Source: Pavona decussata
Taxonomy: Eukaryota
DNA length: 64,000 nucleotides
Direction of reading: 5' to 3'
NCBI GenBank assembly: GCA_977016875.1
Contig: CDRNST010000114.1
Coordinates: forward strand, 558,001-622,000
The position numbers were made by a program, and so were the translations under genes. Shown here in pieces: positions 1 through 64,000 of this stretch. Positions within the stretch are counted from its first letter, which is position 1, and each line of letters begins with the position of its first letter. The notes under the pieces are model-generated. The model ran no database searches. It saw only the letters and a list, made by a program, of their open reading frames with translations, and was not told where the DNA came from.

Positions 1-487
1 TGTGCATGGTGCAACACTGTTTGGGAACTCTAATTTTGTAGTAATGTTATCAGTCGCAGTCAACGATGAGATATTTCGCCTGTTCAATGACTACACAAGT
101 GTCCCAATTGCTCTTAATGAACAGTGATCGAAACACTTCTTGATCCACAAATTTAATGTTGAAATGTTCAATGTTCTCCACGCGGTCCGCGTAGTTTAAT
201 TTCCCACTACAGAAACTGTAAGAAAACTGGTACAAGTAAGGAAGAAAGGGATCGCTTGGGTCGCACAGACGAATAAAGTATATTTTTCGGCATTTCCTAC
301 GGGTAGTGTAGCTCTTGTCGTGCGCTGACAACCTGCGATCCCCTAAAAGGGCTATTTATTTCTCAACAAAGGGGCGAACATATATTTTTAAAACGTTTCC
401 TTTGTTCAGTTAATCACAACCTGTTTTCTTTGATTTATCATGAAAAAAGGCAAAAGAACCAAGGAATTAATCAATATACTATCTTAC

Positions 488-541
488 TTTGCTTCCTGTA
501 GTTTGATCTTCAGTTGTTCAATGGCTTGCTCAAACCGCGTT
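488..541 (-). CDS. GCC2: GCC2-like exon 53
   Basis: 54 nt, phase 2-2, TRFEQAIEQLKIKLQEA. Confidence 0.85.
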
Positions 542-3500
542 CTGAAAATTACATGAGAAAAAATCATTCAAACGTTGCGACGAGCTTCCTAAAGACAACA
601 CTGAAGAGCATACAAACCTTTCCGAGTTTTCCAGTTCTACCGGCTGCGGAGAAGGTTTGGATTTCTGTTGTTTGAGAACACTGTGAACACGAGTCTAAGA
701 AAAAGAAACGGTGATAGTAATAAACACATCCAAAGACAAGGAATCCAGCCAAAATACGTAGTGTTTTATTCAGCTCTGCCTTAAGCAAAACTGACCGCAA
801 TCTTTTAATTTATCGATTTGTTTGTTTGTTTATTTATTTATTTATTAATTCATTCATTTATTCATATTTAATAATAACAACAGTATTTGTAGAGCGCATT
901 CTCTACATAACTATTCGAATGCAAACTAAGACTAATTTCTATATAACAACGTTTTCAGTTTCGATTTTAAAATTGTCAACAGAAATTGAGTTGCGCAGTT
1001 CTAGAGGAAAAGCATTCCAGAAATTGATTGATTGGTTGATTCATTTGCGGTGAAAGATTGATAATGAGACAGGCCTCACACTGCTCAAACACCTATTCAA
1101 TCCATAAGCAAACAGTTTCATCGCAGACTTTTAAAAAAAGCCGCGCACATAACGTAGTGACCTACCTTGTAGCTTTCGAACTCAGCCCGCGTTGCTTCAT
1201 GGGCCAGTTTAGAACTTTCCCACTCTGCTTTCACTTTGGCAAGTTTAGTTTCCAGGCCCTCGACACTACGCCTGTTGCTTTCCGTGGAGGAACGAAGCTA
1301 AGGGAAAAACAGGAAGCACGTCTGAGAATATTACAAGTTTTTCGTTGCCCACTTTTCTCTCCCCTCCGCCCCCTTACACCCCTCACCTTTACCAAAACTG
1401 ATACTTCTGTTCCACTACAGTTCTTGTATCACCAGCACTCGATTTCTACGGCTGTCATTAAGGCCCCTGCAAACGTTTGTGTGGTTCTGCAAACCTTCTG
1501 CATTGTTTCAGAAACATTATTCGGAAACAATATTTTCCAAGTGCTTCTCCATGTTTGCGCGCACACGAAAGATTTGGTGCGGAAACATTCTTTGCTTTCG
1601 ACAAAGGAACAGTGTTCCTGATTCTTGTCAGAAACATTTTGCCCCTTTCGTCATTAAACGTTTTCCCATTTCCAAAGCCACGAAACGTTGAACGAATCGA
1701 ATGCAACATCACCTTAAAGGACCTGAGAACGTCCCGGTAGAAGTGCTGATCGAAAACTTAACTCTTCAAAAAAGAAATATTCGAATTGTGTAAAACATTG
1801 TGTGGGATATGGAAACAAGCAACGGGATGTATGCAGCGCTTCACTTACTTGCTGTTGGTAGCTTTGGCTTTCAGCGGTCAAGGAAGAGATCTCCACCTGA
1901 AGAAAGAGAAGGGAAGAAAACATGGTAAGGCAAAACATCCCACGCGCGTCGACCACCATAACCTATACTTCAATAAAAGATTTAGTACACACAATACAAT
2001 AGAAACTTTACTGAAGCACAAAAGCTACGACTGAAAATTAAAACTAAGAAAAAAGAAACAAGCTAAGTTCAGAGGAGCTCTCTCGCGAGGAGCGGGAGTC
2101 TCAAACAGATTCTAAAAATTGTAATGTGAGATGGCTACGTAAAATTGGACAGTCTACAAAAAAATAAGAGGGAAAAAGTAAAAAGCTTGGTTTTTATAGT
2201 TTAAACGTTCATTTTGTTTAACAATTGATGACCTTAACTGCTGCTGTTTCGCCAATGATCCTTTTTCTTTTCATTCAACAAACAAGACTAAGAAAATAAA
2301 GGGCAAATAAAATAACCTTATATTCCTCAGCCTGCTGAGTGGCGGATTCCAGCTGTCCTTTCAACTGAGACCCAGTCACCTCTTGTTCCATTAACTGCAA
2401 AGACAAAATCAAGAAATCCTTACTGTTTTCCTCGTAATTCGATTTTGGAAGGTTAGCTCCAACTATTTAACGCAATTCCCGTCTTATTTAACCCGTGTTC
2501 ACGCAACAGGTCGTACCGCTGAATTTCATCCCGATGAAATTGCGGAATGCATCGTTCCAGCTTTGCTTCTCAGATAAGAGAGCAAAAATGAAAGGGTCGG
2601 GAAAATATCACACCTGCTTCTTGGCTTCCGCGAGTTCTTTCTTCGTTTTTACCAGCACAGATTTCATTTTCAGCGCTCTTTCCTCGGCTTGTTGTCGCTG
2701 GCTGTCCACCATGTCTACAACAAAGACAAACTTAAATTGTTAGAAAAAGGTCTGCAACTGAAGCTAATAATTCTCAGTCCCAACGTGGCGGATCAAGACC
2801 GATACCAACAATTTAGAAATACCGTAAAATTTCTAGTATAAGCTCTGAACTTATACTCGTTCAAAGTACTTTTTACTGAGGGGGTTATTTTCAGTGCCAC
2901 ACGTTCGTTATTATCGGAAGGATTTTAGCGTCTTTTTTTTGGGGGGGGGGGGGGAGGGGTCGGGTGTAGCACGGCTGGTTTACTGAAGAATGTTACTGTA
3001 TCAGAAAGGCTGATCAAGTTCAATGAATCAACTAAGTGACTTTTGGACGTCTTGGCGCAACTAAAGCCAAAAAATAAGGTGACCATGTGTTGCGCACAGT
3101 TTCAAGGATGAACACAGGGCGATGAAACGCACGATGAAACTAAGCCATCGATCTCTTAAGCGGGCTTAACAAGTCAGCAATAAAGGCAACGCGTTTACAA
3201 CTGGTATCGCAAACAACATGGGTTCAAATCCTTCTCAAGTCCGAATTTGTTCTATACTTCCAGTCATAGTACACATATGTTATTTTCTTCATGTATATAT
3301 ATTTACTGATGTCAGTCAATTTCTCTTCTTACCTATCTGTGCTTTGAAGTCTTCTGCCCTCTTCTCTGTCCTAGACACCTCCTCTTGTGAGTCTTGCAGT
3401 GCCTTTTCTTTGTCCGAAAGTTTGGTTTGTAGCGCCTCCAACGATTTCTGATAATCCTCCATTTCTAAGCTCATCAAACTGCTCTGATTTGCTTCCTTAT

Positions 3501-6500
3501 TTCATGAACAACAAGAACAATTTGTCAGAGGCATAACTTTTCAACTCCACCCAAAACACTACGAGAACACTACGCATTTAATCCCAGTAGAGCCATAAAA
3601 AGTCGTACAGCCCTTTTCAAAAGAGCGCGGCCTTACACAACTGAAGTTGAAACAATCTTGTTTCCGCGTAACGTCAACTGAACAACAGAGAGAGATGTGT
3701 TCGCCGTCGGTCACTTCTCTTTTACACTTACCACGGCCCCAAAACAACAATTCTTGACAACATAAAAAAAAAACATACTAGATTACAATACAGTCTTTTT
3801 ATCTCTTGAAATTCACCAAGGGAGACGCAAATCAGTAAAAGCGCCAACTCGCGAGGAGCGAAGCGTGGATTCGCGCGAGTACCCCTCCTCTATCCATCTG
3901 TCCGTGACCCGTACTGAGCCTGGCTAAAACACCATAATTACGGACCGATATTTTACTGTTTTCAAGAATGTTGTGAGCACTCTAATGTCTCTTTCTATGA
4001 CAGTCCATCCATTTCGATAACGGCGAATTGTCCGCCTCATCTGTTGTGGTTTGTAGATGTGTCTGAAGACGATTTACGAGATAAGGCGAGAAAGCGCAAA
4101 ACACTTACCTAAGAGAGTCGTTAATTTTTGGAGTTGACATCAATAACCCTCATGCCAAAATGGCTAACTTTTTATTTGCATTCAAATTAGCCCTTCTTGC
4201 CACGTTCAAGATAAAATATTATTTTGATTTTTGAGCTTAAAAACGAAGTAAGGAGAGCTAATTTGAATACGAAGGAAAGTCATGGTAGCCATTTTGGAAT
4301 AAGCTCTATGGACAGGGGGGAAATCAGCTCGTTGTTCTGTGAATACCTTTTCAGCAGCCTCTAGTTGCCGTTTTGTAGTCTCCAGTTGGTTTCTCGTCTC
4401 CTCGTGCCGCCTTCGTTCTTCTGTTAAATCTTCCTCGCTGTTTTCCAGTTTACTTAACAACTGAAAAAAACATTTGAAACAAAATTATGAATTAGTAACA
4501 ATGATAAAATTGCTCGTTATCATTCACATTGCCGTGGTCTAAACTTTGTTTTGGTTTGAAATTTTGAGAAACCAGATTGATTTTAATTTTCCTTTGTTCA
4601 AAATTATTGCAAGGCGAATGAAAATTAACTTGATAGATGTATTTTTTCATACAGTAATACAGTCATGCTCCAGGGTAGCTCAGTGACTATGCCTGTGAAA
4701 CTCACTGAAAAAATACAAAAATATCATTTGTTCACCAGGCTGAAAACATACATCACATTCACTTCACAAAAAGTAAACTGGCACCAAAAACAAATTTAAA
4801 CAACAAAAACGAAAACAACAACATGGATTACAACAGTTTTTAAAGCAGTACAAACCTCATTATTCTCTTTACTGACTTGTTCCAGCTCTTCTGTTGTTGC
4901 AGCAAGTTCATTTTCAAGAGCACCAATTTCCTGACCGTCCTTGTCACTCTCTGTTTTCAGGATCTGGGGAGGGGGGAAGATAGAGAGAAAACCGCATAAG
5001 ACGAGGCTTATAATTCGACGTTAATAAATCCCACCCCCGTTGAAATTCTAGCACCTCTTTTCCCATTCGATAGCAGTAACATGCTTTGTAAATATTTTAC
5101 TCATGTTCCAGAATCCTCACCTGTCACCATCCATCCCAAGTAAAGATTTCTACCAAAACCGCCCTCAAAAATAGCAATTCTTAATACTCTCAAGTGGACA
5201 CACTAAAAGTTACGGTGAATCAACGAATTAACCCTGCAGTGAAAGTTTAAGTGCTGAGGTGAACACATTGATTTCCATCTGATCTTTAGCCCTGGGAAGG
5301 AAATGGGAGACAGAATGAGGCACAAAAAAACATCTTTGCCCTGGGCGGGAATCGAACCCACGACCTCTGGATAAGATCAACCGTTGCTTTACCGACTTAG
5401 CTACGAGGCTAGGCTGGAACAAGTCGTGACTGAGGAATATGGCAATTCGCGGCGATGAGAATGCAGAGTTATTCCATTTCACTGCGAAGTTCCTTATCTG
5501 ATTCACCATTTGTGTCATTATTTTGTGCTACGTGGCACAACGATGAGACCACTGGGAGGAGATTACTTTACATTGACGTTATGTTTGCAGCTAGGGCGGT
5601 CAAAGACCACCAGAGTATACCTCCACTTCTTTGATAAATTCCTGGATTTGCGTGTTGAGCTTTTCCTGTTCTGCTTTGGAGTCGGTTCGCTCTCTTTCCA
5701 CAACCTTTAAATTATACAATCAAAGCACCTTTTAATTTTCAAATTCATTAATAGTCCATGAAAAGAAAACAAAGGAAAACACTACCGAGAATTAAGGAAG
5801 TAACGTGATGTTAATTTTCATAAAATGTGGTGAACTTTCACTTCTCCAAGAATTATTAATGGTTTGAGAAGCTATATCAAACGTTCGAAAGAATGCTTCG
5901 TCCGATTTCCAAACACCTCGAAGTTGTTGTTGTTTTTTTAACAACTTGCCTGCGCCTCGTTTTTTTTTTCAAACCAATTCTCGGTGTTCGGAAATTGGAT
6001 GAAGCTCTCTTCCTTGTGTTTGATATATTGCTCAAAAAGCAGTATTACCGATTATTTTAAGGACGGCAGAAACGAGGAGCCAAGGACATGTCCCCTCGCG
6101 TGTGCTAACCTTTCCTTCACTTATTTCCATGGTTTATCGGCGCAATGAACTATTTCAGATATTAAAAGCATTAACAACGCCTAATACGATCGCGAATCGC
6201 GGGCCTCAAGCACAACATCAAGGAGTAAGGATAGCTTTGGTAATCAGATGAACTAAAAGAAAAAGGGACTGATCCACTGGCCGATTTAATATATACGACG
6301 TAAGAAAAAGAAGGAAACAATACAGAAAATTTAACTGATGATTATGGATGGAGCGACAAGACTGTGTGGATTAGAATTGCTAGGGGGAGGGGAGGGGGGC
6401 TACAGCGGGCTACGTCGGATGACCGAATTGACAACTACGGCACCGACGTTCAAATAAAAACCCTTGCCTTTAACAGAGCTTCATAGTTTTTGCTCAAACT

Positions 6501-9500
6501 TTCGTTTTCAATTGACAATTTCTCTGCTCCTTGGCGGGCATTTGCCAGTTCCTCCTCAATCTGAGTCACGCTATCACTTGACCTGCAACAAATTATACAA
6601 CAAAGTTTAAAATTAAAACTAAAATCTACTACATTTAGTTTACCCGTGCATGCAATTTCAGATTGGTTAATAGAAACGCTACGCGGTGAGTCGTTTGACT
6701 TGATATTTAGGATAGAGCCGAGAACTGGCCTTCGTTTCAAAATGTTTCTTCTGGGCAACAAAAATCGACGCAACCATTTTCTCCATTAGCGCGTTCGTAT
6801 ATTCTCACGTGAATTTATCCTTCCTTTGGAAGACAAAGGGTTAAGTGACAGACAATGGCTTAAAGACAAACTCAACTCACTTAGATTTCTCTGTTTCCAG
6901 TTCCTCTTGAAGTTTCGACAGTTGGTTTTGTAGCTCCTGTGACACAACGGACAATATCAATCATAATAATTGACTTGTAAGCGTACAACACTCCCAAAGT
7001 ATAACCACATCAGACTGGCTTAGTTTTTGTTTCGTTTTTTTTTGTTTGTTTTTCATTTAAACATACTTACATACAATTACATGTTTGTCCTAAGAGCTCA
7101 ATGAGCTCATCTAGGGGGCGTACATGTAGATTTTAATGACTGAGTTTGTGTTTAAAATCAAATTCATCAAGCCACTAACTCACACCATTAGGGGTAACTC
7201 TTCAGGTAAACACAAGGAGTCTCTCAAGTTTGCTAGCTCTATTTTTGTCGATTAGTTTTCCAACGTTTGACTGTCGCGTATATGCCTTTTAAAATCAAGT
7301 AATTCGGTTGCAGCCGCTTCTTTCGGTCGAGCCTTCAATTTACTGTCCAACCCTCTTTCTTCTTACCTGATATTCACTCGTTTGCTTCAGCGTTTCTTCT
7401 TGCTGTTTAACAAACTGTTCGTTCAATGTCTGCGCATCCTCCTTCAGTCCTTCTATTGTTGAGCTCAGCTCATCTTTTTCTTCCTTCCACTAAACGAAAC
7501 AAGTAATGAAAAATTAATAATTGAGGACACTTCGCCACTTCAGTAAATTGCTGTCCCAAGGCGCCATAGCGAGACCCAAATGCGACAACGAAAATCCACA
7601 CCACTGTTTAAGGCCCTATTTACATGGAGGGAGGAAGATCTTAGCACTCGGAAGATCCTAGATGGCGGATCATCCTAGCGCCAATGATATGGTTTCTGTA
7701 TTCATCTTACTTGCAAAAGTTGTACTTAGCTCTAACGCTAAGATCTTCCTAGCTAAGAGATAGGAAGATCCTAGCACCCTGTAAACAACCTTCGCGCGGA
7801 ACGTCCTAGTAGTACTAGGGACTAAAAAAAAAACATGGCGCAGGTCGGGCGTTCAGCTGCTAAAGGACGACAACTTTTCTTCTTTTCCTTTTCCACTTAG
7901 TAAGCACCCCGACCAACATTTCTGCACGTCAAGCTAACGAAAAGTTGTTTCGCCTTCTAGGATCGTCCTAGTGCTAGGATCTTCCTCCCTCCAAGTGAAC
8001 AGCCCACTTAAATTCCCTGCTCCGCTATTCGCACCTGTTGTTCCCATAGATGGAAACAGTGAGATAGCGATTTCTATTATATCTTACAAGCGCGCAGAAG
8101 CATGTTTGTTAAGGGGGGTATCAGCGTTTGGATTCCAAATTAGAATGATCCCCAACCGCTGACTGGATTTTATTTTCAGAGGTCAGGATATTCAGTGAAA
8201 CATTTTTCATTTATTTGATGTAGGGTTCCTTCAGAGTTTTGGATGAGTGAATTCTAGAAATGGGAAACCAAATTTGTTCGAGAACTGAGCGAGAATTACA
8301 GATTGCGCCGCTGAGGTTATTGTACTTGCAAAGAAATTATCGTGATGTTATTTTTTAAGCCTGGTGAATGAACGATGGATGATTTTTTCAGTCAGTCACA
8401 CAGGTCCTTTGGAATGTCATAGGTTCGACTCCTGTTGGTCGAACTCCGATTTTCTTTTTCTGAGTATGCCTGAGTCAATGACTGAAAAATTCATCTATCA
8501 AAGAAATTAATTAACAGCACACGAGAATTGCCGTTCAAACGGAAAACATCAGACCTTAGTGTGTTATTGCACAAACCTGTTTCTTCTGAGTCTCCAGTTC
8601 TTTCTTCGCCTTTACCGCCACTTGTTTAAACTTGTTCATCTTGTCGTCTTTCTCTTTGCTCTCTCGCACAAGAGAATCTGTGAAGTTTGTTAAAACGCAG
8701 CAATGTAAATGAATTCACTTCAACAGAAACCAAAACAGGGCCAATACTTTAGGTGATAACGCTCGTGCTCCTAAAAGTGTAGATAATAGCAATTTTTTTT
8801 TTTTGCTAGCTTGATCAAATCTTCATTTTGGTCTCGTATGAAAGTCGAAACGAAATTCCTTTAGTATTCATACCTGCGTTTTGAGACTTATAAAAGCGTC
8901 AAATTTCACTTCCGGTTGGGTACAATGCCGAGCAAGACGGAAGACTGGGGATAGTAGGGTTGTGACGTCAACACAGGGTCACTAGTTACACTGTTTCTCT
9001 GTTCCTCAGTTCTTCGTGTGCGGAGGAAGAAAACTGCCTGGACGAAATTATGACTGGGAATGTTGATTGCTGACAATGAAACAACTGAGGAATAGAGAAA
9101 CCGCGAAAGTAGCGATTCTGTATTGACATCACATGGTACCCAACAAAAGGGAAATTTCACGTTTTTATACACCTCAAACGCGAAGAAAAATTGACAAAAA
9201 CCTTTTTATCCATTTTCATACGAGAACAACAAGCAAATAAAAAAATCCTGTCAAATACACTTTAACGAAAATCTATAGGCTTGACTGAGAAGAGAAAGCC
9301 TGTCTTCGTCCTTAAAAAAGTTTATTTAGTTGTATATAATTTCTGCTGCTTTAAATTTTATAGAAATGTCATGAAATTAATCTAAAATAAAACTTAAAGC
9401 ATTCCTCCCACAAAAAAAGAAAAAAAAAATTAAGGGTTACAACTGACTGATCAGTTTAAACTTCATCACGTGATGATTCACTCGACTCAGATGACTTCCG

Positions 9501-12500
9501 CTAAGGTTTCCCGATCCATAAGCCTTTTAATGTCAAACTTCTATTCAAAGCATACAATCCCTGAAAGTTACAATCTAAATTGTAAAACGTACCTCGAGCC
9601 TCCGTGGTAGCTTCCAATTCTTTTTGTAGTTCTTCAATTCTGTTTGTAAAAAGGTGAACTTCTTGAGCTCCACACTCCATCTCGCTACTCAAGCTCGACA
9701 TTGCAGTTTGTACAGACTCCACTTCCACTTGTTTCTCGCTTAACTGAACTTCAAGTCTCTTCAATTCCATTCCTTTTGCCTCAAGAGCTTCAGTCAGTGA
9801 TTGAATACTTGATTCAAGGGCGGAGATTTTGCCGGTATTTTCCTCCTCACGGGTCTTGTATTTCTGCAGCTCTCCATCGTTCCTTTCGATCGTTTGATTT
9901 TTATCGGATAGTTCATTTTCCATCTTGGTTATATCCATTTGCTGGGCCTCAATTTTCGATTCTAAGTCCGCGCAATAATGTTCTTTTTCCTCGTTCAATG
10001 ACTTCAACTGCTGCAATTCTTCTTCTTTGAGCAATAAATCCTTATCTATAGAAGCAAGCTGTTGTTCAAATGCTTCCACTTTTTTCTTTAATTTTCGTAC
10101 CATCTCCTCCTTCGAAGTAACAGATTCATTAAGTGATCCAACCTTGTCAGAAAGCTCTTTCCTTTCAAGCTTTAGTCTTTCATTTTCCTCTTCCCTTTTC
10201 AATACGGACTGATTTAATTTCTCGTTGAATTCCTGTAGAGTTCTTATTTCGTTTTCCTTGGAAGTGGAATTTTCTTTAGAATCCATCACATCTTTCTCTT
10301 TCAACTCCAAAGCCTGTTTAAGTGAAACAATAGTTTCATCTTGCTGTTTAGATCTCACTTCAGTTGCTTCCCTTTCCTCATTTTGTTTGTTAATCATTTC
10401 TTCCAACGATCGTATTTTTGACCTAAAATCCTCAGCATCTTGTAAATGTTCTTGCAATCTCTCTTGAATTTCACTACTGTTCTTTCCTCTTTCTTGTAAA
10501 CTAACCTCCAGAGTTTGCATCTGCGATTTCAAACTTTGCACTTCCTCCGAAAATTTGTTGTTCAGTTCCTTAGAAGTCGCCAACTCCATTGCTGTTTCTT
10601 CTACTCTTACATTTGAACTGTTCACCACTTCTTGATAATTCTCCAACTCTTTCTCCTTTTTGCTCAATGTCTCCTTACAATTTTCAACTTCAATATCCTT
10701 TGCCTGAACGCTTTTGTTTAAAGTTTCAACGCTCAGCTCAAGAGCTTTGATTTGCTCTTCTTGTGAAGTCAATGTTTCATTGGATTTAGTTCCTTCTTGA
10801 GCTTTTTCTTCAAGCTGTCCGCTCAATGTTTTCACCTTCTCCTGAGATTTCTGCAAATTCTGCTTTAACTGCTTCACCGCTTTTACCGCTTTCTTAAATT
10901 CGTCTTCCTTGCTTTGTAATTTCCCTGTAACATCATTGAAACTCTCATTAACTGCTTCAAGTTCGTTCTTCTGTTGCTCCAACCTGGAGGACAATTCTGT
11001 CAATCGGTTTTCTTTCTCTTCTAAACTTCTGTTCAAATTCTCAATAGTTAAAGCCATCGCTTCTTTCTCGTTGCTCAAACTTTCTACATTCTCATTCATC
11101 TTGTCCACGGACTGACTCAAATTCTCTTTTTCCCGAAGAGAATCACTTCTTAATTCCAGAAGTTCTTTTTCTTTAACAGCGTGCGATTCTTTCAATGCAC
11201 TCAGCTCCGATTTCAGTTCTTCTAATTCTTTACTCTTGTCGTGAAGTTCGTTTAAGGTTTCAGTTAGTTCGCTTCCTTTTTCATCGAATGACGCGTTCAG
11301 TGTTTGCACAGTTTCTTTCAAGCAATGATTATCCTGCAATGAAACACGTAGCATTGAAAGTAACGATCAACAGACTGCTACAAACAGGTTTATAACTAAA
11401 TTCGTGTTTGAAGAAAGTGTAGCTTCGCTGTCCGACTTGTGAAGTAATGGAAATGAAATTTACACATGAAGACTCCCGAAGCAAAGTTTTTTAAAAGAGA
11501 AAAACCGAAGACGCTTAAGGGCTTTCGATCATCACGAGATATTCCGAAGATTATTCGAACGCTTCATATCCCTCGACCGAAGGCTACCTTGGCAATGCTA
11601 AAGGCCAACCGAACGAATTCCGAAGTTCACAAAGTTTATTCGTTGTTTTAATCAAGTTGCGAGTCTCACCTGTTGTAAGCCGCTGTTAATTTCTTGCAAG
11701 TCAGAAAGCTGTTGATAATGCTGTGACTCAGTCGACAGTTGACCCGATTGGACTTCAGCCAGACGTCCTGATAAATCCTACATTTCAAAGCGAAAACAAA
11801 TCATTATTAACACGATGAAAGTACTTTTTAACAGTACATTTCCAACAAACCACCACGATCATAGCAACTGTCTATTTAAGTGCACACCTTAAGATCTTAA
11901 AGTCGTTTCAGTAATCGGTATTTTGTATGCAGATACAGAATACTGGTTTAGCTATTTTTCTGGTTGCCAAACAAATCGAGAATTACAGCGTTTGAATAAA
12001 AACCATTGCCTATACCAACGTTTGTAACTTTCTCTTCGAGAACATTGTCGAGTATGTGTATGAAGTCTTGGGAACCCGGCAGACTTGAGTGTCTGCAACA
12101 GCGGTTGATCGAGACGAAACCTTGCAAGATAAAACACTACACATAGCTAGGAGCGGAGTCAGGGTTGCCCCTAGTCGGGATAAAACAAGCGTTTGCAGAG
12201 TGTTACTCTGCAACTCTGTAACTGTATAATATTAAATTATGCACAAAGAATCACTAGTTTATCATCAACATTTATTTTGTCTTTCACTATACTAACCTTG
12301 TGTTCTTTGGACAAGGCGTCAAATTGCACGTGTAAGTCATCTAACTCCTCATGAAGCTGTTCGACATAATCATTCAATTCCTACAACGAAATGAGAGTTT
12401 TTATACAAAGAGTACTTACTACTGACGTGGTAGTCTGATTAAGAACAACTAAAAATACCAATTCCTGTAGTGTTAATCCATAGTTAGCGAAGTGTCAATT

Positions 12501-15500
12501 AAATTAACAGTTCAATTTTTTTAAAAAACAACACTGAACTCTAAATGTCACGATCTAACTCGGAAAAAGAAAAATGCGAGCTCCCAAAGGGAATCGACTC
12601 CATGACCTTCCAGATTACTGGTTGGACATTTTTGACAGATTTTCTGATTACCGGCTAGAAACTGTTTTGATCGATGAAAAAGGTAGAAAATTTTGGATAG
12701 ATAAAAAAGTCGAAGTGAATTCTTCCTGATACTTCAGAGCGGTAATCGCGAAATGGATGCATTGTGCTTAAATTCGCTCCCTACCGAGATTCACACCTGT
12801 GTTTCAGTTGATTGCGTGACTGAGGCTCTGGCAAGGCGGAAATTCCAAGTTGAGCGTCTGTTCCCGAAATTCCGCCTTTGGGGGTTTAAGCCAATTCGAC
12901 AAGCATTTCTTCACTTCTTATACCGAGAAGAAACAACACTTTAGCGAGCATAAACAAATCGTTATTTGAATTGAGAAAAACCACAAATGGAAAATAGACT
13001 CGATTCAGTAGGATTTCGTGAGATGTGAACTCAAGAATAATTAGTCTTCACACAAAAAGAATTTGGATTGAAATGCAGACTGCACGAAACACATACAGGT
13101 ATATGAGGATAATATTCAGTTCTCCCTTGCGGTTATATACGCCTTGAAGACGCATCCACAACACTACGAGATCTTAAAACAGTATTACAACAGAAAAGGA
13201 AAAAAATCTCACTAACCTATGGATGTCCTTACTTTCGAGTACATTTGGATTGGGAGTGAAATGCCGGATATTAAATGTGATGGAACATCTGAGGTGGTTT
13301 ACCCCTCTAAAAGCGAAATAATAAAATCCTTTGAAGACTTTTGAACTGAAAACTTGCACGTGAGGTTTTCGTGAGATGAGAGCCAGCTTTGAATCAACCG
13401 AATTAAGGTTGAGCTTCGAATCGAAAGCGGCTCATTGACACTTGATCACACCACGTGAGACGTGAGAAGAGTGTAAGATTTCTCGCTCGGTCACGCTTTC
13501 CGCGGCAGTTTTGTTACGCAAAGACTGCTCATAAAATCGAACAAAACATGCAAACTGAGGTTTAAAATACTAACGTTTTCAAATGCTAAGAAGACGTAGA
13601 GACGGGTGAATTATAAATTGAGGCAGCAATTGGCACGGATTGAAAAGATCATAAAACTGGTACAATTTTTTTCGGCTAAATAAAATCCTAATGATAAAAG
13701 TCAAAGGGAAAAGTCACACTATTACAGCTAATTATGCCGTCAGTCACAAGCTGACATCCAAAAAGCCATTACGGTTCCAAAGGGAAATCTGTTTGGCCTG
13801 GGACGCCAGATGTAAGCGGATGTTAAAGATAACATATAGCGTGACTTCATGTCAATTTATGGCTGATGTCACGCAATTTACATTGAATCCTAAATTCATA
13901 TCCACATAACCGGTATTACATAATACAATACCGGTTCTGAAGATGAAAACCTCCGTAAAGTACAAAGATGTCAAATAAAAGCTACTGAGCACTACTTGCA
14001 GCGTTCTTTGTACACTTTTTCCCAAACGGATATTTTAAAAAATTTCTGCGATTTCTCCTTAGCGAACCTTCGCCGTCAAATTTTCTTAGTGGCCGGTTCA
14101 ATAGAATCTAAAATTAAATCACCTTTTTCTCCCTCAGTTCATCGTTGTATTTTGCCTGTAGGTCGTCTTGAGTTCTAAACAGCTCTTCAATTTCCGCTTC
14201 TTGGTGCTAAAAAGGCAAACGTTACAATGTACATAAAATAACTTTTTGACGCCATCTTGTTACTATGTACAACACAAGATGCAACTAATTTTCGTTTTGA
14301 AAAAAACAGGAGAGCAGAAAATTCGAAATATCAATGTTCTTGATCACAAAGTGCTTAAATTAGACGAATAAAATTCATGTTTCTCCGGCATCCACGCGAA
14401 AATTACGCTGCTACAAAAATCATTGTGCAACGATGCACTACAGTGTACATGTTAGCGACGTTTCACAATTTGCATTAAACGAAGTTCTTTGATTAGTTCT
14501 AGTTTCCTACTAAGATTCCCTTCAACTTACCAGTCAAGGTAGACGAAGAACAAGAACGGACTTTGAACTAAGCGACACACTTCATTAAACAAAACAAAAA
14601 TTCACTACAACGGCATTGTCTGTTAACGGAGCGTCTGGTGTTTGAATATATAATTCAGAAATGCTACAATTCTTCCTGAGATTTATTGGAATAACAGTAC
14701 GTTAAGCCACGTATCAAACTACGAGACAGATATAAACAAATTATTACCAGACAAAACAGAATATTTTAAACGCTGTCTCGGTGCTATTCACGGAACAAAT
14801 ATTTCAGCAAGCTGACGAGTTCGCGAAGCGAATAAACGATTATAGTTGTAAGAACTCGCTGGAACAACCGGCCAAATTCAACAACCCAGCTTGAAACTCA
14901 CCAGCAATTATAGAAGGCTTCAAATCTTTACCTATGTCTCCGGGAAAGCAAGTTTCGGCCGAAAGAATCAAAGGACTGTAGCTAACAGTTGATAGATTAC
15001 TTCGGCAAACAACATGAATATGCAAAATTGATACGACACGTTTCTTGTTTAACTTATATCTCTAGCAACACAACGAGAATCAGCGGCAGGTGAAATTAAA
15101 TGCATGAATTCACGCGAATTCAAATGTTCTCTGAGCAAATAAGATGCGTTAATTTTAGAAATATCATGGCATTTTTTGGCAAATTATATCAATCCAAAAT
15201 CCGCTTATATAAGAAAACCAGCGCACAAAACAACGCCAATTTCATTTAGTCGGACATGAATGAATCCAACCCCATTTGTTTAATAATAAACGATTTGTCA
15301 GAATATTGTGGTTAGTAGACAAGGGGAAAGACAAGGTCAAATATTGTATGAATAAACTAGCTGATAATAAGTTTAGTTCACTTTAGAATCACAAATTGCT
15401 TAAACTATACAACGGGCAGAAAACACTGACACTGCAATAAGTACCAAACGTACTTTGCACTATTACATATTATTTGCATCTCATCAAATTGAACTAAAGA

Positions 15501-18500
15501 CAAGTAGTACTGGCAAACTCGTTAAAATTGATGAGATATGGAGTAACAGCCAGTTAAAATGCTCCTTTCCTCTAGAGGAATCCTAAAAGCATGATTTTTC
15601 ACCGATTATAAGCTACTATGGCTCTCAAACACTGATCCAAGTTAATTTAATCTTAGCCTTTCGCGCGAGTGACGAGACGTGGGATGCGAAGCCGCGTACA
15701 CTCGCGCGAAAATATGATAAAATTTCATAACAAGCCAACATCTCTTACAGTGAGAGAGGGGTGGGTGCTTTCAACATATAAACATTACATAATTAATGAG
15801 GAAGTACTTACAGCTTTTTCATCATTTGCATCATTCAGGTCCTTTGATAGCTGTTTAATCTTGTTTTCCAGTTCTTGAATCTCTTGCCGCGATTCCTAAA
15901 ACAAAAACCGAAACACTAAAATCCTGAATCGACGGTTTGCTTTAGCTCCGAGTGAAGAAGATTCAGCCATAATCAACGCTTTGCAAACCTTGTCCCGCGA
16001 GAAGCAGTTTTACCTGTTGAGTCTCGGTGGATAAATAAACCTCAATTGATTTCAACAAGATCACTGGCCGCGTAGCAGGTAGTTTCAAAGAGAGTCCAGT
16101 TTTCACCCTTGATTCGCAGCCTGTATCGAGTAAACCGTCGAGTCAAAATTTAAATCTCTGACCGTTACTATTCCAGTAAAGCACTTGTTTCAGATGACGT
16201 TGTTTGCTGTGAATTTTCACGCGGTTAAAAATTGGGGAGAAAATTTTCAAATATCGGCAGAAAGCACGATCGACTACAATTCGTTTCAACAATTTCAAAA
16301 TAAGCTTAAAGCACAAGCCATGAATGAATGAATGGAAGACAGCGAGAGACTAACTTGATTTGCAATTTAAAAGAGACTCGTGGCGTTAAAATTCTTGTTT
16401 AAACCATTCAGGCTGATACGTTACTAGGCAGCCAAGCGTTCGTGAGGGCAAATAAGATATCGTCTGTCAGCTGTTAAAAATCTACATCTACAATGGTCCT
16501 TTCGGTACTTCGCTGCAAAGACATGGAATGCGCTGCCGGACTCGATTCGCACCATGGCCGGCACGAGCGAATTTTTAAGAAGTATTCGTCATGCAGCATT
16601 TTAAAATTGTTATTATTGTGGTTAGCTTTTGAAATTGTAAATTTTAATTTGTAATTACACATGTATTGACACATGAATGATTAGATTTCCTAGATATTTT
16701 AGATTTTTAAATTTTTAGATTTTAGGTTGTTAGCTAATTTTTATATTTCTTTTTGTTTTTGTAACGTTTTTTTGTTTATTGGTGGGCTTCCTGCAAAGTA
16801 GCTTTTAGCTAAGTGGAGTGCCACGTAAAATAAAGTTCCTAATTCCTATAAATGGTAATTGGCAAAGGCTGCCCATCTCGCCAATAGTACAGGAGCTTGT
16901 GCAAAGTATAAAAATTAATAAACAGGCTACGGCCTTCAAAATACAACGCGGTGAACGACGACCTTGCATAAGAAAATAAAGATAAGAAAAACAAGAAAGT
17001 TGAGGCAAGAGGGCTCGCTGAAAATCCCGCTCTGTCTCTGATTGTCTGATGCTGCTTTGTAAAGTAGTCCAGTCGCTTATTGATTTGGGGAATATTGACA
17101 TGAATACTGTGCAAAAAACTACAAATGAGGTCACTGGGGCAACGAAAACCAACCCCCCCCCCCCCCTACACACACAGTGATCAGCTTTAATATTCTCCCT
17201 TACTGCTTGTGTTTGTAGTGACGGATCCAGACCTTCAGGTAAGTGTGTATGTGGGGGAGGGGGGGGAGGGGTGGGTGGGGACGCGCGACTCGCTTCCCTT
17301 TGTGAAACAAAATATCTCGTTGTTTCGGCCTGTATCAGTGGGCAGGGGAGGGAGGGGCTCCCCTAGTTGCGTCAATGTTTTCTCCCTGTGATCCCAGACA
17401 TACATCAAACAATGTATAGCTAGTGCTGTAGAGTTTCCCCCGCTTTCAAACAGTCAACAAACGCACGTAAACACAAAACACTATCGCCACAAACCTCAAG
17501 CTTGGTGTTTAGAGTCTTATGCTGTTCCTCTGCAATAACCAATGATTGTTTCGCTTGTTCGTTATCATTTTGGGCCATGCTCAACTGCTGACGTAAATCC
17601 TACAAGTACAATGACAAAACTTCAAAAATAAATCTCTGCTCTCGTTTCCCGATTGCCACCTACACGCCATTCCTATCATCGAACTCCTTGGAGCCGTCCC
17701 CAGGAGTGCGTTTCTCAAAGGCACCGAAAATGTTTCGGGCCCAAAAATTCATTACCAGAAACTCGTTTTTAGTTTTGAAAGCTACAACCTTGACAGCTTT
17801 CCAAAATTAAGAAATACATTAAGCTAGTTTGCACGAAAACCTAACACCAATCACTAGATAAGTGAAAAAGGGATTAGGAAAAATATTTCTTGTGCTCAGA
17901 AACGGACCCCAGGCCCCTTTCAGGTTTGCTTACAGTCAAGTGAACGCGAAACAGTCACGTGATAATTTTCCGCGCTTGCCGTTGACGGAAACACTGTCGC
18001 TCACCATTCGTGTTCGATTCTTCACGCAAGCTAGCTTTGTCCCCCCCTTGATGTGAAAAGTGCTGCATGATACCCAAAAAAAAGAGGTTACGAATAGCTT
18101 AGCTACCAACCAGCACCAATACAGTTTCATTTAAATGAAAAAACCCCAGCAATAACAACCTATAAACGACAAGACACAAGAGCGGCTCTGGCAAGCTTCA
18201 CGAGAAATTCGTCATTTTCTTTAAGAAAGTCAAAATTGATATGATTTACTTGATTTCACTTGCCAGGAAGCCAGGAGGTCATATCGTTCATGGCTCATAC
18301 TTTTTAACACCAAAACGTATTTTTAATCACACTAAGACTACAACTCGTGCCGGAATAGAATGAACCCGAAAGACATTTTTAGAAAGAAAAAGCACCATTC
18401 TGCTCCGAAAATAGCACACCATAAAACCCGCATGTGACAAGCTGCTTACAAACAAAAGAACCTTCTTAGACATGTTTGAGCAACGAAAAAGCCAAGCCTT

Positions 18501-21500
18501 TTAATATGAAGTATTAAAAGGTGAATAGCAAAACCGCAACCACAACTGACTGCGGGAAATCGTGAAACTGAAAACAGAATGACAAAATTCTTTGCGAAAA
18601 AATGAACGGTGAACAAGAGGAGGCGCAGATATGCAAACAAAAATAACCAAGCGTTTGTTAAACGATTAAAATAGCACTCGGATTTTAGCAAGACAAATGA
18701 GCAAAGCTGAAGAGATTAGTAGCAAAGCCAAATAAGCAAAGCATCAGTTTAGAAAAGCTAAAAGTTGGGAAAGGTTAGCTACGTGATTGGGAACTTTCAT
18801 GCAACGGCAATTTAAAATCGTGACAGACCGTGTGTGTAGTATCAAAGAAAGCTTCATTCGACGGGGCGTTCCGCAGTAAAATCTTTTTAGTTAAGGGATA
18901 TAGTGGGCTAGAAAGCGCGCAATCTTATTTTACCTTATTTTTCCACTGTCAAATAAAACCGCTGTCAAAGTCGACCGCGGGAATCATTACTCGTTGTTTT
19001 AATTCCAGTTCTTTCATCCTCTTCGAAAATACACTCTAAAAAACGGGGAACTTCTCATTACCAACCAATCTCAAGCTGATTCAAGGCAGAGATCAAACGG
19101 TGCTACCGAATGGGTCTCTGGGAACGAAACGGATTACCCACGACGCCTCACGATTCAAAATGGCAGCGATTACATGAAAAAGTTCCCGGATAAAGCGCTA
19201 AGAGACCGGCAATGAGCTGCGGCACGCACGTGTGGGTTAAAAAGATCAATACCGTAGTCGTGCTTTGCTCCTGTAGAAAGTTGTCTTGCAGAGCGATGAG
19301 TTCGTTCAGGAGTGTGCCCTTCTCTTGGGAAAGAGACAAGAGTTGTGCATTCAGCGCCTGAAAAACGGCATGCAGTGTGATGTCACTGAGAGCCTGACTG
19401 TCAATCAAACTGATTTAAAAGGGTACAATGAGCGCATGCGTGCGAGGTGTTGACAGCAGAAATGAAAGTCAGCGGTTGCAATGCTATAATTGTGAGTGGG
19501 CTTCAAAAGTGAACGTTGTACGAGAGCACAAATCGAGTGCATCGAGGATAGAGATCTGAGTAAGATTTCAATGTCGCAGTATAAAATGGAAATCATGGAA
19601 GGCGCTAAGTGTTTGAACAGTTAGGAGTTTCGCACGAAGGTATTCCAAGTATTTTATGGTGTCAAAATAGAGTTCTTAGTTATGATACAACTATGAATAA
19701 AGAATGAATCGTAAGACCCCAAATAAGCCCGCTTAGCTGTTTTGATTAGCCTTGTTTTTCAAGATATTCTTATGATCAAGCCCAACCAATTTTGAAGCGC
19801 AAAATCCGTCAAGTGATGAACTCACTATAAAAAGCCAACACCCAAAATAAGCCACTGAAACAAGTCATTTGAACAAATGCACGCCCAGGGCTTATACTGA
19901 GAATTTACCAAGCAAACCCGCAACCGTTGAATTCTCGCCCCTCTTGGGGGCAGATATTCCTCTACGAAATAAAGAGGAATGAAGACTATCACTTAGTTCT
20001 TGGTTAACTTCGTGGTAATAGTCAAATCCGTTTGGAAAAACTCGAAAACACTAGACTACTTACAGTAACATTTCACCTTTTTAGACAACTGACAACTCCT
20101 CCACGCCCTGTCAAGACCCTGAAGAAGAACATAACACTAACTAGCAAACGTCGTTACCTCTTCAGTTTCCTCAGCAGTTTGTAAAGCACTTCGTAAGTTT
20201 TTGAAGTGACTTTCAAGGGAGATGTTTTCCTCTGCTAAAGCTGCAAACTGGTTCTTTAAATCCTTCAAACAAAATGAAGCAAATATAAAGAAAACTTTAA
20301 TACTTTTAACTACGCACTCTGAATACAACCAGGACTGACGTTTCAATAGTTTTGGCTGAGCAAGTTATAAACAAAACAGTATTTCCACCTTATTGTTTTC
20401 CTCAGCTCCCTTCAACTGCTCTTCTGCTGTTTTTATTTTCGCTTCTAACGCCACTTTTTCCTCTGAAACAGTCGCAAGTTTTCTTTCTAAATCCTAAGAA
20501 ATTAATATTAATCAATCTCATTAGTGTCATGACAAGAAGAGAGTTTCTCAAACTCATTAATAATTCATCAGAGAAAACAAAGAAAATCACTACTGTGACC
20601 GTGATTTGGATATGTTTACCTAATTATCATAAAATTTTGCCAACTTTGGCCTTGAATTTCTCCAAGAATTATTGATCATTTGAGAAGCCATATCAAACAC
20701 TCAAAAGTATGTTTCATCAGATATCCAAACAGCTCCAAGTCGTTTAAAAAAACTCGGCTGCGCCTCGTTTTTTCAGCCTACGTCTCAGTGTTTGGATATC
20801 TGATGAAACACACCTTCTCGTGTTTGATATATTACTTAAAAGCTGTTAACTAGAGTTAAGACCTCTCACTCTATACTACAAGTGAGCTCGGAAAACACTT
20901 TTTCGAGATCATCTTTGCTCTCTCGTAACATAGTGAATTATCAACCCAATACGACGAAATGATACTGACAGCAACGCAACAAACGCTCTGATTACTCGAC
21001 AACAATTTTATTAATACATCCAGCAACAGAAGCTGTGGCCAATCATGCAAAGATGAAGTTGCGCGTTTTGAAATGTCCATTCTAATTCCTCGTCATTCGT
21101 TTTCCTTTCCGTTTCCCAACATTTTTGTCACGATTTTCTACCAAAGACGTTCTATTGTGTGACAATATTTGTGACAACATGTGCGTGACAACACCCAATA
21201 TTGTATCGCGTTATTTACCATATCGGTGGTTTTACCTTGTTTCTCTGTTCATATTCTTGGTCTTTCCCATTTTCAACAGTTTTCGCCTGCTCTTGGAATG
21301 TCGTCAACTTCATATCAAGATCCTTAGCAAAACAAATACAGATAAGACTACTGTTTTTGTGAGCCTATCTACAGATCACATACCAAGCTTTATGATCATT
21401 TACAAATTCGTTTTGGGAGTTGAACATGCCGAGGAACCGGAATCTTTGTTTTAGAAAAGTAGTAAATTTTCTGGACAACGAAACAAGGGAGCTAACAGTC

Positions 21501-24500
21501 GAACCTCCCTTGAAGGGGCACAACCACGGAGATTTTGCTGTATTTTGGTAAAAACTGCTAAAATATTTGACAATGAACCTATTTTCTAACGTGAAATATC
21601 TCTTACAGCACCGGCAGGAACATATGAAATAATTTATACGAGGAAGACTAAACTAGAATCAGTTTTTAGCAATTTTTCCGAAATACTCAGAAGGAACTTG
21701 AAAACATTGGCCAATTTTTTCAAGTTTCAATCCATTTTCATCTCAGCCATCCGCAGCCAAAGATAATTTATACTAGTTTCTGTGTACTAGTAGGCTTATT
21801 GTTAACAAAACAGAACCATTATTTTAACGTGTACATCCATAAAAATATGTTTTTCTTGGTTATTCAAAATGACACTAAAAATAGGTGAGTGACACTCTCC
21901 CTTTAAGCGGCCATCCTAGGGGTAAGGAAAATTGGCCGCTTAATAGAGTTTCGTCAGAAATTAGCCAAAGGTGTGGCAGAAACGTCAATTTGCTTGAATA
22001 CCTACATACAACAGTTGCACATAATACAACCTCTGATTCATAAATTAAAAGTTTCTATATCTTTTTAACTGAAAATCGCACAATTCTTTCAAGAAAAGAT
22101 GGTCGTTTAACAGCGGATTTATTTACAGTATCATACTTGCAATTGTTTTGAAACTTTGATAACTGGGCGCTTAATGGGATGGTGGTGGTGGGGGTGGGGG
22201 GGGGGGGGGGGGAAACTAGATAGATGGCCGCTTAAGGGGAGTTCGACTGTAGTCGTTAAAAATTTGCCAGCCCCAGATACGAAACTTTTAATTTGTCTTT
22301 TAACGTTCTAGTTTCCACGTTTTCAATGTGTCTATTAGTGCAGTTATACACTGATCTGTAACACTTTCATATTTTTTCATCTTCTGTAAGTGGTCATAGG
22401 TCTAATTATTCATGGAGACCTTAATAGGAAACAGTCAATTAGTCAAATGGGTCGCTCACCTGTTTTTCTTGCAATGCAGTATTGAGGTCTTGTTCCATCT
22501 CAGCCGCTTTGCTTTGTATTTTTCTCAATTCCTCTTCTTTTACCAGCAAGCTCTGTTCAAGCTCCTGCGGATTCAAATTTAAACCATAATGTCGCACAAG
22601 GTCACACAACCATCCATTATATGGAAAGAACGTTCGCGTAACACCCTCGCCATCACGTGTTCACGCTAAAGTGCAACCGACAATTACCGCCCGTCTAGGT
22701 TGTTCAGTTATTATGACACCGATTGAAGGGCGGATTTAAGGCAAAACCGGAGCGGCAAGGAATAGGGCGCGTAACAAAAGGATTAAGTCTACATTTCACT
22801 TGTGAGATAAGCGCAAGAATGAACGCAAGGACTTTCCCTCCAAGAGATAATCCGCGCAAGACAACATACGCATGACATGCGCAATACTGCTGAGTTCTTG
22901 TGCCTATCTCACGCTTGTTCACACTTGCGAAATAAGCAGAAATATTCCAACCACCCCACCCCCTCCCCATACGTCGTGTCTCCTCACAAGTGGCAATTCG
23001 TGCAGTCGCGTGTTCCGCTCTCTTTATTATCTCTAAGAAAAAGAGCGAATCTACTTAGTTACGAAGTAAATGAATGAGGACGACAACTAAAATGTCCATT
23101 ACTCTATCTACTCTTAAACGACGTCGTCGCATTTTCATCTGTATGCCATTCCTGAAATTGTAAAGCGATTAAAAATCATCCTATTTACGGCGCTTTCGTT
23201 GTAGTTGTTTAAACAAGGGACGATCTAACAAACACTTTGATAGGAGGGTACTACCTGAGTTAGAACTGTGTATGTCTTGATGTTATTCGTCTATAAGAAG
23301 GAAGGAGCCAAGAGCCTAAATATTCAATGAGGGGCTGGAAACTGACAGGAAGAACCTACAAACCGCACGTGCTTGCCTGTACGACTCGTTCCCATAGAAA
23401 CAAAAGAGACATTGAAAAATGACAGGTTTTTAATATTACTGGTTGGAAACAAAATTTGCAATTTGGGGATATAATTATTACCGAAGTTGCCAACGCTCAA
23501 AGTAAAAAAAAACATAGCTCAGATCCTCATTAAAATTGCCAAAGGTCGAAGTCGTGAAACACATGGACTATGCCAAAATAGATAAGGGGGTTAGTTTCCA
23601 AGAAATTGTGGTGCTGCTCTACGAGGAGTAGAAACGAATGTTTGGTTTATCAACAGAGTTGATAACTAAAAGTAAATTGGCCACCGTAAAGAGATTCGAG
23701 TGCTAGCCGGCCGTTACGGTAGCCTTTACTCTGTTGATAAACCAAGCATTCATATACCAAAATTGGACTTTGATCAAATCTAGTTTTATTTACTTCAAGC
23801 GGCAAAACAGAAACAACGTACGCGAAGGTTTGCAACAAAAACATTTACCTTGTTAACGTCCTCTCCGTTCCTCGTCATTTCTTCCAAGGACTGAATCCTG
23901 TTTTCTAGATGCTCATTATTCTGTACGCTTTCCTGAAGGGCCTTGGATTGGTCCTGTAGAATTAACATAAAATATTAGCGATAGAACAAAGTGACAATAC
24001 ATATGGTTAAGCCTCTATCCTCTCCCCCCCACCCCCCCCCCACCCCCTACTCGAATAAACATCCCCTTTGGTGTCATGCAACCTTAAATAAACACCAACT
24101 TCTCACTAGTAAAAGCCGTATGCACAAAGTGCGAGAAGAATGAGGGTTGAAATTATTCCGACAAAGACAATGAATTGTCTAAATTTCAAATTCTAATTGG
24201 GGACGTCAAAAAGACAAAATACGGAATTTGAAGTAAGTGCCCACGGGGTCGTTCCTTTTAAGTCTCCATAACTTAGCGGATTGAGACTACTGTGCGTGCC
24301 CAATATTCCTACATAGGGGGATTCAATCTTTACTGGTTTGACAAAAATACTTAATGTACCCGGTAAGTTACCGCTACTTCCGAGAAACGGGCCTTAGTCA
24401 AGAAAATACGGAACAGAAACGCTTTTCATAAAAAGTACAACACATCACTTCAACGATTAGTTTTGGTCATCGTTTTAATAGTGGTGTTTACCTGGTATTT

Positions 24501-27500
24501 GCCCTCCGAATCATGCAGCATTTTTTCCAAGCTTTCAACCATTCCCTGCAGCTTGCTATCCTCTGAGGAAGCGCTTTTAATCTGATCCCAAAGTTCCTAA
24601 AATAAAACAATTACCATAAAAACATGAACCTAGTAGATGAGAATGATGTACTATTCAACAAGTGACACAGGCATAATCGGAAAAAAGAAATCCGAGTGCT
24701 CCTATCAGGAGTCGAACCTAAGATCGTCCGATTACTAGTTCGGATGTTCTACCACTGAGCTACAGGAGACTCGTGGGGGCTAAGGCAATCAAACTAGGTT
24801 CATCTAGTAGATGTATCCAAGCTCAGCCACAAAAACTACTGATTAGAAGTCTTCTCCACGCGATATAATGTACTTTATTTTGACTGATAACTTGTCCTCG
24901 TGTTGCGAGCAATTTATTTTAATCACGTGGTCTAACGATAAAACAAATACACAAGGAAAAAAGGGGACAAGGGTCATAAGCACGAAAAAAACAACAACAA
25001 CAACGAAGATGGCTTTTTAACTGTAACTAACCTGCTTTTCCTTGTCTGCAGTTTTCAAAGATTCTTTTAACAAAGCCGTCTCGTTTTCAACAGCAGTTTT
25101 TTCCTCTGTAAGCAACGTAACTTTCTCTTGCAGTGCTTTGCTGTCATTTTCAACCGAAGCGATCCTTTCCTCCAAAGTTACCACGTTGCTACGCAAATCA
25201 TTCCTTTCCTGAGTGAAAATTTCTAAACTGCTGGTTAATTCCTACACGAAAAAGAAGACAGGAACACAAAATATAAGACAACATTTGATCAAGCTCTAAA
25301 TTTTCCTTACGATGTGACTAAACAAATAACTAGGCAAGTAAGGAGTATAAAGAAATAATCACATGAGCGTATATAGATGTGTTTAGCGTCAGACAATGTA
25401 TCAATATTTGTCCGTAGACTAAATCTGTCACTGATACCCAAAAGTTTCCGAGAACAATGCTGGAGAAAGACTGCCAGCTAGTAGAGCTATCAGAAATGCA
25501 TGGAAATAGTGAAAGGAAAAATACGGGTTCATGTATTTGAAGCCAAACTCATTTCACAAGGGCAAACGATTACAGTTCGTCTGCAAGTTGCCAAACAACA
25601 GTCGTTAAAACAGACACATCTATGAATAGTGAATTTGTCAAATTTTGATTAGATAATGAATGTGCGAACCTATTTATAAAAGACTGCAAACGAAGATATA
25701 TTCTCAAATGTACCTCACTTATTGTGCCATGCAAAACAAGAAAAGTTCCGTCAACATGAGACAAGAGAGAGCAAATTAGAAAAAATTTGACTCTAACAAC
25801 AAACCTGTTTTTCTTTTTCTAAAGTTTCCAAAGATTCTCTCAGGGAAGCCATTTCCTTTTCACCTTCAGCCCTTTCCTCTACAAGTGCGTTCACCTTTTC
25901 CTGTAACTTTTGACCTTCACTCTTGGCCGAAGATTCAGTCTCCTCCAGAATTGATACTTTGCTGAGAAGATCCTCCTTTTCTTGGGTGGCATTTATTAGT
26001 TTTACGTTTAATTCCTGTAATACCAATAAAAACAAACAAACAAACAATTAGAAACACAAAAAGAGCAAAAGAGCATTACATTGATGTGAATTCATTTGGG
26101 GAAGCAGGGATAGCACAGTAGGGAGAGCACTCGCTTCCCATCAATGTGGCCCCGGTTCGATTCCTGGACTCAGCGTCATTTGCTTTGAGAGGTTTTTGTC
26201 CGAGTAGTCCGGTTTTCCTCTCTCCTCAAAGTCTAATTCTATCCTGAATCCGAGAGCCACAGGTTTGCTGGACTACAAAGTGCCTCTTTCGTGAAACAAA
26301 ATCCAACGCTTACTACACTTCAACAAGTAAAGTATTTTTTAGCAATCTTTTTGCCGTTTCTTTAGAGCAGTCGCTATTTGCTCCTTGAACTCACCTCTTT
26401 TTCCTTCTGTTCGACCTGAAGGTTCTCTTTCAGTTGCAGCAGATGACTCTTAACGGACTGGAATTCTTCCTTGGTGTCGCTAAATTCCCTGTCAATAGCC
26501 GCCTTTTCTTCAGCTGCAGCTTTCAGTCGGTTATCATAAGATTCCATTTTCTTCAGGAGCTCATCTCGATCCCGCGATATGTCCTCTATCTTTTGTTGCA
26601 GTTCCTTCAATAAAAGGACACTTTCTCATCATTTATTTTAACACATTTTCTGGTTCCAACTCAGTAGCTGTTACTACAAAACCCAGCGGTTTGACACGCA
26701 AACGAGGTAACTGGGTCATTCAGCATCCCATTGGCCCTTTAACCTCGTTTGCAAGCCTTTTCAAACAAAAGAATATTTGACCGCAGGCTCAACTGTTACA
26801 AGAGGTATCCATTCGTGCCCAGAGGGCTTTTTGGGTGCCCTGGTTTGGAATTTACAATCATGAGCTCTGATTGGTTCTCACTATTAGGCCATGGGCGCTT
26901 ATCCCAAAAGGAGTGAAATCACCGCAAGAAATGACGGAAATATTTCTTCAGATGTAGTAGATTCTTTTTGATCACTAAACCACTTTATCTTCCTCCAGCC
27001 AGGGGCTGCTAAGAGGTTTCAAAAGACTCCATTCTGGAAACAGTGATCAAAAGTTTGCGTTTTCAAAGCGCGTGGACTGTACACGTAGACGCAAACTTTC
27101 GAAAACGCGGCAATTGTAATGTCGCTGAAAATTAAACCCTATTTTAGCAACTAACGTAAAAAGAAACCTAGACCTTACAAGTATTTATTAGATGAGTTTC
27201 CCAAACTTAAAATCGGACTTCTAACATGAATAATTATTACTTGTGTATAAACTACTATCAATTCTTACTTGGTTCTGTTTTAATACTTCATTTCGTCCCT
27301 CTTCAGCAGATTTCAATGCCTTCTGTAACTTCCCCCTTTCAGCAACAAGCTTTTCCAGCTTCTTTTGATTATCCTATAAAGACATAGTGTTCTAGGTTAG
27401 GTTAGCACAGTTTCTACTAACCTTACTGGGACGGCTTTACAAAGTGCGCTCGCAAGTACTGTAATAAATCAGAGTAAAAAACGGTGACCTGATAAGAGCT

Positions 27501-30500
27501 CATGTGTGGCCATCTAAATAAAAGCTACTGAGCAGCACTTTTCTGTGGTGCTGTTAATTATGCTGTACAAGGTGGTTCTAACTTTTGAGTCTGTGGATGA
27601 AATCGTAAAGTGTGACCATTCAAATGAAAGCTACTGAGCAATACTTTCCTGTGGTGCTGTTTATTATGCTGCACAAGGTGGTCCTACCTTTTGAGTCTGT
27701 GGATGAAATCCTAAAGTGTGGCCTTTCAAATGAAAGCTACTGAGTAGTACTTTCCTGTGGTGCTGTTTATTATGCTGTACAAGGTGGTTCTAAATTTTGA
27801 GTCTGTGGGTGAAATCCTAAAGTGTGACCATTCAAATGAAAGATGTTCACAAAGTTTCCACACCACGTCATATTTTTTTCACCTGGCCCCAGCTGTTCAA
27901 AGGCCGGATAACTTTATCCGCTGGATAATGCACTATTCAAGGTCTAAAATATACTTCACGTAAAACCTTTTCCAATGTTTTTGTACACTCCCAAACTTAA
28001 CTGTGGTTAGAGTGTGCATATTCGCTTGTACAAGAGGAAATACTCAAATCTTTGCACAGATTGGAACTGACGGATAGCGACTTATCCACTGGATAAAGTT
28101 ATCCGGCCTTTGAACAACTGGACCCTGGTGAAAAAATTTTGTCCAAATATTTGTACTCCCTTACCTTGTTTCCTTTGCCGCAGGTTGTGAAATGCTCCTC
28201 CCATTGTTTCTTCAGTGCATCATAAGCGCTCTGGACTTTATTTCTTTCACTCTGCGCAAACTGAAGTTGTTTCTGGCCATCCTTGAAGGGAATTAATTTT
28301 ACCAGAATATCAATTATGGTTAGTATCATCACTATTGATTTTGTCATTATGACAATAAATTGCATTTATATCCGTCACAGTAACACTAAATCCTTTGTGA
28401 AGAGCAAGTGTTTCCAATAGATAAAATGAGTGATCACTGGTCTACCTGAGTTTGAAGTTTTTCTTTTTAAATTCTAACATTGGAAGTCTGGGGAGGGGTG
28501 GAAAATGGTGCTTTTTACAATAGGTCTACAGAGTGTTTTCACATGACGTCACAACGGCCATGTTGGTGTCCCAAAACAAAGAAATGGCGCCCATGTTGGT
28601 GTCCAAAATTAAACCTCTTGGAATTGAACTCTATTTTTATGCAAATACTTTCTTTTGTTTCAGTTAACCAATATGGCCAGTAGTCACGTGAATGAAAACG
28701 CTCTATAAAATGTTGTTTATTTCAATGCCTAATAAACTAGATAATAACCCATTTTACAGTTGTGTCCTTTATGCTTATTGACCTGGCCTTTGAGTTGAAG
28801 CGAGGATGGAGTTAATTTTGTTTTGATACAAACCTCAGCCTCGCTTCCACTCAAGGGCCAGGTCGCTAAGCACACAACTGTAAATGGGCTGTTACATTTT
28901 ACTCACTTTGTTTTTATCCGTTTCTGTTTTCAGCTCCTTCTCTTTCTTCTTAAGCTCTGATTTCATTGCTTTTTCTCGTTCTGCTACTGTCTCAAGTTGC
29001 TTCTTCAGTTCTTGTTTTGCAAGGAAATTCACTTTGAGTTCCTCCTTAAGGTCATGAATTAGCTTGTCTAAATTGGCTTTCTCCAGAACAGAGGCATCCA
29101 GCTTCTCTTGCAAATCACTGACAGATTTGGCCAGGTCTTTCTTTTCAGCTGTTAAAACTTCAATTTCTTTTACATCCTACAAAAAACAAAACAGACATCA
29201 ACTGTTATCGCAATTAAAGGTTTCATCAGCCCATAATGAAAACTACACGTTCTTGGACAAGAAATCTGATTCGCTAGTCTCACGTCATGTCCACGCGTAT
29301 CCAACTTTCAATCGTTTTCATTTGATAACCGTGATTTTTTGTTTGTTTTTGTTGGTTTTTGGGGGACGGAGGGGTGGTTAGGCATTCCAACTTTCGTCCA
29401 CACATAAACAATTGAAGACAACAGCAATAATAAACCCTTCAAATAAGCCACTTTTCAACAACTCTGTCTGAAGTAGAAATTGTTAATGGCGTAGATTTCT
29501 TAATTTATCATGAACGGTCCTAGAGCATAAGGTCTGAGGCAGGAGTGAGGAGGGGAGAGTGGATCTGGGAAAAGAGGATCACGCGCGAGGATCCACGTTT
29601 TTGATGCTTTGCCCTTCGTGGATATCCGTTATTGCCAATTCACACCTTCTATCTCTGCAAAGTCTACTTAATTTAATTCATACCCTTGCCTGTTCTTCGC
29701 TGTTTTGTGTCGTCTGCTCCGGATTTTTGCCCGTTTCCTTTATAGCTGAACTCAAATCCTCAAGCTGCCCCTTCAGCATCTTTGGATGAAAAAATATATG
29801 TACGTTCTTCATCGTCTGGGAGGTCCGTATTGGGACACAATGTGCCCGAGGTCTCGGCCGTACTGCCGTAGACAGAGGGCGCAGTTTTTCCCAATACGGA
29901 CCGATCCTTCTGGAAGAAAACAAGACCCAGGTCTCGCAACAAATTCCCCCAGGTTCATGGAAAAGATCGAACTTCCGCCCCCTGCGCGGAACTAATCAGA
30001 CTGCATGATTTACAGAATTGCGCCCACTCAGAAAAAAAATAATAATAAATAACTGAAGTGGTTGAACTTCTAAATACAATGAACGATTACTAATATGAAG
30101 AACAAAGGGGCAGATTGATAGTCCATATCATGGGTGCAAAAGACATGACATCATTTCAAATCCAGTGGGTACCATTTGGTTAAGGATTGTGCATGGATAC
30201 TGCTACTTAGGTATAAGAGTAGGAACATTTTCAACGGAGTGTCGAAAGTAATTTGCATTCAAAGAAACAAAAATGATGAATTTTTAGCCTCAAATAAAAT
30301 GAGAAAGGTTTAGGATTCAACACTTCATGAGCACAGGACAAAGAAAACATCTGAGTTTCTGATGGGAAATGCACACATGATCTTCCGCACGGTTGCTCTA
30401 ACAACTGATTGTTTGGTTTTTACCAAGACAGTTGATTACTAAAGGTAATTTGGCCACTGTAAAGAGATTCAAAAGCTCACAGATTTGCTCAGACAAAGGG

Positions 30501-33500
30501 CTACCGCTCGAAATGTCAGCACTCCAATGTCTTAACGGTGGCCATATTACCTTATCCACTCTGTTGATCAAACCACAGATTCCTTTTTCACTCCCCACCG
30601 ACTTAGCATCACAGTTTCTTTCAAAACTAACCCTCTTAACAGAGACATTTTTCCTATTTTAAGTTTATCGTGTGAGTGCATCTGTTTTATTTCACAAAAT
30701 TTTCACGATGGATTTTTTAAGAGCATTTTTTTAAGAGCATTTTATTATCAAAACGTCGCACATGAAGCGAATTGCGTAATTACATTACATAAGAATAAAC
30801 CTAGTAAAATTATAGCTTGTCAACTTGATCGGGACTGGGCATTACATTTTAAAATTATTTAAATTTATATTTTTACATTTTCAAATTACTCAGAATTTAC
30901 AGCCTACAATTTCGATATCATAAAAAGTTCACCAAAAATAAATAATGTTGGAAAATATCCAGCTAGAGACCATGGGCTTTAGAGCACATGTGGGGGAAGA
31001 AACTTTTCTCAAAGCGCTCTGTTTTACACTTCATCAGCGATGGCCTATCATTAAAGCATAGGGAGCGGCCGTGCGCGCGCGCCCGAGTCAGTGGCATAAG
31101 ATGGTGAAGGCGTGACCTGGGATCCTTGATCTTTTCAAAGGTTTTCGCACACAAGAAATCTCTTCGTGCGCACATAGTGCAGCCAGACAGCTTCAAAGCG
31201 TCTTCGTAGTGGGAAGCAGGAAAGATGATGCGTAACGCGCGTTTTTGCACTCTCTCGATTCTTTCTGAGAGCTGGACAGAGAGAGAGGAATGTAACACAG
31301 GGCAACAGTACTCCAGTACCGACCTAATTAGTGCAAGGTAAAATCGAAGGAGATCGTGTGTAGGTGCGCCACAGCGCTTTAGCACTCGTAATATATGCAG
31401 TCGTTTGGAGGCCTTGCCTACTATTTCATTTACATGTGAATCCCATTTTAGGTTACTTTGAATAGTGACTCCCAAAACTTTGTGGGCTTCAACGGTTTCT
31501 AGTGCACTGCCAGTCACAGCTAGATCTGGAGGAAAATGCTCAATCTGGTTTTCTTGATTCAGTAGCTCTATGATTGGTTTCAACAAATCATACCATTTAT
31601 CGTAACAAATTGGAAATAAATCAAAGGCTCCTGTGAGCCAACTCGTGAATGCAGATGACACATAGTAATTGAAATTTAGACGGCTACGGAAACTTCCTCA
31701 AAAGCTAAAAGAAATTATATCTTTGCCCGATTATGTAACGAAAAATGACCATTCTTGTACTATTAAAATGGTTGTCAAATTATTCTGTACAGATTAAATA
31801 AGCCGATTATTCTGATGCGCCGATTAAAAAAAATCATGTGTTTTTTTTATTCAAAGTTCATAGGAGCACGCCATGTGCAGCTACGTCATGCAAATTCGTG
31901 TCCCCGATAGTCCGGGGCTACATCGGGCTAGTGGATTCTAACCATCACTTGCCCGATGGGCAAGTGAAGTTTTTTTGGGAATTAAAATTACAAAATTACT
32001 GTAGGGCAAGCCGATCTCACAAAGGGAAATATGTTCAACAAAGTATCGCATTACATTTCATGCCCGACATAAATGCGTGAAATTTTTCCTTTGTAGTTCA
32101 GTCCACGCAATCCTCAAGTAAAAATAATGAACTATGACAAGCTCTTGCTAAATAAGAATTATTTATCGACCGCGTCCTTTTGCTTTCCCATAAATTTCCA
32201 GTTGTAAATTTCGAAAATGAAACATTTTTTCCCTGTGAAACCTCTATGAAAGCTGACAAGATCTTAAAGTGTTCATTTCACCAGAAATTTGCATAATTTT
32301 GTTTACCACGTCAATGATGCGTGACATGGCACGTTCCGCTTTCGCGTGAAAACTGACAAATTAAATTATTTTTTAATTAAATTATTTCTAAATTAAATTA
32401 TTTTTAATTCTTAAAAGAAACCGCACTTCGTAGAAAAAAACGAAAAAATCCTATAACTTTGCTCAGATTCAACGAAAAATCCCCATTCTTACACTAAAAT
32501 GATTGTCAAATTATTCTCTACAGAATGAATGAGAGAATTCTGACGCGTCGTGAAACAAATTTTCACGTTTTTTTTTTTTTTTCACTAATTGAGTTTACGA
32601 CCCCGGACTTTCTGAAAAACTGAAAAAACTTGAAACTTTGCTCAGATTGAACGAAAAATCGCCATTCTTGCACTAAATGATCGTCAAATTATTCTCTACA
32701 TATTGAATAAGAATTTCCTGATGCGCCATGAACAACAAATGTTCGCGTGTTTTTTCCACTAATTGAATTTAAAACTCATTCACTGCGCACGCCCGAAAGT
32801 TAACGACAAAACCGACTGATCGACTGATCGACTGATCGACCAAGTCGAGAGTCAGCTATCGCTATAACTCGTTCATTGCGCATGCGCGCATTCACGAGTT
32901 AAAAATCACTCTACGTTCTGTTACTGATAGTCTTTTTTTTAATAATTACTGACCAGTAGTTAAATATTTTCACATTTTCTTAGGGTTGACTGGTAGGTAA
33001 ATATTTTCACATTTTCTTATGAAATTTACCTCATTTTGTTGCAGTACTTTGTTATGCTCTTCCTGGAAAGACTTGAGTGAAAGACTGAGCTCGTCTTTTT
33101 CAAACACAACACATTCCAGTTGTTTCTTTGCAGCCTACAAAGGCAAACAGACTTAAATTAACTTTTACAACTAGAAAAACAACAGCGTTATATCCTGGTA
33201 ATTGAAGCCCTTTTTCCACAGTAAGTTACTTTTAAGTTAAAAAGAAGCATTTAAAAAAGGCATCTGGCGGGGACACGGAGCAGGTTTGGTTAATTAGATA
33301 TTTTGTCGTTAGAACAACATAAACCTGGCATATTTTGACTAGAAAGTCCTTTTTCGATTTTCTGTGCCAAAGGCCAAACGTCACTTTTGTACTTAGAAGG
33401 ACTTTTTGTAACGTAATCACTTTACTGAATCCCACTTTAATATTCTTCTCGTCCACATTTGACCACAACTCAAGTACAGAAAAACCCTCGTATCAGAACC

Positions 33501-36500
33501 TAGATTTTTTCCAGGTTAGCTTAAAATTGAGGTCTGCTGAGGATGTAGGCTGTTATCAGTGTTCCTAAATACATGTATGCACTTATTTTCTTCAAAGCAA
33601 AAGGTGCCTGTTACTGATCCAACAACTGGTTCAATATGGCTGTGGTCCCTTCCTAAACATGTAACTATATCTAACAAGACCATACTCTGAGCAAATACAA
33701 ACCCTGTTCTTGGTCTGCTTATTAATTTTTTTCAAATGCCAGACAACGAATGGTTCATTTATATTTTTGTCTTTTCCCTCGTCTTCCAGATAATAACCTG
33801 TTTTAATCTTTAGGCTCACCAGGTTCTTATTAATTATGTAATGGGGCTTTAAAATACCAAACTTTTAGCCTGCTGGCCTGGTTGTTCAAAGAGCGGATAA
33901 CTTTATCCAGTGGATAAATCGCTATCCAGCAGGTAAGATGTACTCCAACCGATACATTTTTTATGCTGTATGAAGTTATCAGCTCTTTGAACAACTGGGC
34001 CCAGGTGTTTAATCCACTAGGTTCTTATATGCGGATTTTCATTGTTGTAGTCTGTAGAGTTGTTATTGCTGTTCCTGCTGCTACTGTTGTTATTTATATT
34101 TTTGTCATCTGCCCCTGGTTGTACAGATTGGCTTTTAGTCTTTGGGCGCTTTTCATTCGTCAGAACTGGCGGGCCAGACCGACCAGTTCGTAAACGGAAA
34201 ACAATCTTAGATGTAATCTACAGGTAGCCAAGCTCCCTTTACCTCGCTGCTTTCTGAAACACTCCTGTACTGTTGTTGAAGACCACTGACTGAATCTTTC
34301 AAGACTTCATTCTCTACAAACAGCTTCTCAAATTCTTCGGCTGTTTCCTTTGAAAGCAAAGATAATGAATCGATCATCACTCTTTAGAACTCACCATACT
34401 TAACAAAAATTTCATCAACTGTCACATTTGCCTGACATTTGCTACTTATAGCACATTCAACAATTCAGTCCAGCCTCTTGACTTTCCACTAAATTACTAT
34501 ACCATCAAAATAATGTATTATGACAGCTAAAGAGGGTGAGTGTTGTAAAACCCAAACCACTCTGACCAATCACAAAAAACGCAAACAGTGCAACAAATCA
34601 ATCAGAATTTGAAGCAAAAACATGTACCGGCATCAAACACAAGAAAACGTGAGTGCACAAGTCATGATTTGTCTTGGTTTTGTTTATGATTGACCGAAAA
34701 AGTGGTGCAAGTTTTGCCAACCAATCACAGAGCATATAAAAGCAAAACAAATGCAAACAAAATATGACTTTCGACACTCACATAAAGGCTGTTCTCACAT
34801 AAACTAAAGGCAGAAATGGTACTGCCAGCTTAAAGTCTTGGATAGAAAATCTTTTTTGTTTGTTTGTGTTCTCTAGTGTTACACTGTATAAGCATTACTG
34901 AAACCCCTCCCCTCAGAATGCTGTTTAGATGGCATCAATGAAAGAGAGAAGCTTAAAGACTTTTGTAAATCATGACGAGTTTTAATTGCGTTTTTTTTTC
35001 CCATCAGATGCAGCCCAAACACGTCCTGCTGGTTTTTCTTAAGTTGAAAACTACAATATTGGATCTCTTATGGAATAATGATACCTTGTTTTTCTGCTCC
35101 AGGGCTTGCAACTCCTTTCTACTGTCATTTAATGCCGCTTCAATGTCTTCTTTCTCAATCTTTACAACTGAAAGTGTCTTTCTTAATTCCTGAAAAAAAG
35201 AACATGGCTTCTGTCTTTAACAACAGAAAATGTTAACTTGCAAAATCGAAGTGGTTCCCTCCTAAGTCAAGATGATTATTGTAATGTTATCCAAAGAAAA
35301 ATTCATGAAACTGGCAGCAACCAAATCATTCAGTATAAAAAGAAACACCAAACAAAATAAGGATCCATTGTACAGGATTCAATTTGGATCTGTGTCAAAA
35401 ATTTTAACGATAGATCTGTCTTTGGCTTACACTGACTCTGGTTTCTGGGCAACCTATATCTGTGCAGCTTCAGTTGTACTGTGCTGTTTTGAATCTGTAC
35501 ACATCCCAAATCTGTACAGTACCAGTAAGGTGTGAAAACTATGTTGTTTCCTTAGAAACTTTGCTCCACATTGGCTCTCTTCACCCAGGTGTATTATAGG
35601 CTATCGGCAACACCCCTCTAGGGGTAACCCTGTGATGGACTAGTTGCTTCATGCTGGGTACCCTGTGATGGACTAGCATCCCATCCAGGGGGAGCAGCAA
35701 TACTCCTACTTGCTTCATGCTTCAGAAACTGGTTTAAGCTCTGGCCGTTTGGGAAACTAAGGCGACTTTACCCTTCATCATCACCATCATCATCATCGTC
35801 ATCATCATAACAATAATAATAGTCTTCATCTTTGATTTTTGAAATGTCACTCCCTTGATGCAACCAGTTTTAATAAATGCACTTATTTAGCTTGATAAAT
35901 CTGTTTCTAAACCTCTTGCTCATGTTCAATGTACATGCACTCCTTGAACTGTGACTGTCATTCCATCACAAAATTAATGGTTTAGTAAGAGCATGACAGT
36001 AAACATTGCTCAAGTACCTTGACTGGCATCTTGCTTAAATCTTCCTGAGATGAACTCATGTCTTTCAACTTGTTCTTCAGCCTCTGAATGTTTTGACAAA
36101 TTATTTGAGAACAGATATTATATTTAAAATAAAGTTTATTGTTACCTAAAAATCAGTGTTCAATTAAAATTTGAGAGATTTCATTGCATTATAATAACAT
36201 TAACAAAAACCCTGATGTGGCAATCTTCATGCACTGATTCAGGTATTTGTAATAGTAAGGAAAATAAAAACCCAAAGTCGTGCCAAGGATTGTGTCCAAA
36301 TTGAAAAACATTGGACAGAACAGTGCTGCTTGTTGACTTAAATATCCTTTACCACTGTTATAAGTTGAGGTGAACATCTCACTTTCTATGCAGCCATTTT
36401 GAGCTGTCACACAAGAGAAGATATAGTTCCGTAAATTCAGGAATTATTGTAGACATTTGTATGAAGAAGGGCAAAACTTGCCCGTTTCTACATGATCGTC

Positions 36501-36660
36501 TTTCAGACTTAATTGCATGTAAGCTACATGTATATCTTTGCCTTTGAAAGACAAGACTCTCAAACTTTCCTTCTTTCTATTATTATGTGCAGTAAAACTA
36601 TCTGTATGCACAGTATAAGAAGCACCACAGGGCGTGTAGCGCAACCTGCGAGCCAAGCGA

Positions 36661-36712
<52 letters not shown>

Positions 36713-39700
36713 TAAAGAAAACGACAAAACCTTTAAGTTTGCAAAACATGTAAAGTTTCGACAGAGACTTCTGTCATCTTCAGTTGGTTAATGTACACAG
36801 TGTTTGAAGTTGAATTTACAACAAGTAGACAAAAATGCTAATTNNNNNNNNNNNNNNNNNNNNNNNNNNNNNNNNNNNNNNNNNNNNNNNNNNNNNNNNN
36901 NNNNNNNNNNNNNNNNNNNNNNNNNNNNNNNNNNNNNNNNNNNNNNNNNNNNNNNNNNNNNNNNNNNNNNNNNNNNNNNNNNNNNNNNNNNNNNNNNNNN
37001 NNNNNNNNNNNNNNNNNNNNNNNNNNNNNNNNNNNNNNNNNNNNNNNNNNNNNNNNNNNNNNNNNNNNNNNNNNTTTCCAGCTGTGTCAATGGCTTTTCA
37101 TTACCTGACCTACACTGTACATCAAAATTTTAAATCACCATGATCAAGGACAATAATTGTGTAACAACCCAAATATTGACTATATGTAAGAGACCGGCAA
37201 TCCTATGAATTGCCGCTAGATTTTCCCAAACGTATTGACATTTTGTAATGTTCAGAGACACCCACAACTTACATCATGATTCACTTTCAGTGTTTTGAGA
37301 GATTTCAGAGCTTTCTCCTTCTCTGCTTTTACTTTGTTGAGTTGATCACCAAGCTCCTAAAAAAATAAATTCCTTTTTTGGTTAGCAAATATATAAAAAA
37401 AAATTCCACTCAAGTATTACAAAGATTGATTTTATTTTAAAAGTCAAAATAAAAGCTGGCAAGCTTGCATTGATTTAGTAGCAAGGACACCCAGTGGGAA
37501 GTGTTATTCATTTGTAATCAATATTGTAATATAAGCTGTATTTTTTTTTTTTTAATTTTTATTTTTTAAATTTTGTAATTCCTTTAATTCAGAAATTCAG
37601 AATGCTGAGAGTATTTCTCTGTTTAAATCTAAATTAAGATCATTTATCCTAAATGGACAACTCCTGTTTTGAACATGCTGTTTTATGTTTTGCTGCCTGT
37701 TTGTGTATTGATAAATTAAATAAGCTACGCCTAAAATCCTGATTTCAAAGGTGTCATTTTTTTGAGGAGCCTGTAGCTCATATAAGCACCAATGGTTTCT
37801 CCATGGGCATCCTCGCCATATGTTTCTCACTTTTTTCTTATGTATTTATCTTTTATATTTTAATATACAGCTATTTATTAACATGTCAAATCAAAGCTTA
37901 AAGCTTAAAGACATCTTCAAAGAGGCTGCCACCTCATCCACTTGATATCCTAGCTAACATTTAATTCTTTCATTCAAATGGTATGCCATCGATCCTATAT
38001 ATCTTGACTGGATGGACAAGGCATAGCTGATTTTTTGATGAACTTATTCATAAAAAAAACCCACAGAATCTTGAAGCCTTGTCTTAGAGCTTCATACTCT
38101 GATCCGACAACATTATTGGAATAGCTGTATATTTGAAACTGAAACTGAAAACTGTATAGTAAGGTTTTTTTGTAAGATTGTACTTTAGTGTAGGTATTGT
38201 TAGTATAGTATGTATAATAGAAAGAAGTGTTTAGTATGGTAAATAAATTATTGCATTCTGTGTCATGCAAAGCTAATAAAAATCATAAAACAAAAGATTG
38301 TAGTTAAAACCAAACAGTTGCAGGTGTGGACATGTATAGTTACATATTTTCACATCTCCTAGTTTTTACCTGTCTATCTTTGCTATTAGGCAAAAGTTTG
38401 TTATGTTACCAGATAAAAGCTAATACTGGTAAATCAGTCGTAATATTGAGCTTCTAGGTTTTAAAATTCGGCACCCTGTTTAACTGCCATACTAAATATA
38501 ATTTTCACAACATCAAATACTCCATTTTTCACTTTGTTTTAATTAGGAAAATTTGATATCCCAAATAAAAGTCTCTTATTTTTTACTAATTTCAAGAAAA
38601 TAATGCTTCACATTATTTTTCACATTTTGTGAAAATTTAATTTAAATAGCTTTTAATTAGTTGTCACTCTTCCAAAACCAAAAAATATCCTCAAAACAGA
38701 TCTTGACTTCATAATTCAAAGGAACATCTTCTTACCTTGACATAAAACTTGTTCTCCTCATTTTCCTTGACAGCTGTATCTAAGCCTTCTTCCACCTCCT
38801 GTTGATGACTCTGGGGGTTTAAATGGTGAAATTGTTACTTAAGTTGTTTTGTATTTAAAGCCTGGTTTCCATACAGGTATGATCACAAACGATTGCAGGT
38901 AATAGCAGATGATGGCAAAATCAGCTGCCCAGAATTCTGGAATCATGGAGAAACAACCTTCTGAGGTCATGTGCCGTCATTGCAATTCTGAGATAATGCT
39001 CAAAGGCAAATCTCAGATGATCACAATGATACCCTTAATTAGCTTAGTCTGTTCAACAAACATGCAACAATACAGTGTTTTGTAATGCGTTAGTAGTAAG
39101 TCAGTAGTAAGTCAGTCATAATTCATAAAGTACCAAATAAAGCACATGCAGATGTTTCTAAAGCAGCCTTCACACGGCAAACTTGTGTTGGCAAACTCAA
39201 GTTGGTGTGTGTGAACGGCACAAAAACAGTCGGCAAACAAGTTGGTAAACTGTTGGCCACAAATAGAACTTGCCTCTATTCTCGCCAACTTTTTCACCAA
39301 CTTTTTTGTGTTAGTAAACTCATATTTGATGCTCCAAGGGTGGGATTTCTACTGATATAAGGTTTCATTCAAACCTTTCTATTTTTCCAGCGCTTTCTGT
39401 TTCTTCTTTGGCGATTAACATACAATAGGACCAAGACACAAGCAGCAACTCTTCATGAGTGCCACTGCACTGCGTCGGCCATGTTGCAAATTTAGCGCGT
39501 TGTGAAGGCACGAGTTGCCAACTTTTTGAAGTTCGCCAACACAAGTTTGCCAACTTAAGTTTGCCGTGTGAAGGCCGCTTAAGGGGAGCAACAGCTGCTC
39601 CCTGACCATACAACTGCAAAAGTTACTGCAATGTCGTCATTTTGCTTATTAGCAAATGTTAGTCAAAATTCAAAAATAAAATAAAATTCCAACCAATATA

Positions 39701-42700
39701 AAATGATGCATCCGATAAATAAAACAAAAGTACACTAATTTACAAAATAAAATTGCTTTGGAAACACAATATTATTAATAAAACTATTAAAATAGTATTG
39801 TTAGTAAGTATTAGAAGATTATTAGATGGTTAGCAAATTACACTTACAGCATTCTATATTAGAAGCACCAGTTGCAAAGTCAAAGGTTAATTAATTATAC
39901 TTTTTGTAAAACCATGCATTACAGCAAACAAGTCTGGCAATGAAGGAGTTTTTCTTTTCTTTTTTTCTTTTTTAATCAAGCAAAGCACAAAACGTCAGCA
40001 TGCTTCACATGTTGAAGCACAATGTGAGGTGTAGTGACACAACACTGTTATTCAAAAAATCTTTAGTAGGAAACTGAAAATCATACATTTTTGCTCTGTC
40101 AATTGCCACACCAGTTTGCCTTTAATCTCACAGTAAAATGCATCACACTCCTGCCACTTAATTGAGACTGCTTGATCAATCAGTATATGACTGATATTAC
40201 ATATAATACAATCAGCTTTCTCAAAATATTTTTGAGTAGTTCACTTGACATAACAGTTTGATGTAGTTGATAGAATTGTTCAAACTTCAAAGGAGTTATG
40301 GGGAAAGTTATCTGTGAGCAGCAAAATCACCGGCTGTTGGTACAATTTGAGAGCTGGGCTGTATGATACATTTTGCAGTGATATTAATTGTAACTCAAGA
40401 GAAAGCTGCATACCCTTGCAGCAGCTTCCCGACCCTCGTAATCTGTACGCATGGTTTCCAGTGCATTCCTAAGGTGCTCTGACTCTATTCTAGCAAGTTC
40501 CAGATCACTTCGCAGCAACTAGCAAGTTAAATGTGATAATCAGCAAGAGTGACAGAATACCACCAACTAGAATATTGAGCCTTACAACGTAATGAATAGT
40601 TACTAAACTAGTAATAATCAAAGATTAGGAAGTGCGTTACATGATCTTAACCCGACGCTCTCTCTCATTTGCCAAGTTGGTGATGAGGTTATTCACCCCT
40701 GTAAAATTGCTGAGGGATGCCAGATATGCGTCCCAAGATCCATTCATTCGTCATCCCATACAATCTCTACTCCAATCTGTATTAGGAACGTGTTCTTTCT
40801 ATGCTGACTGCAATAATGTACATACTATTTTATTGACATAAATAGTACAGTAAATTCCAACCAGTTTTACAGTAAACGGTTTTGTTTTCCGCTTATTTGT
40901 TTGTTTGTTTGTTTGTTTTTGTCAGCCAAACTCATTTTGAAATGGAAAGTTCCCTCCAATAATAAGCCACATGTAACCCACCTTTACCAAAATAAGTGAA
41001 GAAATGAGTATTTCTAAATTGCTTGTTTATGTTTATTCATTTGATCATTGGTGCATTTAGATGGTCTATTTCATTGTTGTAGTAGTTGTTGGTTTAAGGT
41101 CATTCCCCTGCTTTGTAGTATGCAACTCTACTGTGCACAATGGCAAAATAAAAATTTTATGTTTATTTCCAGCTAGCTACTGAATGTTACTCAACCTTAA
41201 TTGCACATAACAACAAAATTCTTAATTTGCATTTTGCTCAGAAATCAAGGTGTTTTCCGTAAGACTCAGAGGGGTTTATATCCAGCTTATTACTGGAATA
41301 AAAAAAATGTTTTGAAAGGAGCTATAGCTGGTTTTAAATTCAGCCTTAAAGCATCATAATAAATGTTCGGCAGGTGCCCTGGGCGATGTTGGATGTCATG
41401 ATGCACAGATGCTCAATATTGTTTCATACAAAAGAACTTCTGCTTATTGATAATAGTGGCAATCATATGATGTCACAAAATCCAAAATGGCAGTGAGTGG
41501 AAAATTTAAAAGTGAAAATAGGCAATAATCATAACTAATTCTTGGCACACCTGAATGTCATTTCTACTTAACAAACTTAAGTTTAGAACTTAGACATTAT
41601 TTCCAACAATTTAATGTCAATTTGTTGTCAGAGTAGGGGGATCCATTAAGGACCTACACTGTTAGCTGTTCACTTGGACAATTAGGGAATTAGAGAATAT
41701 AGGTGCAAGGAAACCACAGATACATGACGTAATGATTCTCTAACTAACCTCGTTCTTTTCTTTCAACTCCTCATTTGCCGCCAAGAAATGCTCATTAATT
41801 TGACCCGCATCCTCACTGCTGCTTAAATCAGCTCGTCTCTGCCATGCAAGCTGATCAAGTTTGCTTTGACATTCATTTTTTTCTACTGAAAGCTTCTGTA
41901 GTTGGGCTTTAAGATCCTACAAACAGGATTAGGAAAGGTAACTAATCTTGCGATAATATTATTACATTATAACAATGATATTGTTAATCAGGTCATTGTT
42001 TAACCTCTCTTTTCTTTTTTCACAAACAGGCCTTGAAGAAGCCAGCCCCAAAAGATAGGTAAGTAAAGGTTGATGAACTAAAGGTCTTCCCTGCCTGTTG
42101 TCATAAACTCAATTCAATTTCAAACTTTGAATTGTTAGCCATTGTCTTTGCAGTTGTTATAGCTGTAGTAGACTTCCATGCAGTCCCCTTAAAAACAACT
42201 GCCAGGGAGACTACCTGTAGCTGTGGTGGCTAGCTGATAGTTGCTACTAACAACCGTTATGTACATTGCAGCGTGTTTTAATTTATGCTCATATATTGCT
42301 TGTAGCAGTTGCGGATAATCACGTCTCCACCAAATTTAATATTCAAAGTTAGGAACTAGTAAATAGGGAGTTTTAATAAGCAACGACGACGGCAACTGCA
42401 ACTACAACGCCGCAAAACAATAGGTTTTATGAGCAACAACAATCACTCTGCACTTGTGTTTTACATTTTGGTACATTTCTTTGCCGTCCTCTGCAAAACA
42501 ACAATGTGAAATGACCACATTTAAGGTTTTGTGGACAACGTCAACGGCGACGGTGAATTTTTCATTAAATAAATTCTTCCTTAATTTGTACGCCACGCCT
42601 ACCAATTTGATTCCAGGATAGTTCGCCATTTTTGTAAAAGTTGAGCAAGTTGAAATAATCGCAAAGTAGCACAAGTGAAGTAAAGATATATATTTTTCAG

Positions 42701-45700
42701 GTGATGTTTTTGTTGCCGTTGCCGTTGTTGTTGCTTAAGCTCCCTAACATGTGAATCCCAGCTTTGGATCTTGGAAGAAAATGATTACTGACACAATGCT
42801 GCAACTGTAACAACCAACCATTCAACAACCAAATTGCTCACCCTTATCTCTAGCTCTGCTCTCTCACTGTTGGAATCACCAGACACCTCCAGGGCCTTAA
42901 CAAGTTCTTCCTTTTCCTCCATCAACTTTGCCACTTTGTCTTGAAGCTATAGATTAAATTCAACAAGGTTCAAGCAATCAAGATGAACTCTAGATACAAA
43001 AAAGGCCAGTTCTCTCAAAGTGCCAACACCCAATGATTTTTTCCCTACAGTCCAACATTTGCAACTTACTCAATACAGGACACCACCCCCTCCCCTCCCC
43101 CAATCAAAGGCAATAACAACAATAACTTATTACTCATTCTGTACATATTGATCAAATGTACATGTACATTACACACTGAAATCTAAAACTCTAGACCAGA
43201 ATTTCCAGTGAAGATATATTAATAAACAATACTCAACCTGATCTGAAAAACTTAATATAAAGCCACAGTATCAATAAAATATCCCATAATATAACTGATT
43301 TTTAGAAATCTAATAAAGAAATACATGTACAGCATCAAGAGAATATCCGAGGAATCTAGCCTTTGCCACCAACTAAAGGTCTCCAAGTCCACAAATAAAA
43401 ACTGAAACAGATTTGTAGAGGCATGGCAGTGGAGTGGTTGCCACATTAAAGGGTTGGTGCAATGGACTAGTAAACATCCCATCATAACGACAAATATTTA
43501 CACAGGATAACACATCAGTGCAAGAAGCAAGTTATTAATTAAAAGGGGTCCCGTGGAATAATAACTACTACGTAGTACTTATTGCAGAAAACAGAGCAGC
43601 CTAGGGAAATACGAAAAAAAGAGACAAAGAAAGGGAAAGGGGGAAAGGGCTCTGCCCTAACTACCGTATTTTTTTGGTTATAAGGCACACTCAGTTTTAA
43701 GACACACCATTAACTTTAAAATTAACTTAAAACAAATTGTAACAAGTTTGCAAAATGAAACTTTCATCTACTGGTGTAAATACCCAGTTATAAGACGCAA
43801 CCAGAATTACAGGAAATTTTTTTACCACATTCACTGTAACTACAACAATCTGCTTCCAAATTTGCTGATTACCGTCGTTTCGCGCACATTTTTCAAGCAT
43901 ATCTTCTTCCATGTCAAACTTACCCAAAAGATTTTCAGTTGAATTCATGAGGCCTTTTCATGTCTTTTGTGTTGACTTATGATTGTGTCTACTGGGTCAC
44001 TTCAACCTTACTGTGGTAACCATGAGGCAAAAATTTGCAAACATTTGGCATTCAGACAGGAATCCAAGCACCCTTCTATAAGCTGAGTACTCTTACCTCA
44101 CTCATTGCTACCACAGAGTCAGTATTCTCAACATTGGTTGATTGCTGGCTTTTTGCAGAATCAATCTTCATTTCCAGCTCCTGCAAGCACAAGAATAACA
44201 TTTTCAAATCACATTTGGGATCTTAAATCAGGCCCTAAAAATGCCAACATGATCATTGTTATTATTGTAACCCCCTACAGCTGCATAAATAAACCTGACC
44301 CATAAGACCTTACATGAAAACACCCTCCCACACAATAGCCCCAGGTTAAAATGCAAAACCTTAAAGACAAGAGTTGAAGTTCTTGCTTCTTTTTAGCCTT
44401 AACACTTATGTGCTTTTGATCAGTGAATCTGTTTGGCTGTTGAAGATTTTGAATATGCTCAACTTTTCATTAGAATCTGTGGAAGTCACTGATTTAACCT
44501 CTACTTCTCATGTAGTCTTGTCAACTTGCAATGCTTGCAATCCTTATGAATCTGAATTTTTGTTGACTCTCATTCTTATAATCTGGTCCAGGCTACATGC
44601 TTTCCCTATGAAATGATGTCTAAGAATATTGAATCTAAAAAGTCTAGGACATCCCAGGTCAGGGTTTAAAGCCTTTTGTAATCAGTAAGAAAATTTTGGG
44701 CATTAGGTTTCCCAGATGTGGCTCAACGAAATGTGGTTAAATGTTGCAACAGAAAAAGAAAGAGGGATGCCTGATCACAAACTGGACAACAAACTCAATC
44801 CAAGGCCACTCTCCACATCTACAACATACATGTAGGAGGCAGAAACAGGCAAAGTTTGGAATTACTAGGAAAGGGAAGTACAGTGGGGGGCTGTGTACAG
44901 CTGTAGCATGTTTAATAAGTGAACAAGGGCATGTGGCTGAAGTGTTCACAAACAGTTCTCACCTTGCAGTTTTCTAAGAGCTGCCATTTCTCTTGTTCAA
45001 GTTTTGTTAATGTGTCTTGAGATTTTTCTTTCTCTAACTGGAGTTCCTATTAAAAAGTGGACGAGGAATAATCAATGCCACAAGTTTTCAAATAACTACA
45101 TTGTAAGCATAAGATACAAATTTGATGCCCTCAAGGTACTGCCAGCAGGTGGTAAGACAGTTAGTAGTTTAATTAGAGAAACATAACAAAATGTACATGT
45201 ACACAGATATCACTAAGAGCCAGCTACCAGCAAATTACGCTGTCTGAAAGATATCAAATATCCCCAGCAGAAATTTCAACACAACACAAAATACTTGAGG
45301 CTTATTTTAAAGGTGCACAGTCCAAAAGGGCTGGCTGGGTTTATTAATTAATGAGCCTGCGAATGTTTATCTTAGCTACATTTCCACATGTTTGCTAGTT
45401 TGGAACTGAGTAAAGGAAAATCTACCTGAATCTTCTGCAGCAGGTCTTGATTATCCCTTTTTAGCTGTTCCTGTGTTTTGTCCTCTTGAAGAGCTTGCAG
45501 TTCCAAAGCATCTTTGTACTTCTGTATTTTGTCACAAAGGAATTAAAATTTCCTAAAATTAATGGGTTATTCAGATAACAAAATTTGAGTTTTTTTACAT
45601 GTCAAAAATAAGCTGCCATTTCTGTGTACAGCGGAAGCTCTCTTAACGGACACTCTTGAAGGCGGACAGCTCTACTTACCTCCCATACAAACTCTGTATT

Positions 45701-48700
45701 TACACATTCCTGTAAGCTGACATTCCCATAACTGGCCACAGACACTTTCAGGGGTTACTTTTCCTTTGTTTTTAAGCTCCCATAAAGGGACCCCCGAAAG
45801 GAAATTCCAAGAAAAGCCCAACAAAACGCGATAAACTAGCCACGCAACGAAAAACGCTGAGTAGAGGAAATTTCCGAGCACGTGCAAAGGAGCACGCCTA
45901 AACTGCAAGAGAATACCGCTGGCCACGCAACTGCCTGCAGACCAGAACCAGGCCCCAACCAGTAATGTAACAACAAATCCCCAAACGCTAAATAAATGTG
46001 CTACCCGTGCTCAAACTATACGCCAATAAACGCTAACGCCTCGCTACGCCACGCCACCAAGGAGCAAACTTGCACCAAGTTGTTAACTAAGTTAAATTAC
46101 ATTTAACCCTATTTTAATCAATGAACCTTGGATCGTTGTTCCTCACAATGATTTTACAGTGCAGTTATTTACTTCAGTTATCTCCATTATCGCCGCAATG
46201 TATAAGGCAATAAAACAAAAATAAAATCATGTAATATGGTGTTTTTTTTTTTTTTGGCATTTCCAATGTTTACATGTATCATTAGCTTGGCAAGCTCCCG
46301 CAAACGGCCAGCTACACCTCTAGTGCCCACTTACAAGAACCATTCTCGTAAGCAGCCAGCTCCAGTTACGGACACCTTTTCCACGTCCCGAGGGTTTCCA
46401 CTGTAGATATAATAAAAAATGGGCATCTGAAAGGCATTTTTCACTGCATACCTTTGCCTCCTTAACAACAGTTTGATATTCTTCCTGTAGAACTCTAAGA
46501 GATTGCTGAAGTCCATCTCTCTCCATCACAACAGCAGAAATATCTTCTTCAAACTCCTATACAAGTTCAATTTATTATTTTACAATTAGCAAAGCTACGA
46601 GACTCAGCAAGGAATACTATTTTTTTAATTACAATTCATTAAAATAACAACAGCATAGTACTTTGTTAATCTTCAGTTAAAAAACACGAACTAACTTGTG
46701 AGTTAACACTGGTTTGTTGAAGCTTGTTTGTTTTTCTTTTCTTTTCTATTTTACAAAGATCTTCCATCCTAGAAAGTAGTTAGTACCCAAGGAAAATGAC
46801 ATTATTGCTCTTGCTAAACAATCAGAACTGGTCTACATATCATTGCTAGAGTACCAAAATAAAAAATAATAATTATTATTACTTCAACAAGAAATGGTTT
46901 CAAAGAGTATTATTATTATATTATTATTTTCCTCACAATGATTTTGAAAGATATTTTTTGAATTCATCTTTTTACTCACTGTTCACAAATCAAACTTTCT
47001 TATTCATTTATTCATTCATCTCTTCGTTTAATATTCATTGATAAATTATTTATTTATTTACTTATTTATTAGTGCTGAAAAATGCCCATCCCCTTACTTT
47101 GACTGTTTTCTCATGTTCATGTTCCAACTCACTGTACATTCCCCGTAAACCATCATTTTCTTCAAGCATCTTCCGTCCAAGTTCAGCAGCCATTTTTAAC
47201 TCTTGGTTTTTCTTTAAAATCTGATTAATGAGAGGTTGATAATCTTTGAATTTAAACATTATATTTAGACAACCTTTGTATGTTTTTATCCGAACAGTAG
47301 CTTAAGGCTTCAATTGAACATTTAATATTTATCTTATATTATATTTAGAGTACTGTTATTTTTCTAGCATTTAAAGCTCACAGTACTTAATAAACCCTTA
47401 GTGTTTGCAGTTAACAAACTTTCAGTGCAAGGAAACTGCTTATAACAGATCAATGAAATTATTAGAATAGCATTTATAAAGTTAGAATACATATGCACAA
47501 GTGTCAGAAACACTTCATATTTGAAATTGTTTGAATTTTAAGAAATCTACTTCCTATTTTTGTTTAAAAGATAACGTGATTCATACAATTTAATAAGAAT
47601 TTCTGTGCTTAAATTTCTATTACAGTCGAACCTCCACTAACGGCCACCTCTCCACAATGGCCACATTTTTTTGTCCCGGCAGACAGTCCATACATTACCT
47701 CTTGTATAAACAACTCTACAACGGCAACGGCCACTAAAGTGCATCCCCGACTGCCAAAATAACCTCTCGATATCCACCAGTACAGTTCTTTTTTGCAAAA
47801 ACCTTTTTTTATAAACTGATGCAGTAATCGACATTTGTCTTCGGAACATTATATACGTATTTTGATTGTGTTCCATTTATATGCTGCTGAGTAAGCATAA
47901 ATTTTCTGCAATAATATAGCCAATGTTGCAAACTTTGCTCGTTTCGTCTTGTTAACATTTTGATTCAAAGCATTATTTATGTTTTATTGCGTATTTTATC
48001 TATATATATTATTTAAGATTGGATTACCATTATAGGCTACAGTAAGCATGAACTTGGCACAATAAACATGTTGTACTTCCTGAAAAAAAGGTGTCATATT
48101 ACACCCCTACCTCCCCATAACGGCCACCTCTCCGCAACGGCTGCTTTCTTATGTCCCCAAGGTTGCCGTTGTGGAGAGGTTCAACTGTATTTAATGCTTA
48201 TTAAATTAATGTGCTGTCACTGATAACTGCTCCCCTCTTCATAATTACCTTGAATTTCCAATCAAACATAGTTTTTCATTGTCCTTCTTTAAAAAGAATC
48301 TTTGAAAACCTGCCTACACATTTATCTCTTAAATCTGAAAACCATAGTCACTTTAATTAAACTTTGAAAGAACTAAAGAAGACATTCAAATTATTTTAAA
48401 AAGCCCACTCTTTAATTCCAACAGCCTCATACTTGGTCACTTTACTATTTTTAACATGCTCTTGCCATTTCTGACAATAGTCAACTTACACCCGTAATTT
48501 ACTGACATCCCACAAACCCAGCTACAAAGGGCAAACAGTGAGTTCTTATCCACTCTTGAAATGGGAAATGTACAATAATTATAATAATATATGATATACT
48601 TCAAATTCGTTTTTGGTTTGAAAGTTGTGAAATCAAAATCAAACTGGTTTATGGTGATATGAAAACAGATAATATCACATCAGACAAGTATGGGAAATAT

Positions 48701-51700
48701 TAACACATAGCTGCCTATTGCACTGTTTGGTGGTACTGTACAAACTCTGAATATAATAATTCTCCCAAGTTTAAAATCTGCCATTATATACACTACAGTG
48801 CATGCACTTCTCTGTACCTTATCTTTTTTCTCAAACTCAGCATGCACTCCTCTGGACAGCCACTCTCTCTTCTCATTTTCTAGTCTTTGTACCTCATTTC
48901 TTTCCTCCTCCAGATGTGATGATAATTCTATATGACATTATCCAACAATAACAAAAATATTAATGCCATGCCCCATCTACATCTGCAACTTTGCATTTCC
49001 AGAACTACCAAAAATACAAATAAAGACATGAAAACCCATCTACAGGTAGGCATAAACTGGAAAAAAATTGGAGCAATTTTGATTAATTAAACAATTAATT
49101 TATATGTGTCTAATGATCACATAGGCATAACAACAAGGGGAATATTGCTTAATAAACACAGACAATAAATTATCTGAGAACAATAATTATTGTTCTGATA
49201 ACAAATTATAAGTAACAAGTTCAATTCAAACCAAGGAAGGGCTAAACATTTTGTACATTTTTGGGGGAGTTTAAAATTTTTCAAACCAGTTTAATTTTCA
49301 TTTTTGTTTAATATGCAGTATTCATTACCATAATCTGAGACAAAGGGGAATAAAAATCAAACTGGTTTGAAAATTTTTACACCAAAAAAAAATTTTGAAC
49401 CTGACAGCATACACATATTAGATATGTAAAAGATCAATAGATAAGGTAACATTGTAGATTTCAACTTCAAGCTGAATGTCAAACATTAGCACTGTAGTGA
49501 TTTTACATGTACTTCTATGTTACACTGTAATTGTTGAAATTTACACAGTTGTTGTCTGATAGCACCACTGAGCTGGAAAACTTCAATGCTTAAGGTAACC
49601 ATACATTTTAAAAACTTAAAACTAATATGTAATTCACACTTTACCTTCGCATTTTGCTTTGGTTTGCTTCAATAGAGCAAGTTGTTTCTTGACATACTTT
49701 ATGAGGTCTTCTTTTGGAAGTGACTCAAGCTGTGAGACAAGTATTAAGCAAAACAATTCAATAATGAAATACTGAAATACAAAGTCTGGCAAACCAATAA
49801 TAGCCAGCTAACCTTTGAAACATTACAGCACTGATTTAAATTGCTTTGTTACAGAAAGTATCTATACCCCTCCCAAAGAAGATTTTTTCTTTTTTGACAA
49901 AAAGACACACCACCCCTCTGAAGAAATGTCAATTTTGTTTTATACTTTCCTTTAACAACTTTGACTTTAAAAAGGAAATTTCAGTATAAAAGGGGTCTGG
50001 CCTGGCCTGACCATTCTCACCTTCAGTTGACAATAAACCTTCAAAGCATAAACAACTTACAAACAACATGCGCCTTTTTCTATGACCATTACTGATAAAA
50101 TTGGCTTGCTTTACGGAATAATGCCTGTTGTTACTGAATTAGAAACTGATGTCTTATTAATATTGCTATGATTAATAAGAAAGTCTTATTAATATTGCTA
50201 TGCAAATACTTCAACTTAGCTTTCTCTATCACTATAGAAATAAAGTTAACTATGTTCCAGTACAAAACCTTACATGATATAGTTTTTACTAGAAGCAAAT
50301 TATTTAAAGCTAATTTGGTGAGCAGTGATCTTTGCTATTTATGTTCAAAAACAAAACAAGATCCAAAACATATGCTTGTTTTATGTCCGGTAGTATCAAA
50401 GTTCTGGAAAATCTTTCTGGAATGGTATGAGACTCATACTGCCATAAAACTAGAATTGTCAGCCGCAAAAATCTTATATGGTATCATAGATAAGGCCCAC
50501 CTTTGTAATTTAACTAATCACCTCCTACTAATTGCGAAATACTATATATATTGTTGCAGCAGTATTAATGAAGAACCTTTGTCTTTTAGTATTTATCTAA
50601 CAATAGTGATAAGCAAAGCTGATATCGAAAAACAAATATCAACAACGACTAATTCAAATGAACGCTATTCCAATAAATGGAAACCTTTAATTGACAAAAA
50701 ATTTGTAACCTAGAGCTGTATATTACATTTCTTTGTACTTTGTAAGATATAACGGAAATAAGCAAACCATAGTAGTGAATGTAATTGTATTCTTTTTTGT
50801 TCTTTCGTTGTATTCTAGTGTATTGTAAGTATTATTTGTACATATTGTAAGGGTAATATAGATATTGTCATTAAAAAAAAAAATTAATACTGCTATGGCA
50901 CCATGATATTTTAAGGCACATTTTTTTCAAAACAGGCTTGACTCAAAAAATAGTCATGATTGAAGAGTGTCTAAATTAGCATTTCACGCCCACAAAGGTA
51001 TGAAAGGAAGACGGAACCTGCCCTTTTATAGTGAAACTTCTTGTTTAAGACTTCCCACCCCATTGTAACTTTACACGTATGTGAGGAGGTAACCTGTAAT
51101 CAGGTACAATTTTAGCAGTGCTCTCTTATTTTAATCCTAATTTACTAAATTTTGCATTTCCCGTGCCTTGAAGAAATTCAAACAGAACATGATCACAGGT
51201 TAGTGGGCAAGGGTATTCGCAAGAAGAAAATTTTAATCAGATGCTTTGCATACCTGTGATTTTCCTTGAGGTTTCATTGGGGTGGTGCCTGATGAGCCCT
51301 CCTTCTTCACCCCTTTAGTTACACCAAGGGGGTCAGTGTCATTCTGTCACAAGTTAAAACAATAATAAATTGATTAATGTATTATATTGGGGCGAGAAAA
51401 GCTTAGTACACTCCTGTCATATGGTTTGTCTGTTGCATAGATTCCTGTCCATCAGAATGTACAGTGTAACGAGTGACACAAGAGTGACAAGACATTGCTG
51501 CGTAACTTGTCATTTTGTGCATTTGAAATATACCATAATTATATATGAGGGTATATTGCAAACTCACAATATGACCAGCTCCCAGTTGGCTTGATAGCTC
51601 AGGTGGTAGAGCACTGCACCAGTGTCACAAAGGTCATGGGTTTGGATTCTGTTCAAACCTGACTTTTTTCCAGGCTTTCTTTTCGAAACTGCTGTGTATA

Positions 51701-53189
51701 TACAGTGTAACTGTTGTAGGTTAATATGAATCCCAGGTTAAAATGATTTCAACCTACATGTAGGTTGATTTGTATTTTCTTTTGTTTCAGATGTAAATTG
51801 CCCAACCTTAACAAAGGAAAATACAAATCAACCTAGGTTGAGATCATTTTAACCTGGATTCATTTTAACCTTCAACATAACTGCCATGATCATTCAATTA
51901 CTCATTTAAGAATTTTCATGTCAAAAGATAGTCACCATGTATATAACATTCAAAATGACTGATATAACAGACCATGTTAACCACTTAAGAATTTGGTGTG
52001 GCAAAGCAGTAGTATGACGTGTGAGGCTCTGCTACTACTGTGCAGCAAGACACTAGTTAATTATTCATCTGCACAGCAGTAACACCACTTGGTTTCAGAG
52101 TTGATTATGAAATCTGAAACTGGCCTTAATGTTAGATCTGTTGTATAATAAAATAATTAATATTAGGAAATGTAAAGTTCAAGAGATGGGTGCACTACTG
52201 CTTCAATTACTGCAACAAGCAGAACCAAGTTCTTATTTCTATATTTCCAACAATCATTGACAGACATGTTTCACATAAAAATCAATTTCATGGAGCCAGA
52301 TGAAACATTTGCTGAGTTCTATAGCTAAAAATCCCAGATTTAATGTAATTTAATTTCTCTTATTGAAATATAGACAGGAAACATTCACTCTCATTGCTTT
52401 GGAAATTATCCAAAAAAGTACCATGTGCCTTATGAAATTTGAAACCTACCAGGACACAAACTAAAAATGTTCGATTCAACACCTAAACAGTACCTCATCC
52501 ACTTTGTCTGCTTAACAATAATATTACACAACAAAGCGAATAAAACAAAGATCGCTAGTTTATGGTCTTCGTTATATGATTTCCGGAAATAAATGCATAA
52601 GCTTATATCTGTTTCTCGAAAGTGAATTTTTATCGTTATAAAAAAAAACTAAATCATAAACCGTGAAGATAATTTTGCTGTGAAATACTTTTCGTAGCTT
52701 GAACAAACATTTCACATTTTGTCATATTTTTCAATGAGTTTTTAACACCGTTTAAACAAGAGATTCCTTTACTTTCAGCTGCTGATTTGCAAGCTATTGT
52801 ATCAATGATCAAACTCGACAAGTTCGTTGAACTACGATCAATTCGTAAGAAACAAACTGATAAACAAGTCGATGATACCTTAAATACACTTGAAGGATTT
52901 AAACGGCTTAGTGGTGGTGTTTAAAAGAAAAGAAACCAAGCATGTAAACACACGCGACCACTCTTCAATGCGATCAATGAACTTCAAATAACGTCATTTC
53001 AAGCTTTCGAGCATTCGAGAACGACTCGAGAACGCTAACCGGAAACGAAAAGCTGAATTGGTTTTTTGCTATTATTAAAAAAGAAATATATTTCTCAGCA
53101 GGAATTTCAACTGAAAACCACATGAATAACAAATGTCAAGCTTAGGTTAATAAAGTCAGATAGGGTGCACTTACAATCGCGGCAGCCAT
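488..53189 (-). CDS. GCC2: GCC2/GCC185-like GRIP and coiled-coil golgin, 53 coding exons in window, 3'-incomplete (continues off left edge)
   Basis: Phase-consistent GT-AG exon chain, ~7.24 kb CDS. Peptides match my recollection of GCC2 landmarks in the correct order: GKSQLESLPKEDLIKYVKKQ (N-terminus), KMNKFKQVAVKAKKELE, SLMSLEMEDYQ, KMKSVLVKTKKELAEAK, EFESYKTRVHSVLKQQK. Confidence 0.88.
618..694 (-). CDS. GCC2: GCC2-like exon 52
   Basis: 77 nt, TRVHSVLKQQKSKPSPQPVELENSE. Confidence 0.9.
1166..1297 (-). CDS. GCC2: GCC2-like exon 51
   Basis: 132 nt, LRSSTESNRRSVEGLETKLAKVKAEWESSKLAHEATRAEFESYK. Confidence 0.9.
1849..1896 (-). CDS. GCC2: GCC2-like exon 50
   Basis: 48 nt, VEISSLTAESQSYQQQ. 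Confidence 0.82.
2317..2394 (-). CDS. GCC2: GCC2-like exon 49
   Basis: 78 nt, LMEQEVTGSQLKGQLESATQQAEEYK. Confidence 0.88.
2614..2714 (-). CDS. GCC2: GCC2-like exon 48
   Basis: 101 nt, MVDSQRQQAEERALKMKSVLVKTKKELAEAKKQ. Confidence 0.9.
3333..3495 (-). CDS. GCC2: GCC2-like exon 47
   Basis: 163 nt, EANQSSLMSLEMEDYQKSLEALQTKL...DFKAQI. Confidence 0.88.
4144..4308. mobile_element. Palindromic MITE
   Basis: CCAAAATGGCTA / TAGCCATTTTGG and ATTCAAATTAGC / GCTAATTTGAAT inverted pairs. Confidence 0.65.
4347..4460 (-). CDS. GCC2: GCC2-like exon 46
   Basis: 114 nt, LLSKLENSEEDLTEERRRHEETRNQLETTKRQLEAAEK. Confidence 0.88.
4856..4963 (-). CDS. GCC2: GCC2-like exon 45
   Basis: 108 nt, ILKTESDKDGQEIGALENELAATTEELEQVSKENNE. 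Confidence 0.85.
5230..5412 (-). mobile_element. tRNA-derived SINE
   Basis: Minus-strand A/B boxes TAGCTAAGTCGG ... GGTTCGATTCCC followed by a non-tRNA body. Confidence 0.75.
5621..5704 (-). CDS. GCC2: GCC2-like exon 44
   Basis: 84 nt, VVERERTDSKAEQEKLNTQIQEFIKEVE. Confidence 0.82.
5873..6028. mobile_element. Palindromic MITE, same family as 20688-20832
   Basis: ATATCAAAC...CCAAACACC...TGCGCCTCGTTTTT...GTGTTTGATAT. Confidence 0.7.
6462..6582 (-). CDS. GCC2: GCC2-like exon 43
   Basis: SSDSVTQIEEELANARQGAEKLSIENESLSKNYEALLK(AR); a GC donor giving an exon end at 6468 is likely. Confidence 0.8.
6881..6936 (-). CDS. GCC2: GCC2-like exon 42
   Basis: 56 nt, ELQNQLSKLQEELETEKS, ends phase 2. Confidence 0.85.
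7367..7489 (-). CDS. GCC2: GCC2-like exon 41
   Basis: 123 nt, WKEEKDELSSTIEGLKEDAQTLNEQFVKQQEETLKQTSEYQ. Confidence 0.85.
7612..8005. mobile_element. MITE with ~55-bp TIRs (PIF/Harbinger-like)
   Basis: GGCCCTATTTACATGGAGGGAGGAAGATC... mirrors ...GATCTTCCTCCCTCCAAGTGAACAGCCC; internal CTAG-rich subrepeats. Confidence 0.8.
8577..8677 (-). CDS. GCC2: GCC2-like exon 40
   Basis: SLVRESKEKDDKMNKFKQVAVKAKKELETQKKQ (GCC2 landmark). Confidence 0.9.
9593..11333 (-). CDS. GCC2: GCC2-like exon 39 (large 1741-nt coiled-coil exon)
   Basis: Lies within ORF 9501..11354; E/K/L/Q-rich heptads; CAG acceptor, phase-1 GT donor that fits exon 40. Confidence 0.92.
11670..11777 (-). CDS. GCC2: GCC2-like exon 38
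   Basis: 108 nt, DLSGRLAEVQSGQLSTESQHYQQLSDLQEINSGLQQ. Confidence 0.82.
12297..12380 (-). CDS. GCC2: GCC2-like exon 37
   Basis: 84 nt, ELNDYVEQLHEELDDLHVQFDALSKEHK. Confidence 0.85.
14123..14206 (-). CDS. GCC2: GCC2-like exon 36
   Basis: 84 nt, HQEAEIEELFRTQDDLQAKYNDELREKK. Confidence 0.85.
15812..15895 (-). CDS. GCC2: GCC2-like exon 35
   Basis: 84 nt, ESRQEIQELENKIKQLSKDLNDANDEKA. Confidence 0.85.
16400..16838 (+). mobile_element. Degenerate LINE 3' end
   Basis: SFRYFAAKTWNALPDSIRT...EF, then T-rich 3' UTR and AATAAA at ~16829. Confidence 0.7.
16845..17115 (-). mobile_element. Degenerate LINE 3' end (opposite orientation)
   Basis: CTVFMSIFPKSISDWTTL resembles the RT C-terminal FFP..I..WN.L motif; followed by 3' UTR-like sequence. 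Confidence 0.55.
17495..17599 (-). CDS. GCC2: GCC2-like exon 34
   Basis: 105 nt, DLRQQLSMAQNDNEQAKQSLVIAEEQHKTLNTKLE. Confidence 0.85.
18991..19035 (-). CDS. GCC2: GCC2-like exon 33
   Basis: 45 nt, SVFSKRMKELELKQR, TAG/GTAATG. Confidence 0.6.
19253..19357 (-). CDS. GCC2: GCC2-like exon 32
   Basis: 105 nt, ALNAQLLSLSQEKGTLLNELIALQDNFLQEQSTTT. Confidence 0.78.
20158..20262 (-). CDS. GCC2: GCC2-like exon 31
   Basis: 105 nt, DLKNQFAALAEENISLESHFKNLRSALQTAEETEE. Confidence 0.82.
20389..20493 (-). CDS. GCC2: GCC2-like exon 30
   Basis: 105 nt, DLERKLATVSEEKVALEAKIKTAEEQLKGAEENNK. Confidence 0.85.
20688..20832. mobile_element. Palindromic MITE (related copy at ~5873-6028)
   Basis: ATATCAAACAC..GTTTCATCAGATATCCAAACA mirrors TGTTTGGATATCTGATGAAAC..GTGTTTGATAT. 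Confidence 0.8.
21236..21322 (-). CDS. GCC2: GCC2-like exon 29
   Basis: 87 nt, DLDMKLTTFQEQAKTVENGKDQEYEQRNK. Confidence 0.78.
21496..22249. mobile_element. CAGT...ACTG MITE (Tc1/mariner-like) carrying a nested element at 21510-21906
   Basis: CAGTCGAACCTCCCTT / AAGGGGAGTTCGACTG ends; host sequence interrupted at its TTAA. Confidence 0.75.
22460..22564 (-). CDS. GCC2: GCC2-like exon 28
   Basis: 105 nt, ELEQSLLVKEEELRKIQSKAAEMEQDLNTALQEKQ. Confidence 0.85.
23849..23953 (-). CDS. GCC2: GCC2-like exon 27
   Basis: 105 nt, DQSKALQESVQNNEHLENRIQSLEEMTRNGEDVNK. Confidence 0.85.
24492..24596 (-). CDS. GCC2: GCC2-like exon 26
   Basis: 105 nt, ELWDQIKSASSEDSKLQGMVESLEKMLHDSEGKYQ. Confidence 0.85.
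24640..24803 (-). mobile_element. tRNA-derived SINE with 10-bp TSD
   Basis: TAGCTCAGTGGTAG...GGTTCGACTCC on minus strand; CTAGTAGATG at 24630-24639 and 24804-24813. Confidence 0.8.
25032..25241 (-). CDS. GCC2: GCC2-like exon 25
   Basis: 210 nt, ELTSSLEIFTQERNDLR...LKTADKEKQ. Confidence 0.88.
25805..26014 (-). CDS. GCC2: GCC2-like exon 24
   Basis: 210 nt, ELNVKLINATQEKEDLL...LETLEKEKQ. Confidence 0.88.
26098..26300 (+). mobile_element. tRNA-derived SINE (internally deleted)
   Basis: TAGCACAGTAGGGAGAGCAC...GGTTCGATTCC head, then body. Confidence 0.75.
26395..26604 (-). CDS. GCC2: GCC2-like exon 23
   Basis: 210 nt, ELQQKIEDISRDRDELL...LQVEQKEKE. Confidence 0.88.
27269..27373 (-). CDS. GCC2: GCC2-like exon 22
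   Basis: 105 nt, DNQKKLEKLVAERGKLQKALKSAEEGRNEVLKQNQ. Confidence 0.85.
27505..27841. repeat. 106-bp tandem repeat, ~3 copies
   Basis: AAAGCTACTGAG recurs at 27521, 27627 and 27733 (period 106). Confidence 0.95.
27882..28128. mobile_element. MITE
   Basis: CCTGGCCCCAGCTGTTCAAAGGCCGGATAACTTTATCC mirrors GGATAAAGTTATCCGGCCTTTGAACAACTGGACCCTGG. Confidence 0.85.
28165..28281 (-). CDS. GCC2: GCC2-like exon 21
   Basis: 117 nt, DGQKQLQFAQSERNKVQSAYDALKKQWEEHFTTCGKGNK. Confidence 0.8.
28530..28704. mobile_element. MITE
   Basis: AGAGTGTTTTCACATGACGT / CACGTGAATGAAAACGCTCT ends; duplicated CCATGTTGGTGTCC. Confidence 0.75.
28748..28888. mobile_element. Palindromic MITE
   Basis: CCCATTTTACAGTTGTGT..GACCTGGCC mirrors GGCCAGGTC..ACACAACTGTAAATGGG. 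Confidence 0.8.
28907..29176 (-). CDS. GCC2: GCC2-like exon 20
   Basis: 270 nt, DVKEIEVLTAEKKDLAKSVSDLQEKL...ELKTETDKNK. Confidence 0.88.
29684..29779 (-). CDS. GCC2: GCC2-like exon 19
   Basis: MLKGQLEDLSSAIKETGKNPEQTTQNSEEQ(AR); exon ends at 29684 with a GT donor or at 29690 with a GC donor. Confidence 0.75.
30780..31545 (-). mobile_element. 5'-truncated LINE (CR1/L2-like RT C-terminus plus 3' UTR)
   Basis: KVLGVTIQSNLKWDSHV...KASKRLHILR...IRSVLEYCCPV...ERVQKRALRII...TERFEKSFFP. Confidence 0.9.
31700..32905. mobile_element. Repeat element with internal direct repeats, (CGACTGAT)n and terminal hairpin; possibly Helitron/Helentron-like non-autonomous
   Basis: CCATTCTT..ACT..AAATG.T.GTCAAATTATTCT.TACA at ~31749, ~32483 and ~32662; AACTCGT...ACGAGTT stem at 32865-32900. 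Confidence 0.45.
33030..33134 (-). CDS. GCC2: GCC2-like exon 18
   Basis: 105 nt, AAKKQLECVVFEKDELSLSLKSFQEEHNKVLQQNE. Confidence 0.85.
33873..34005. mobile_element. MITE, shorter member of the 27882-28128 family
   Basis: GTTGTTCAAAGAGCGGATAACTT / AAGTTATCAGCTCTTTGAACAAC TIRs. Confidence 0.8.
34243..34347 (-). CDS. GCC2: GCC2-like exon 17
   Basis: 105 nt, ETAEEFEKLFVENEVLKDSVSGLQQQYRSVSESSE. Confidence 0.8.
35085..35189 (-). CDS. GCC2: GCC2-like exon 16
   Basis: 105 nt, ELRKTLSVVKIEKEDIEAALNDSRKELQALEQKNK. Confidence 0.85.
35540..35775 (+). mobile_element. SINE body fragment with internal duplication and (CAT)n tail
   Basis: CACCCAGGTGTA...GGGTAACCCTGTGATGGACTAGCATCCCATCCAGGGGGAG..ATACTCCTA...GACTTTACC. 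Confidence 0.75.
36018..36083 (-). CDS. GCC2: GCC2-like exon 15
   Basis: 66 nt, RLKNKLKDMSSSQEDLSKMPVK. Confidence 0.75.
36663..36712. repeat. (TTA)n microsatellite
   Basis: ~16 perfect TTA units. Confidence 0.95.
36844..37074. other. Assembly gap (N run)
   Basis: 231 consecutive N. Confidence 1.
37273..37356 (-). CDS. GCC2: GCC2-like exon 14
   Basis: 84 nt, ELGDQLNKVKAEKEKALKSLKTLKVNHD. Confidence 0.85.
38736..38810 (-). CDS. GCC2: GCC2-like exon 13
   Basis: 75 nt, SHQQEVEEGLDTAVKENEENKFYVK. Confidence 0.75.
39161..39580. mobile_element. MITE with TIRs
   Basis: AAGCAGCCTTCACACGGCAAACTT / AAGTTTGCCGTGTGAAGGCCGCTT. Confidence 0.85.
40414..40518 (-). CDS. GCC2: GCC2-like exon 12
   Basis: 105 nt, LLRSDLELARIESEHLRNALETMRTDYEGREAAAR. 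Confidence 0.85.
41749..41916 (-). CDS. GCC2: GCC2-like exon 11
   Basis: 168 nt, DLKAQLQKLSVEKNECQSKLDQL...ANEELKEKNE. Confidence 0.85.
42365..42746. mobile_element. MITE (TAGGGAG...CTCCCTA)
   Basis: TAGGGAGTTT..AGCAACGACGACGGCAAC mirrors GTTGCCGTTGTTGTTGCTTAAGCTCCCTA. Confidence 0.85.
42842..42946 (-). CDS. GCC2: GCC2-like exon 10
   Basis: 105 nt, LQDKVAKLMEEKEELVKALEVSGDSNSERAELEIR. Confidence 0.85.
44097..44180 (-). CDS. GCC2: GCC2-like exon 9
   Basis: 84 nt, ELEMKIDSAKSQQSTNVENTDSVVAMSE. Confidence 0.8.
44963..45046 (-). CDS. GCC2: GCC2-like exon 8
   Basis: 84 nt, ELQLEKEKSQDTLTKLEQEKWQLLENCK. Confidence 0.85.
45426..45521 (-). CDS. GCC2: GCC2-like exon 7
   Basis: 96 nt, KYKDALELQALQEDKTQEQLKRDNQDLLQKIQ; acceptor has a weak pyrimidine tract. 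Confidence 0.7.
45629..46403. mobile_element. CAG...CTG MITE with TA flanks (Tc1/mariner-like)
   Basis: TA-CAGCGGAAGCTCTC ... GAGGGTTTCCACTG-TA; internal CGGACA/TAAGC subrepeats. Confidence 0.7.
46452..46556 (-). CDS. GCC2: GCC2-like exon 6
   Basis: 105 nt phase 0, EFEEDISAVVMERDGLQQSLRVLQEEYQTVVKEAK. Confidence 0.85.
47098..47220 (-). CDS. GCC2: GCC2-like exon 5 (CC1-box-like)
   Basis: 123 nt, ILKKNQELKMAAELGRKMLEENDGLRGMYSELEHEHEKTVK. Confidence 0.85.
47623..48187. mobile_element. CAGT...ACTG MITE with TA TSD (Tc1/mariner-like)
   Basis: TA-CAGTCGAACCTCC ... GGAGAGGTTCAACTG-TA; ACGGCCACCTCTCC subrepeats. Confidence 0.85.
48818..48927 (-). CDS. GCC2: GCC2-like exon 4
   Basis: phase 1 to 0, LSSHLEEERNEVQRLENEKREWLSRGVHAEFEKKDK. 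Confidence 0.85.
49645..49729 (-). CDS. GCC2: GCC2-like exon 3 (conserved N-terminal motif)
   Basis: LESLPKEDLIKYVKKQLALLKQTKAKCE, ends phase 1. Confidence 0.92.
50203..50882 (+). mobile_element. 5'-truncated L1/Tx1-like LINE 3' end (zf-RVT) with poly(A) and TSD
   Basis: FQYK.LH.I...C.LC....H.L..C....FW motif; poly(A) at ~50873; ATTAATAYTGCTATG at 50188-50202 and 50883-50897. Confidence 0.85.
51254..51343 (-). CDS. GCC2: GCC2-like exon 2
   Basis: CAG/GTATG, 90 nt, NDTDPLGVTKGVKKEGSSGTTPMKPQGKSQ. Confidence 0.8.
51575..51695 (+). mobile_element. tRNA-derived SINE fragment
   Basis: TAGCTCAGGTGGTAGAGCAC...GGGTTTGGATTC. Confidence 0.7.
51713..51878. mobile_element. Palindromic MITE/hairpin
   Basis: TGTTGTAGGTTAATATGAATCCCAGGTTAAAATGAT mirrors ATCATTTTAACCTGGATTCATTTTAACCTTCAACA. 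Confidence 0.8.
53175..53189 (-). CDS. GCC2: GCC2-like exon 1 (MAAAI)
   Basis: AAATGGCT start context followed by donor GTAAGT, phase 0, compatible with exon 2. Confidence 0.6.
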
Positions 53190-53627
53190 TTATCACATCA
53201 GAGATTGCGCGTTTCGAGACAGTTGCCTCCAAATTTCGGTGATCCTCGCACGAAACCACGACCACAAAAAAATCCCTTTTGCTCCTGTTTCCATGCAAAA
53301 TGTTACTGCACAGGCTCCATTAGTTTTTGTTCCTTTCTCTCAGAAAGACAACACGCAGTTCCCGGTGTTTTGTATTGGAACGAAACTCCACGTCAATGTT
53401 GAGCCGCTGTATTAAGCGGACTAAGGAGAATTGCCGAAAAATATGCGCATTATATATTTGCGCATGTAGACGTGTCTGGCCTCGTTATGGCGCTGTGGTC
53501 GGGAGGACACTGGAACCAAACAGCGGGAAATTTCCTTCATGAGGAAATGTTGTGTTTGTTGCAAGGTAGCAGAAGATTCTCCTTTAGTTTTCTTCGGATT
53601 TTGCCGTCGAAAGCTGGAAATAAGACA
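53190..53627. promoter_or_regulatory. Putative bidirectional promoter between GCC2-like and TREX-like genes
   Basis: Divergent start codons ~440 nt apart; relatively CpG-rich; TGCGCAT motifs at ~53444 and ~53460. Confidence 0.6.
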
Positions 53628-54398
53628 ATGATAGGTGCCTCACAGTTTTCAACATTTATCTTCCTCGATCTTGAGACCACTGGATTACAAAAACCCGTGG
53701 AAATTACCGAACTCAGCATGATAGCTGTAGAACGAAAGCACATAATCGAAAGTTCAATGACGAAGACTACTCCTCGTTTACTCGACAAGTTTACAACTTG
53801 TGTCCGACCTACTAAAGAGATCGGCTGGTTTGCCTCTTCGTTGACTTGTCTATCAAATGAAGATCTTGAAAACAGGAAGGTTTTTGACATCGAGCTCGGA
53901 AAAATCGTCCGATCTTTCATCATGAGACAAGCTCAACCGGTTTGTTTGGTGGCTCACAATGGCGATAGTTTTGACTTCAAAATTCTTGTTTCTGGACTGG
54001 AAGCTGTGGGAATAACATTGTCTGAGAGCGTACAAGCCTCTGATTCGCTCAAAGCTTTCAGAAAGCAACACAAGGAATCTAAAGATAACTTAAATAATGA
54101 TGGTAACGGTGCAGCTACGGCTGGTGAAGGAAAACGATTTTCTTGCTCGTTGAGTAATTTGTACAACACTTTTGTTGGGGGTGAATTTGAGAACGCCCAC
54201 AGTGCCGAAGGAGACGCCTTGGCTTTGTTACGTCTCGTTGTTCATAAACCAGATATCATGGAGTATTTAGGAAATGGAGCTCATAAATTGTTTTGCCATA
54301 ACAGTGGAGAAAAGTCGACATCACAGCAACAGAAAGTGACTTTGAATGAAAAGGATATTAAATTAACCAAGTGCAGGATGAATACTTTTCACAGTTAG
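53628..54398 (+). CDS. TREX1: Three-prime repair exonuclease (TREX1/TREX2 family, DEDDh), intronless, 256 aa
   Basis: Exo I FLDLETTGL..EITEL, PRLLDK, RQAQPVCLVAHNGDSFDF (Exo II), SLSNLY, AHSAEGDALALL (Exo III). The ATG at 53628 sits just before Exo I, as in TREX proteins. Confidence 0.9.
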   Translation: MIGASQFSTFIFLDLETTGLQKPVEITELSMIAVERKHIIESSMTKTTPRLLDKFTTCVRPTKEIGWFASSLTCLSNEDLENRKVFDIELGKIVRSFIMRQAQPVCLVAHNGDSFDFKILVSGLEAVGITLSESVQASDSLKAFRKQHKESKDNLNNDGNGAATAGEGKRFSCSLSNLYNTFVGGEFENAHSAEGDALALLRLVVHKPDIMEYLGNGAHKLFCHNSGEKSTSQQQKVTLNEKDIKLTKCRMNTFHS

Positions 54399-54680
54399 AA
54401 AAAGAAGGACTTTTATGATTTAATTGAATTGGTTCATCAACTCCCTGCCAGTAATAGGTTATTTTATTTTTTATTTCCATGTTATCAATCATCTGTATAC
54501 ATGTAGGTTGATTGTGTTGCCACCATGTTAGTGCCAAAACAAAAGAAAATTTGCTCACATAGTTCGCATAAAAATGGAAGTTAACTCCCAGAGGAGAAAA
54601 ATCTTATTGTTCCTAACCACCAACATGGGCACCATGACGTAATGTGCAATGGACCTCTTGCGTACGTGAGACAACTTTAA

Positions 54681-54954
54681 GGGCGATTTACATGGCACGA
54701 CTTTGTCGCATGCGACAGGCCTACAACACGAATTGTTTTGTGTAAATCAAACCTACAACTTGCTTACGACTTTCGTGTACGACGCAAAAAATGGCGTAGG
54801 ATTTTAAAACATGTAAAATCCTATGACAATCGTAGAGATAGGCAATGTTGAGTGACGAGAGTTGTGTGCGATTTTTTGCATAACGCAAGCAGCGCGTGCT
54901 CTAGAAATCGCTTACGACAGTCGTAAGCAAAAGTTGTACCGTCTAAATCAGCCT
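54681..54954. mobile_element. MITE (Harbinger-like)
   Basis: GGCGATTTACATGGCACGACTTTG / CAAAAGTTGTACCGTCTAAATCAGCC. Confidence 0.75.
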
Positions 54955-55249
54955 TTAGCGAGTCTTCAAAACCATTGACCTATTAAATGGTTGATAACAC
55001 ATCACGTGCAGTGGTTTTAAAACCCAATAAAACCTCCTCCTTATTAGTATGCGGTGTTTAATGTTTTTCTCACATGCTAATTTCCAACGTTCACAAAAGC
55101 ATCATTGTTATGAACTCTCTTGACACACGCTTTTCCAGGAATGTTTTTAAAGCCATTCAAAAAACTTGCAGCCTGCACGTGTTTTATCGGGTCTTAAACC
55201 ACACGGCTGTGCCTTGTGGTTTTAAATCCCGATAAAACACTGCTGCTCA

Positions 55250-55880
55250 AACATACATACATAAACTTTATTTAAACTCGAATTATCAGAGTAGCTCTAT
55301 TAAGCTAATATCTTCAAGAAAGAAATACATAAATAAAATAAATTATTGAAATACAATGATTAAAAATACTACAAATATAATAATTAAAACAAATACTATA
55401 AGCTTTATGGCTGTCTTAAAATCTTTAAATGATGTTATTGTTCTCATACTGTCTGGGAGCGAGTTCCACATTTTTGCAGCTTGATATCGGATGCATTCAA
55501 GTCCATAATTAGTTGTTCTTGGTATAGGTAAGGTCAAGATATTCTTTCCTCTTAATGAATAACTGGAGTTACGGAAAACAAATAGTTCTTTTAGGTATCC
55601 AGGATATGTAGAAACAAATAAGCTCTTGAAAACTACCATAAGAATTTTGTGAAGTCTTCCATTGTATAATGATACTGTCTTTGCTTTCTTTAACAGTTCA
55701 TCGTAACCAGACAATGAATCTTTAAAAATAAATCGTAAAATACTTTTGTTCAAAGACTCCAGTTTATCATAATTTCTGGTGCCAGAAAAATGCCAAATAA
55801 GAGAGCAATAATAAAAGTGTGGTAGGATAAAAGCCTTGTATAGACGTAGCATAACCTTACTAGTAATGATGTTTTTAAAT
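55250..55880 (-). mobile_element. 5'-truncated LINE (CR1/L2-like RT C-terminus)
   Basis: LYKAFILPHFYYCSLIWH...YSLRG...TTNYG..IRYQAAKMWNSLP; (TATG)n tail at ~55250. Confidence 0.88.
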
Positions 55881-56224
55881 CTAAACTCGTAATTAAACAT
55901 TGCTTTATATGAAATTTCGTTACAGTGACAAAGTTGACCCTACCTAATTATTCATAATGATTTTGAAATATTTAAATCCTCATTTCCCCTTCTTTTTTAT
56001 ACCTTTGTTTAATTTGACTATGGTCAAACTTTATTGAAACTTGCCTCCTTTGATTCTTGTTTTACTCCAGTAAATGTTTTTTTGGAAAACAAATGTCATA
56101 TCACTCTAGTTAGAGTTGTTCTATCACTATGTCTTTATGTATAATTGATTTTCTTTCCTTTATTTAATCGCTGTAGGACTATCTAATTTAAATTTCACTT
56201 GATGTAAATGGTAATGATAATGTT

Positions 56225-56657
56225 ATTTATATACCGCGGCATTCTCTATTTACGTATTCAAATGCGGTTTTTCTCGTACATTACTTCAGTGCAAGGGTGA
56301 GATTGGACATCAGCATATGTCCATTAGCGACCTCATCCAACCCACCCAACCCATGAAATCATGAAATAGCACAAAGAACAGACCAGCATACTGGGAACTC
56401 CATGCCCTACTCTTTGCGATTAGTGTGTGGGTTCTTTAATGTCCCACAGGGTTATGAACATTGAGGTGTTGTGAGACGGTTTATCATCCTTATCCGAGAA
56501 GACTAGAAAGTCCAACTATTTGCAGATGTCATTACAAAGGCAACACTTTCTCCTCAGTTATTTAAAGACCTTGAGCGTTGGTCCGGGCCGGGTTTGAACC
56601 CACGACCTCCTGCACGGTAGTCCGATGCTCAACCAACTGAGTCAACTGGTCGGCGGT
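56225..56657 (-). mobile_element. tRNA-derived SINE (near full length)
   Basis: Minus-strand head TCAGTTGGTTGAGC...GGGTTCAAACCC; ~350-nt body. Confidence 0.78.
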
Positions 56658-56971
56658 AAATAAATGTGCAATAATAAACTGTAAATAAATTGTAAACCCC
56701 AGAACTGGAGTTCAAATAAAAATATGCACATTTTATTTTGGGCTCTCTTGTCTCACCCAACCTGAACACCTAAAAGAGCACATGAAGTTTGGTTATAGAC
56801 CGCAAGCAGTCAAAAATCCACAGGGAAGAAAGCAAAAAAATGAGCGAGCATGATATTAGAGGGGCGAAGTCGCAAGCAATGCAGATCTCCAGCGCCCATG
56901 CTATTTGTAGCTCGTGGCTTCTTTCCCGCAGATTTTCAAGCAAAAGAGAGACCGGACGCAGTCTAGTTTGA

Positions 56972-57338
56972 TTAAGGAAAGGCCCTACTTTTGTTACTGA
57001 GGATACGTTCTGCGCATCTCCAGATACTCGGGTTTCCTATGGGTGGTGCCTATAAATACAGGGATATTAATGCATGGTTTAAAATTATGCGGAGAAAGCA
57101 GAACTTAGCAAGTGCTCTTGGTATTCGAAAAGAAAATTTAGGGTAACCGTGCATTTTTCAGAGATAATAAAGCTTCAATTTGGAATAAAAAAAATGCAAT
57201 ACATTGCTATGTATTTTTCTGTTTTTCAGCATACCAGTAATTGTTGCTTAATTTCAATAGCCTTTGCTAAGATCTGCTTTCCCCACGTAGAGATAAACCA
57301 CACAAAAATACTTCTTTATCAGTAGGCACCATCCTTAA
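56972..57338. mobile_element. TTAA-flanked MITE (Kolobok/piggyBac-like)
   Basis: TTAA-GGAAAGGCCCTACT ... AGTAGGCACCATCC-TTAA. Confidence 0.7.
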
Positions 57339-57764
57339 GGCAAGGCAAAGCTCCACACAAGCCACGGGTAGCCCACTCAAAATTTAAGAAGCGCTGATTT
57401 TCATTTTCCAGTTTAATTTTTGTTTTTTGTTAGATATGAGTAAGATTGAATAATATTTGGCAGTAAGCTACAACTGCAGATAAAAATGTTGACTTTGCCA
57501 TCACATGCAGTACAGTTGTGCAACATATAACAGTAAAATCCTTTCAGATCAGGGTTTGGCTAATAATGAATTTGATAACTTTGAAAAGTTAACAGAACTG
57601 ATGAGACAAAGTGGTAGGCAAGTAACAACCGGTTGAGAGAAACCTTTTGATCTGTTTTGGGTGATAAGATTTTTTTAAACCGAAATATTACGTTTCTATA
57701 AATCTATCTCCTGGTTGTTGACTCAAATATTGAGTACTGCAGGATGTTCTTCAGAGTTACTTTC

Positions 57765-58942
57765 ATACTAGCAATATTACTACTCCCCCTGGATGGGATG
57801 CTAGTCCATCACATGATACCCAGTATGAAGTAACTAGCAGTATCACTACTACCCCCTGGATGGGATGCTAGTCCATTACAGGATACCCAGTATGAAGTAA
57901 CTAGCAGTATTACTACTCCCCCCTGGATGGGATGCTAGTCCATCACAAGAAACCCAGCATGAAGTGAGTAAGAGTATTACTACTTCCCTTGGATGGGATG
58001 GTAGTCCATCACAGTATACCCAGCATGAAGTGACTAAAAGTATTACTACTCCCCCCTGGATGGGATACTAGTCCATCACAGGATACCCAGCATGAAGTGA
58101 CTAAAAGTATTACTACTTCCCCCTGGATGGGATGCTAGTTCATCACAGGATACCCAGCATGAAGTGACTAAAAGTATTACTACTCCCCCCCCCCTGGATG
58201 GGATGCTAGTCCATCACATGATACCCAGCATGAAGTGGCTATGAGTATTACTACTTCCCCCTGGATGGGATGCTAGTCCATCACAGGATACCCAGCATGA
58301 AATGACTAAAAGTATTACTACTTCCCCCTGGATGGGATGCTAGTCCATCACAGGATGCCCACCATGAAGTGGCTAAAAGTATTACTACTTCCCCCTGGAT
58401 GGGATGCTAGTCCATCACAGTATACCCAGCATGAAGTGGCTATGAGTATTACTACTTCCCCCCTGGATGGGATGCTAGTCCATCACAGGATACCCAGCAT
58501 GAAGTGGCTAAAAGTATTACTACTTCCCCCTGGATGAAATGCTAGTCCATCACAGGATACCCAGCATGAAGTGGCTATGAGTATTACTACTTCCCCCCTG
58601 GATGGGATGCTAGTCCATCACAGTATACCCAGCATGAAGTGGCTATGAGTATTACTACTTCCCCCCTGGATGGGATGCTAGTCCATCACAGGATACCCAG
58701 CATGAAGTGACTAGGAGTATTACGACTCTCCCCTGGATGGGATGCTAGTCCATCACAGGATACCCAGCATGAAGTGACAAGGAGTATTACTACTTCCCCC
58801 TGGATGGGATGCTAGTCCATCACAGGATACCCAGCATGAAGTGACTAGGAGTATTACTACTCCCCCTGGATAAGATGCTAGTCCATCACAGGATACCCAG
58901 CACGAAGTGTCTAGGGGCATTACTACTTCCCTAGGATGGGAT
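57765..58942. repeat. Minisatellite, ~67-bp unit, ~17.5 copies
   Basis: Unit GGATGGGATGCTAGTCCATCACAGGATACCCAGCATGAAGTGACTARRAGTATTACTACTYCCCCCT repeated head-to-tail. Confidence 0.97.
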
Positions 58943-60906
58943 TCTTCTCCATTATATTTTATCACTGAAAGTGTGCCTAAGTGTTCTGTGATGTTTCCAC
59001 CTCTTTCTTCACAGAAAGATCCCACTACCTTTATCAACCAAGAATAACGCTAGTACTTCTTACACAGAAAAAGCCAGTGATTGTCAGTGATTAGTAAAGG
59101 GGAAAGTTTAAAAAAGTTTCATAAATAGATTGATTTTAACTGTAGATTAGCATTAAATCCCTAGATTAATAGTATTATTATTATAGTAGTGTTATTGAAA
59201 TTTTCTAGTGCACTATTTGTAGTGTTAGACTTTGTATTTATTTGTAGTTTTTTGGATTTGACATCTGTTTTTGATTAGTGAAAGAAAGCTAATATTAGAT
59301 ATTATTATTATGGTCTGACAAATTTTTAACCCCACTAATGTACAGGATTTAGCCAGAAACTTCGGTTTAACCGCTTGAAAAGTAAAGACACGTATGTCAA
59401 ACGGGAATTTCCCGCAACAAATAAACGATCATCGAAGGTACTCCACTTTTCCCGTTCCAACCGGTCGGGAACGGAAATTACCGTTCCATTTGCACAAAAT
59501 TGCCATTTACATTTTGTTGTCTCCTTGTGCCATCACGTTTTTGATCTACCAATGGGATTGCAAGTTTGGAACAAATGGAAAAAAAAGCCCCTCCATTTGA
59601 CACGGAAAGTTTCCAGAATTTCAAGTCAAACGTTTTCGTTAAATGAAAAGTGCCCCAGGTTTATCTGTGTTTGGCGAAACGTGTTTGGCCAAGTTTTAGT
59701 AGGGTGTGACTTCCAGTTGTTGCCTTGTTCCTTGGCTGCTCTCAACCTTTTCACATCTCCCATACTATAGAAACTGAAATAGCAATGGATGACCTCTCCT
59801 GGCATCAACTACGAGATCCAACTACGAGCAGCTCCTTATTTTTCTGGATAGCAAAGCGAGCGAATGACGCAATCGCGCCCGAAAATTGCCTCTCGCGAGC
59901 GTTCCTCGCAGGAGGCAGTTTTCGCACGTGGTTGCGTGGCGCGGACGCTTTCCTATCCCTAAGGAAAATAATGAACTGCTTATAGTCTACTCCTGACTTC
60001 CTAGATGATGTACCACTAACTGAAGGGATCGTTGGAAGGAGGGAGTATCGGTAAATGATAATTTGGCCTTGGGAATTTTCTCCTAGTTTGCTCTAATTTG
60101 GAACACAGACTAACAGAAACGTTGTTCAATTCAATTCAATTCAATTTTTATTCACACTTATTCGAAATACAATACATTTTTATGGTAAGAAAATAAACAT
60201 ACAGAGCATTATATTTAAGTGGTTTTACCTTCAAGGGAAGAAGTGCGTAGTGGCCAAGGGAGCAAGGCTTTCGTGTTGGCCACTACCTCTAGATGCAGTT
60301 ACAAAAATGGGGGGAAGTAGAATTTGTAAAACTGATTGTTCCATTGCTTGAATTCGGCTAATATTAGATTATGACTTAAGCCTACCAACCGAGCCAGCTG
60401 AAGCGATGCTCCAGTGAATACTAAAAAAACAAATTAATCACACTTCAGGAATTCTTTTGTTTTTGTTTCTTGAGTTTTAGCAAAACCGGAAGCCACGAGT
60501 TTTGTTAAAATTCGTCAGCGAAGTCAAGCTTTTAGAAAAGCATCAAAATATATCTGACTCCATGATTTTTTATAAAATCTTGGCTGGTCCTAAATCTTTT
60601 AAAGAGATAAAGGTGTTTTTGTTTGTTTTTGTTGTTTCTTTCTTGTGGTGCCGATTAGATTTCAAGTCAAACGATATAAAAATAGCGGGTTCATGAGCAG
60701 ACGTTTTGGAAATTCTTCACGATCACGTGATCGTTGGGACCAGTCCCAAACAAGTCCCAACACTTGAAAGAAATTTCTAGAAACGCTAATAGAGTACTAG
60801 AGTGTATTTCAACGCTTCCTCGCTGTGACATTCTACATCAGAAACTCGAGCGTACTACACAGTTCATATTCGAAACTCAAAGAACATTACTTCTTCGCGT
60901 ATTAGT

Positions 60907-61010
60907 ATGAATACTATCGAGTTCGTCGCAGGAGACTTGGATAAACAGTACAAGTGTACGAAATGCCTTGGTGTCTTACAAGACCCTGTGCAATCATTTT
61001 GCGGGCATAG
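60907..61010 (+). CDS. First coding exon of a TRAF-like RING-finger gene (rest not found in window)
   Basis: MNTIEFVAGDLDKQYKCTKCLGVLQDPVQSFCGH(R): the CxxC-x11-CGH half of a TRAF-type RING, preceded by the typical 'F V' motif; phase-2 donor AG/GTAAGT. Confidence 0.78.
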
Positions 61011-61849
61011 GTAAGTTTAGAAAAAAAATTTAATTGACGGGACATTCTGTCTTAAGGTTTGCTCGAGGCAAAATAAAGTATTCAATATAAATTTCGCGTT
61101 TATTTGCTGCTAAGAATCATTGCAAGAAACACCGATTGAAATTCGTGAAAGCTGGAGCAAGCAAAGGCAGTAGATAGCATAACGTCGCATAATCCCGCTC
61201 TTTGGCTGTATTCCAACTTTTACGAATTTATCAGTACACCTTGTAAAGATTTCCCGTGGGCAGATGAACTGACGAGAAAACCTAAGCAAAGAGAAAAAAG
61301 AAACGATCTTTCGGTATTATGTATATATTTTTCCTCGACCGAAGGCGACCTTTAATTAAAATATACGAATTCAGTTGACCATAACATATCCGTTTACTAA
61401 GCACGCGTCTCTATTGAAACAGACGGACCTTAGACTAGGCTAGACGTGAAAGCAATCACAGAGAAACGATAGAAACATCTGAAATTCATCTGACTTGCAC
61501 TGAAACGAAATAAAGTATGTAAATATGCCTGTACAAACTCAGAAGTCCAGTTTTTAATTTTGTTTTGATATTATTTGGCCACGTGGTTTTCAATTCAAAA
61601 GGTTCCATCATGGATGTGTCGGTCACATCAGACGGTGAGACGGGGCCTGACTTTAGCTTTAGATCGGTTCTTTAGAACTGACAATTTCTACGATCAATGT
61701 ATAAAATCATGCGAAATTCACTTTAAAGAAAAGAAAGAAAATAACCTTGTGAATAAACGTTTCCTTTTTCAGTCAAGACATGTGCGACAGAAACAAAAAT
61801 AACTCAAAACAACACCTCAACCGTCACGTGATCGTAATGATTATTTATG

Positions 61850-63149
61850 CGGTGAGGGTAAAAGGAGGAAAGAGTTTGCGGAATGGTATGTGGAATGGCG
61901 TGCGGAATGGCATAATTATGCGAAATACGATTTACGCGGGGAATAAATTAACGGAAGGGCGCATCCTGTTTTCGCGCCAATTTTATAAGAGCAGCAGTTT
62001 TTTCGATGTTGCGGACTATTAAACAACCAAACAACAGATCGAGGATTAGAAAATACACGCTTGGGATAGAACATGTCTGATCGCTGGTTAGGAAGTGACA
62101 GTGAAGAAATCGATGAAGTTTTGCATTCAAGGAACTAAGAATAAATTAAATTTCTAGTTGACAAAAAGAACGTGGCAGCGAGTAGCCTAGACAAAGAGCA
62201 ACACCAGACTGAAGAAATAACATCAGTCCAAGGCCAAAACTATTATGCGAGAAATTTTAAATTTAAACTCGGTCATTTTATCAGACTCTTTGACGATTAC
62301 AATTTGTACAACTCATGGGAAAAATATGTTCTACTTTTTCTCACCTTACATTTTCGTCGAGCGATGAGTACGCAAGTCACTGTTGAGCTGCTGAGCTAGC
62401 TACCTAGCTATTTAATACGGCGATTCAGGTAGCTATAGTTCAGTTACGCGTTATCGAATTAAACATATCCGTCTTTAATTAAGATCTTTCAGTGCCAGGC
62501 GTCCCAACCTAAAATGAGATTTAAAAGCGAAAAAGCCCTAGAGCAAAAATGCAGATGACAAGTATGGTGTCTAATTATCGACACTGGTTGTTTGAAAGGT
62601 TGTGAAACTATTCTTATCACAAATGCATTTTGGTCAAATTGTTGTTCATTTTCCCGCTCATGATAAATGAATCATCGAGCATACAGGGTATGAGAATTGA
62701 TCTTTTACCGAGGGTTAAAAAAAAAAGAAAAAAAAGGTTTATTATTTGCCCTCGGTAAAGGATCAATCCTTGTCCTAAGAAGACTTCACGCTGCCACGTT
62801 ATTTTTGTCAACCGAAGTCGCATGGAGTAAAGTGAACATGAAATTTAATTTACTACGGATTTACTCATAGTTCCTTGAATGCGAAATCTATAAACAGTTT
62901 CCATCGCTTTCTTTACCCTCACTTCTTCCAAATCAACAATCAGACGATCAAATCCTCGAATTGTTGTTAATATTTAGCAAGAGTCCGCAGTATCAAAAAA
63001 GCTGCTGCTTTTATAAAATTGGCGCAAAAACATGACGCGCTCTTCGGTTAATTTATTTCCCACGTAAATCGTACTTCGCATAATTATGCCATTCCGCACG
63101 CCATTCCACATACCATTCCGCAAACTCTTTCCGTCTTTTACCCTCACCG
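61850..63149. mobile_element. Non-autonomous DNA transposon with ~290-bp TIRs and 9-bp TSD (Mutator/MULE-like)
   Basis: CGGTGAGGGTAAAAG... at 61850 mirrors ...CTTTTACCCTCACCG at 63149; TSD TTATTTATG at 61841-61849 and 63150-63158. Confidence 0.88.
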
Positions 63150-64000
63150 TTATTTATGGTGCTGTCGGATATCCGACCCGGCGGAAATCTTTCGCTTTCG
63201 AAGCGCTCGATAGCTTGGAAAAACAGCTTCTTCTCGTAATGCTACACTCTTTCTTATATAAGATCGTCTAATTTGGGGGCTGAGGCTCAACGTTCTTTTT
63301 TAGTTTTTGGCAATTTGAGCTATAGTATTTCAATAAATCTTTGTGGACGTGACCAACTGAAGACAGTACACCTATTAAAGAGCAATATGTGCTGTGATGT
63401 GGCGTCAACTTGTTTGTGACATGCCTTATTCCAGAAGTTTGTTGTGCGGTTTACAGGTACTAAGTTTTTGGTAGTTTATATTTTTACACTGTAATAGCCC
63501 TGAAATCAGTGAAAACAAAAACAAAAATACAGCCTATGTCCGACACAAAATGAGATGTTCAACTGTGTACCAGGCATACAATTTAAAAAATCCACTGTTA
63601 ACGTTAAAATGCATCCTTTATCATTTGGGTTTAATAATTGGACTGTATAGACCGGAAGTTTTTTCTTCTTTTTTTTTTTTGTATTTTATCAGACCGGAAG
63701 TTTTACATGTACAGCCTGGCTAATGTTCCTAAATATTAGTTAATCTCAAACGTTCATAAATATATATGTATAAAAAGAGAGTATTGAAGTTAATTCCACA
63801 ATGTACGTTTTGAATTTAGAAATCACGGAAATTAAAACTCGCAAAACCGGCTCGTTAGCGAGATTTAGCATTCAGTACGTTTCTGGAAAGAGCGAATGCA
63901 CGTGCTCATGATTATTCCGCATTTTCAGGGGCAGCCAAAAGAACATTCCAGTAAAAATATCTGTTCGGAGGGCCTAAATCGCCAGAAATTCGATTTGAAT

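Follow-up and report, generated by a model that had tools for sequence, protein, structure and literature searches.

The window analysed here, 64,000 nucleotides of Pavona decussata DNA, contains on its minus strand part of a gene whose predicted domains support a GCC2/GCC185-type GRIP golgin, and within this gene lies an unbroken run of phase 0-0 exons from 47220 to 11670. Exons were called with an unbiased, frame-tracking DP that allowed all phases, used splice PWMs retrained on the locus and was blind to heptads. After corrections from outside evidence, the array consists of 33 consecutive phase 0-0 exons (x3 to x35); a preliminary description had recognized the uninterrupted run but counted 34. 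The outside evidence comprises the genomes of three relatives (the close relatives L013 and L015 and the divergent relative R2) and contigs of 901-1,442 nt from three runs (X1, X2 and X12), which are probably RNA and represent two organisms. The features are as follows, each resting on the DP model and the relatives' genomes unless other evidence is given in brackets; a slash marks a splice junction.

49645..49729, minus: 5' exon x1 (LESLPKEDLIKYVKKQ...), outside the array; 96% amino acid identity in R2; probably ends in phase 1 at GAAG/gtaaag, the better donor (DP model; R2; donor from alignment)
48818..48927, minus: 5' exon x2, outside the array; probably phase 1 at its start, following tatag/, and phase 0 at its end (DP model, alignment, R2)
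47098..47220, minus: x3, 123 nt, 41 aa, 7k+6; carries an AAELG 'CC1-box-like' motif; its 5' boundary is the array's least certain, conservation extending 62 nt further upstream (DP model; same length and AG/GT in L015 and R2)
46452..46556, minus: x4, 105 nt, 35-aa module; genomic ORFs of five other assemblies stop matching exactly at its KEAK/V donor
45426..45521, minus: x5, 96 nt, 32 aa, 7k+4 (L015 conservation starts at acag/AAG; 96 nt and AG/GT in L015 and R2)
44963..45046, minus: x6, 84 nt, 4 heptads
44097..44180, minus: x7, 84 nt; second half polar, with a weak heptad signal
42842..42946, minus: x8, 105-nt module
41749..41916, minus: x9, 168 nt (168 in R2); serine-rich linker mid-exon
40414..40518, minus: x10, 105-nt module
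38736..38810, minus: x11, 75 nt, 25 aa, 7k+4; 63 nt in R2, whose acceptor lies 12 nt further downstream (X1, X2 and X12 RNA contig depth consistent with 75-77 nt; R2)
37273..37356, minus: x12, 84 nt (DP model; RNA depth fits 83-84 nt; R2)
36844..37074, no strand: assembly gap (N) within the x12-x13 intron (sequence)
36018..36083, minus: x13, 66 nt, 22 aa, 7k+1; contains Pro and was missed by the penalised DP (RNA depth fits 66-67 nt; open in phase 0; conserved in L013 and R2)
35085..35189, minus: x14, 105-nt module (spliced directly to x15 in X1, X2 and X12 contigs; relatives' genomes)
34243..34347, minus: x15, 105-nt module (spliced to x14 in X1, X2 and X12, to x16 in X1 and X2; relatives' genomes)
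33030..33134, minus: x16, 105-nt module; 104 nt in the R2 assembly, with a 1-nt deletion (spliced to x15 in X1 and X2 contigs; relatives' genomes)
29684..29779, minus: x17, 96 nt, 32 aa, 7k+4
28907..29176, minus: x18, 270 nt, corresponding to a 165-nt exon plus a 105-nt module
28165..28281, minus: x19, 117 nt, 39 aa, 7k+4; 100% amino acid identity in R2
27269..27373, minus: x20, 105-nt module
26395..26604, minus: x21, 210 nt, two modules (DP model, module profile, relatives' genomes)
25805..26014, minus: x22, 210 nt, two modules
25032..25241, minus: x23, 210 nt, two modules
24492..24596, minus: x24, 105-nt module
23849..23953, minus: x25, 105-nt module
22460..22564, minus: x26, 105-nt module
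21236..21322, minus: x27, 87 nt, 29 aa, 7k+1; a full 105-nt module in R2, 18 nt fewer in Pavona decussata
20389..20493, minus: x28, 105-nt module
20158..20262, minus: x29, 105-nt module
19253..19357, minus: x30, 105-nt module
17495..17599, minus: x31, 105-nt module
15812..15895, minus: x32, 84 nt
14123..14206, minus: x33, 84 nt (DP model, R2)
12297..12380, minus: x34, 84 nt (DP model, R2)
11670..11777, minus: x35, 108 nt, 36 aa, 7k+1; final array exon (DP model, R2)
9593..11333, minus: large coiled-coil exon after the array, 1,741 nt, phase 0 to 1 (DP model)
1..8677, minus: in-window piece of the gene's 3' third, 14 mixed-phase exons of the 22 after the large exon, one with a length divisible by 21 (DP model)

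The gene runs on past window position 1 to Rab-binding and GRIP exons 3.9-5.0 kb beyond it, with the GRIP domain (67 bits) at roughly -4,800 to -4,930 in the window's numbering, 4.8 kb outside the window. The preliminary description had placed GRIP beyond an in-window CDS of ~2,400 aa, in agreement with the ~2,370 aa found here, and the gene model from the LESLPKEDL exon to the GRIP domain amounts to ~2,640 aa. A start-codon exon was not found in the gene model upstream of the array. Sampled words of the 1,741-nt exon are present in 19 of the public runs listed. The N gap separates x12 (84 nt, 37356-37273) from x13 (66 nt, 36083-36018). Its flanks are non-coding, with a (TTA)n run 130 nt off, and it may conceal an exon; because both flanking exons are phase 0-0, the reading frame is continuous whatever the gap length, and both are covered by the same-depth RNA contig.

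The array encodes ~1,270 residues of coiled-coil rod, with most exons spanning exactly 4, 5, 8 or 10 heptads. Exon lengths are multiples of 21 nt in 24 of the 33 exons (fourteen of 105, six of 84, three of 210 and one of 168 nt), a tally identical to that of the preliminary description. Against an expectation of 1/7 the naive binomial P is 5e-14, a value that counts kindred exons as if independent and therefore overstates independence, given the common ancestry of the modules. The nine odd-length exons leave residues mod 7 of 6, 4, 4, 1, 4, 6, 4, 1 and 1, seven of them falling in the class {1, 4} (P=0.008 in a post hoc test). As controls, the gene's 23 exons downstream of the array have mixed phases and include 1 multiple of 21, and no multiple occurs in a second GRIP golgin gene, located on contig C20. 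Three array exons had to be corrected: 38810-38736 is 75 nt (63 in the first model) according to RNA contig depth, the 66-nt exon at 36083-36018 was absent from the first model and is called from RNA depth and conservation in relatives, and 45521-45426 is 96 nt (57 in the first model), as conservation with a relative begins at its acceptor.

Heptad register was assigned exon by exon, each independently, using an in-house simple hydrophobicity scoring and not a published coiled-coil predictor; by this measure, heptad position c opens 28 of 33 exons and position b closes 23 of 33. The column composition of 20 units and a Viterbi register also support this assignment. The register is thus aligned to the splice sites, as had been claimed, and with all 33 exons phase 0-0 and the boundaries fixed between b and c, removal or fusion of exons would spare both frame and register, the former as had also been proposed. 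The sequence signature given for this alignment, that most exons begin [DE]-L-x-x-x-L, was too strict: '[DE]-L-x-x-x-hydrophobic' is found at the start of 15 of 33 array exons, and a majority (21 of 33) is reached with the looser pattern x-h-x-x-x-h. Comparison of the units with one another indicates that the core exons represent one homologous 35-residue module. Twenty units are homologous in the 35-residue register (z=13, or z=11 with splice-adjacent residues masked), with a mean unit score of 20.6 in register compared to 0.8-8.5 for heptad-shifted units. The consensus is [DE]-L-x3-L-x5-E-[KR]-x2-L-x3-L-x2-L-x-E-E...[KQE], with core d positions 2, 9, 16, 23 and 30 and core a positions 6, 13, 20, 27 and 34, of which 13 and 34 are polar. 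The module profile also matches x9, x12, x18 and x19, exons outside the training set, at the exon start or close to it; a profile scan of the 1,741-nt exon gave no 35-residue module signal. The modules have diverged to ~15-30% identity while retaining their length. Similarity among them at the DNA level is limited to x22 and its closest paralogue x23 (75%, continuing through 7 nt of flanking sequence), and no relationship is seen between the introns.

Between them, the genomes of the three relatives cover all 33 array exons with AG/GT retained. L013 and L015, the close relatives, have the same exon lengths and AG/GT except for one codon in x9; exons contain 0 indels in 1,968 nt and introns 113 in 11,012 nt (~10 per kb), mismatches amount to 2.2% in exons and 4.8% in introns, and pN/pS is 0.13. 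In the divergent relative R2 every array exon is present, in order and with clean splice sites. Exon number is kept there except for one extra intron: the 270-nt x18 is two exons, 165+105, with a phase-0 intron exactly at the module boundary. Six or seven exon lengths differ in R2, and lengths are altered between species by 2, 3, 4 and 6 residues in six, possibly seven, exons. Multiples of 21 that lose that length are x7 (72 nt), x8 (99 nt) and x22 (201 nt) in R2 and x9 (165 nt) in L015. Length changes are about equally frequent in multiples of 21 (3-4 of 24) and in odd exons (3 of 9), so the former are not clearly better protected, and heptad quantisation is not absolute.

We consider it probable that the gene is a GCC2/GCC185-type golgin whose N-terminal rod has been lengthened by ~1,270 residues, nominally ~190 nm of coiled coil, by an old array of tandem, symmetric phase-0 exons. 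The unit from which it grew would be a 105-nt exon that specifies five heptads (35 residues), multiplied by duplication of exon plus intron units with a MAG/GA proto-splice sequence at each array intron; duplication of such units would leave every intron in phase 0 at the b-to-c step of the heptad. The 84-nt exons would be four-heptad relatives of the module, and the 210-nt and 270-nt exons exact neighbour fusions through intron loss. The nine odd-length exons would consist of whole heptads plus 1, 4 or 6 residues, the discontinuities (skip- or stutter-like) or polar linkers lying internal to the exon, so that the following exon starts at c again. Purifying selection on sequence and length would maintain the pattern. 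Module homology and the common phase-0 boundaries thus support the exon-duplication origin put forward in the preliminary description, together with the register-neutral modularity, although the duplication itself is something we infer. Because the introns are unrelated, the duplications would be old; the array's age and the direction of events (duplication versus intron gain, loss here versus gain in R2) follow from parsimony. The rod would presumably form a dimeric parallel coiled coil and serve as a Golgi tether.

The 35-residue repeat could instead have arisen first in one long exon, with introns inserted later at recurrent MAG/GA proto-splice sites, a history that we regard as unlikely. 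The repeat boundary (K/Q/E then D/E) does yield the proto-splice consensus in nearly all units, the array introns have no mutual similarity, the R2 intron within x18, absent here, could be a gain, and the adjoining 1,741-nt exon exemplifies a long intron-free coiled-coil exon in the gene. However, at least 30 independent insertions in the same phase and register would be needed, the 1,741-nt exon has neither the 35-residue signal nor such introns, and the x22/x23 DNA similarity runs into the flank. Exon plus intron duplication accounts for phase, register and module homology by one mechanism.

Somewhat less likely still is a ruler tuned by splicing, in which regulated inclusion or skipping of cassettes would shift tether reach in ~4-5 nm steps. 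All array exons are symmetric and nearly all start at c, therefore skipping of a whole-heptad exon would keep frame and register; in addition, evolution tolerates exact fusion or splitting at module boundaries, and the 1-nt deletion in x16 of R2, if real, would require x16 skipping. On the other hand, the RNA contigs are unbranched: x14-x15-x16 appear as abutting 105-nt pieces in X1 and X2 and x14-x15 in X12, and same-depth coverage fits x11 (75), x12 (84) and x13 (66). Among the matches listed for X1, X2 and X12, none is a skipped form across x11-x16. The array exons are thus spliced constitutively in this small RNA sample of 6 of 33 exons (three junctions as abutting pieces, the remainder by depth), and all modules are kept under purifying selection in three relatives. 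As contigs lose rare isoforms and 6 of 33 exons were sampled, the RNA result weighs only lightly against tuning.

It is improbable, to a slightly greater degree, that the gene encodes a different GRIP golgin (golgin-245/GOLGA4-like) or arose when an N-terminal coiled-coil gene was fused to a GRIP golgin in this lineage alone. The genome has only two GRIP matches, the best PDB match of the GRIP exon is golgin-245 (weak, E=0.22), and x3 carries the dynein-adaptor-like AAELG motif, which human GCC2 is not known to have. Against this, a piece of the exon immediately preceding GRIP gives a sub-threshold, partial match to the GCC2 Rab-binding domain (PF16704, 20 bits) and has as its sole PDB match GCC2, 3BBP (weak, E=0.043); the exon chain that links the N-terminal exon, the array and GRIP is frame-consistent without a stop, and exon order from x1 to the large exon is the same in R2. 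The GCC185-type assignment of the preliminary description is therefore retained. An artefact of gene modelling or chance, with boundaries picked to fit a multiple of 21, is rejected as almost certainly wrong: the first model did mis-call three exons and the x3 acceptor is still uncertain, but the DP permitted all phases without heptad knowledge, all three corrections gave odd-length exons (the erroneous 63 nt was itself a multiple of 21), RNA contigs and the three relatives' genomes confirm the boundaries, and the pattern is absent from the control exons in the gene's 3' part and in the other golgin gene.

Human GCC2 (~1,684 aa; ~1,700 in the preliminary description) likewise has a C-terminal GRIP domain preceded by a Rab6-binding coiled coil and a very long, interrupted coiled-coil rod, and presumably also shares with the coral gene an N-terminal 'L-P-K-E-D-L-I-K' motif and a single large coiled-coil exon in the centre. 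The excess of the ~2,640-aa coral model is the 33-exon array that separates the large exon from the N-terminal ones. In its organization, the array is to a coiled coil what the 54-bp exons are to collagen. Fibrillar collagen genes contain arrays of 54-bp exons (also 45, 99, 108 and 162 bp), each beginning with a Gly codon. In both systems exon length is quantised to the fibrous-protein repeat, all introns are phase 0 at the same repeat position, and tandem exon duplication with occasional exact fusions would be the origin. The quantum, however, is 21 nt in the coral (the alpha-helical coiled-coil heptad; unit 105 nt) and 9 nt in collagen (Gly-X-Y), the coral protein is intracellular, and about a quarter of its array exons lie 1, 4 or 6 residues off the quantum. 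Nebulin, a proposed thin-filament ruler, has 35-residue modules largely in alternatively spliced, symmetric exons of the 105-nt class, and thus resembles the array in module, exon length, phase symmetry, expansion by exon duplication and the ruler idea. Its modules, in contrast, are single actin-binding helices with an SDxxYK motif that is absent from the coral array, which has a/d hydrophobic heptads of the kind usual in two-stranded coiled coils and, for the 6 of 33 exons in the RNA contigs, no skipped form among the matches listed. Coiled-coil 'molecular spacers and rulers' conserve length while sequence diverges (Truebestein & Leonard 2016, PMC5082667), as do the coral modules. The terms exon and splicing each occur 0 times in that review, and the new element here is the link of coiled-coil length conservation to exon structure.

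The window, C114:558001-622000 of a 602-Mb assembly, carries the gene on its minus strand. The exon structure was derived from a dynamic-programming (DP) chain computed over the window and 12 kb of downstream contig, in which all three phases were allowed, splice-site matrices and codon log-odds were retrained on the locus, and heptad information had no part. The resulting 58 frame-consistent exons run from the exon encoding LESLPKEDL (49729) to the GRIP domain; the first coding exon, with the start codon, is absent from the chain. The model comprises about 2,640 aa in total and about 2,370 aa within the window, in agreement with the preliminary description, which held that the coding sequence exceeds human GCC185 and that GRIP is not reached inside the window.

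Main features of the locus (window positions unless a contig is named)
49729-48818, minus strand: 5' exons x1 and x2
47220-11670, minus strand: exon array x3-x35
Following the array, minus strand: exon of 1,741 nt (580 aa)
36844-37074: N gap between x12 and x13
C114:553072-553194, minus strand: GRIP domain (PF01465; 66-67 bits, cut-off 24.4), 4.8 kb past window position 1 on the same contig

All 33 consecutive exons between 47220 and 11670 are phase 0-0, and 24 of them are multiples of 21 nt (fourteen of 105 nt, six of 84 nt, three of 210 nt and one of 168 nt). This tally is identical to the one originally reported, and the phase run also stands, although its length had been given as 34 exons.

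Lengths of the array exons (nt)
x3-x19: 123, 105, 96, 84, 84, 105, 168, 105, 75, 84, 66, 105, 105, 105, 96, 270, 117
x20-x35: 105, 210, 210, 210, 105, 105, 105, 87, 105, 105, 105, 105, 84, 84, 84, 108

RNA depth set the exon at 38810..38736 to 75 nt (63 in the DP call) and revealed a further exon of 66 nt (36083-36018) with an open phase-0 frame; the exon at 45521-45426 is 96 nt (57 in the DP call), with conservation in a relative beginning at acag/AAG. A scan of the long introns returned no further good-scoring phase-0 exon. The array is real and well supported as an observation.

The N gap is intronic, starting 199 nt downstream of the x12 donor and ending 761 nt upstream of the x13 acceptor, with flanks devoid of coding character and a (TTA)16.7 run at 36663-36712. 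Considering that x12 and x13 are both phase 0-0, the true gap length does not affect the frame. The two exons are covered at equal RNA contig depth, and their orthologues lie 425 nt apart (exon coordinates) in R2, a more divergent relative; the x12-x13 joint is not among the joints listed, where repeat-derived joints predominate, so the gap may hold a hidden exon.

At the 5' side, a phase-1 intron between x1 and x2 (48818-49729, minus strand; donor GAAG/gtaaag at 49645, acceptor tatag/AA at 48927) fits better than the phase 0 of the DP chain, implying that the phase-0 run begins at the intron before x3. Exon x3 (47098-47220, minus strand) carries K-M-A-A-E-L-G-R-K-M-L-E-E-N, an AAxxG 'CC1-box'-like motif; at 93-95% aa identity to divergent relatives it ranks among the best conserved array exons. 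At the nucleotide level, conservation with the close relative L015 runs 62 nt upstream of the called x3 acceptor (to 47282) and includes an in-frame ATG at ~47257-47259; this stretch may represent an alternative first exon, an alternative start or simply a conserved intron end. In three relatives, an RNase_T-family (PF00929) exonuclease gene (L015:1-252, L016:1445-2299, L017:822-1700) lies upstream of the golgin in the opposite orientation; its window counterpart would, by alignment, sit above ~53.8 kb.

To describe the heptad register we used our own scoring rather than a published predictor, on 20 units of 35 residues, namely the fourteen 105-nt exons and the six halves of the 210-nt exons. 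L, I, V, M or F occupies position 2 in 15 units, position 6 in 19, position 9 in 13, position 16 in 18, position 20 in 17, position 23 in 14, position 27 in 11 and position 30 in 8 (plus 7 with Ala), while polar K/R/N stand at positions 13 and 34, and 16 of the 20 units have Glu at position 12. This composition places d at 2, 9, 16, 23 and 30 and a at 6, 13, 20, 27 and 34, so that the exon starts at c. By the same scoring, long-range hydrophobic a/d periodicity is present as in a canonical heptad coiled coil; by analogy with golgins, the rod is taken to be two-stranded and parallel. In a Viterbi assignment over the full model the register is continuous across the junctions, and all register shifts but one fall inside exons, mostly those of odd length. 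When each exon was assigned separately, with no continuity prior, 28 of the 33 array exons started at c and 23 ended at b, as against a c start in 4 of the 17 exons 3' of the array that were long enough for scoring, in line with the proposed alignment of heptad register to the splice site. The nine odd exons encode 41, 32, 25, 22, 32, 90, 39, 29 and 36 residues, which modulo 7 gives +6, +4, +4, +1, +4, +6, +4, +1 and +1. The classical discontinuities are the skip (+1) and the stutter (+4), and seven of the nine fall into these classes (P=0.008, post hoc test).

The units are also related to each other. Their in-register ungapped score averages 20.6, compared with 0.8-8.5 on rotation of one unit by whole heptads, an excess indicating a true 35-residue repeat beyond mere heptads. 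Relative to these heptad-shifted controls z is 13, or 11 with the four splice-adjacent residues masked, and the homologous units are aligned to the exon boundaries. The unit profile matches the starts of x9, x12, x18 and x19 at or next to exon residue 1, and gives no periodic signal in the 1,741-nt exon. At the DNA level, similarity among array exons is confined to x22/x23 (75% over 83 nt), and the comparison returned no similar intron pair in the array, so that the duplications are old and the common lengths long held; given that age, the absent intron similarity is not evidence against duplication. Symmetric same-phase exons together with boundary-aligned homologous units support an origin of the array by tandem exon duplication, as the preliminary description had proposed. 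Searching the whole genome with the module profile revealed no second array. The only match beyond the locus is weak (C436:1671007-1671111, plus strand, E=0.005) and falls within a giant coiled-coil ORF of 2,524 aa encoded by a single exon.

Two controls within the genome bear on the specificity of this layout: downstream of the array, the remaining 23 exons of the gene use all three phases (0, 1 and 2) and include one multiple of 21, and in a second GRIP golgin gene (contig C20) the phases are likewise mixed and no exon length is a multiple of 21. The latter (G000:C20:58268-64584; loci L007 and L008) is much shorter, with few large exons, and GRIP matches in the genome number at least two. 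Regarding gene identity, PF16704 (Rab_bind), the Rab6/Rab9-binding coiled coil of GCC2, matched a 24-aa exon piece just upstream of GRIP at 20.3 bits (E=5.7e-4, profile 32-55/66). This falls short of the 27-bit threshold, since the piece spans just a third of the domain, and the sole PDB match of this piece is the GCC2 chain 3BBP_D, a weak one (E=0.043). Pfam searches of single exons gave, apart from GRIP and Rab_bind, generic coiled-coil noise. No full-length ortholog was found in an exhaustive representative search with the 580-aa exon, the nine weak matches being fragments or generic coiled coils. Taken together, the data support a modular rod, built by duplication and aligned to the heptad register, in a probably GCC2-type golgin.

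To compare species, three genomes were identified by word searches in which the queries were exon x23 (70 aa) and a 78-aa open frame containing x4; near relatives alone were retrieved. In two ENA assemblies (loci L013 and L015) x3-x10 and x13-x32 occur in order, with exons 92-100% identical and AG and GT kept at every boundary. Synonymous and non-synonymous differences in the array exons (pS 0.074, pN 0.009) give a pN/pS of 0.13, and the sole length exception is x9, which in L015 is 165 nt, with one serine codon fewer.

Divergence from the close relatives
Aligned nt: exons 1,968; introns 11,012
Indel events: exons 0; introns 113
Mismatch: exons 2.2%; introns 4.8%

Divergence from L013 is uneven along the locus, a 6.1-kb block (19522-25622), introns included, being 98% identical to L013:9551-15675 with neighbouring blocks at 84-94%; introgression, a shared haplotype or local constraint are possible causes.

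The third genome, R2 (ENA ERZ25067872, walked over four loci), is more distant, with exon identities of 50-100% and intron read-through unlike that of the window. It carries all array exons in order with clean splice sites, as 34 exons because x18 is split there, and 26 of the array exons have the same length as here.

Array exons differing in length between the window and R2
x7: 84 nt here; 72 nt in R2
x8: 105 nt here; 99 nt in R2
x11: 75 nt here; 63 nt in R2
x16: 105 nt here; 104 nt in R2 (1-nt deletion, either genuine or an assembly error)
x18: 270 nt here; 165 + 105 nt in R2, with a phase-0 intron exactly before the E-L module start
x22: 210 nt here; 201 nt in R2
x27: 87 nt here; 105 nt in R2

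The split of x18 suggests that the long exons are exact module fusions, or else that the module-boundary intron is a gain in R2, and the 105-nt form of x27 indicates that at least one odd exon is a canonical module minus 18 nt. The deletion in the x16 orthologue (L018:14967-15071, in one of the R2 loci) creates a stop in a 105-nt module, and is either a long-read assembly error or the mark of a broken exon needing skipping. Length changes affect 3-4 of the 24 multiples of 21 and three of the nine odd exons, a difference that is not clear. The comparison of exon number and length called for at the outset therefore divides: in all three relatives the modules are kept, with no whole-module gain or loss between the compared species, but lengths are not constant, as several exons differ. 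Exon lengths are strongly but not strictly quantised, and x7, x8 and x9, which carry polar linkers, may be multiples of 21 partly by chance.

The preliminary description had further proposed a ruler tunable by alternative splicing. Contigs of four sequencing runs (X1, X2, X12 and X19), picked for carrying the large exon and typed as RNA by a computed guess, were compared with 33000-38999, the region with the N gap, which covers x11-x16 (6 of 33 exons). Exons x14-x16 appear as abutting 105-nt pieces within one contig each of X1 (1,332 nt) and X2 (901 nt), and x14-x15 are listed in a contig of 1,442 nt from X12, the run of a second organism, where depth also fits x16; these contigs are spliced transcripts. 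Per-bin depth in the same contigs fits 84 nt for x12, 66-67 nt for x13 and 75-77 nt for x11. No skipped form of x11-x16 is among the joints listed for contigs of the four runs, with the proviso that contigs drop rare forms. Isoform divergence normally breaks an assembly graph; the contigs of three runs, from two organisms, show no branch in the sampled exons, which makes abundant skipping of x11-x16 unlikely in these runs. Length tuning by splicing is so far unsupported.

A broader proposal is that the heptad layout is kept by selection because rod length can be adjusted with frame and register intact, through exact exon fusion, loss or duplication or through regulated skipping; we regard this as improbable. 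In evolution, such adjustment would proceed by exact fusion, loss or duplication of exons, and in the animal, regulated skipping of single modules would yield tethers differing in 4-5 nm steps between tissues or physiological states. If this were true, golgin reach would be a regulated variable.

Several introns of the array hold mobile or repeated sequence. The x19-x20 intron contains a 106-bp minisatellite of 3.2 copies (27504-27842), with about ten copies at the same site in L013 (L013:6279-7363), so that copy number is variable. Short intronic elements at 33880-34010, 34590-34735, 35590-35765 and 37575-38100 reach contig depths of hundreds to thousands in all four runs and show many inverted and 'goes back' joints, with 33875-34001 forming an inverted repeat; they are highly repeated, transcribed, MITE/TE-like elements. 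The x16-x17 intron measures 3.25 kb here versus ~1.05 kb in L013, and the ~2.3 kb unaligned part (30640-32993), with direct repeats at 31692-31851, 32436-32597 and 32607-32771, is probably an insertion. In R2, the x14-x15 intron (L018:11609-13161) has two ORFs with zf-RVT (reverse-transcriptase zinc-binding) matches, which mark a retroelement insertion that the window lacks at this position.

Long coiled coils are regarded as spacers in which length matters more than sequence, and to our knowledge the genomic encoding and conservation of that length have been little studied. Full-text searching of the literature gave no account of exons sized in heptads or of an exon array in a golgin. A review of coiled-coil spacers and rulers covers length conservation and GCC185 flexibility and leaves exons and splicing unmentioned (PMC5082667). 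The locus described here is a clean case of gene structure mirroring protein register, in which 33 introns share one codon phase and, in nearly all exons, one heptad position, the 35-residue module has kept its length as its sequence drifted to ~20% identity, and fusion or splitting of adjacent modules between species falls precisely on their boundaries. The locus also indicates that a GCC2-type golgin can exceed the mammalian one by ~1,000 residues, and its modules are natural register-neutral units of deletion and insertion for probing golgin length in vesicle capture. Among known gene architectures, the array parallels, for a coiled coil, the 54-bp exons of collagen.

Follow-up and report, generated by a model that had tools for sequence, protein, structure and literature searches.

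A cassette exon in the gene for a coral trans-Golgi golgin encodes a coiled-coil segment that resembles the CC1 box of dynein adaptors. Judging from comparative sequence analysis, we put at slightly better than even the chance that this exon (exon 5) is a splice-regulated module through which a GCC2-type golgin would bind the dynein light intermediate chain (LIC). Dynein reaches many cargoes through few adaptor families, and the CC1-box family has recently been enlarged by CDR2/CDR2L; the usual view of golgins is that they tether passively, capturing carriers. Exon 5 was identified in Pavona decussata, within a stretch of 64,000 nucleotides that we call the window, and all searches were run exon by exon.

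The sequence-only reading of this DNA had reported a CC1-box-like peptide at exon 5, and we confirmed it on the minus strand. The minus-strand translation contains ELKMAAELGRKMLEEN and, from 47223 downward, the frame reads Q, then ILKKNQELKMAAELGRKMLEENDGLRGMYSELEHEHEKTVK, then V; every plus-strand frame is interrupted by stops. RNA-type contig joints fix the exon borders at 47220 (preceded by the acceptor cag) and 47098 (followed by the donor gtaagg), giving 41 codons. MAAELG occupies residues 10-15, inside the coiled-coil segment, and the 3-4 hydrophobic spacing of L8, A11, G15, M18, N22, L25, Y29 and L32 suggests the heptad assignment. Contrary to the earlier description, exon 5 does not directly follow the exon with the N-terminal motif: exon 4 stands between them.

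Table 1 Exons and motifs of the coral golgin gene, in coordinates of the window.
Feature	Position	Strand	Description and evidence
Exon 2	51254..51343	minus	90 nt; N-terminal low-complexity part, ending in ..GKSQ; X1 record 3 and joint 49729>51254
Exon 3	49645..49729	minus	85 nt; golgin N-terminal motif LESLPKEDLIKYVKKQ...; joints 49729>51254 and 48927>49645
Exon 4	48818..48927	minus	110 nt; constitutive, upstream of the cassette; joints 48927>49645, 47220>48818 and 46555>48817
Exon 5	47098..47220	minus	123-nt phase 0-0 cassette; codes for the 41-residue CC1-box-like coiled-coil segment
CC1-box-like core	47143..47202	minus	Exon 5 residues 7-26 (ELKMAAELGRKMLEENDGLR); alignments to CC1 boxes and invariant residues
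AAELG	47176-47190	minus	Within the exon 5 core
Exon 6	46452..46556	minus	105 nt; downstream of the cassette; joints to exons 5 and 4
QEEY	46476-46487	minus	Candidate HBS1 Q-x-x-Y in exon 6; 50 residues past the CC1 glycine
Exon 7	45426..45533 (ends approximate)	minus	Cross-species conservation (tblastx against L021/L022, 62% identity)
"Exon 17" of the sequence-only reading	34237..34365 (ends approximate)	minus	Contains KLFVE; tblastx against L022

Both splice forms are present in RNA. Contigs from RNA runs of three studies join exon 5 to exons 4 and 6 (47220>48818 and 46555/6>47097/8, with GT..AG ends), in agreement with the earlier claim that the exon is spliced into transcripts, and the same runs contain a direct exon 4-to-exon 6 joint that skips it (46555>48817; runs X1, X6 and X8). 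Exon 5 is therefore an in-frame, alternatively spliced cassette. We read the X6 inclusion contig (183 nt, comprising the 123-nt exon and 30 and 29 nt of flank) as the bubble path of a k-mer assembly graph for an alternative exon. Exons 4 and 6 are each single copy in the genome, which rules out a retrocopy or paralogue as the source of the skipping joint; exon 5 is single copy as well. Since the exon is alternatively spliced, a tether-motor hybrid, if real, would be one isoform and not the constitutive state of the gene. The cassette status of exon 5 had been missed before. Among relatives, two word-indexed homologue searches returned genomic fragments only, with no transcript-derived spliced fragments, and inclusion in other species is suggested by conserved splice sites rather than by RNA.

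This coral gene is the orthologue of GCC2/GCC185, a GRIP golgin of the trans-Golgi, an identity that the sequence-only reading had assigned correctly. A GRIP domain (PF01465, 66.3 bits; G000:C114:553072-553194, minus strand) is encoded downstream on the same strand as exon 5 and aligns to the golgin-245 GRIP domain in the PDB; the C-terminal GRIP domain described earlier thus exists, but its exon is located outside the window, ~4.8 kb past the low end. The only candidate genome-wide for Rab_bind (PF16704; 22.5 bits against a cut-off of 27) lies 0.9 kb upstream of GRIP, and the best PDB match of this Rab_bind-like exon is human GCC2 (3bbp, E 0.089). At the 5' end, exons 2-6 have collinear orthologous exons in a distant relative (81% identity for exon 4). 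Exon 3, which has a collinear orthologous exon in L020/L021, carries an N-terminal ..LPKEDLIK..KKQ.. motif that is diverged in the collinear relative and that we take to be the counterpart of the vertebrate GCC2 N-terminus. Pfam, which holds no model for the N-terminal golgin motif, returned zero matches for exons 3-6. From strand, order and conserved coiled-coil exons, we infer that the 5' exons and the GRIP exon, ~52 kb apart, belong to one transcript. The window also contains a run of N at ~36.8-37.1 kb, and ARAGORN found no tRNA in a very deeply covered repeat at 51.4-51.8 kb.

The likeness of exon 5 to established CC1 boxes goes well beyond AAxxG. Searched against the 602-Mb genome, its profile had a single other match, a BICDR-type CC1-box exon on C42 (E 0.003) that itself matches BICDR1 (4.7e-5); in the reverse search, the best non-self match of the C42 exon was exon 5 (E 0.026). 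The two align by BLASTP without gaps, with 15 of 41 residues identical (37%) and 28 of 41 positive, and are alike in 3' exon boundary and phase. In the PDB, the top four matches of the A2 profile were BICDR1 (E 0.011-0.059, aligned on residues 106-140), and BICD2 (6pse) was also matched, with the alignment on the CC1 boxes; taken singly, the solved adaptors give marginal E-values (0.011-0.6). Control exons 4 and 6 matched no adaptor in this search. The comparison with adaptors upheld the kinship with CC1 boxes that had been proposed from the motif. An Atlas look-alike search gave mostly generic coiled coils, and we treat the cluster sharing most features, HAP1_N, as a lead only.

Coiled coils are compositionally biased, the motif is short, very many stretches of DNA were scanned and Pfam has no match for exon 5, so an ordinary coiled-coil exon might simply happen to carry AAxxG. 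We consider such a coincidence very improbable. The Smith-Waterman score of 79 between exon 5 and the coral BICDR-type exon was reached by none of 20,000 plain shuffles (maximum 55) and by none of 20,000 shuffles that preserved heptad positions (maximum 77), while the other stop-free minus-strand segments of the window, including other exons of the gene, all scored 50 or less. Also speaking against coincidence are the reciprocal best non-self matches genome-wide, the specificity of the PDB matches with clean control exons, and the invariance of the motif under protein-level selection. Neither composition nor heptad pattern, as controlled for here, therefore accounts for the similarity of exon 5 to true CC1 boxes. 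Among these boxes, that of BICDR/BICDL comes nearest to exon 5, and the two may share ancestry.

Conservation of AAELG, the check set by the sequence-only reading, proved complete: the motif is present in all of the ~40 exon 5 fragments from relatives and is also kept in the collinear distant orthologue. Alignments A1 and A2 show no variation at A11, A12, E13, L14, G15, M18, L19, E21, N22, D23, L25 and R26, residues for which two to four codons are used across species (four for L14, three for G15). The dN/dS of the exon is ~0.08 (pN 0.16-0.20; pS 0.71-0.85, at which synonymous divergence is saturated). Its splice sites are conserved among relatives, and the flanking introns are unalignable, at the shuffled baseline. 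Purifying selection thus acts on the AAELG..ML.END.LR core at the protein level, and the relatives in which it does so are deeply diverged. An exhaustive search of 1.84 billion cluster representatives with the 41-residue query matched nothing but short, ORF-style pieces of genomic contigs from coral-like sources; none of the representatives was an annotated full-length protein, golgin or adaptor, containing exon 5. Matches at 50% (P0007-P0011) were rejected, as they cover only the second half of exon 5 via an unrelated DGFRGTY.EV..HE repeat.

Strong conservation shows a function, not which one, and a CC1-like segment related by descent or convergence could do a job other than binding LIC. Its conserved patch of small residues might bind, for instance, a Rab or Arl, a factor for capturing carriers or a different stretch of the golgin itself; golgin N-termini are known sites of carrier capture, and canonical adaptor elements were not recognised in the second half of exon 5 or in the neighbouring exons. 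Alternatively, the exon could act as a splice-regulated hinge that alters coiled-coil register: 41 residues are not a multiple of 7, so inclusion would shift exon 6 relative to exon 4 in the heptad register. However, the positions that never vary are exactly those that exon 5 has in common with the coral BICDR exon, BICD2 and BICDR1, among them A-A, G and, seven residues on, N, a pattern that a hinge would not require. We accordingly regard a job other than LIC binding as unlikely.

For LIC binding, the reading we prefer, the coral possesses a candidate partner in its one dynein light intermediate chain gene, which has an intact helix-1 (VLANFFNSLL). When the exon is included, its alanine pair and glycine would form a pocket into which LIC helix-1 inserts its two phenylalanines, the arrangement known from BICD2, Spindly and CDR2. 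The golgin, anchored at the Golgi, would thereby engage dynein through its N-terminus, which faces the cytoplasm; without the exon, it would simply tether. In established adaptors, both the CC1-box AA and LIC F447/F448 are functionally required: binding between CC1 box and helix-1 is abolished by AA-to-VV and by LIC FF-to-AA (Gama 2017, PMC5379953; CDR2 preprint, PMC11580933). A complex prediction with two copies of exon 5 and the coral LIC helix-1 exon, run on short peptides folded without alignments, returned 0.05, a "no answer" that is evidence neither way. Our literature search found no paper linking a CC1 box or AAxxG to GCC2, GCC185 or a golgin, consistent with the earlier statement that the motif is not known from vertebrate GCC2. 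To our knowledge, vertebrate GCC2/GCC185 has no AAxxG near its N-terminus. GCC2 is not among the listed supplement entries of a human dynein BioID study, and such a listing is not evidence of absence.

The sequence-only reading went further and proposed that the golgin is a motor activator. In a full tether-plus-activator hybrid, the CC1 box would be followed by an HBS1 (QEEY/QDDH) and by a long coiled coil that runs along dynactin and contacts its pointed end; the hybrid would drive minus-end-directed movement or positioning of trans-Golgi membranes. Besides all the CC1-box evidence on exon 5, this idea gains from the long coiled coil after exon 6, from pericentrin as a precedent for adaptor modules within a large scaffold, from BICD2 and NINL, which can activate with reduced element sets, and from JIP3, which tolerates loss of the Spindly motif. 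By definition, HBS1 is a QxxH/Y ~30 residues past the CC1 box with an acidic patch behind it, and Y/H alternation is allowed. No QxxH/Y was found at this spacing after the exon 5 motif, where residues +27 to +31 are an acidic EFEED without Q. The QEEY noted earlier is indeed in exon 6, and its replacement by QDDH in the distant relative shows a conserved Q-x-x-[Y/H] whose alternation fits the HBS1 consensus; but its Q lies exactly 50 residues past the glycine instead of ~30, and the acidic stretch after it is weak, exon 7 being only mildly acidic where the patch is expected. In addition, the exon type to which it belongs (ERD..L..LQEE[Y/H]) recurs further down the gene, so QEEY may be a structural repeat.

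The Spindly motif (L-phi-x-E-phi, or JxxE-phi) is expected ~260 residues after the CC1 box. KLFVE, which had been offered as Spindly-like, is present at ~34.3 kb but is not conserved, EEFEKLFVENE here aligning with EEFNNTLAEKE in L022 (tblastx), and it lies too far downstream, roughly 400+ residues by the earlier exon numbering and typical exon sizes. The exon model, which is incomplete between +125 and +320, yielded no conserved Spindly motif. The activator half of the proposal is thus weakened, and we consider the full hybrid unlikely. LIC binding through exon 5 may serve only to recruit or capture dynein, or may also activate dynein-dynactin motility; evidence for the remaining adaptor elements was not convincing.

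How a golgin might have come by such an exon can be sketched tentatively. A GRIP golgin could have acquired a CC1-box exon whose optional splicing switches the protein from passive tether to LIC-gripping form and back; we hold this scenario to be rather improbable. The 3' boundary and phase common to exon 5 and the BICDR-type exon make exon shuffling from a BICDR-type adaptor gene possible. By gripping LIC, the golgin might draw trans-Golgi membranes to the minus ends of microtubules. It could instead capture incoming dynein-driven carriers by seizing the motor and competing off the carrier's adaptor, a form of "motor hand-off" tethering. Human GCC2 around '..LKKEN.KM..' presumably bears a weak resemblance to the start of exon 5, a lead by which the exon may be ancestral and the motif lost in vertebrates.

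If LIC binding is borne out, the trans-Golgi would be coupled to a motor in a new way, by an LIC-binding box that a golgin carries within itself and that splicing switches, and GRIP golgins would join the CC1-box family as a further protein class. We know of no prior case in which the motor-binding element of an adaptor-like protein is switched by a cassette exon; exon 5 would, to our present knowledge, be the first such on/off switch. Presence or absence of the 41 residues, together with AA-to-VV, provides a handle on the hand-over of dynein-driven carriers to tethers. It also bears on human NK cells, in which GCC2 reportedly keeps lytic granules converged at the MTOC and Golgi, a role interpreted as that of a tether (PMC11844255). 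Should LIC binding fail, exon 5 is still an alternative module under strong constraint, located at the end of a golgin where capture takes place.

Set beside known systems, exon 5 most resembles the CC1-box adaptors, especially BICDR1/BICDL1, but also BICD2, Spindly, HAP1/TRAK and CDR2/CDR2L: it has AAxxG in an N-terminal parallel coiled coil and the flanking pattern (D/E)L.(L/M)AA.LG(K/R)..L(E/D).N, its alignments with the coral BICDR-type exon and with residues 106-140 of BICDR1 are gapless, and 110 or more residues separate its glycine from the N-terminus, a distance similar to that in BICDR1. Unlike these adaptors, it belongs to a GRIP golgin and sits on an optional cassette exon, and no canonically spaced HBS1 or conserved Spindly motif was found in the coral protein. 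The order of parts in the coral golgin matches that of vertebrate GCC2/GCC185: a putative counterpart of the LPKEDLIK-type motif at the N-terminus, then a long coiled coil, a candidate Rab-binding-like segment and, at the C-terminus, a GRIP domain. Like pericentrin, it is a very large coiled-coil scaffold with embedded, here putative, dynein-engaging motifs; pericentrin has HBS1-like motifs and no recognisable LIC-binding domain, and the coral golgin is the converse, with a clear CC1-like box and an unclear HBS1. Golgin-160, Drosophila Lava lamp and Rab6-BICD2 link Golgi membranes or Golgi-bound carriers to dynein, and as far as we know neither of these golgins uses a CC1 box. In contrast to all three, the coral golgin would itself contain the element that binds LIC, and splicing would switch it.

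The CC1-box-like exon lies on the minus strand, from which the golgin gene is transcribed. Translation from 47223 gave the frame Q|ILKKNQELKMAAELGRKMLEENDGLRGMYSELEHEHEKTVK|V, confirming the coordinates and peptide of the sequence-only reading; a cag| acceptor stands upstream and a |gtaagg donor downstream, and all three plus-strand frames across 47098-47220 are interrupted by stops. Exon 3 encodes LESLPKEDLIKYVKKQLALLKQTKAKCE after the ..GKSQ of exon 2, together a motif that we take to match the vertebrate GCC2 N-terminus. The GRIP domain (PF01465, 66 bits), which aligned with that of golgin-245 in a PDB search, sits outside the window on the golgin's contig and strand, 4.8 kb past the low end (C114:553072-553194). 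The sole genomic candidate for the GCC2-specific Rab_bind domain scored 22.5 bits, under the cut-off of 27; it precedes the GRIP exon by 0.9 kb, and its best PDB match was human GCC2 (3bbp, E 0.089). From the 5' exons to the GRIP exon the gap is taken up by conserved coiled-coil exons. We accepted the golgin as a GCC2 orthologue, as first proposed; contig, strand and the intervening exons suggest that both ends belong to one gene.

Sampled words of 46200-50000 were found at ~9% in RNA-type runs versus 75-82% in DNA-type runs, the former roughly the exonic share of this interval. Splice joints were mapped with contigs from four runs of four studies placed over 46100-52000; their CT..AC ends on the plus strand correspond to GT..AG on the minus strand. 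RNA-run contigs join exon 5 to exons 4 and 6, placing it in GCC2 transcripts as had been supposed, and others run from exon 4 straight to exon 6. Exon 5 is thus an in-frame cassette exon, a point missing from the earlier account. Its 123 nt make exactly 41 codons, and phase is 0 at the end of exons 3 and 4 combined and at the start of exon 6, so both forms stay in frame. The inclusion contig of run X6 spans 183 nt, exon 5 plus flanks of 30 and 29 nt, which we read as one path of an alternative-splicing bubble in the k-mer assembly graph. Contig depth, a poor measure here, was comparable for inclusion (3.6, 6.2 and 17-34) and skipping (11.3, 4 and 27) in X1, X6 and X8. A retrocopy or paralogue as source of the skipping joint was ruled out because exons 4 and 6 are both single-copy in the 602-Mb assembly. 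Any dynein-binding ability would therefore be restricted to one isoform. Separately, one contig in X1 and one in X2, spliced to exon 6, continue from exon 5 into the upstream intron (47221-47402); these represent pre-mRNA or retention of intron 4 next to the cassette.

Golgin 5' exons, splice joints and neighbouring features
Feature	Position	Strand	Basis
Exon 2	51254-51343	-	contig joints
Exon 3	49645-49729	-	contig joints
Exon 4	48818-48927	-	contig joints
Exon 5	47098-47220	-	contig joints
Exon 6	46452-46556	-	contig joints
Joint, exon 2-exon 3	49729>51254	-	run contigs; listed as constitutive
Joint, exon 3-exon 4	48927>49645	-	run contigs; listed as constitutive
Joint, exon 4-exon 5	47220>48818	-	X6, X8; listed as constitutive
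Joint, exon 5-exon 6	46555/6>47097/8	-	X1, X6, X8; listed as constitutive
Joint, exon 4-exon 6, skipping exon 5	46555>48817	-	X1, X6, X8
TREX-like single ORF, 308 residues, RNase_T / DEDDh exonuclease	53472-54395	+	domain match (PF00929, E 1.2e-7)
Retroelement debris, introns/flanks	50168-50710	+	domain/ORF matches
Retroelement debris, introns/flanks	30966-31661	-	domain/ORF matches
Retroelement debris, introns/flanks	55346-55900	-	domain/ORF matches

The TREX-like ORF lies upstream of the golgin's mapped 5' exons in divergent orientation, which may mean that a promoter region is common to both genes. Among the retroelement debris is an ORF with a zf-RVT domain (E 3.6e-8); two related ORFs belong to the reverse-transcriptase C-terminal type, and one ORF of the debris also gave a weak ALKBH8_N-like match. 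The intron upstream of exon 2 holds a very deep RNA-run contig pile (51419-51812), with depths that sum to as much as about 2x10^5 in X2; many of its loose ends resemble a tRNA 3' half (..GGTTCGAATCC..). ARAGORN called no tRNA there, and the pile is probably a tRNA-derived SINE family. An N run at about 36835-37090, an assembly gap or masked stretch, falls in an intron of the golgin.

When 1.84 billion cluster representatives were searched exhaustively, only six true relatives of exon 5 came back, and no annotated full-length protein containing it. Each is a short ORF-style call from a genomic contig and continues across both the acceptor (..NQ|ILKK) and the donor (VK|VR..). With two more searches the set grew to ~40 distinct fragments from coral-like genomes, 59-100% identical, every one keeping AAELG; loss of the motif in related species, which by the earlier reading would have refuted its proposal, was not seen. 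A broader alignment (A2; AAELG = residues 11-15) left A11, A12, E13, L14, G15, M18, L19, E21, N22, D23, L25, R26, Y29, L32 and H36 invariant; in the most divergent fragments, outside A2, Y29 becomes F. The exon's first half is almost fixed and its second drifts. Against three divergent relatives, exons were alignable and introns were not; exon 5 gave a saturated pS of 0.71-0.85, pN of 0.16-0.20 and dN/dS of ~0.08, with the cag| acceptor and |gtaag donor retained. Because invariant residues use varied codons (four for L14, three for G15, two for A11 and A12) and the flanking introns are conserved only at the shuffled baseline, constraint acts on protein, not nucleotides. On a distant relative's 1.5-Mb contig, exons 2, 3, 4, 5 and 6 are collinear at 41, 57, 81, 61 and 46% identity. 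Matches to the second half (NDGLRGMYSELEHEHE, E 1e-6 to 1e-3) also came from long database proteins of (Y/F)E(A/S).DGFRG(T/S)Y.EV..HE repeats (P0007-P0011), possibly from protists and probably unrelated to exon 5.

A six-frame genome search with the exon 5 profile found one other match, C42:699447-699560 (E 0.003), reading ..YRQLAQKDKDLLLAAELGKALLDENKELNQKYELLQEEYSQAVE|gtaaga. The CC1 box of BICDR1 was the first match of this exon (E 4.7e-5), followed by TRAK2, and it also matched Pfam HAP1_N positions 68-113; in the reverse search exon 5 was its best non-self match (E 0.026). The two align over all 41 residues without gaps (37% identical, 68% positive), and their 3' ends coincide in the alignment, both in phase 0. 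Their Smith-Waterman score of 79 compares with 50 for the runner-up stop-free segment on the gene's strand, a maximum of 55 in 20,000 plain shuffles and a maximum of 77 in 20,000 shuffles preserving heptad position; chance resemblance to a CC1 box seems to us very improbable. Against 177,635 PDB sequences, the top four matches of the A2 profile were BICDR1 entries (E 0.011-0.059, residues 106-140), and its eight included BICD2 6pse, a LIC co-crystal fragment, aligned at QAAEYG. Control exons 4 and 6 matched no adaptor in the PDB search. From these alignments we concluded that exon 5 encodes a segment that is of CC1-box type in its sequence and a putative LIC binder. The shared 3' boundary and symmetric phase point towards an exon shuffled in from a BICDR-type gene, although convergence or deep common ancestry may be responsible instead. 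The third-best genome match to the C42 exon, C93:6680749-6680847 (..DRELAGELGKSLLENNQELERKLEE..), is a CC1-like segment with AGxxG in place of AAxxG.

CC1 boxes bind LIC helix-1, and binding is abolished by AA-to-VV mutation (PMC5379953) and likewise by LIC F447A/F448A (PMC11580933). LIC is encoded by one gene in the coral, with VLANFFNSLLNKK in its C-terminal exon. We consider it most likely, by a modest measure, that the inclusion isoform, a rod anchored at the Golgi, binds LIC helix-1 through a dimeric coiled-coil pocket 110 or more residues in from its N-terminus, and that the skipping isoform would be a plain tether. The same CC1-like segment could serve another partner or act as a register-shifting hinge, an account we find unlikely.

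If LIC binding holds, full dynein-dynactin activation is a further step that we doubt. HBS1 consists of QxxH/Y ~30 residues past the CC1 box and, another 15-25 residues on, an acidic patch. The start of exon 6 supplies an acidic EFEED at +27 to +31 from the CC1 glycine, with no Q read at the right distance ahead of it. The proposed HBS1-like QEEY is present and becomes QDDH in the distant relative, a Y/H swap permitted by the consensus; it lies at +50, and the sequence 20-29 residues past it (exon 7, found by conservation) is only mildly acidic. An exon of similar ERD..L..LQEE[Y/H] type recurs lower in the gene, so the QEEY segment may be a structural repeat. The Spindly motif is expected ~260 residues past the CC1 box; the suggested KLFVE lies in an exon far beyond this and reads NTLAE in the relative, and no conserved alternative was found in an exon model incomplete between about +125 and +320. 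With the candidate HBS1 off its spacing and KLFVE not conserved, the activator half of the original proposal found no support, though it may still hold. Exon-6-like exons also occur at 33027-33125 on the minus strand (..FEKDELSLSLKSFQEEHNKVLQQNE, resembling the distant relative's exon 6, E 2e-4) and, in that relative (L020/L021), ~5 kb further down the gene, pointing to internal exon duplication in the coiled coil.

In the literature searched, a CC1 box is linked to neither GCC2/GCC185 nor golgins; where GCC185 and dynein appear in one paper, the subject is CLASP, Rab6-BICD2 or tethering. One of these papers reports that the lytic granules of NK cells carry GCC2 and need it to stay converged at the MTOC and Golgi, a role read there as tethering (PMC11844255). 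We rate the host protein and splice control as new and the motor-binding module, here putatively of CC1-box type, as already known. Its aligned counterpart in BICDR1 is the CC1 box at residues 106-140. Coral BicD (C204:2371889-2373892) matches Pfam BicD from position 9 to 717 in a single open frame of 703 codons without interruption, and another exon further upstream must encode its CC1 box; that gene is almost intronless, whereas the golgin has many exons.
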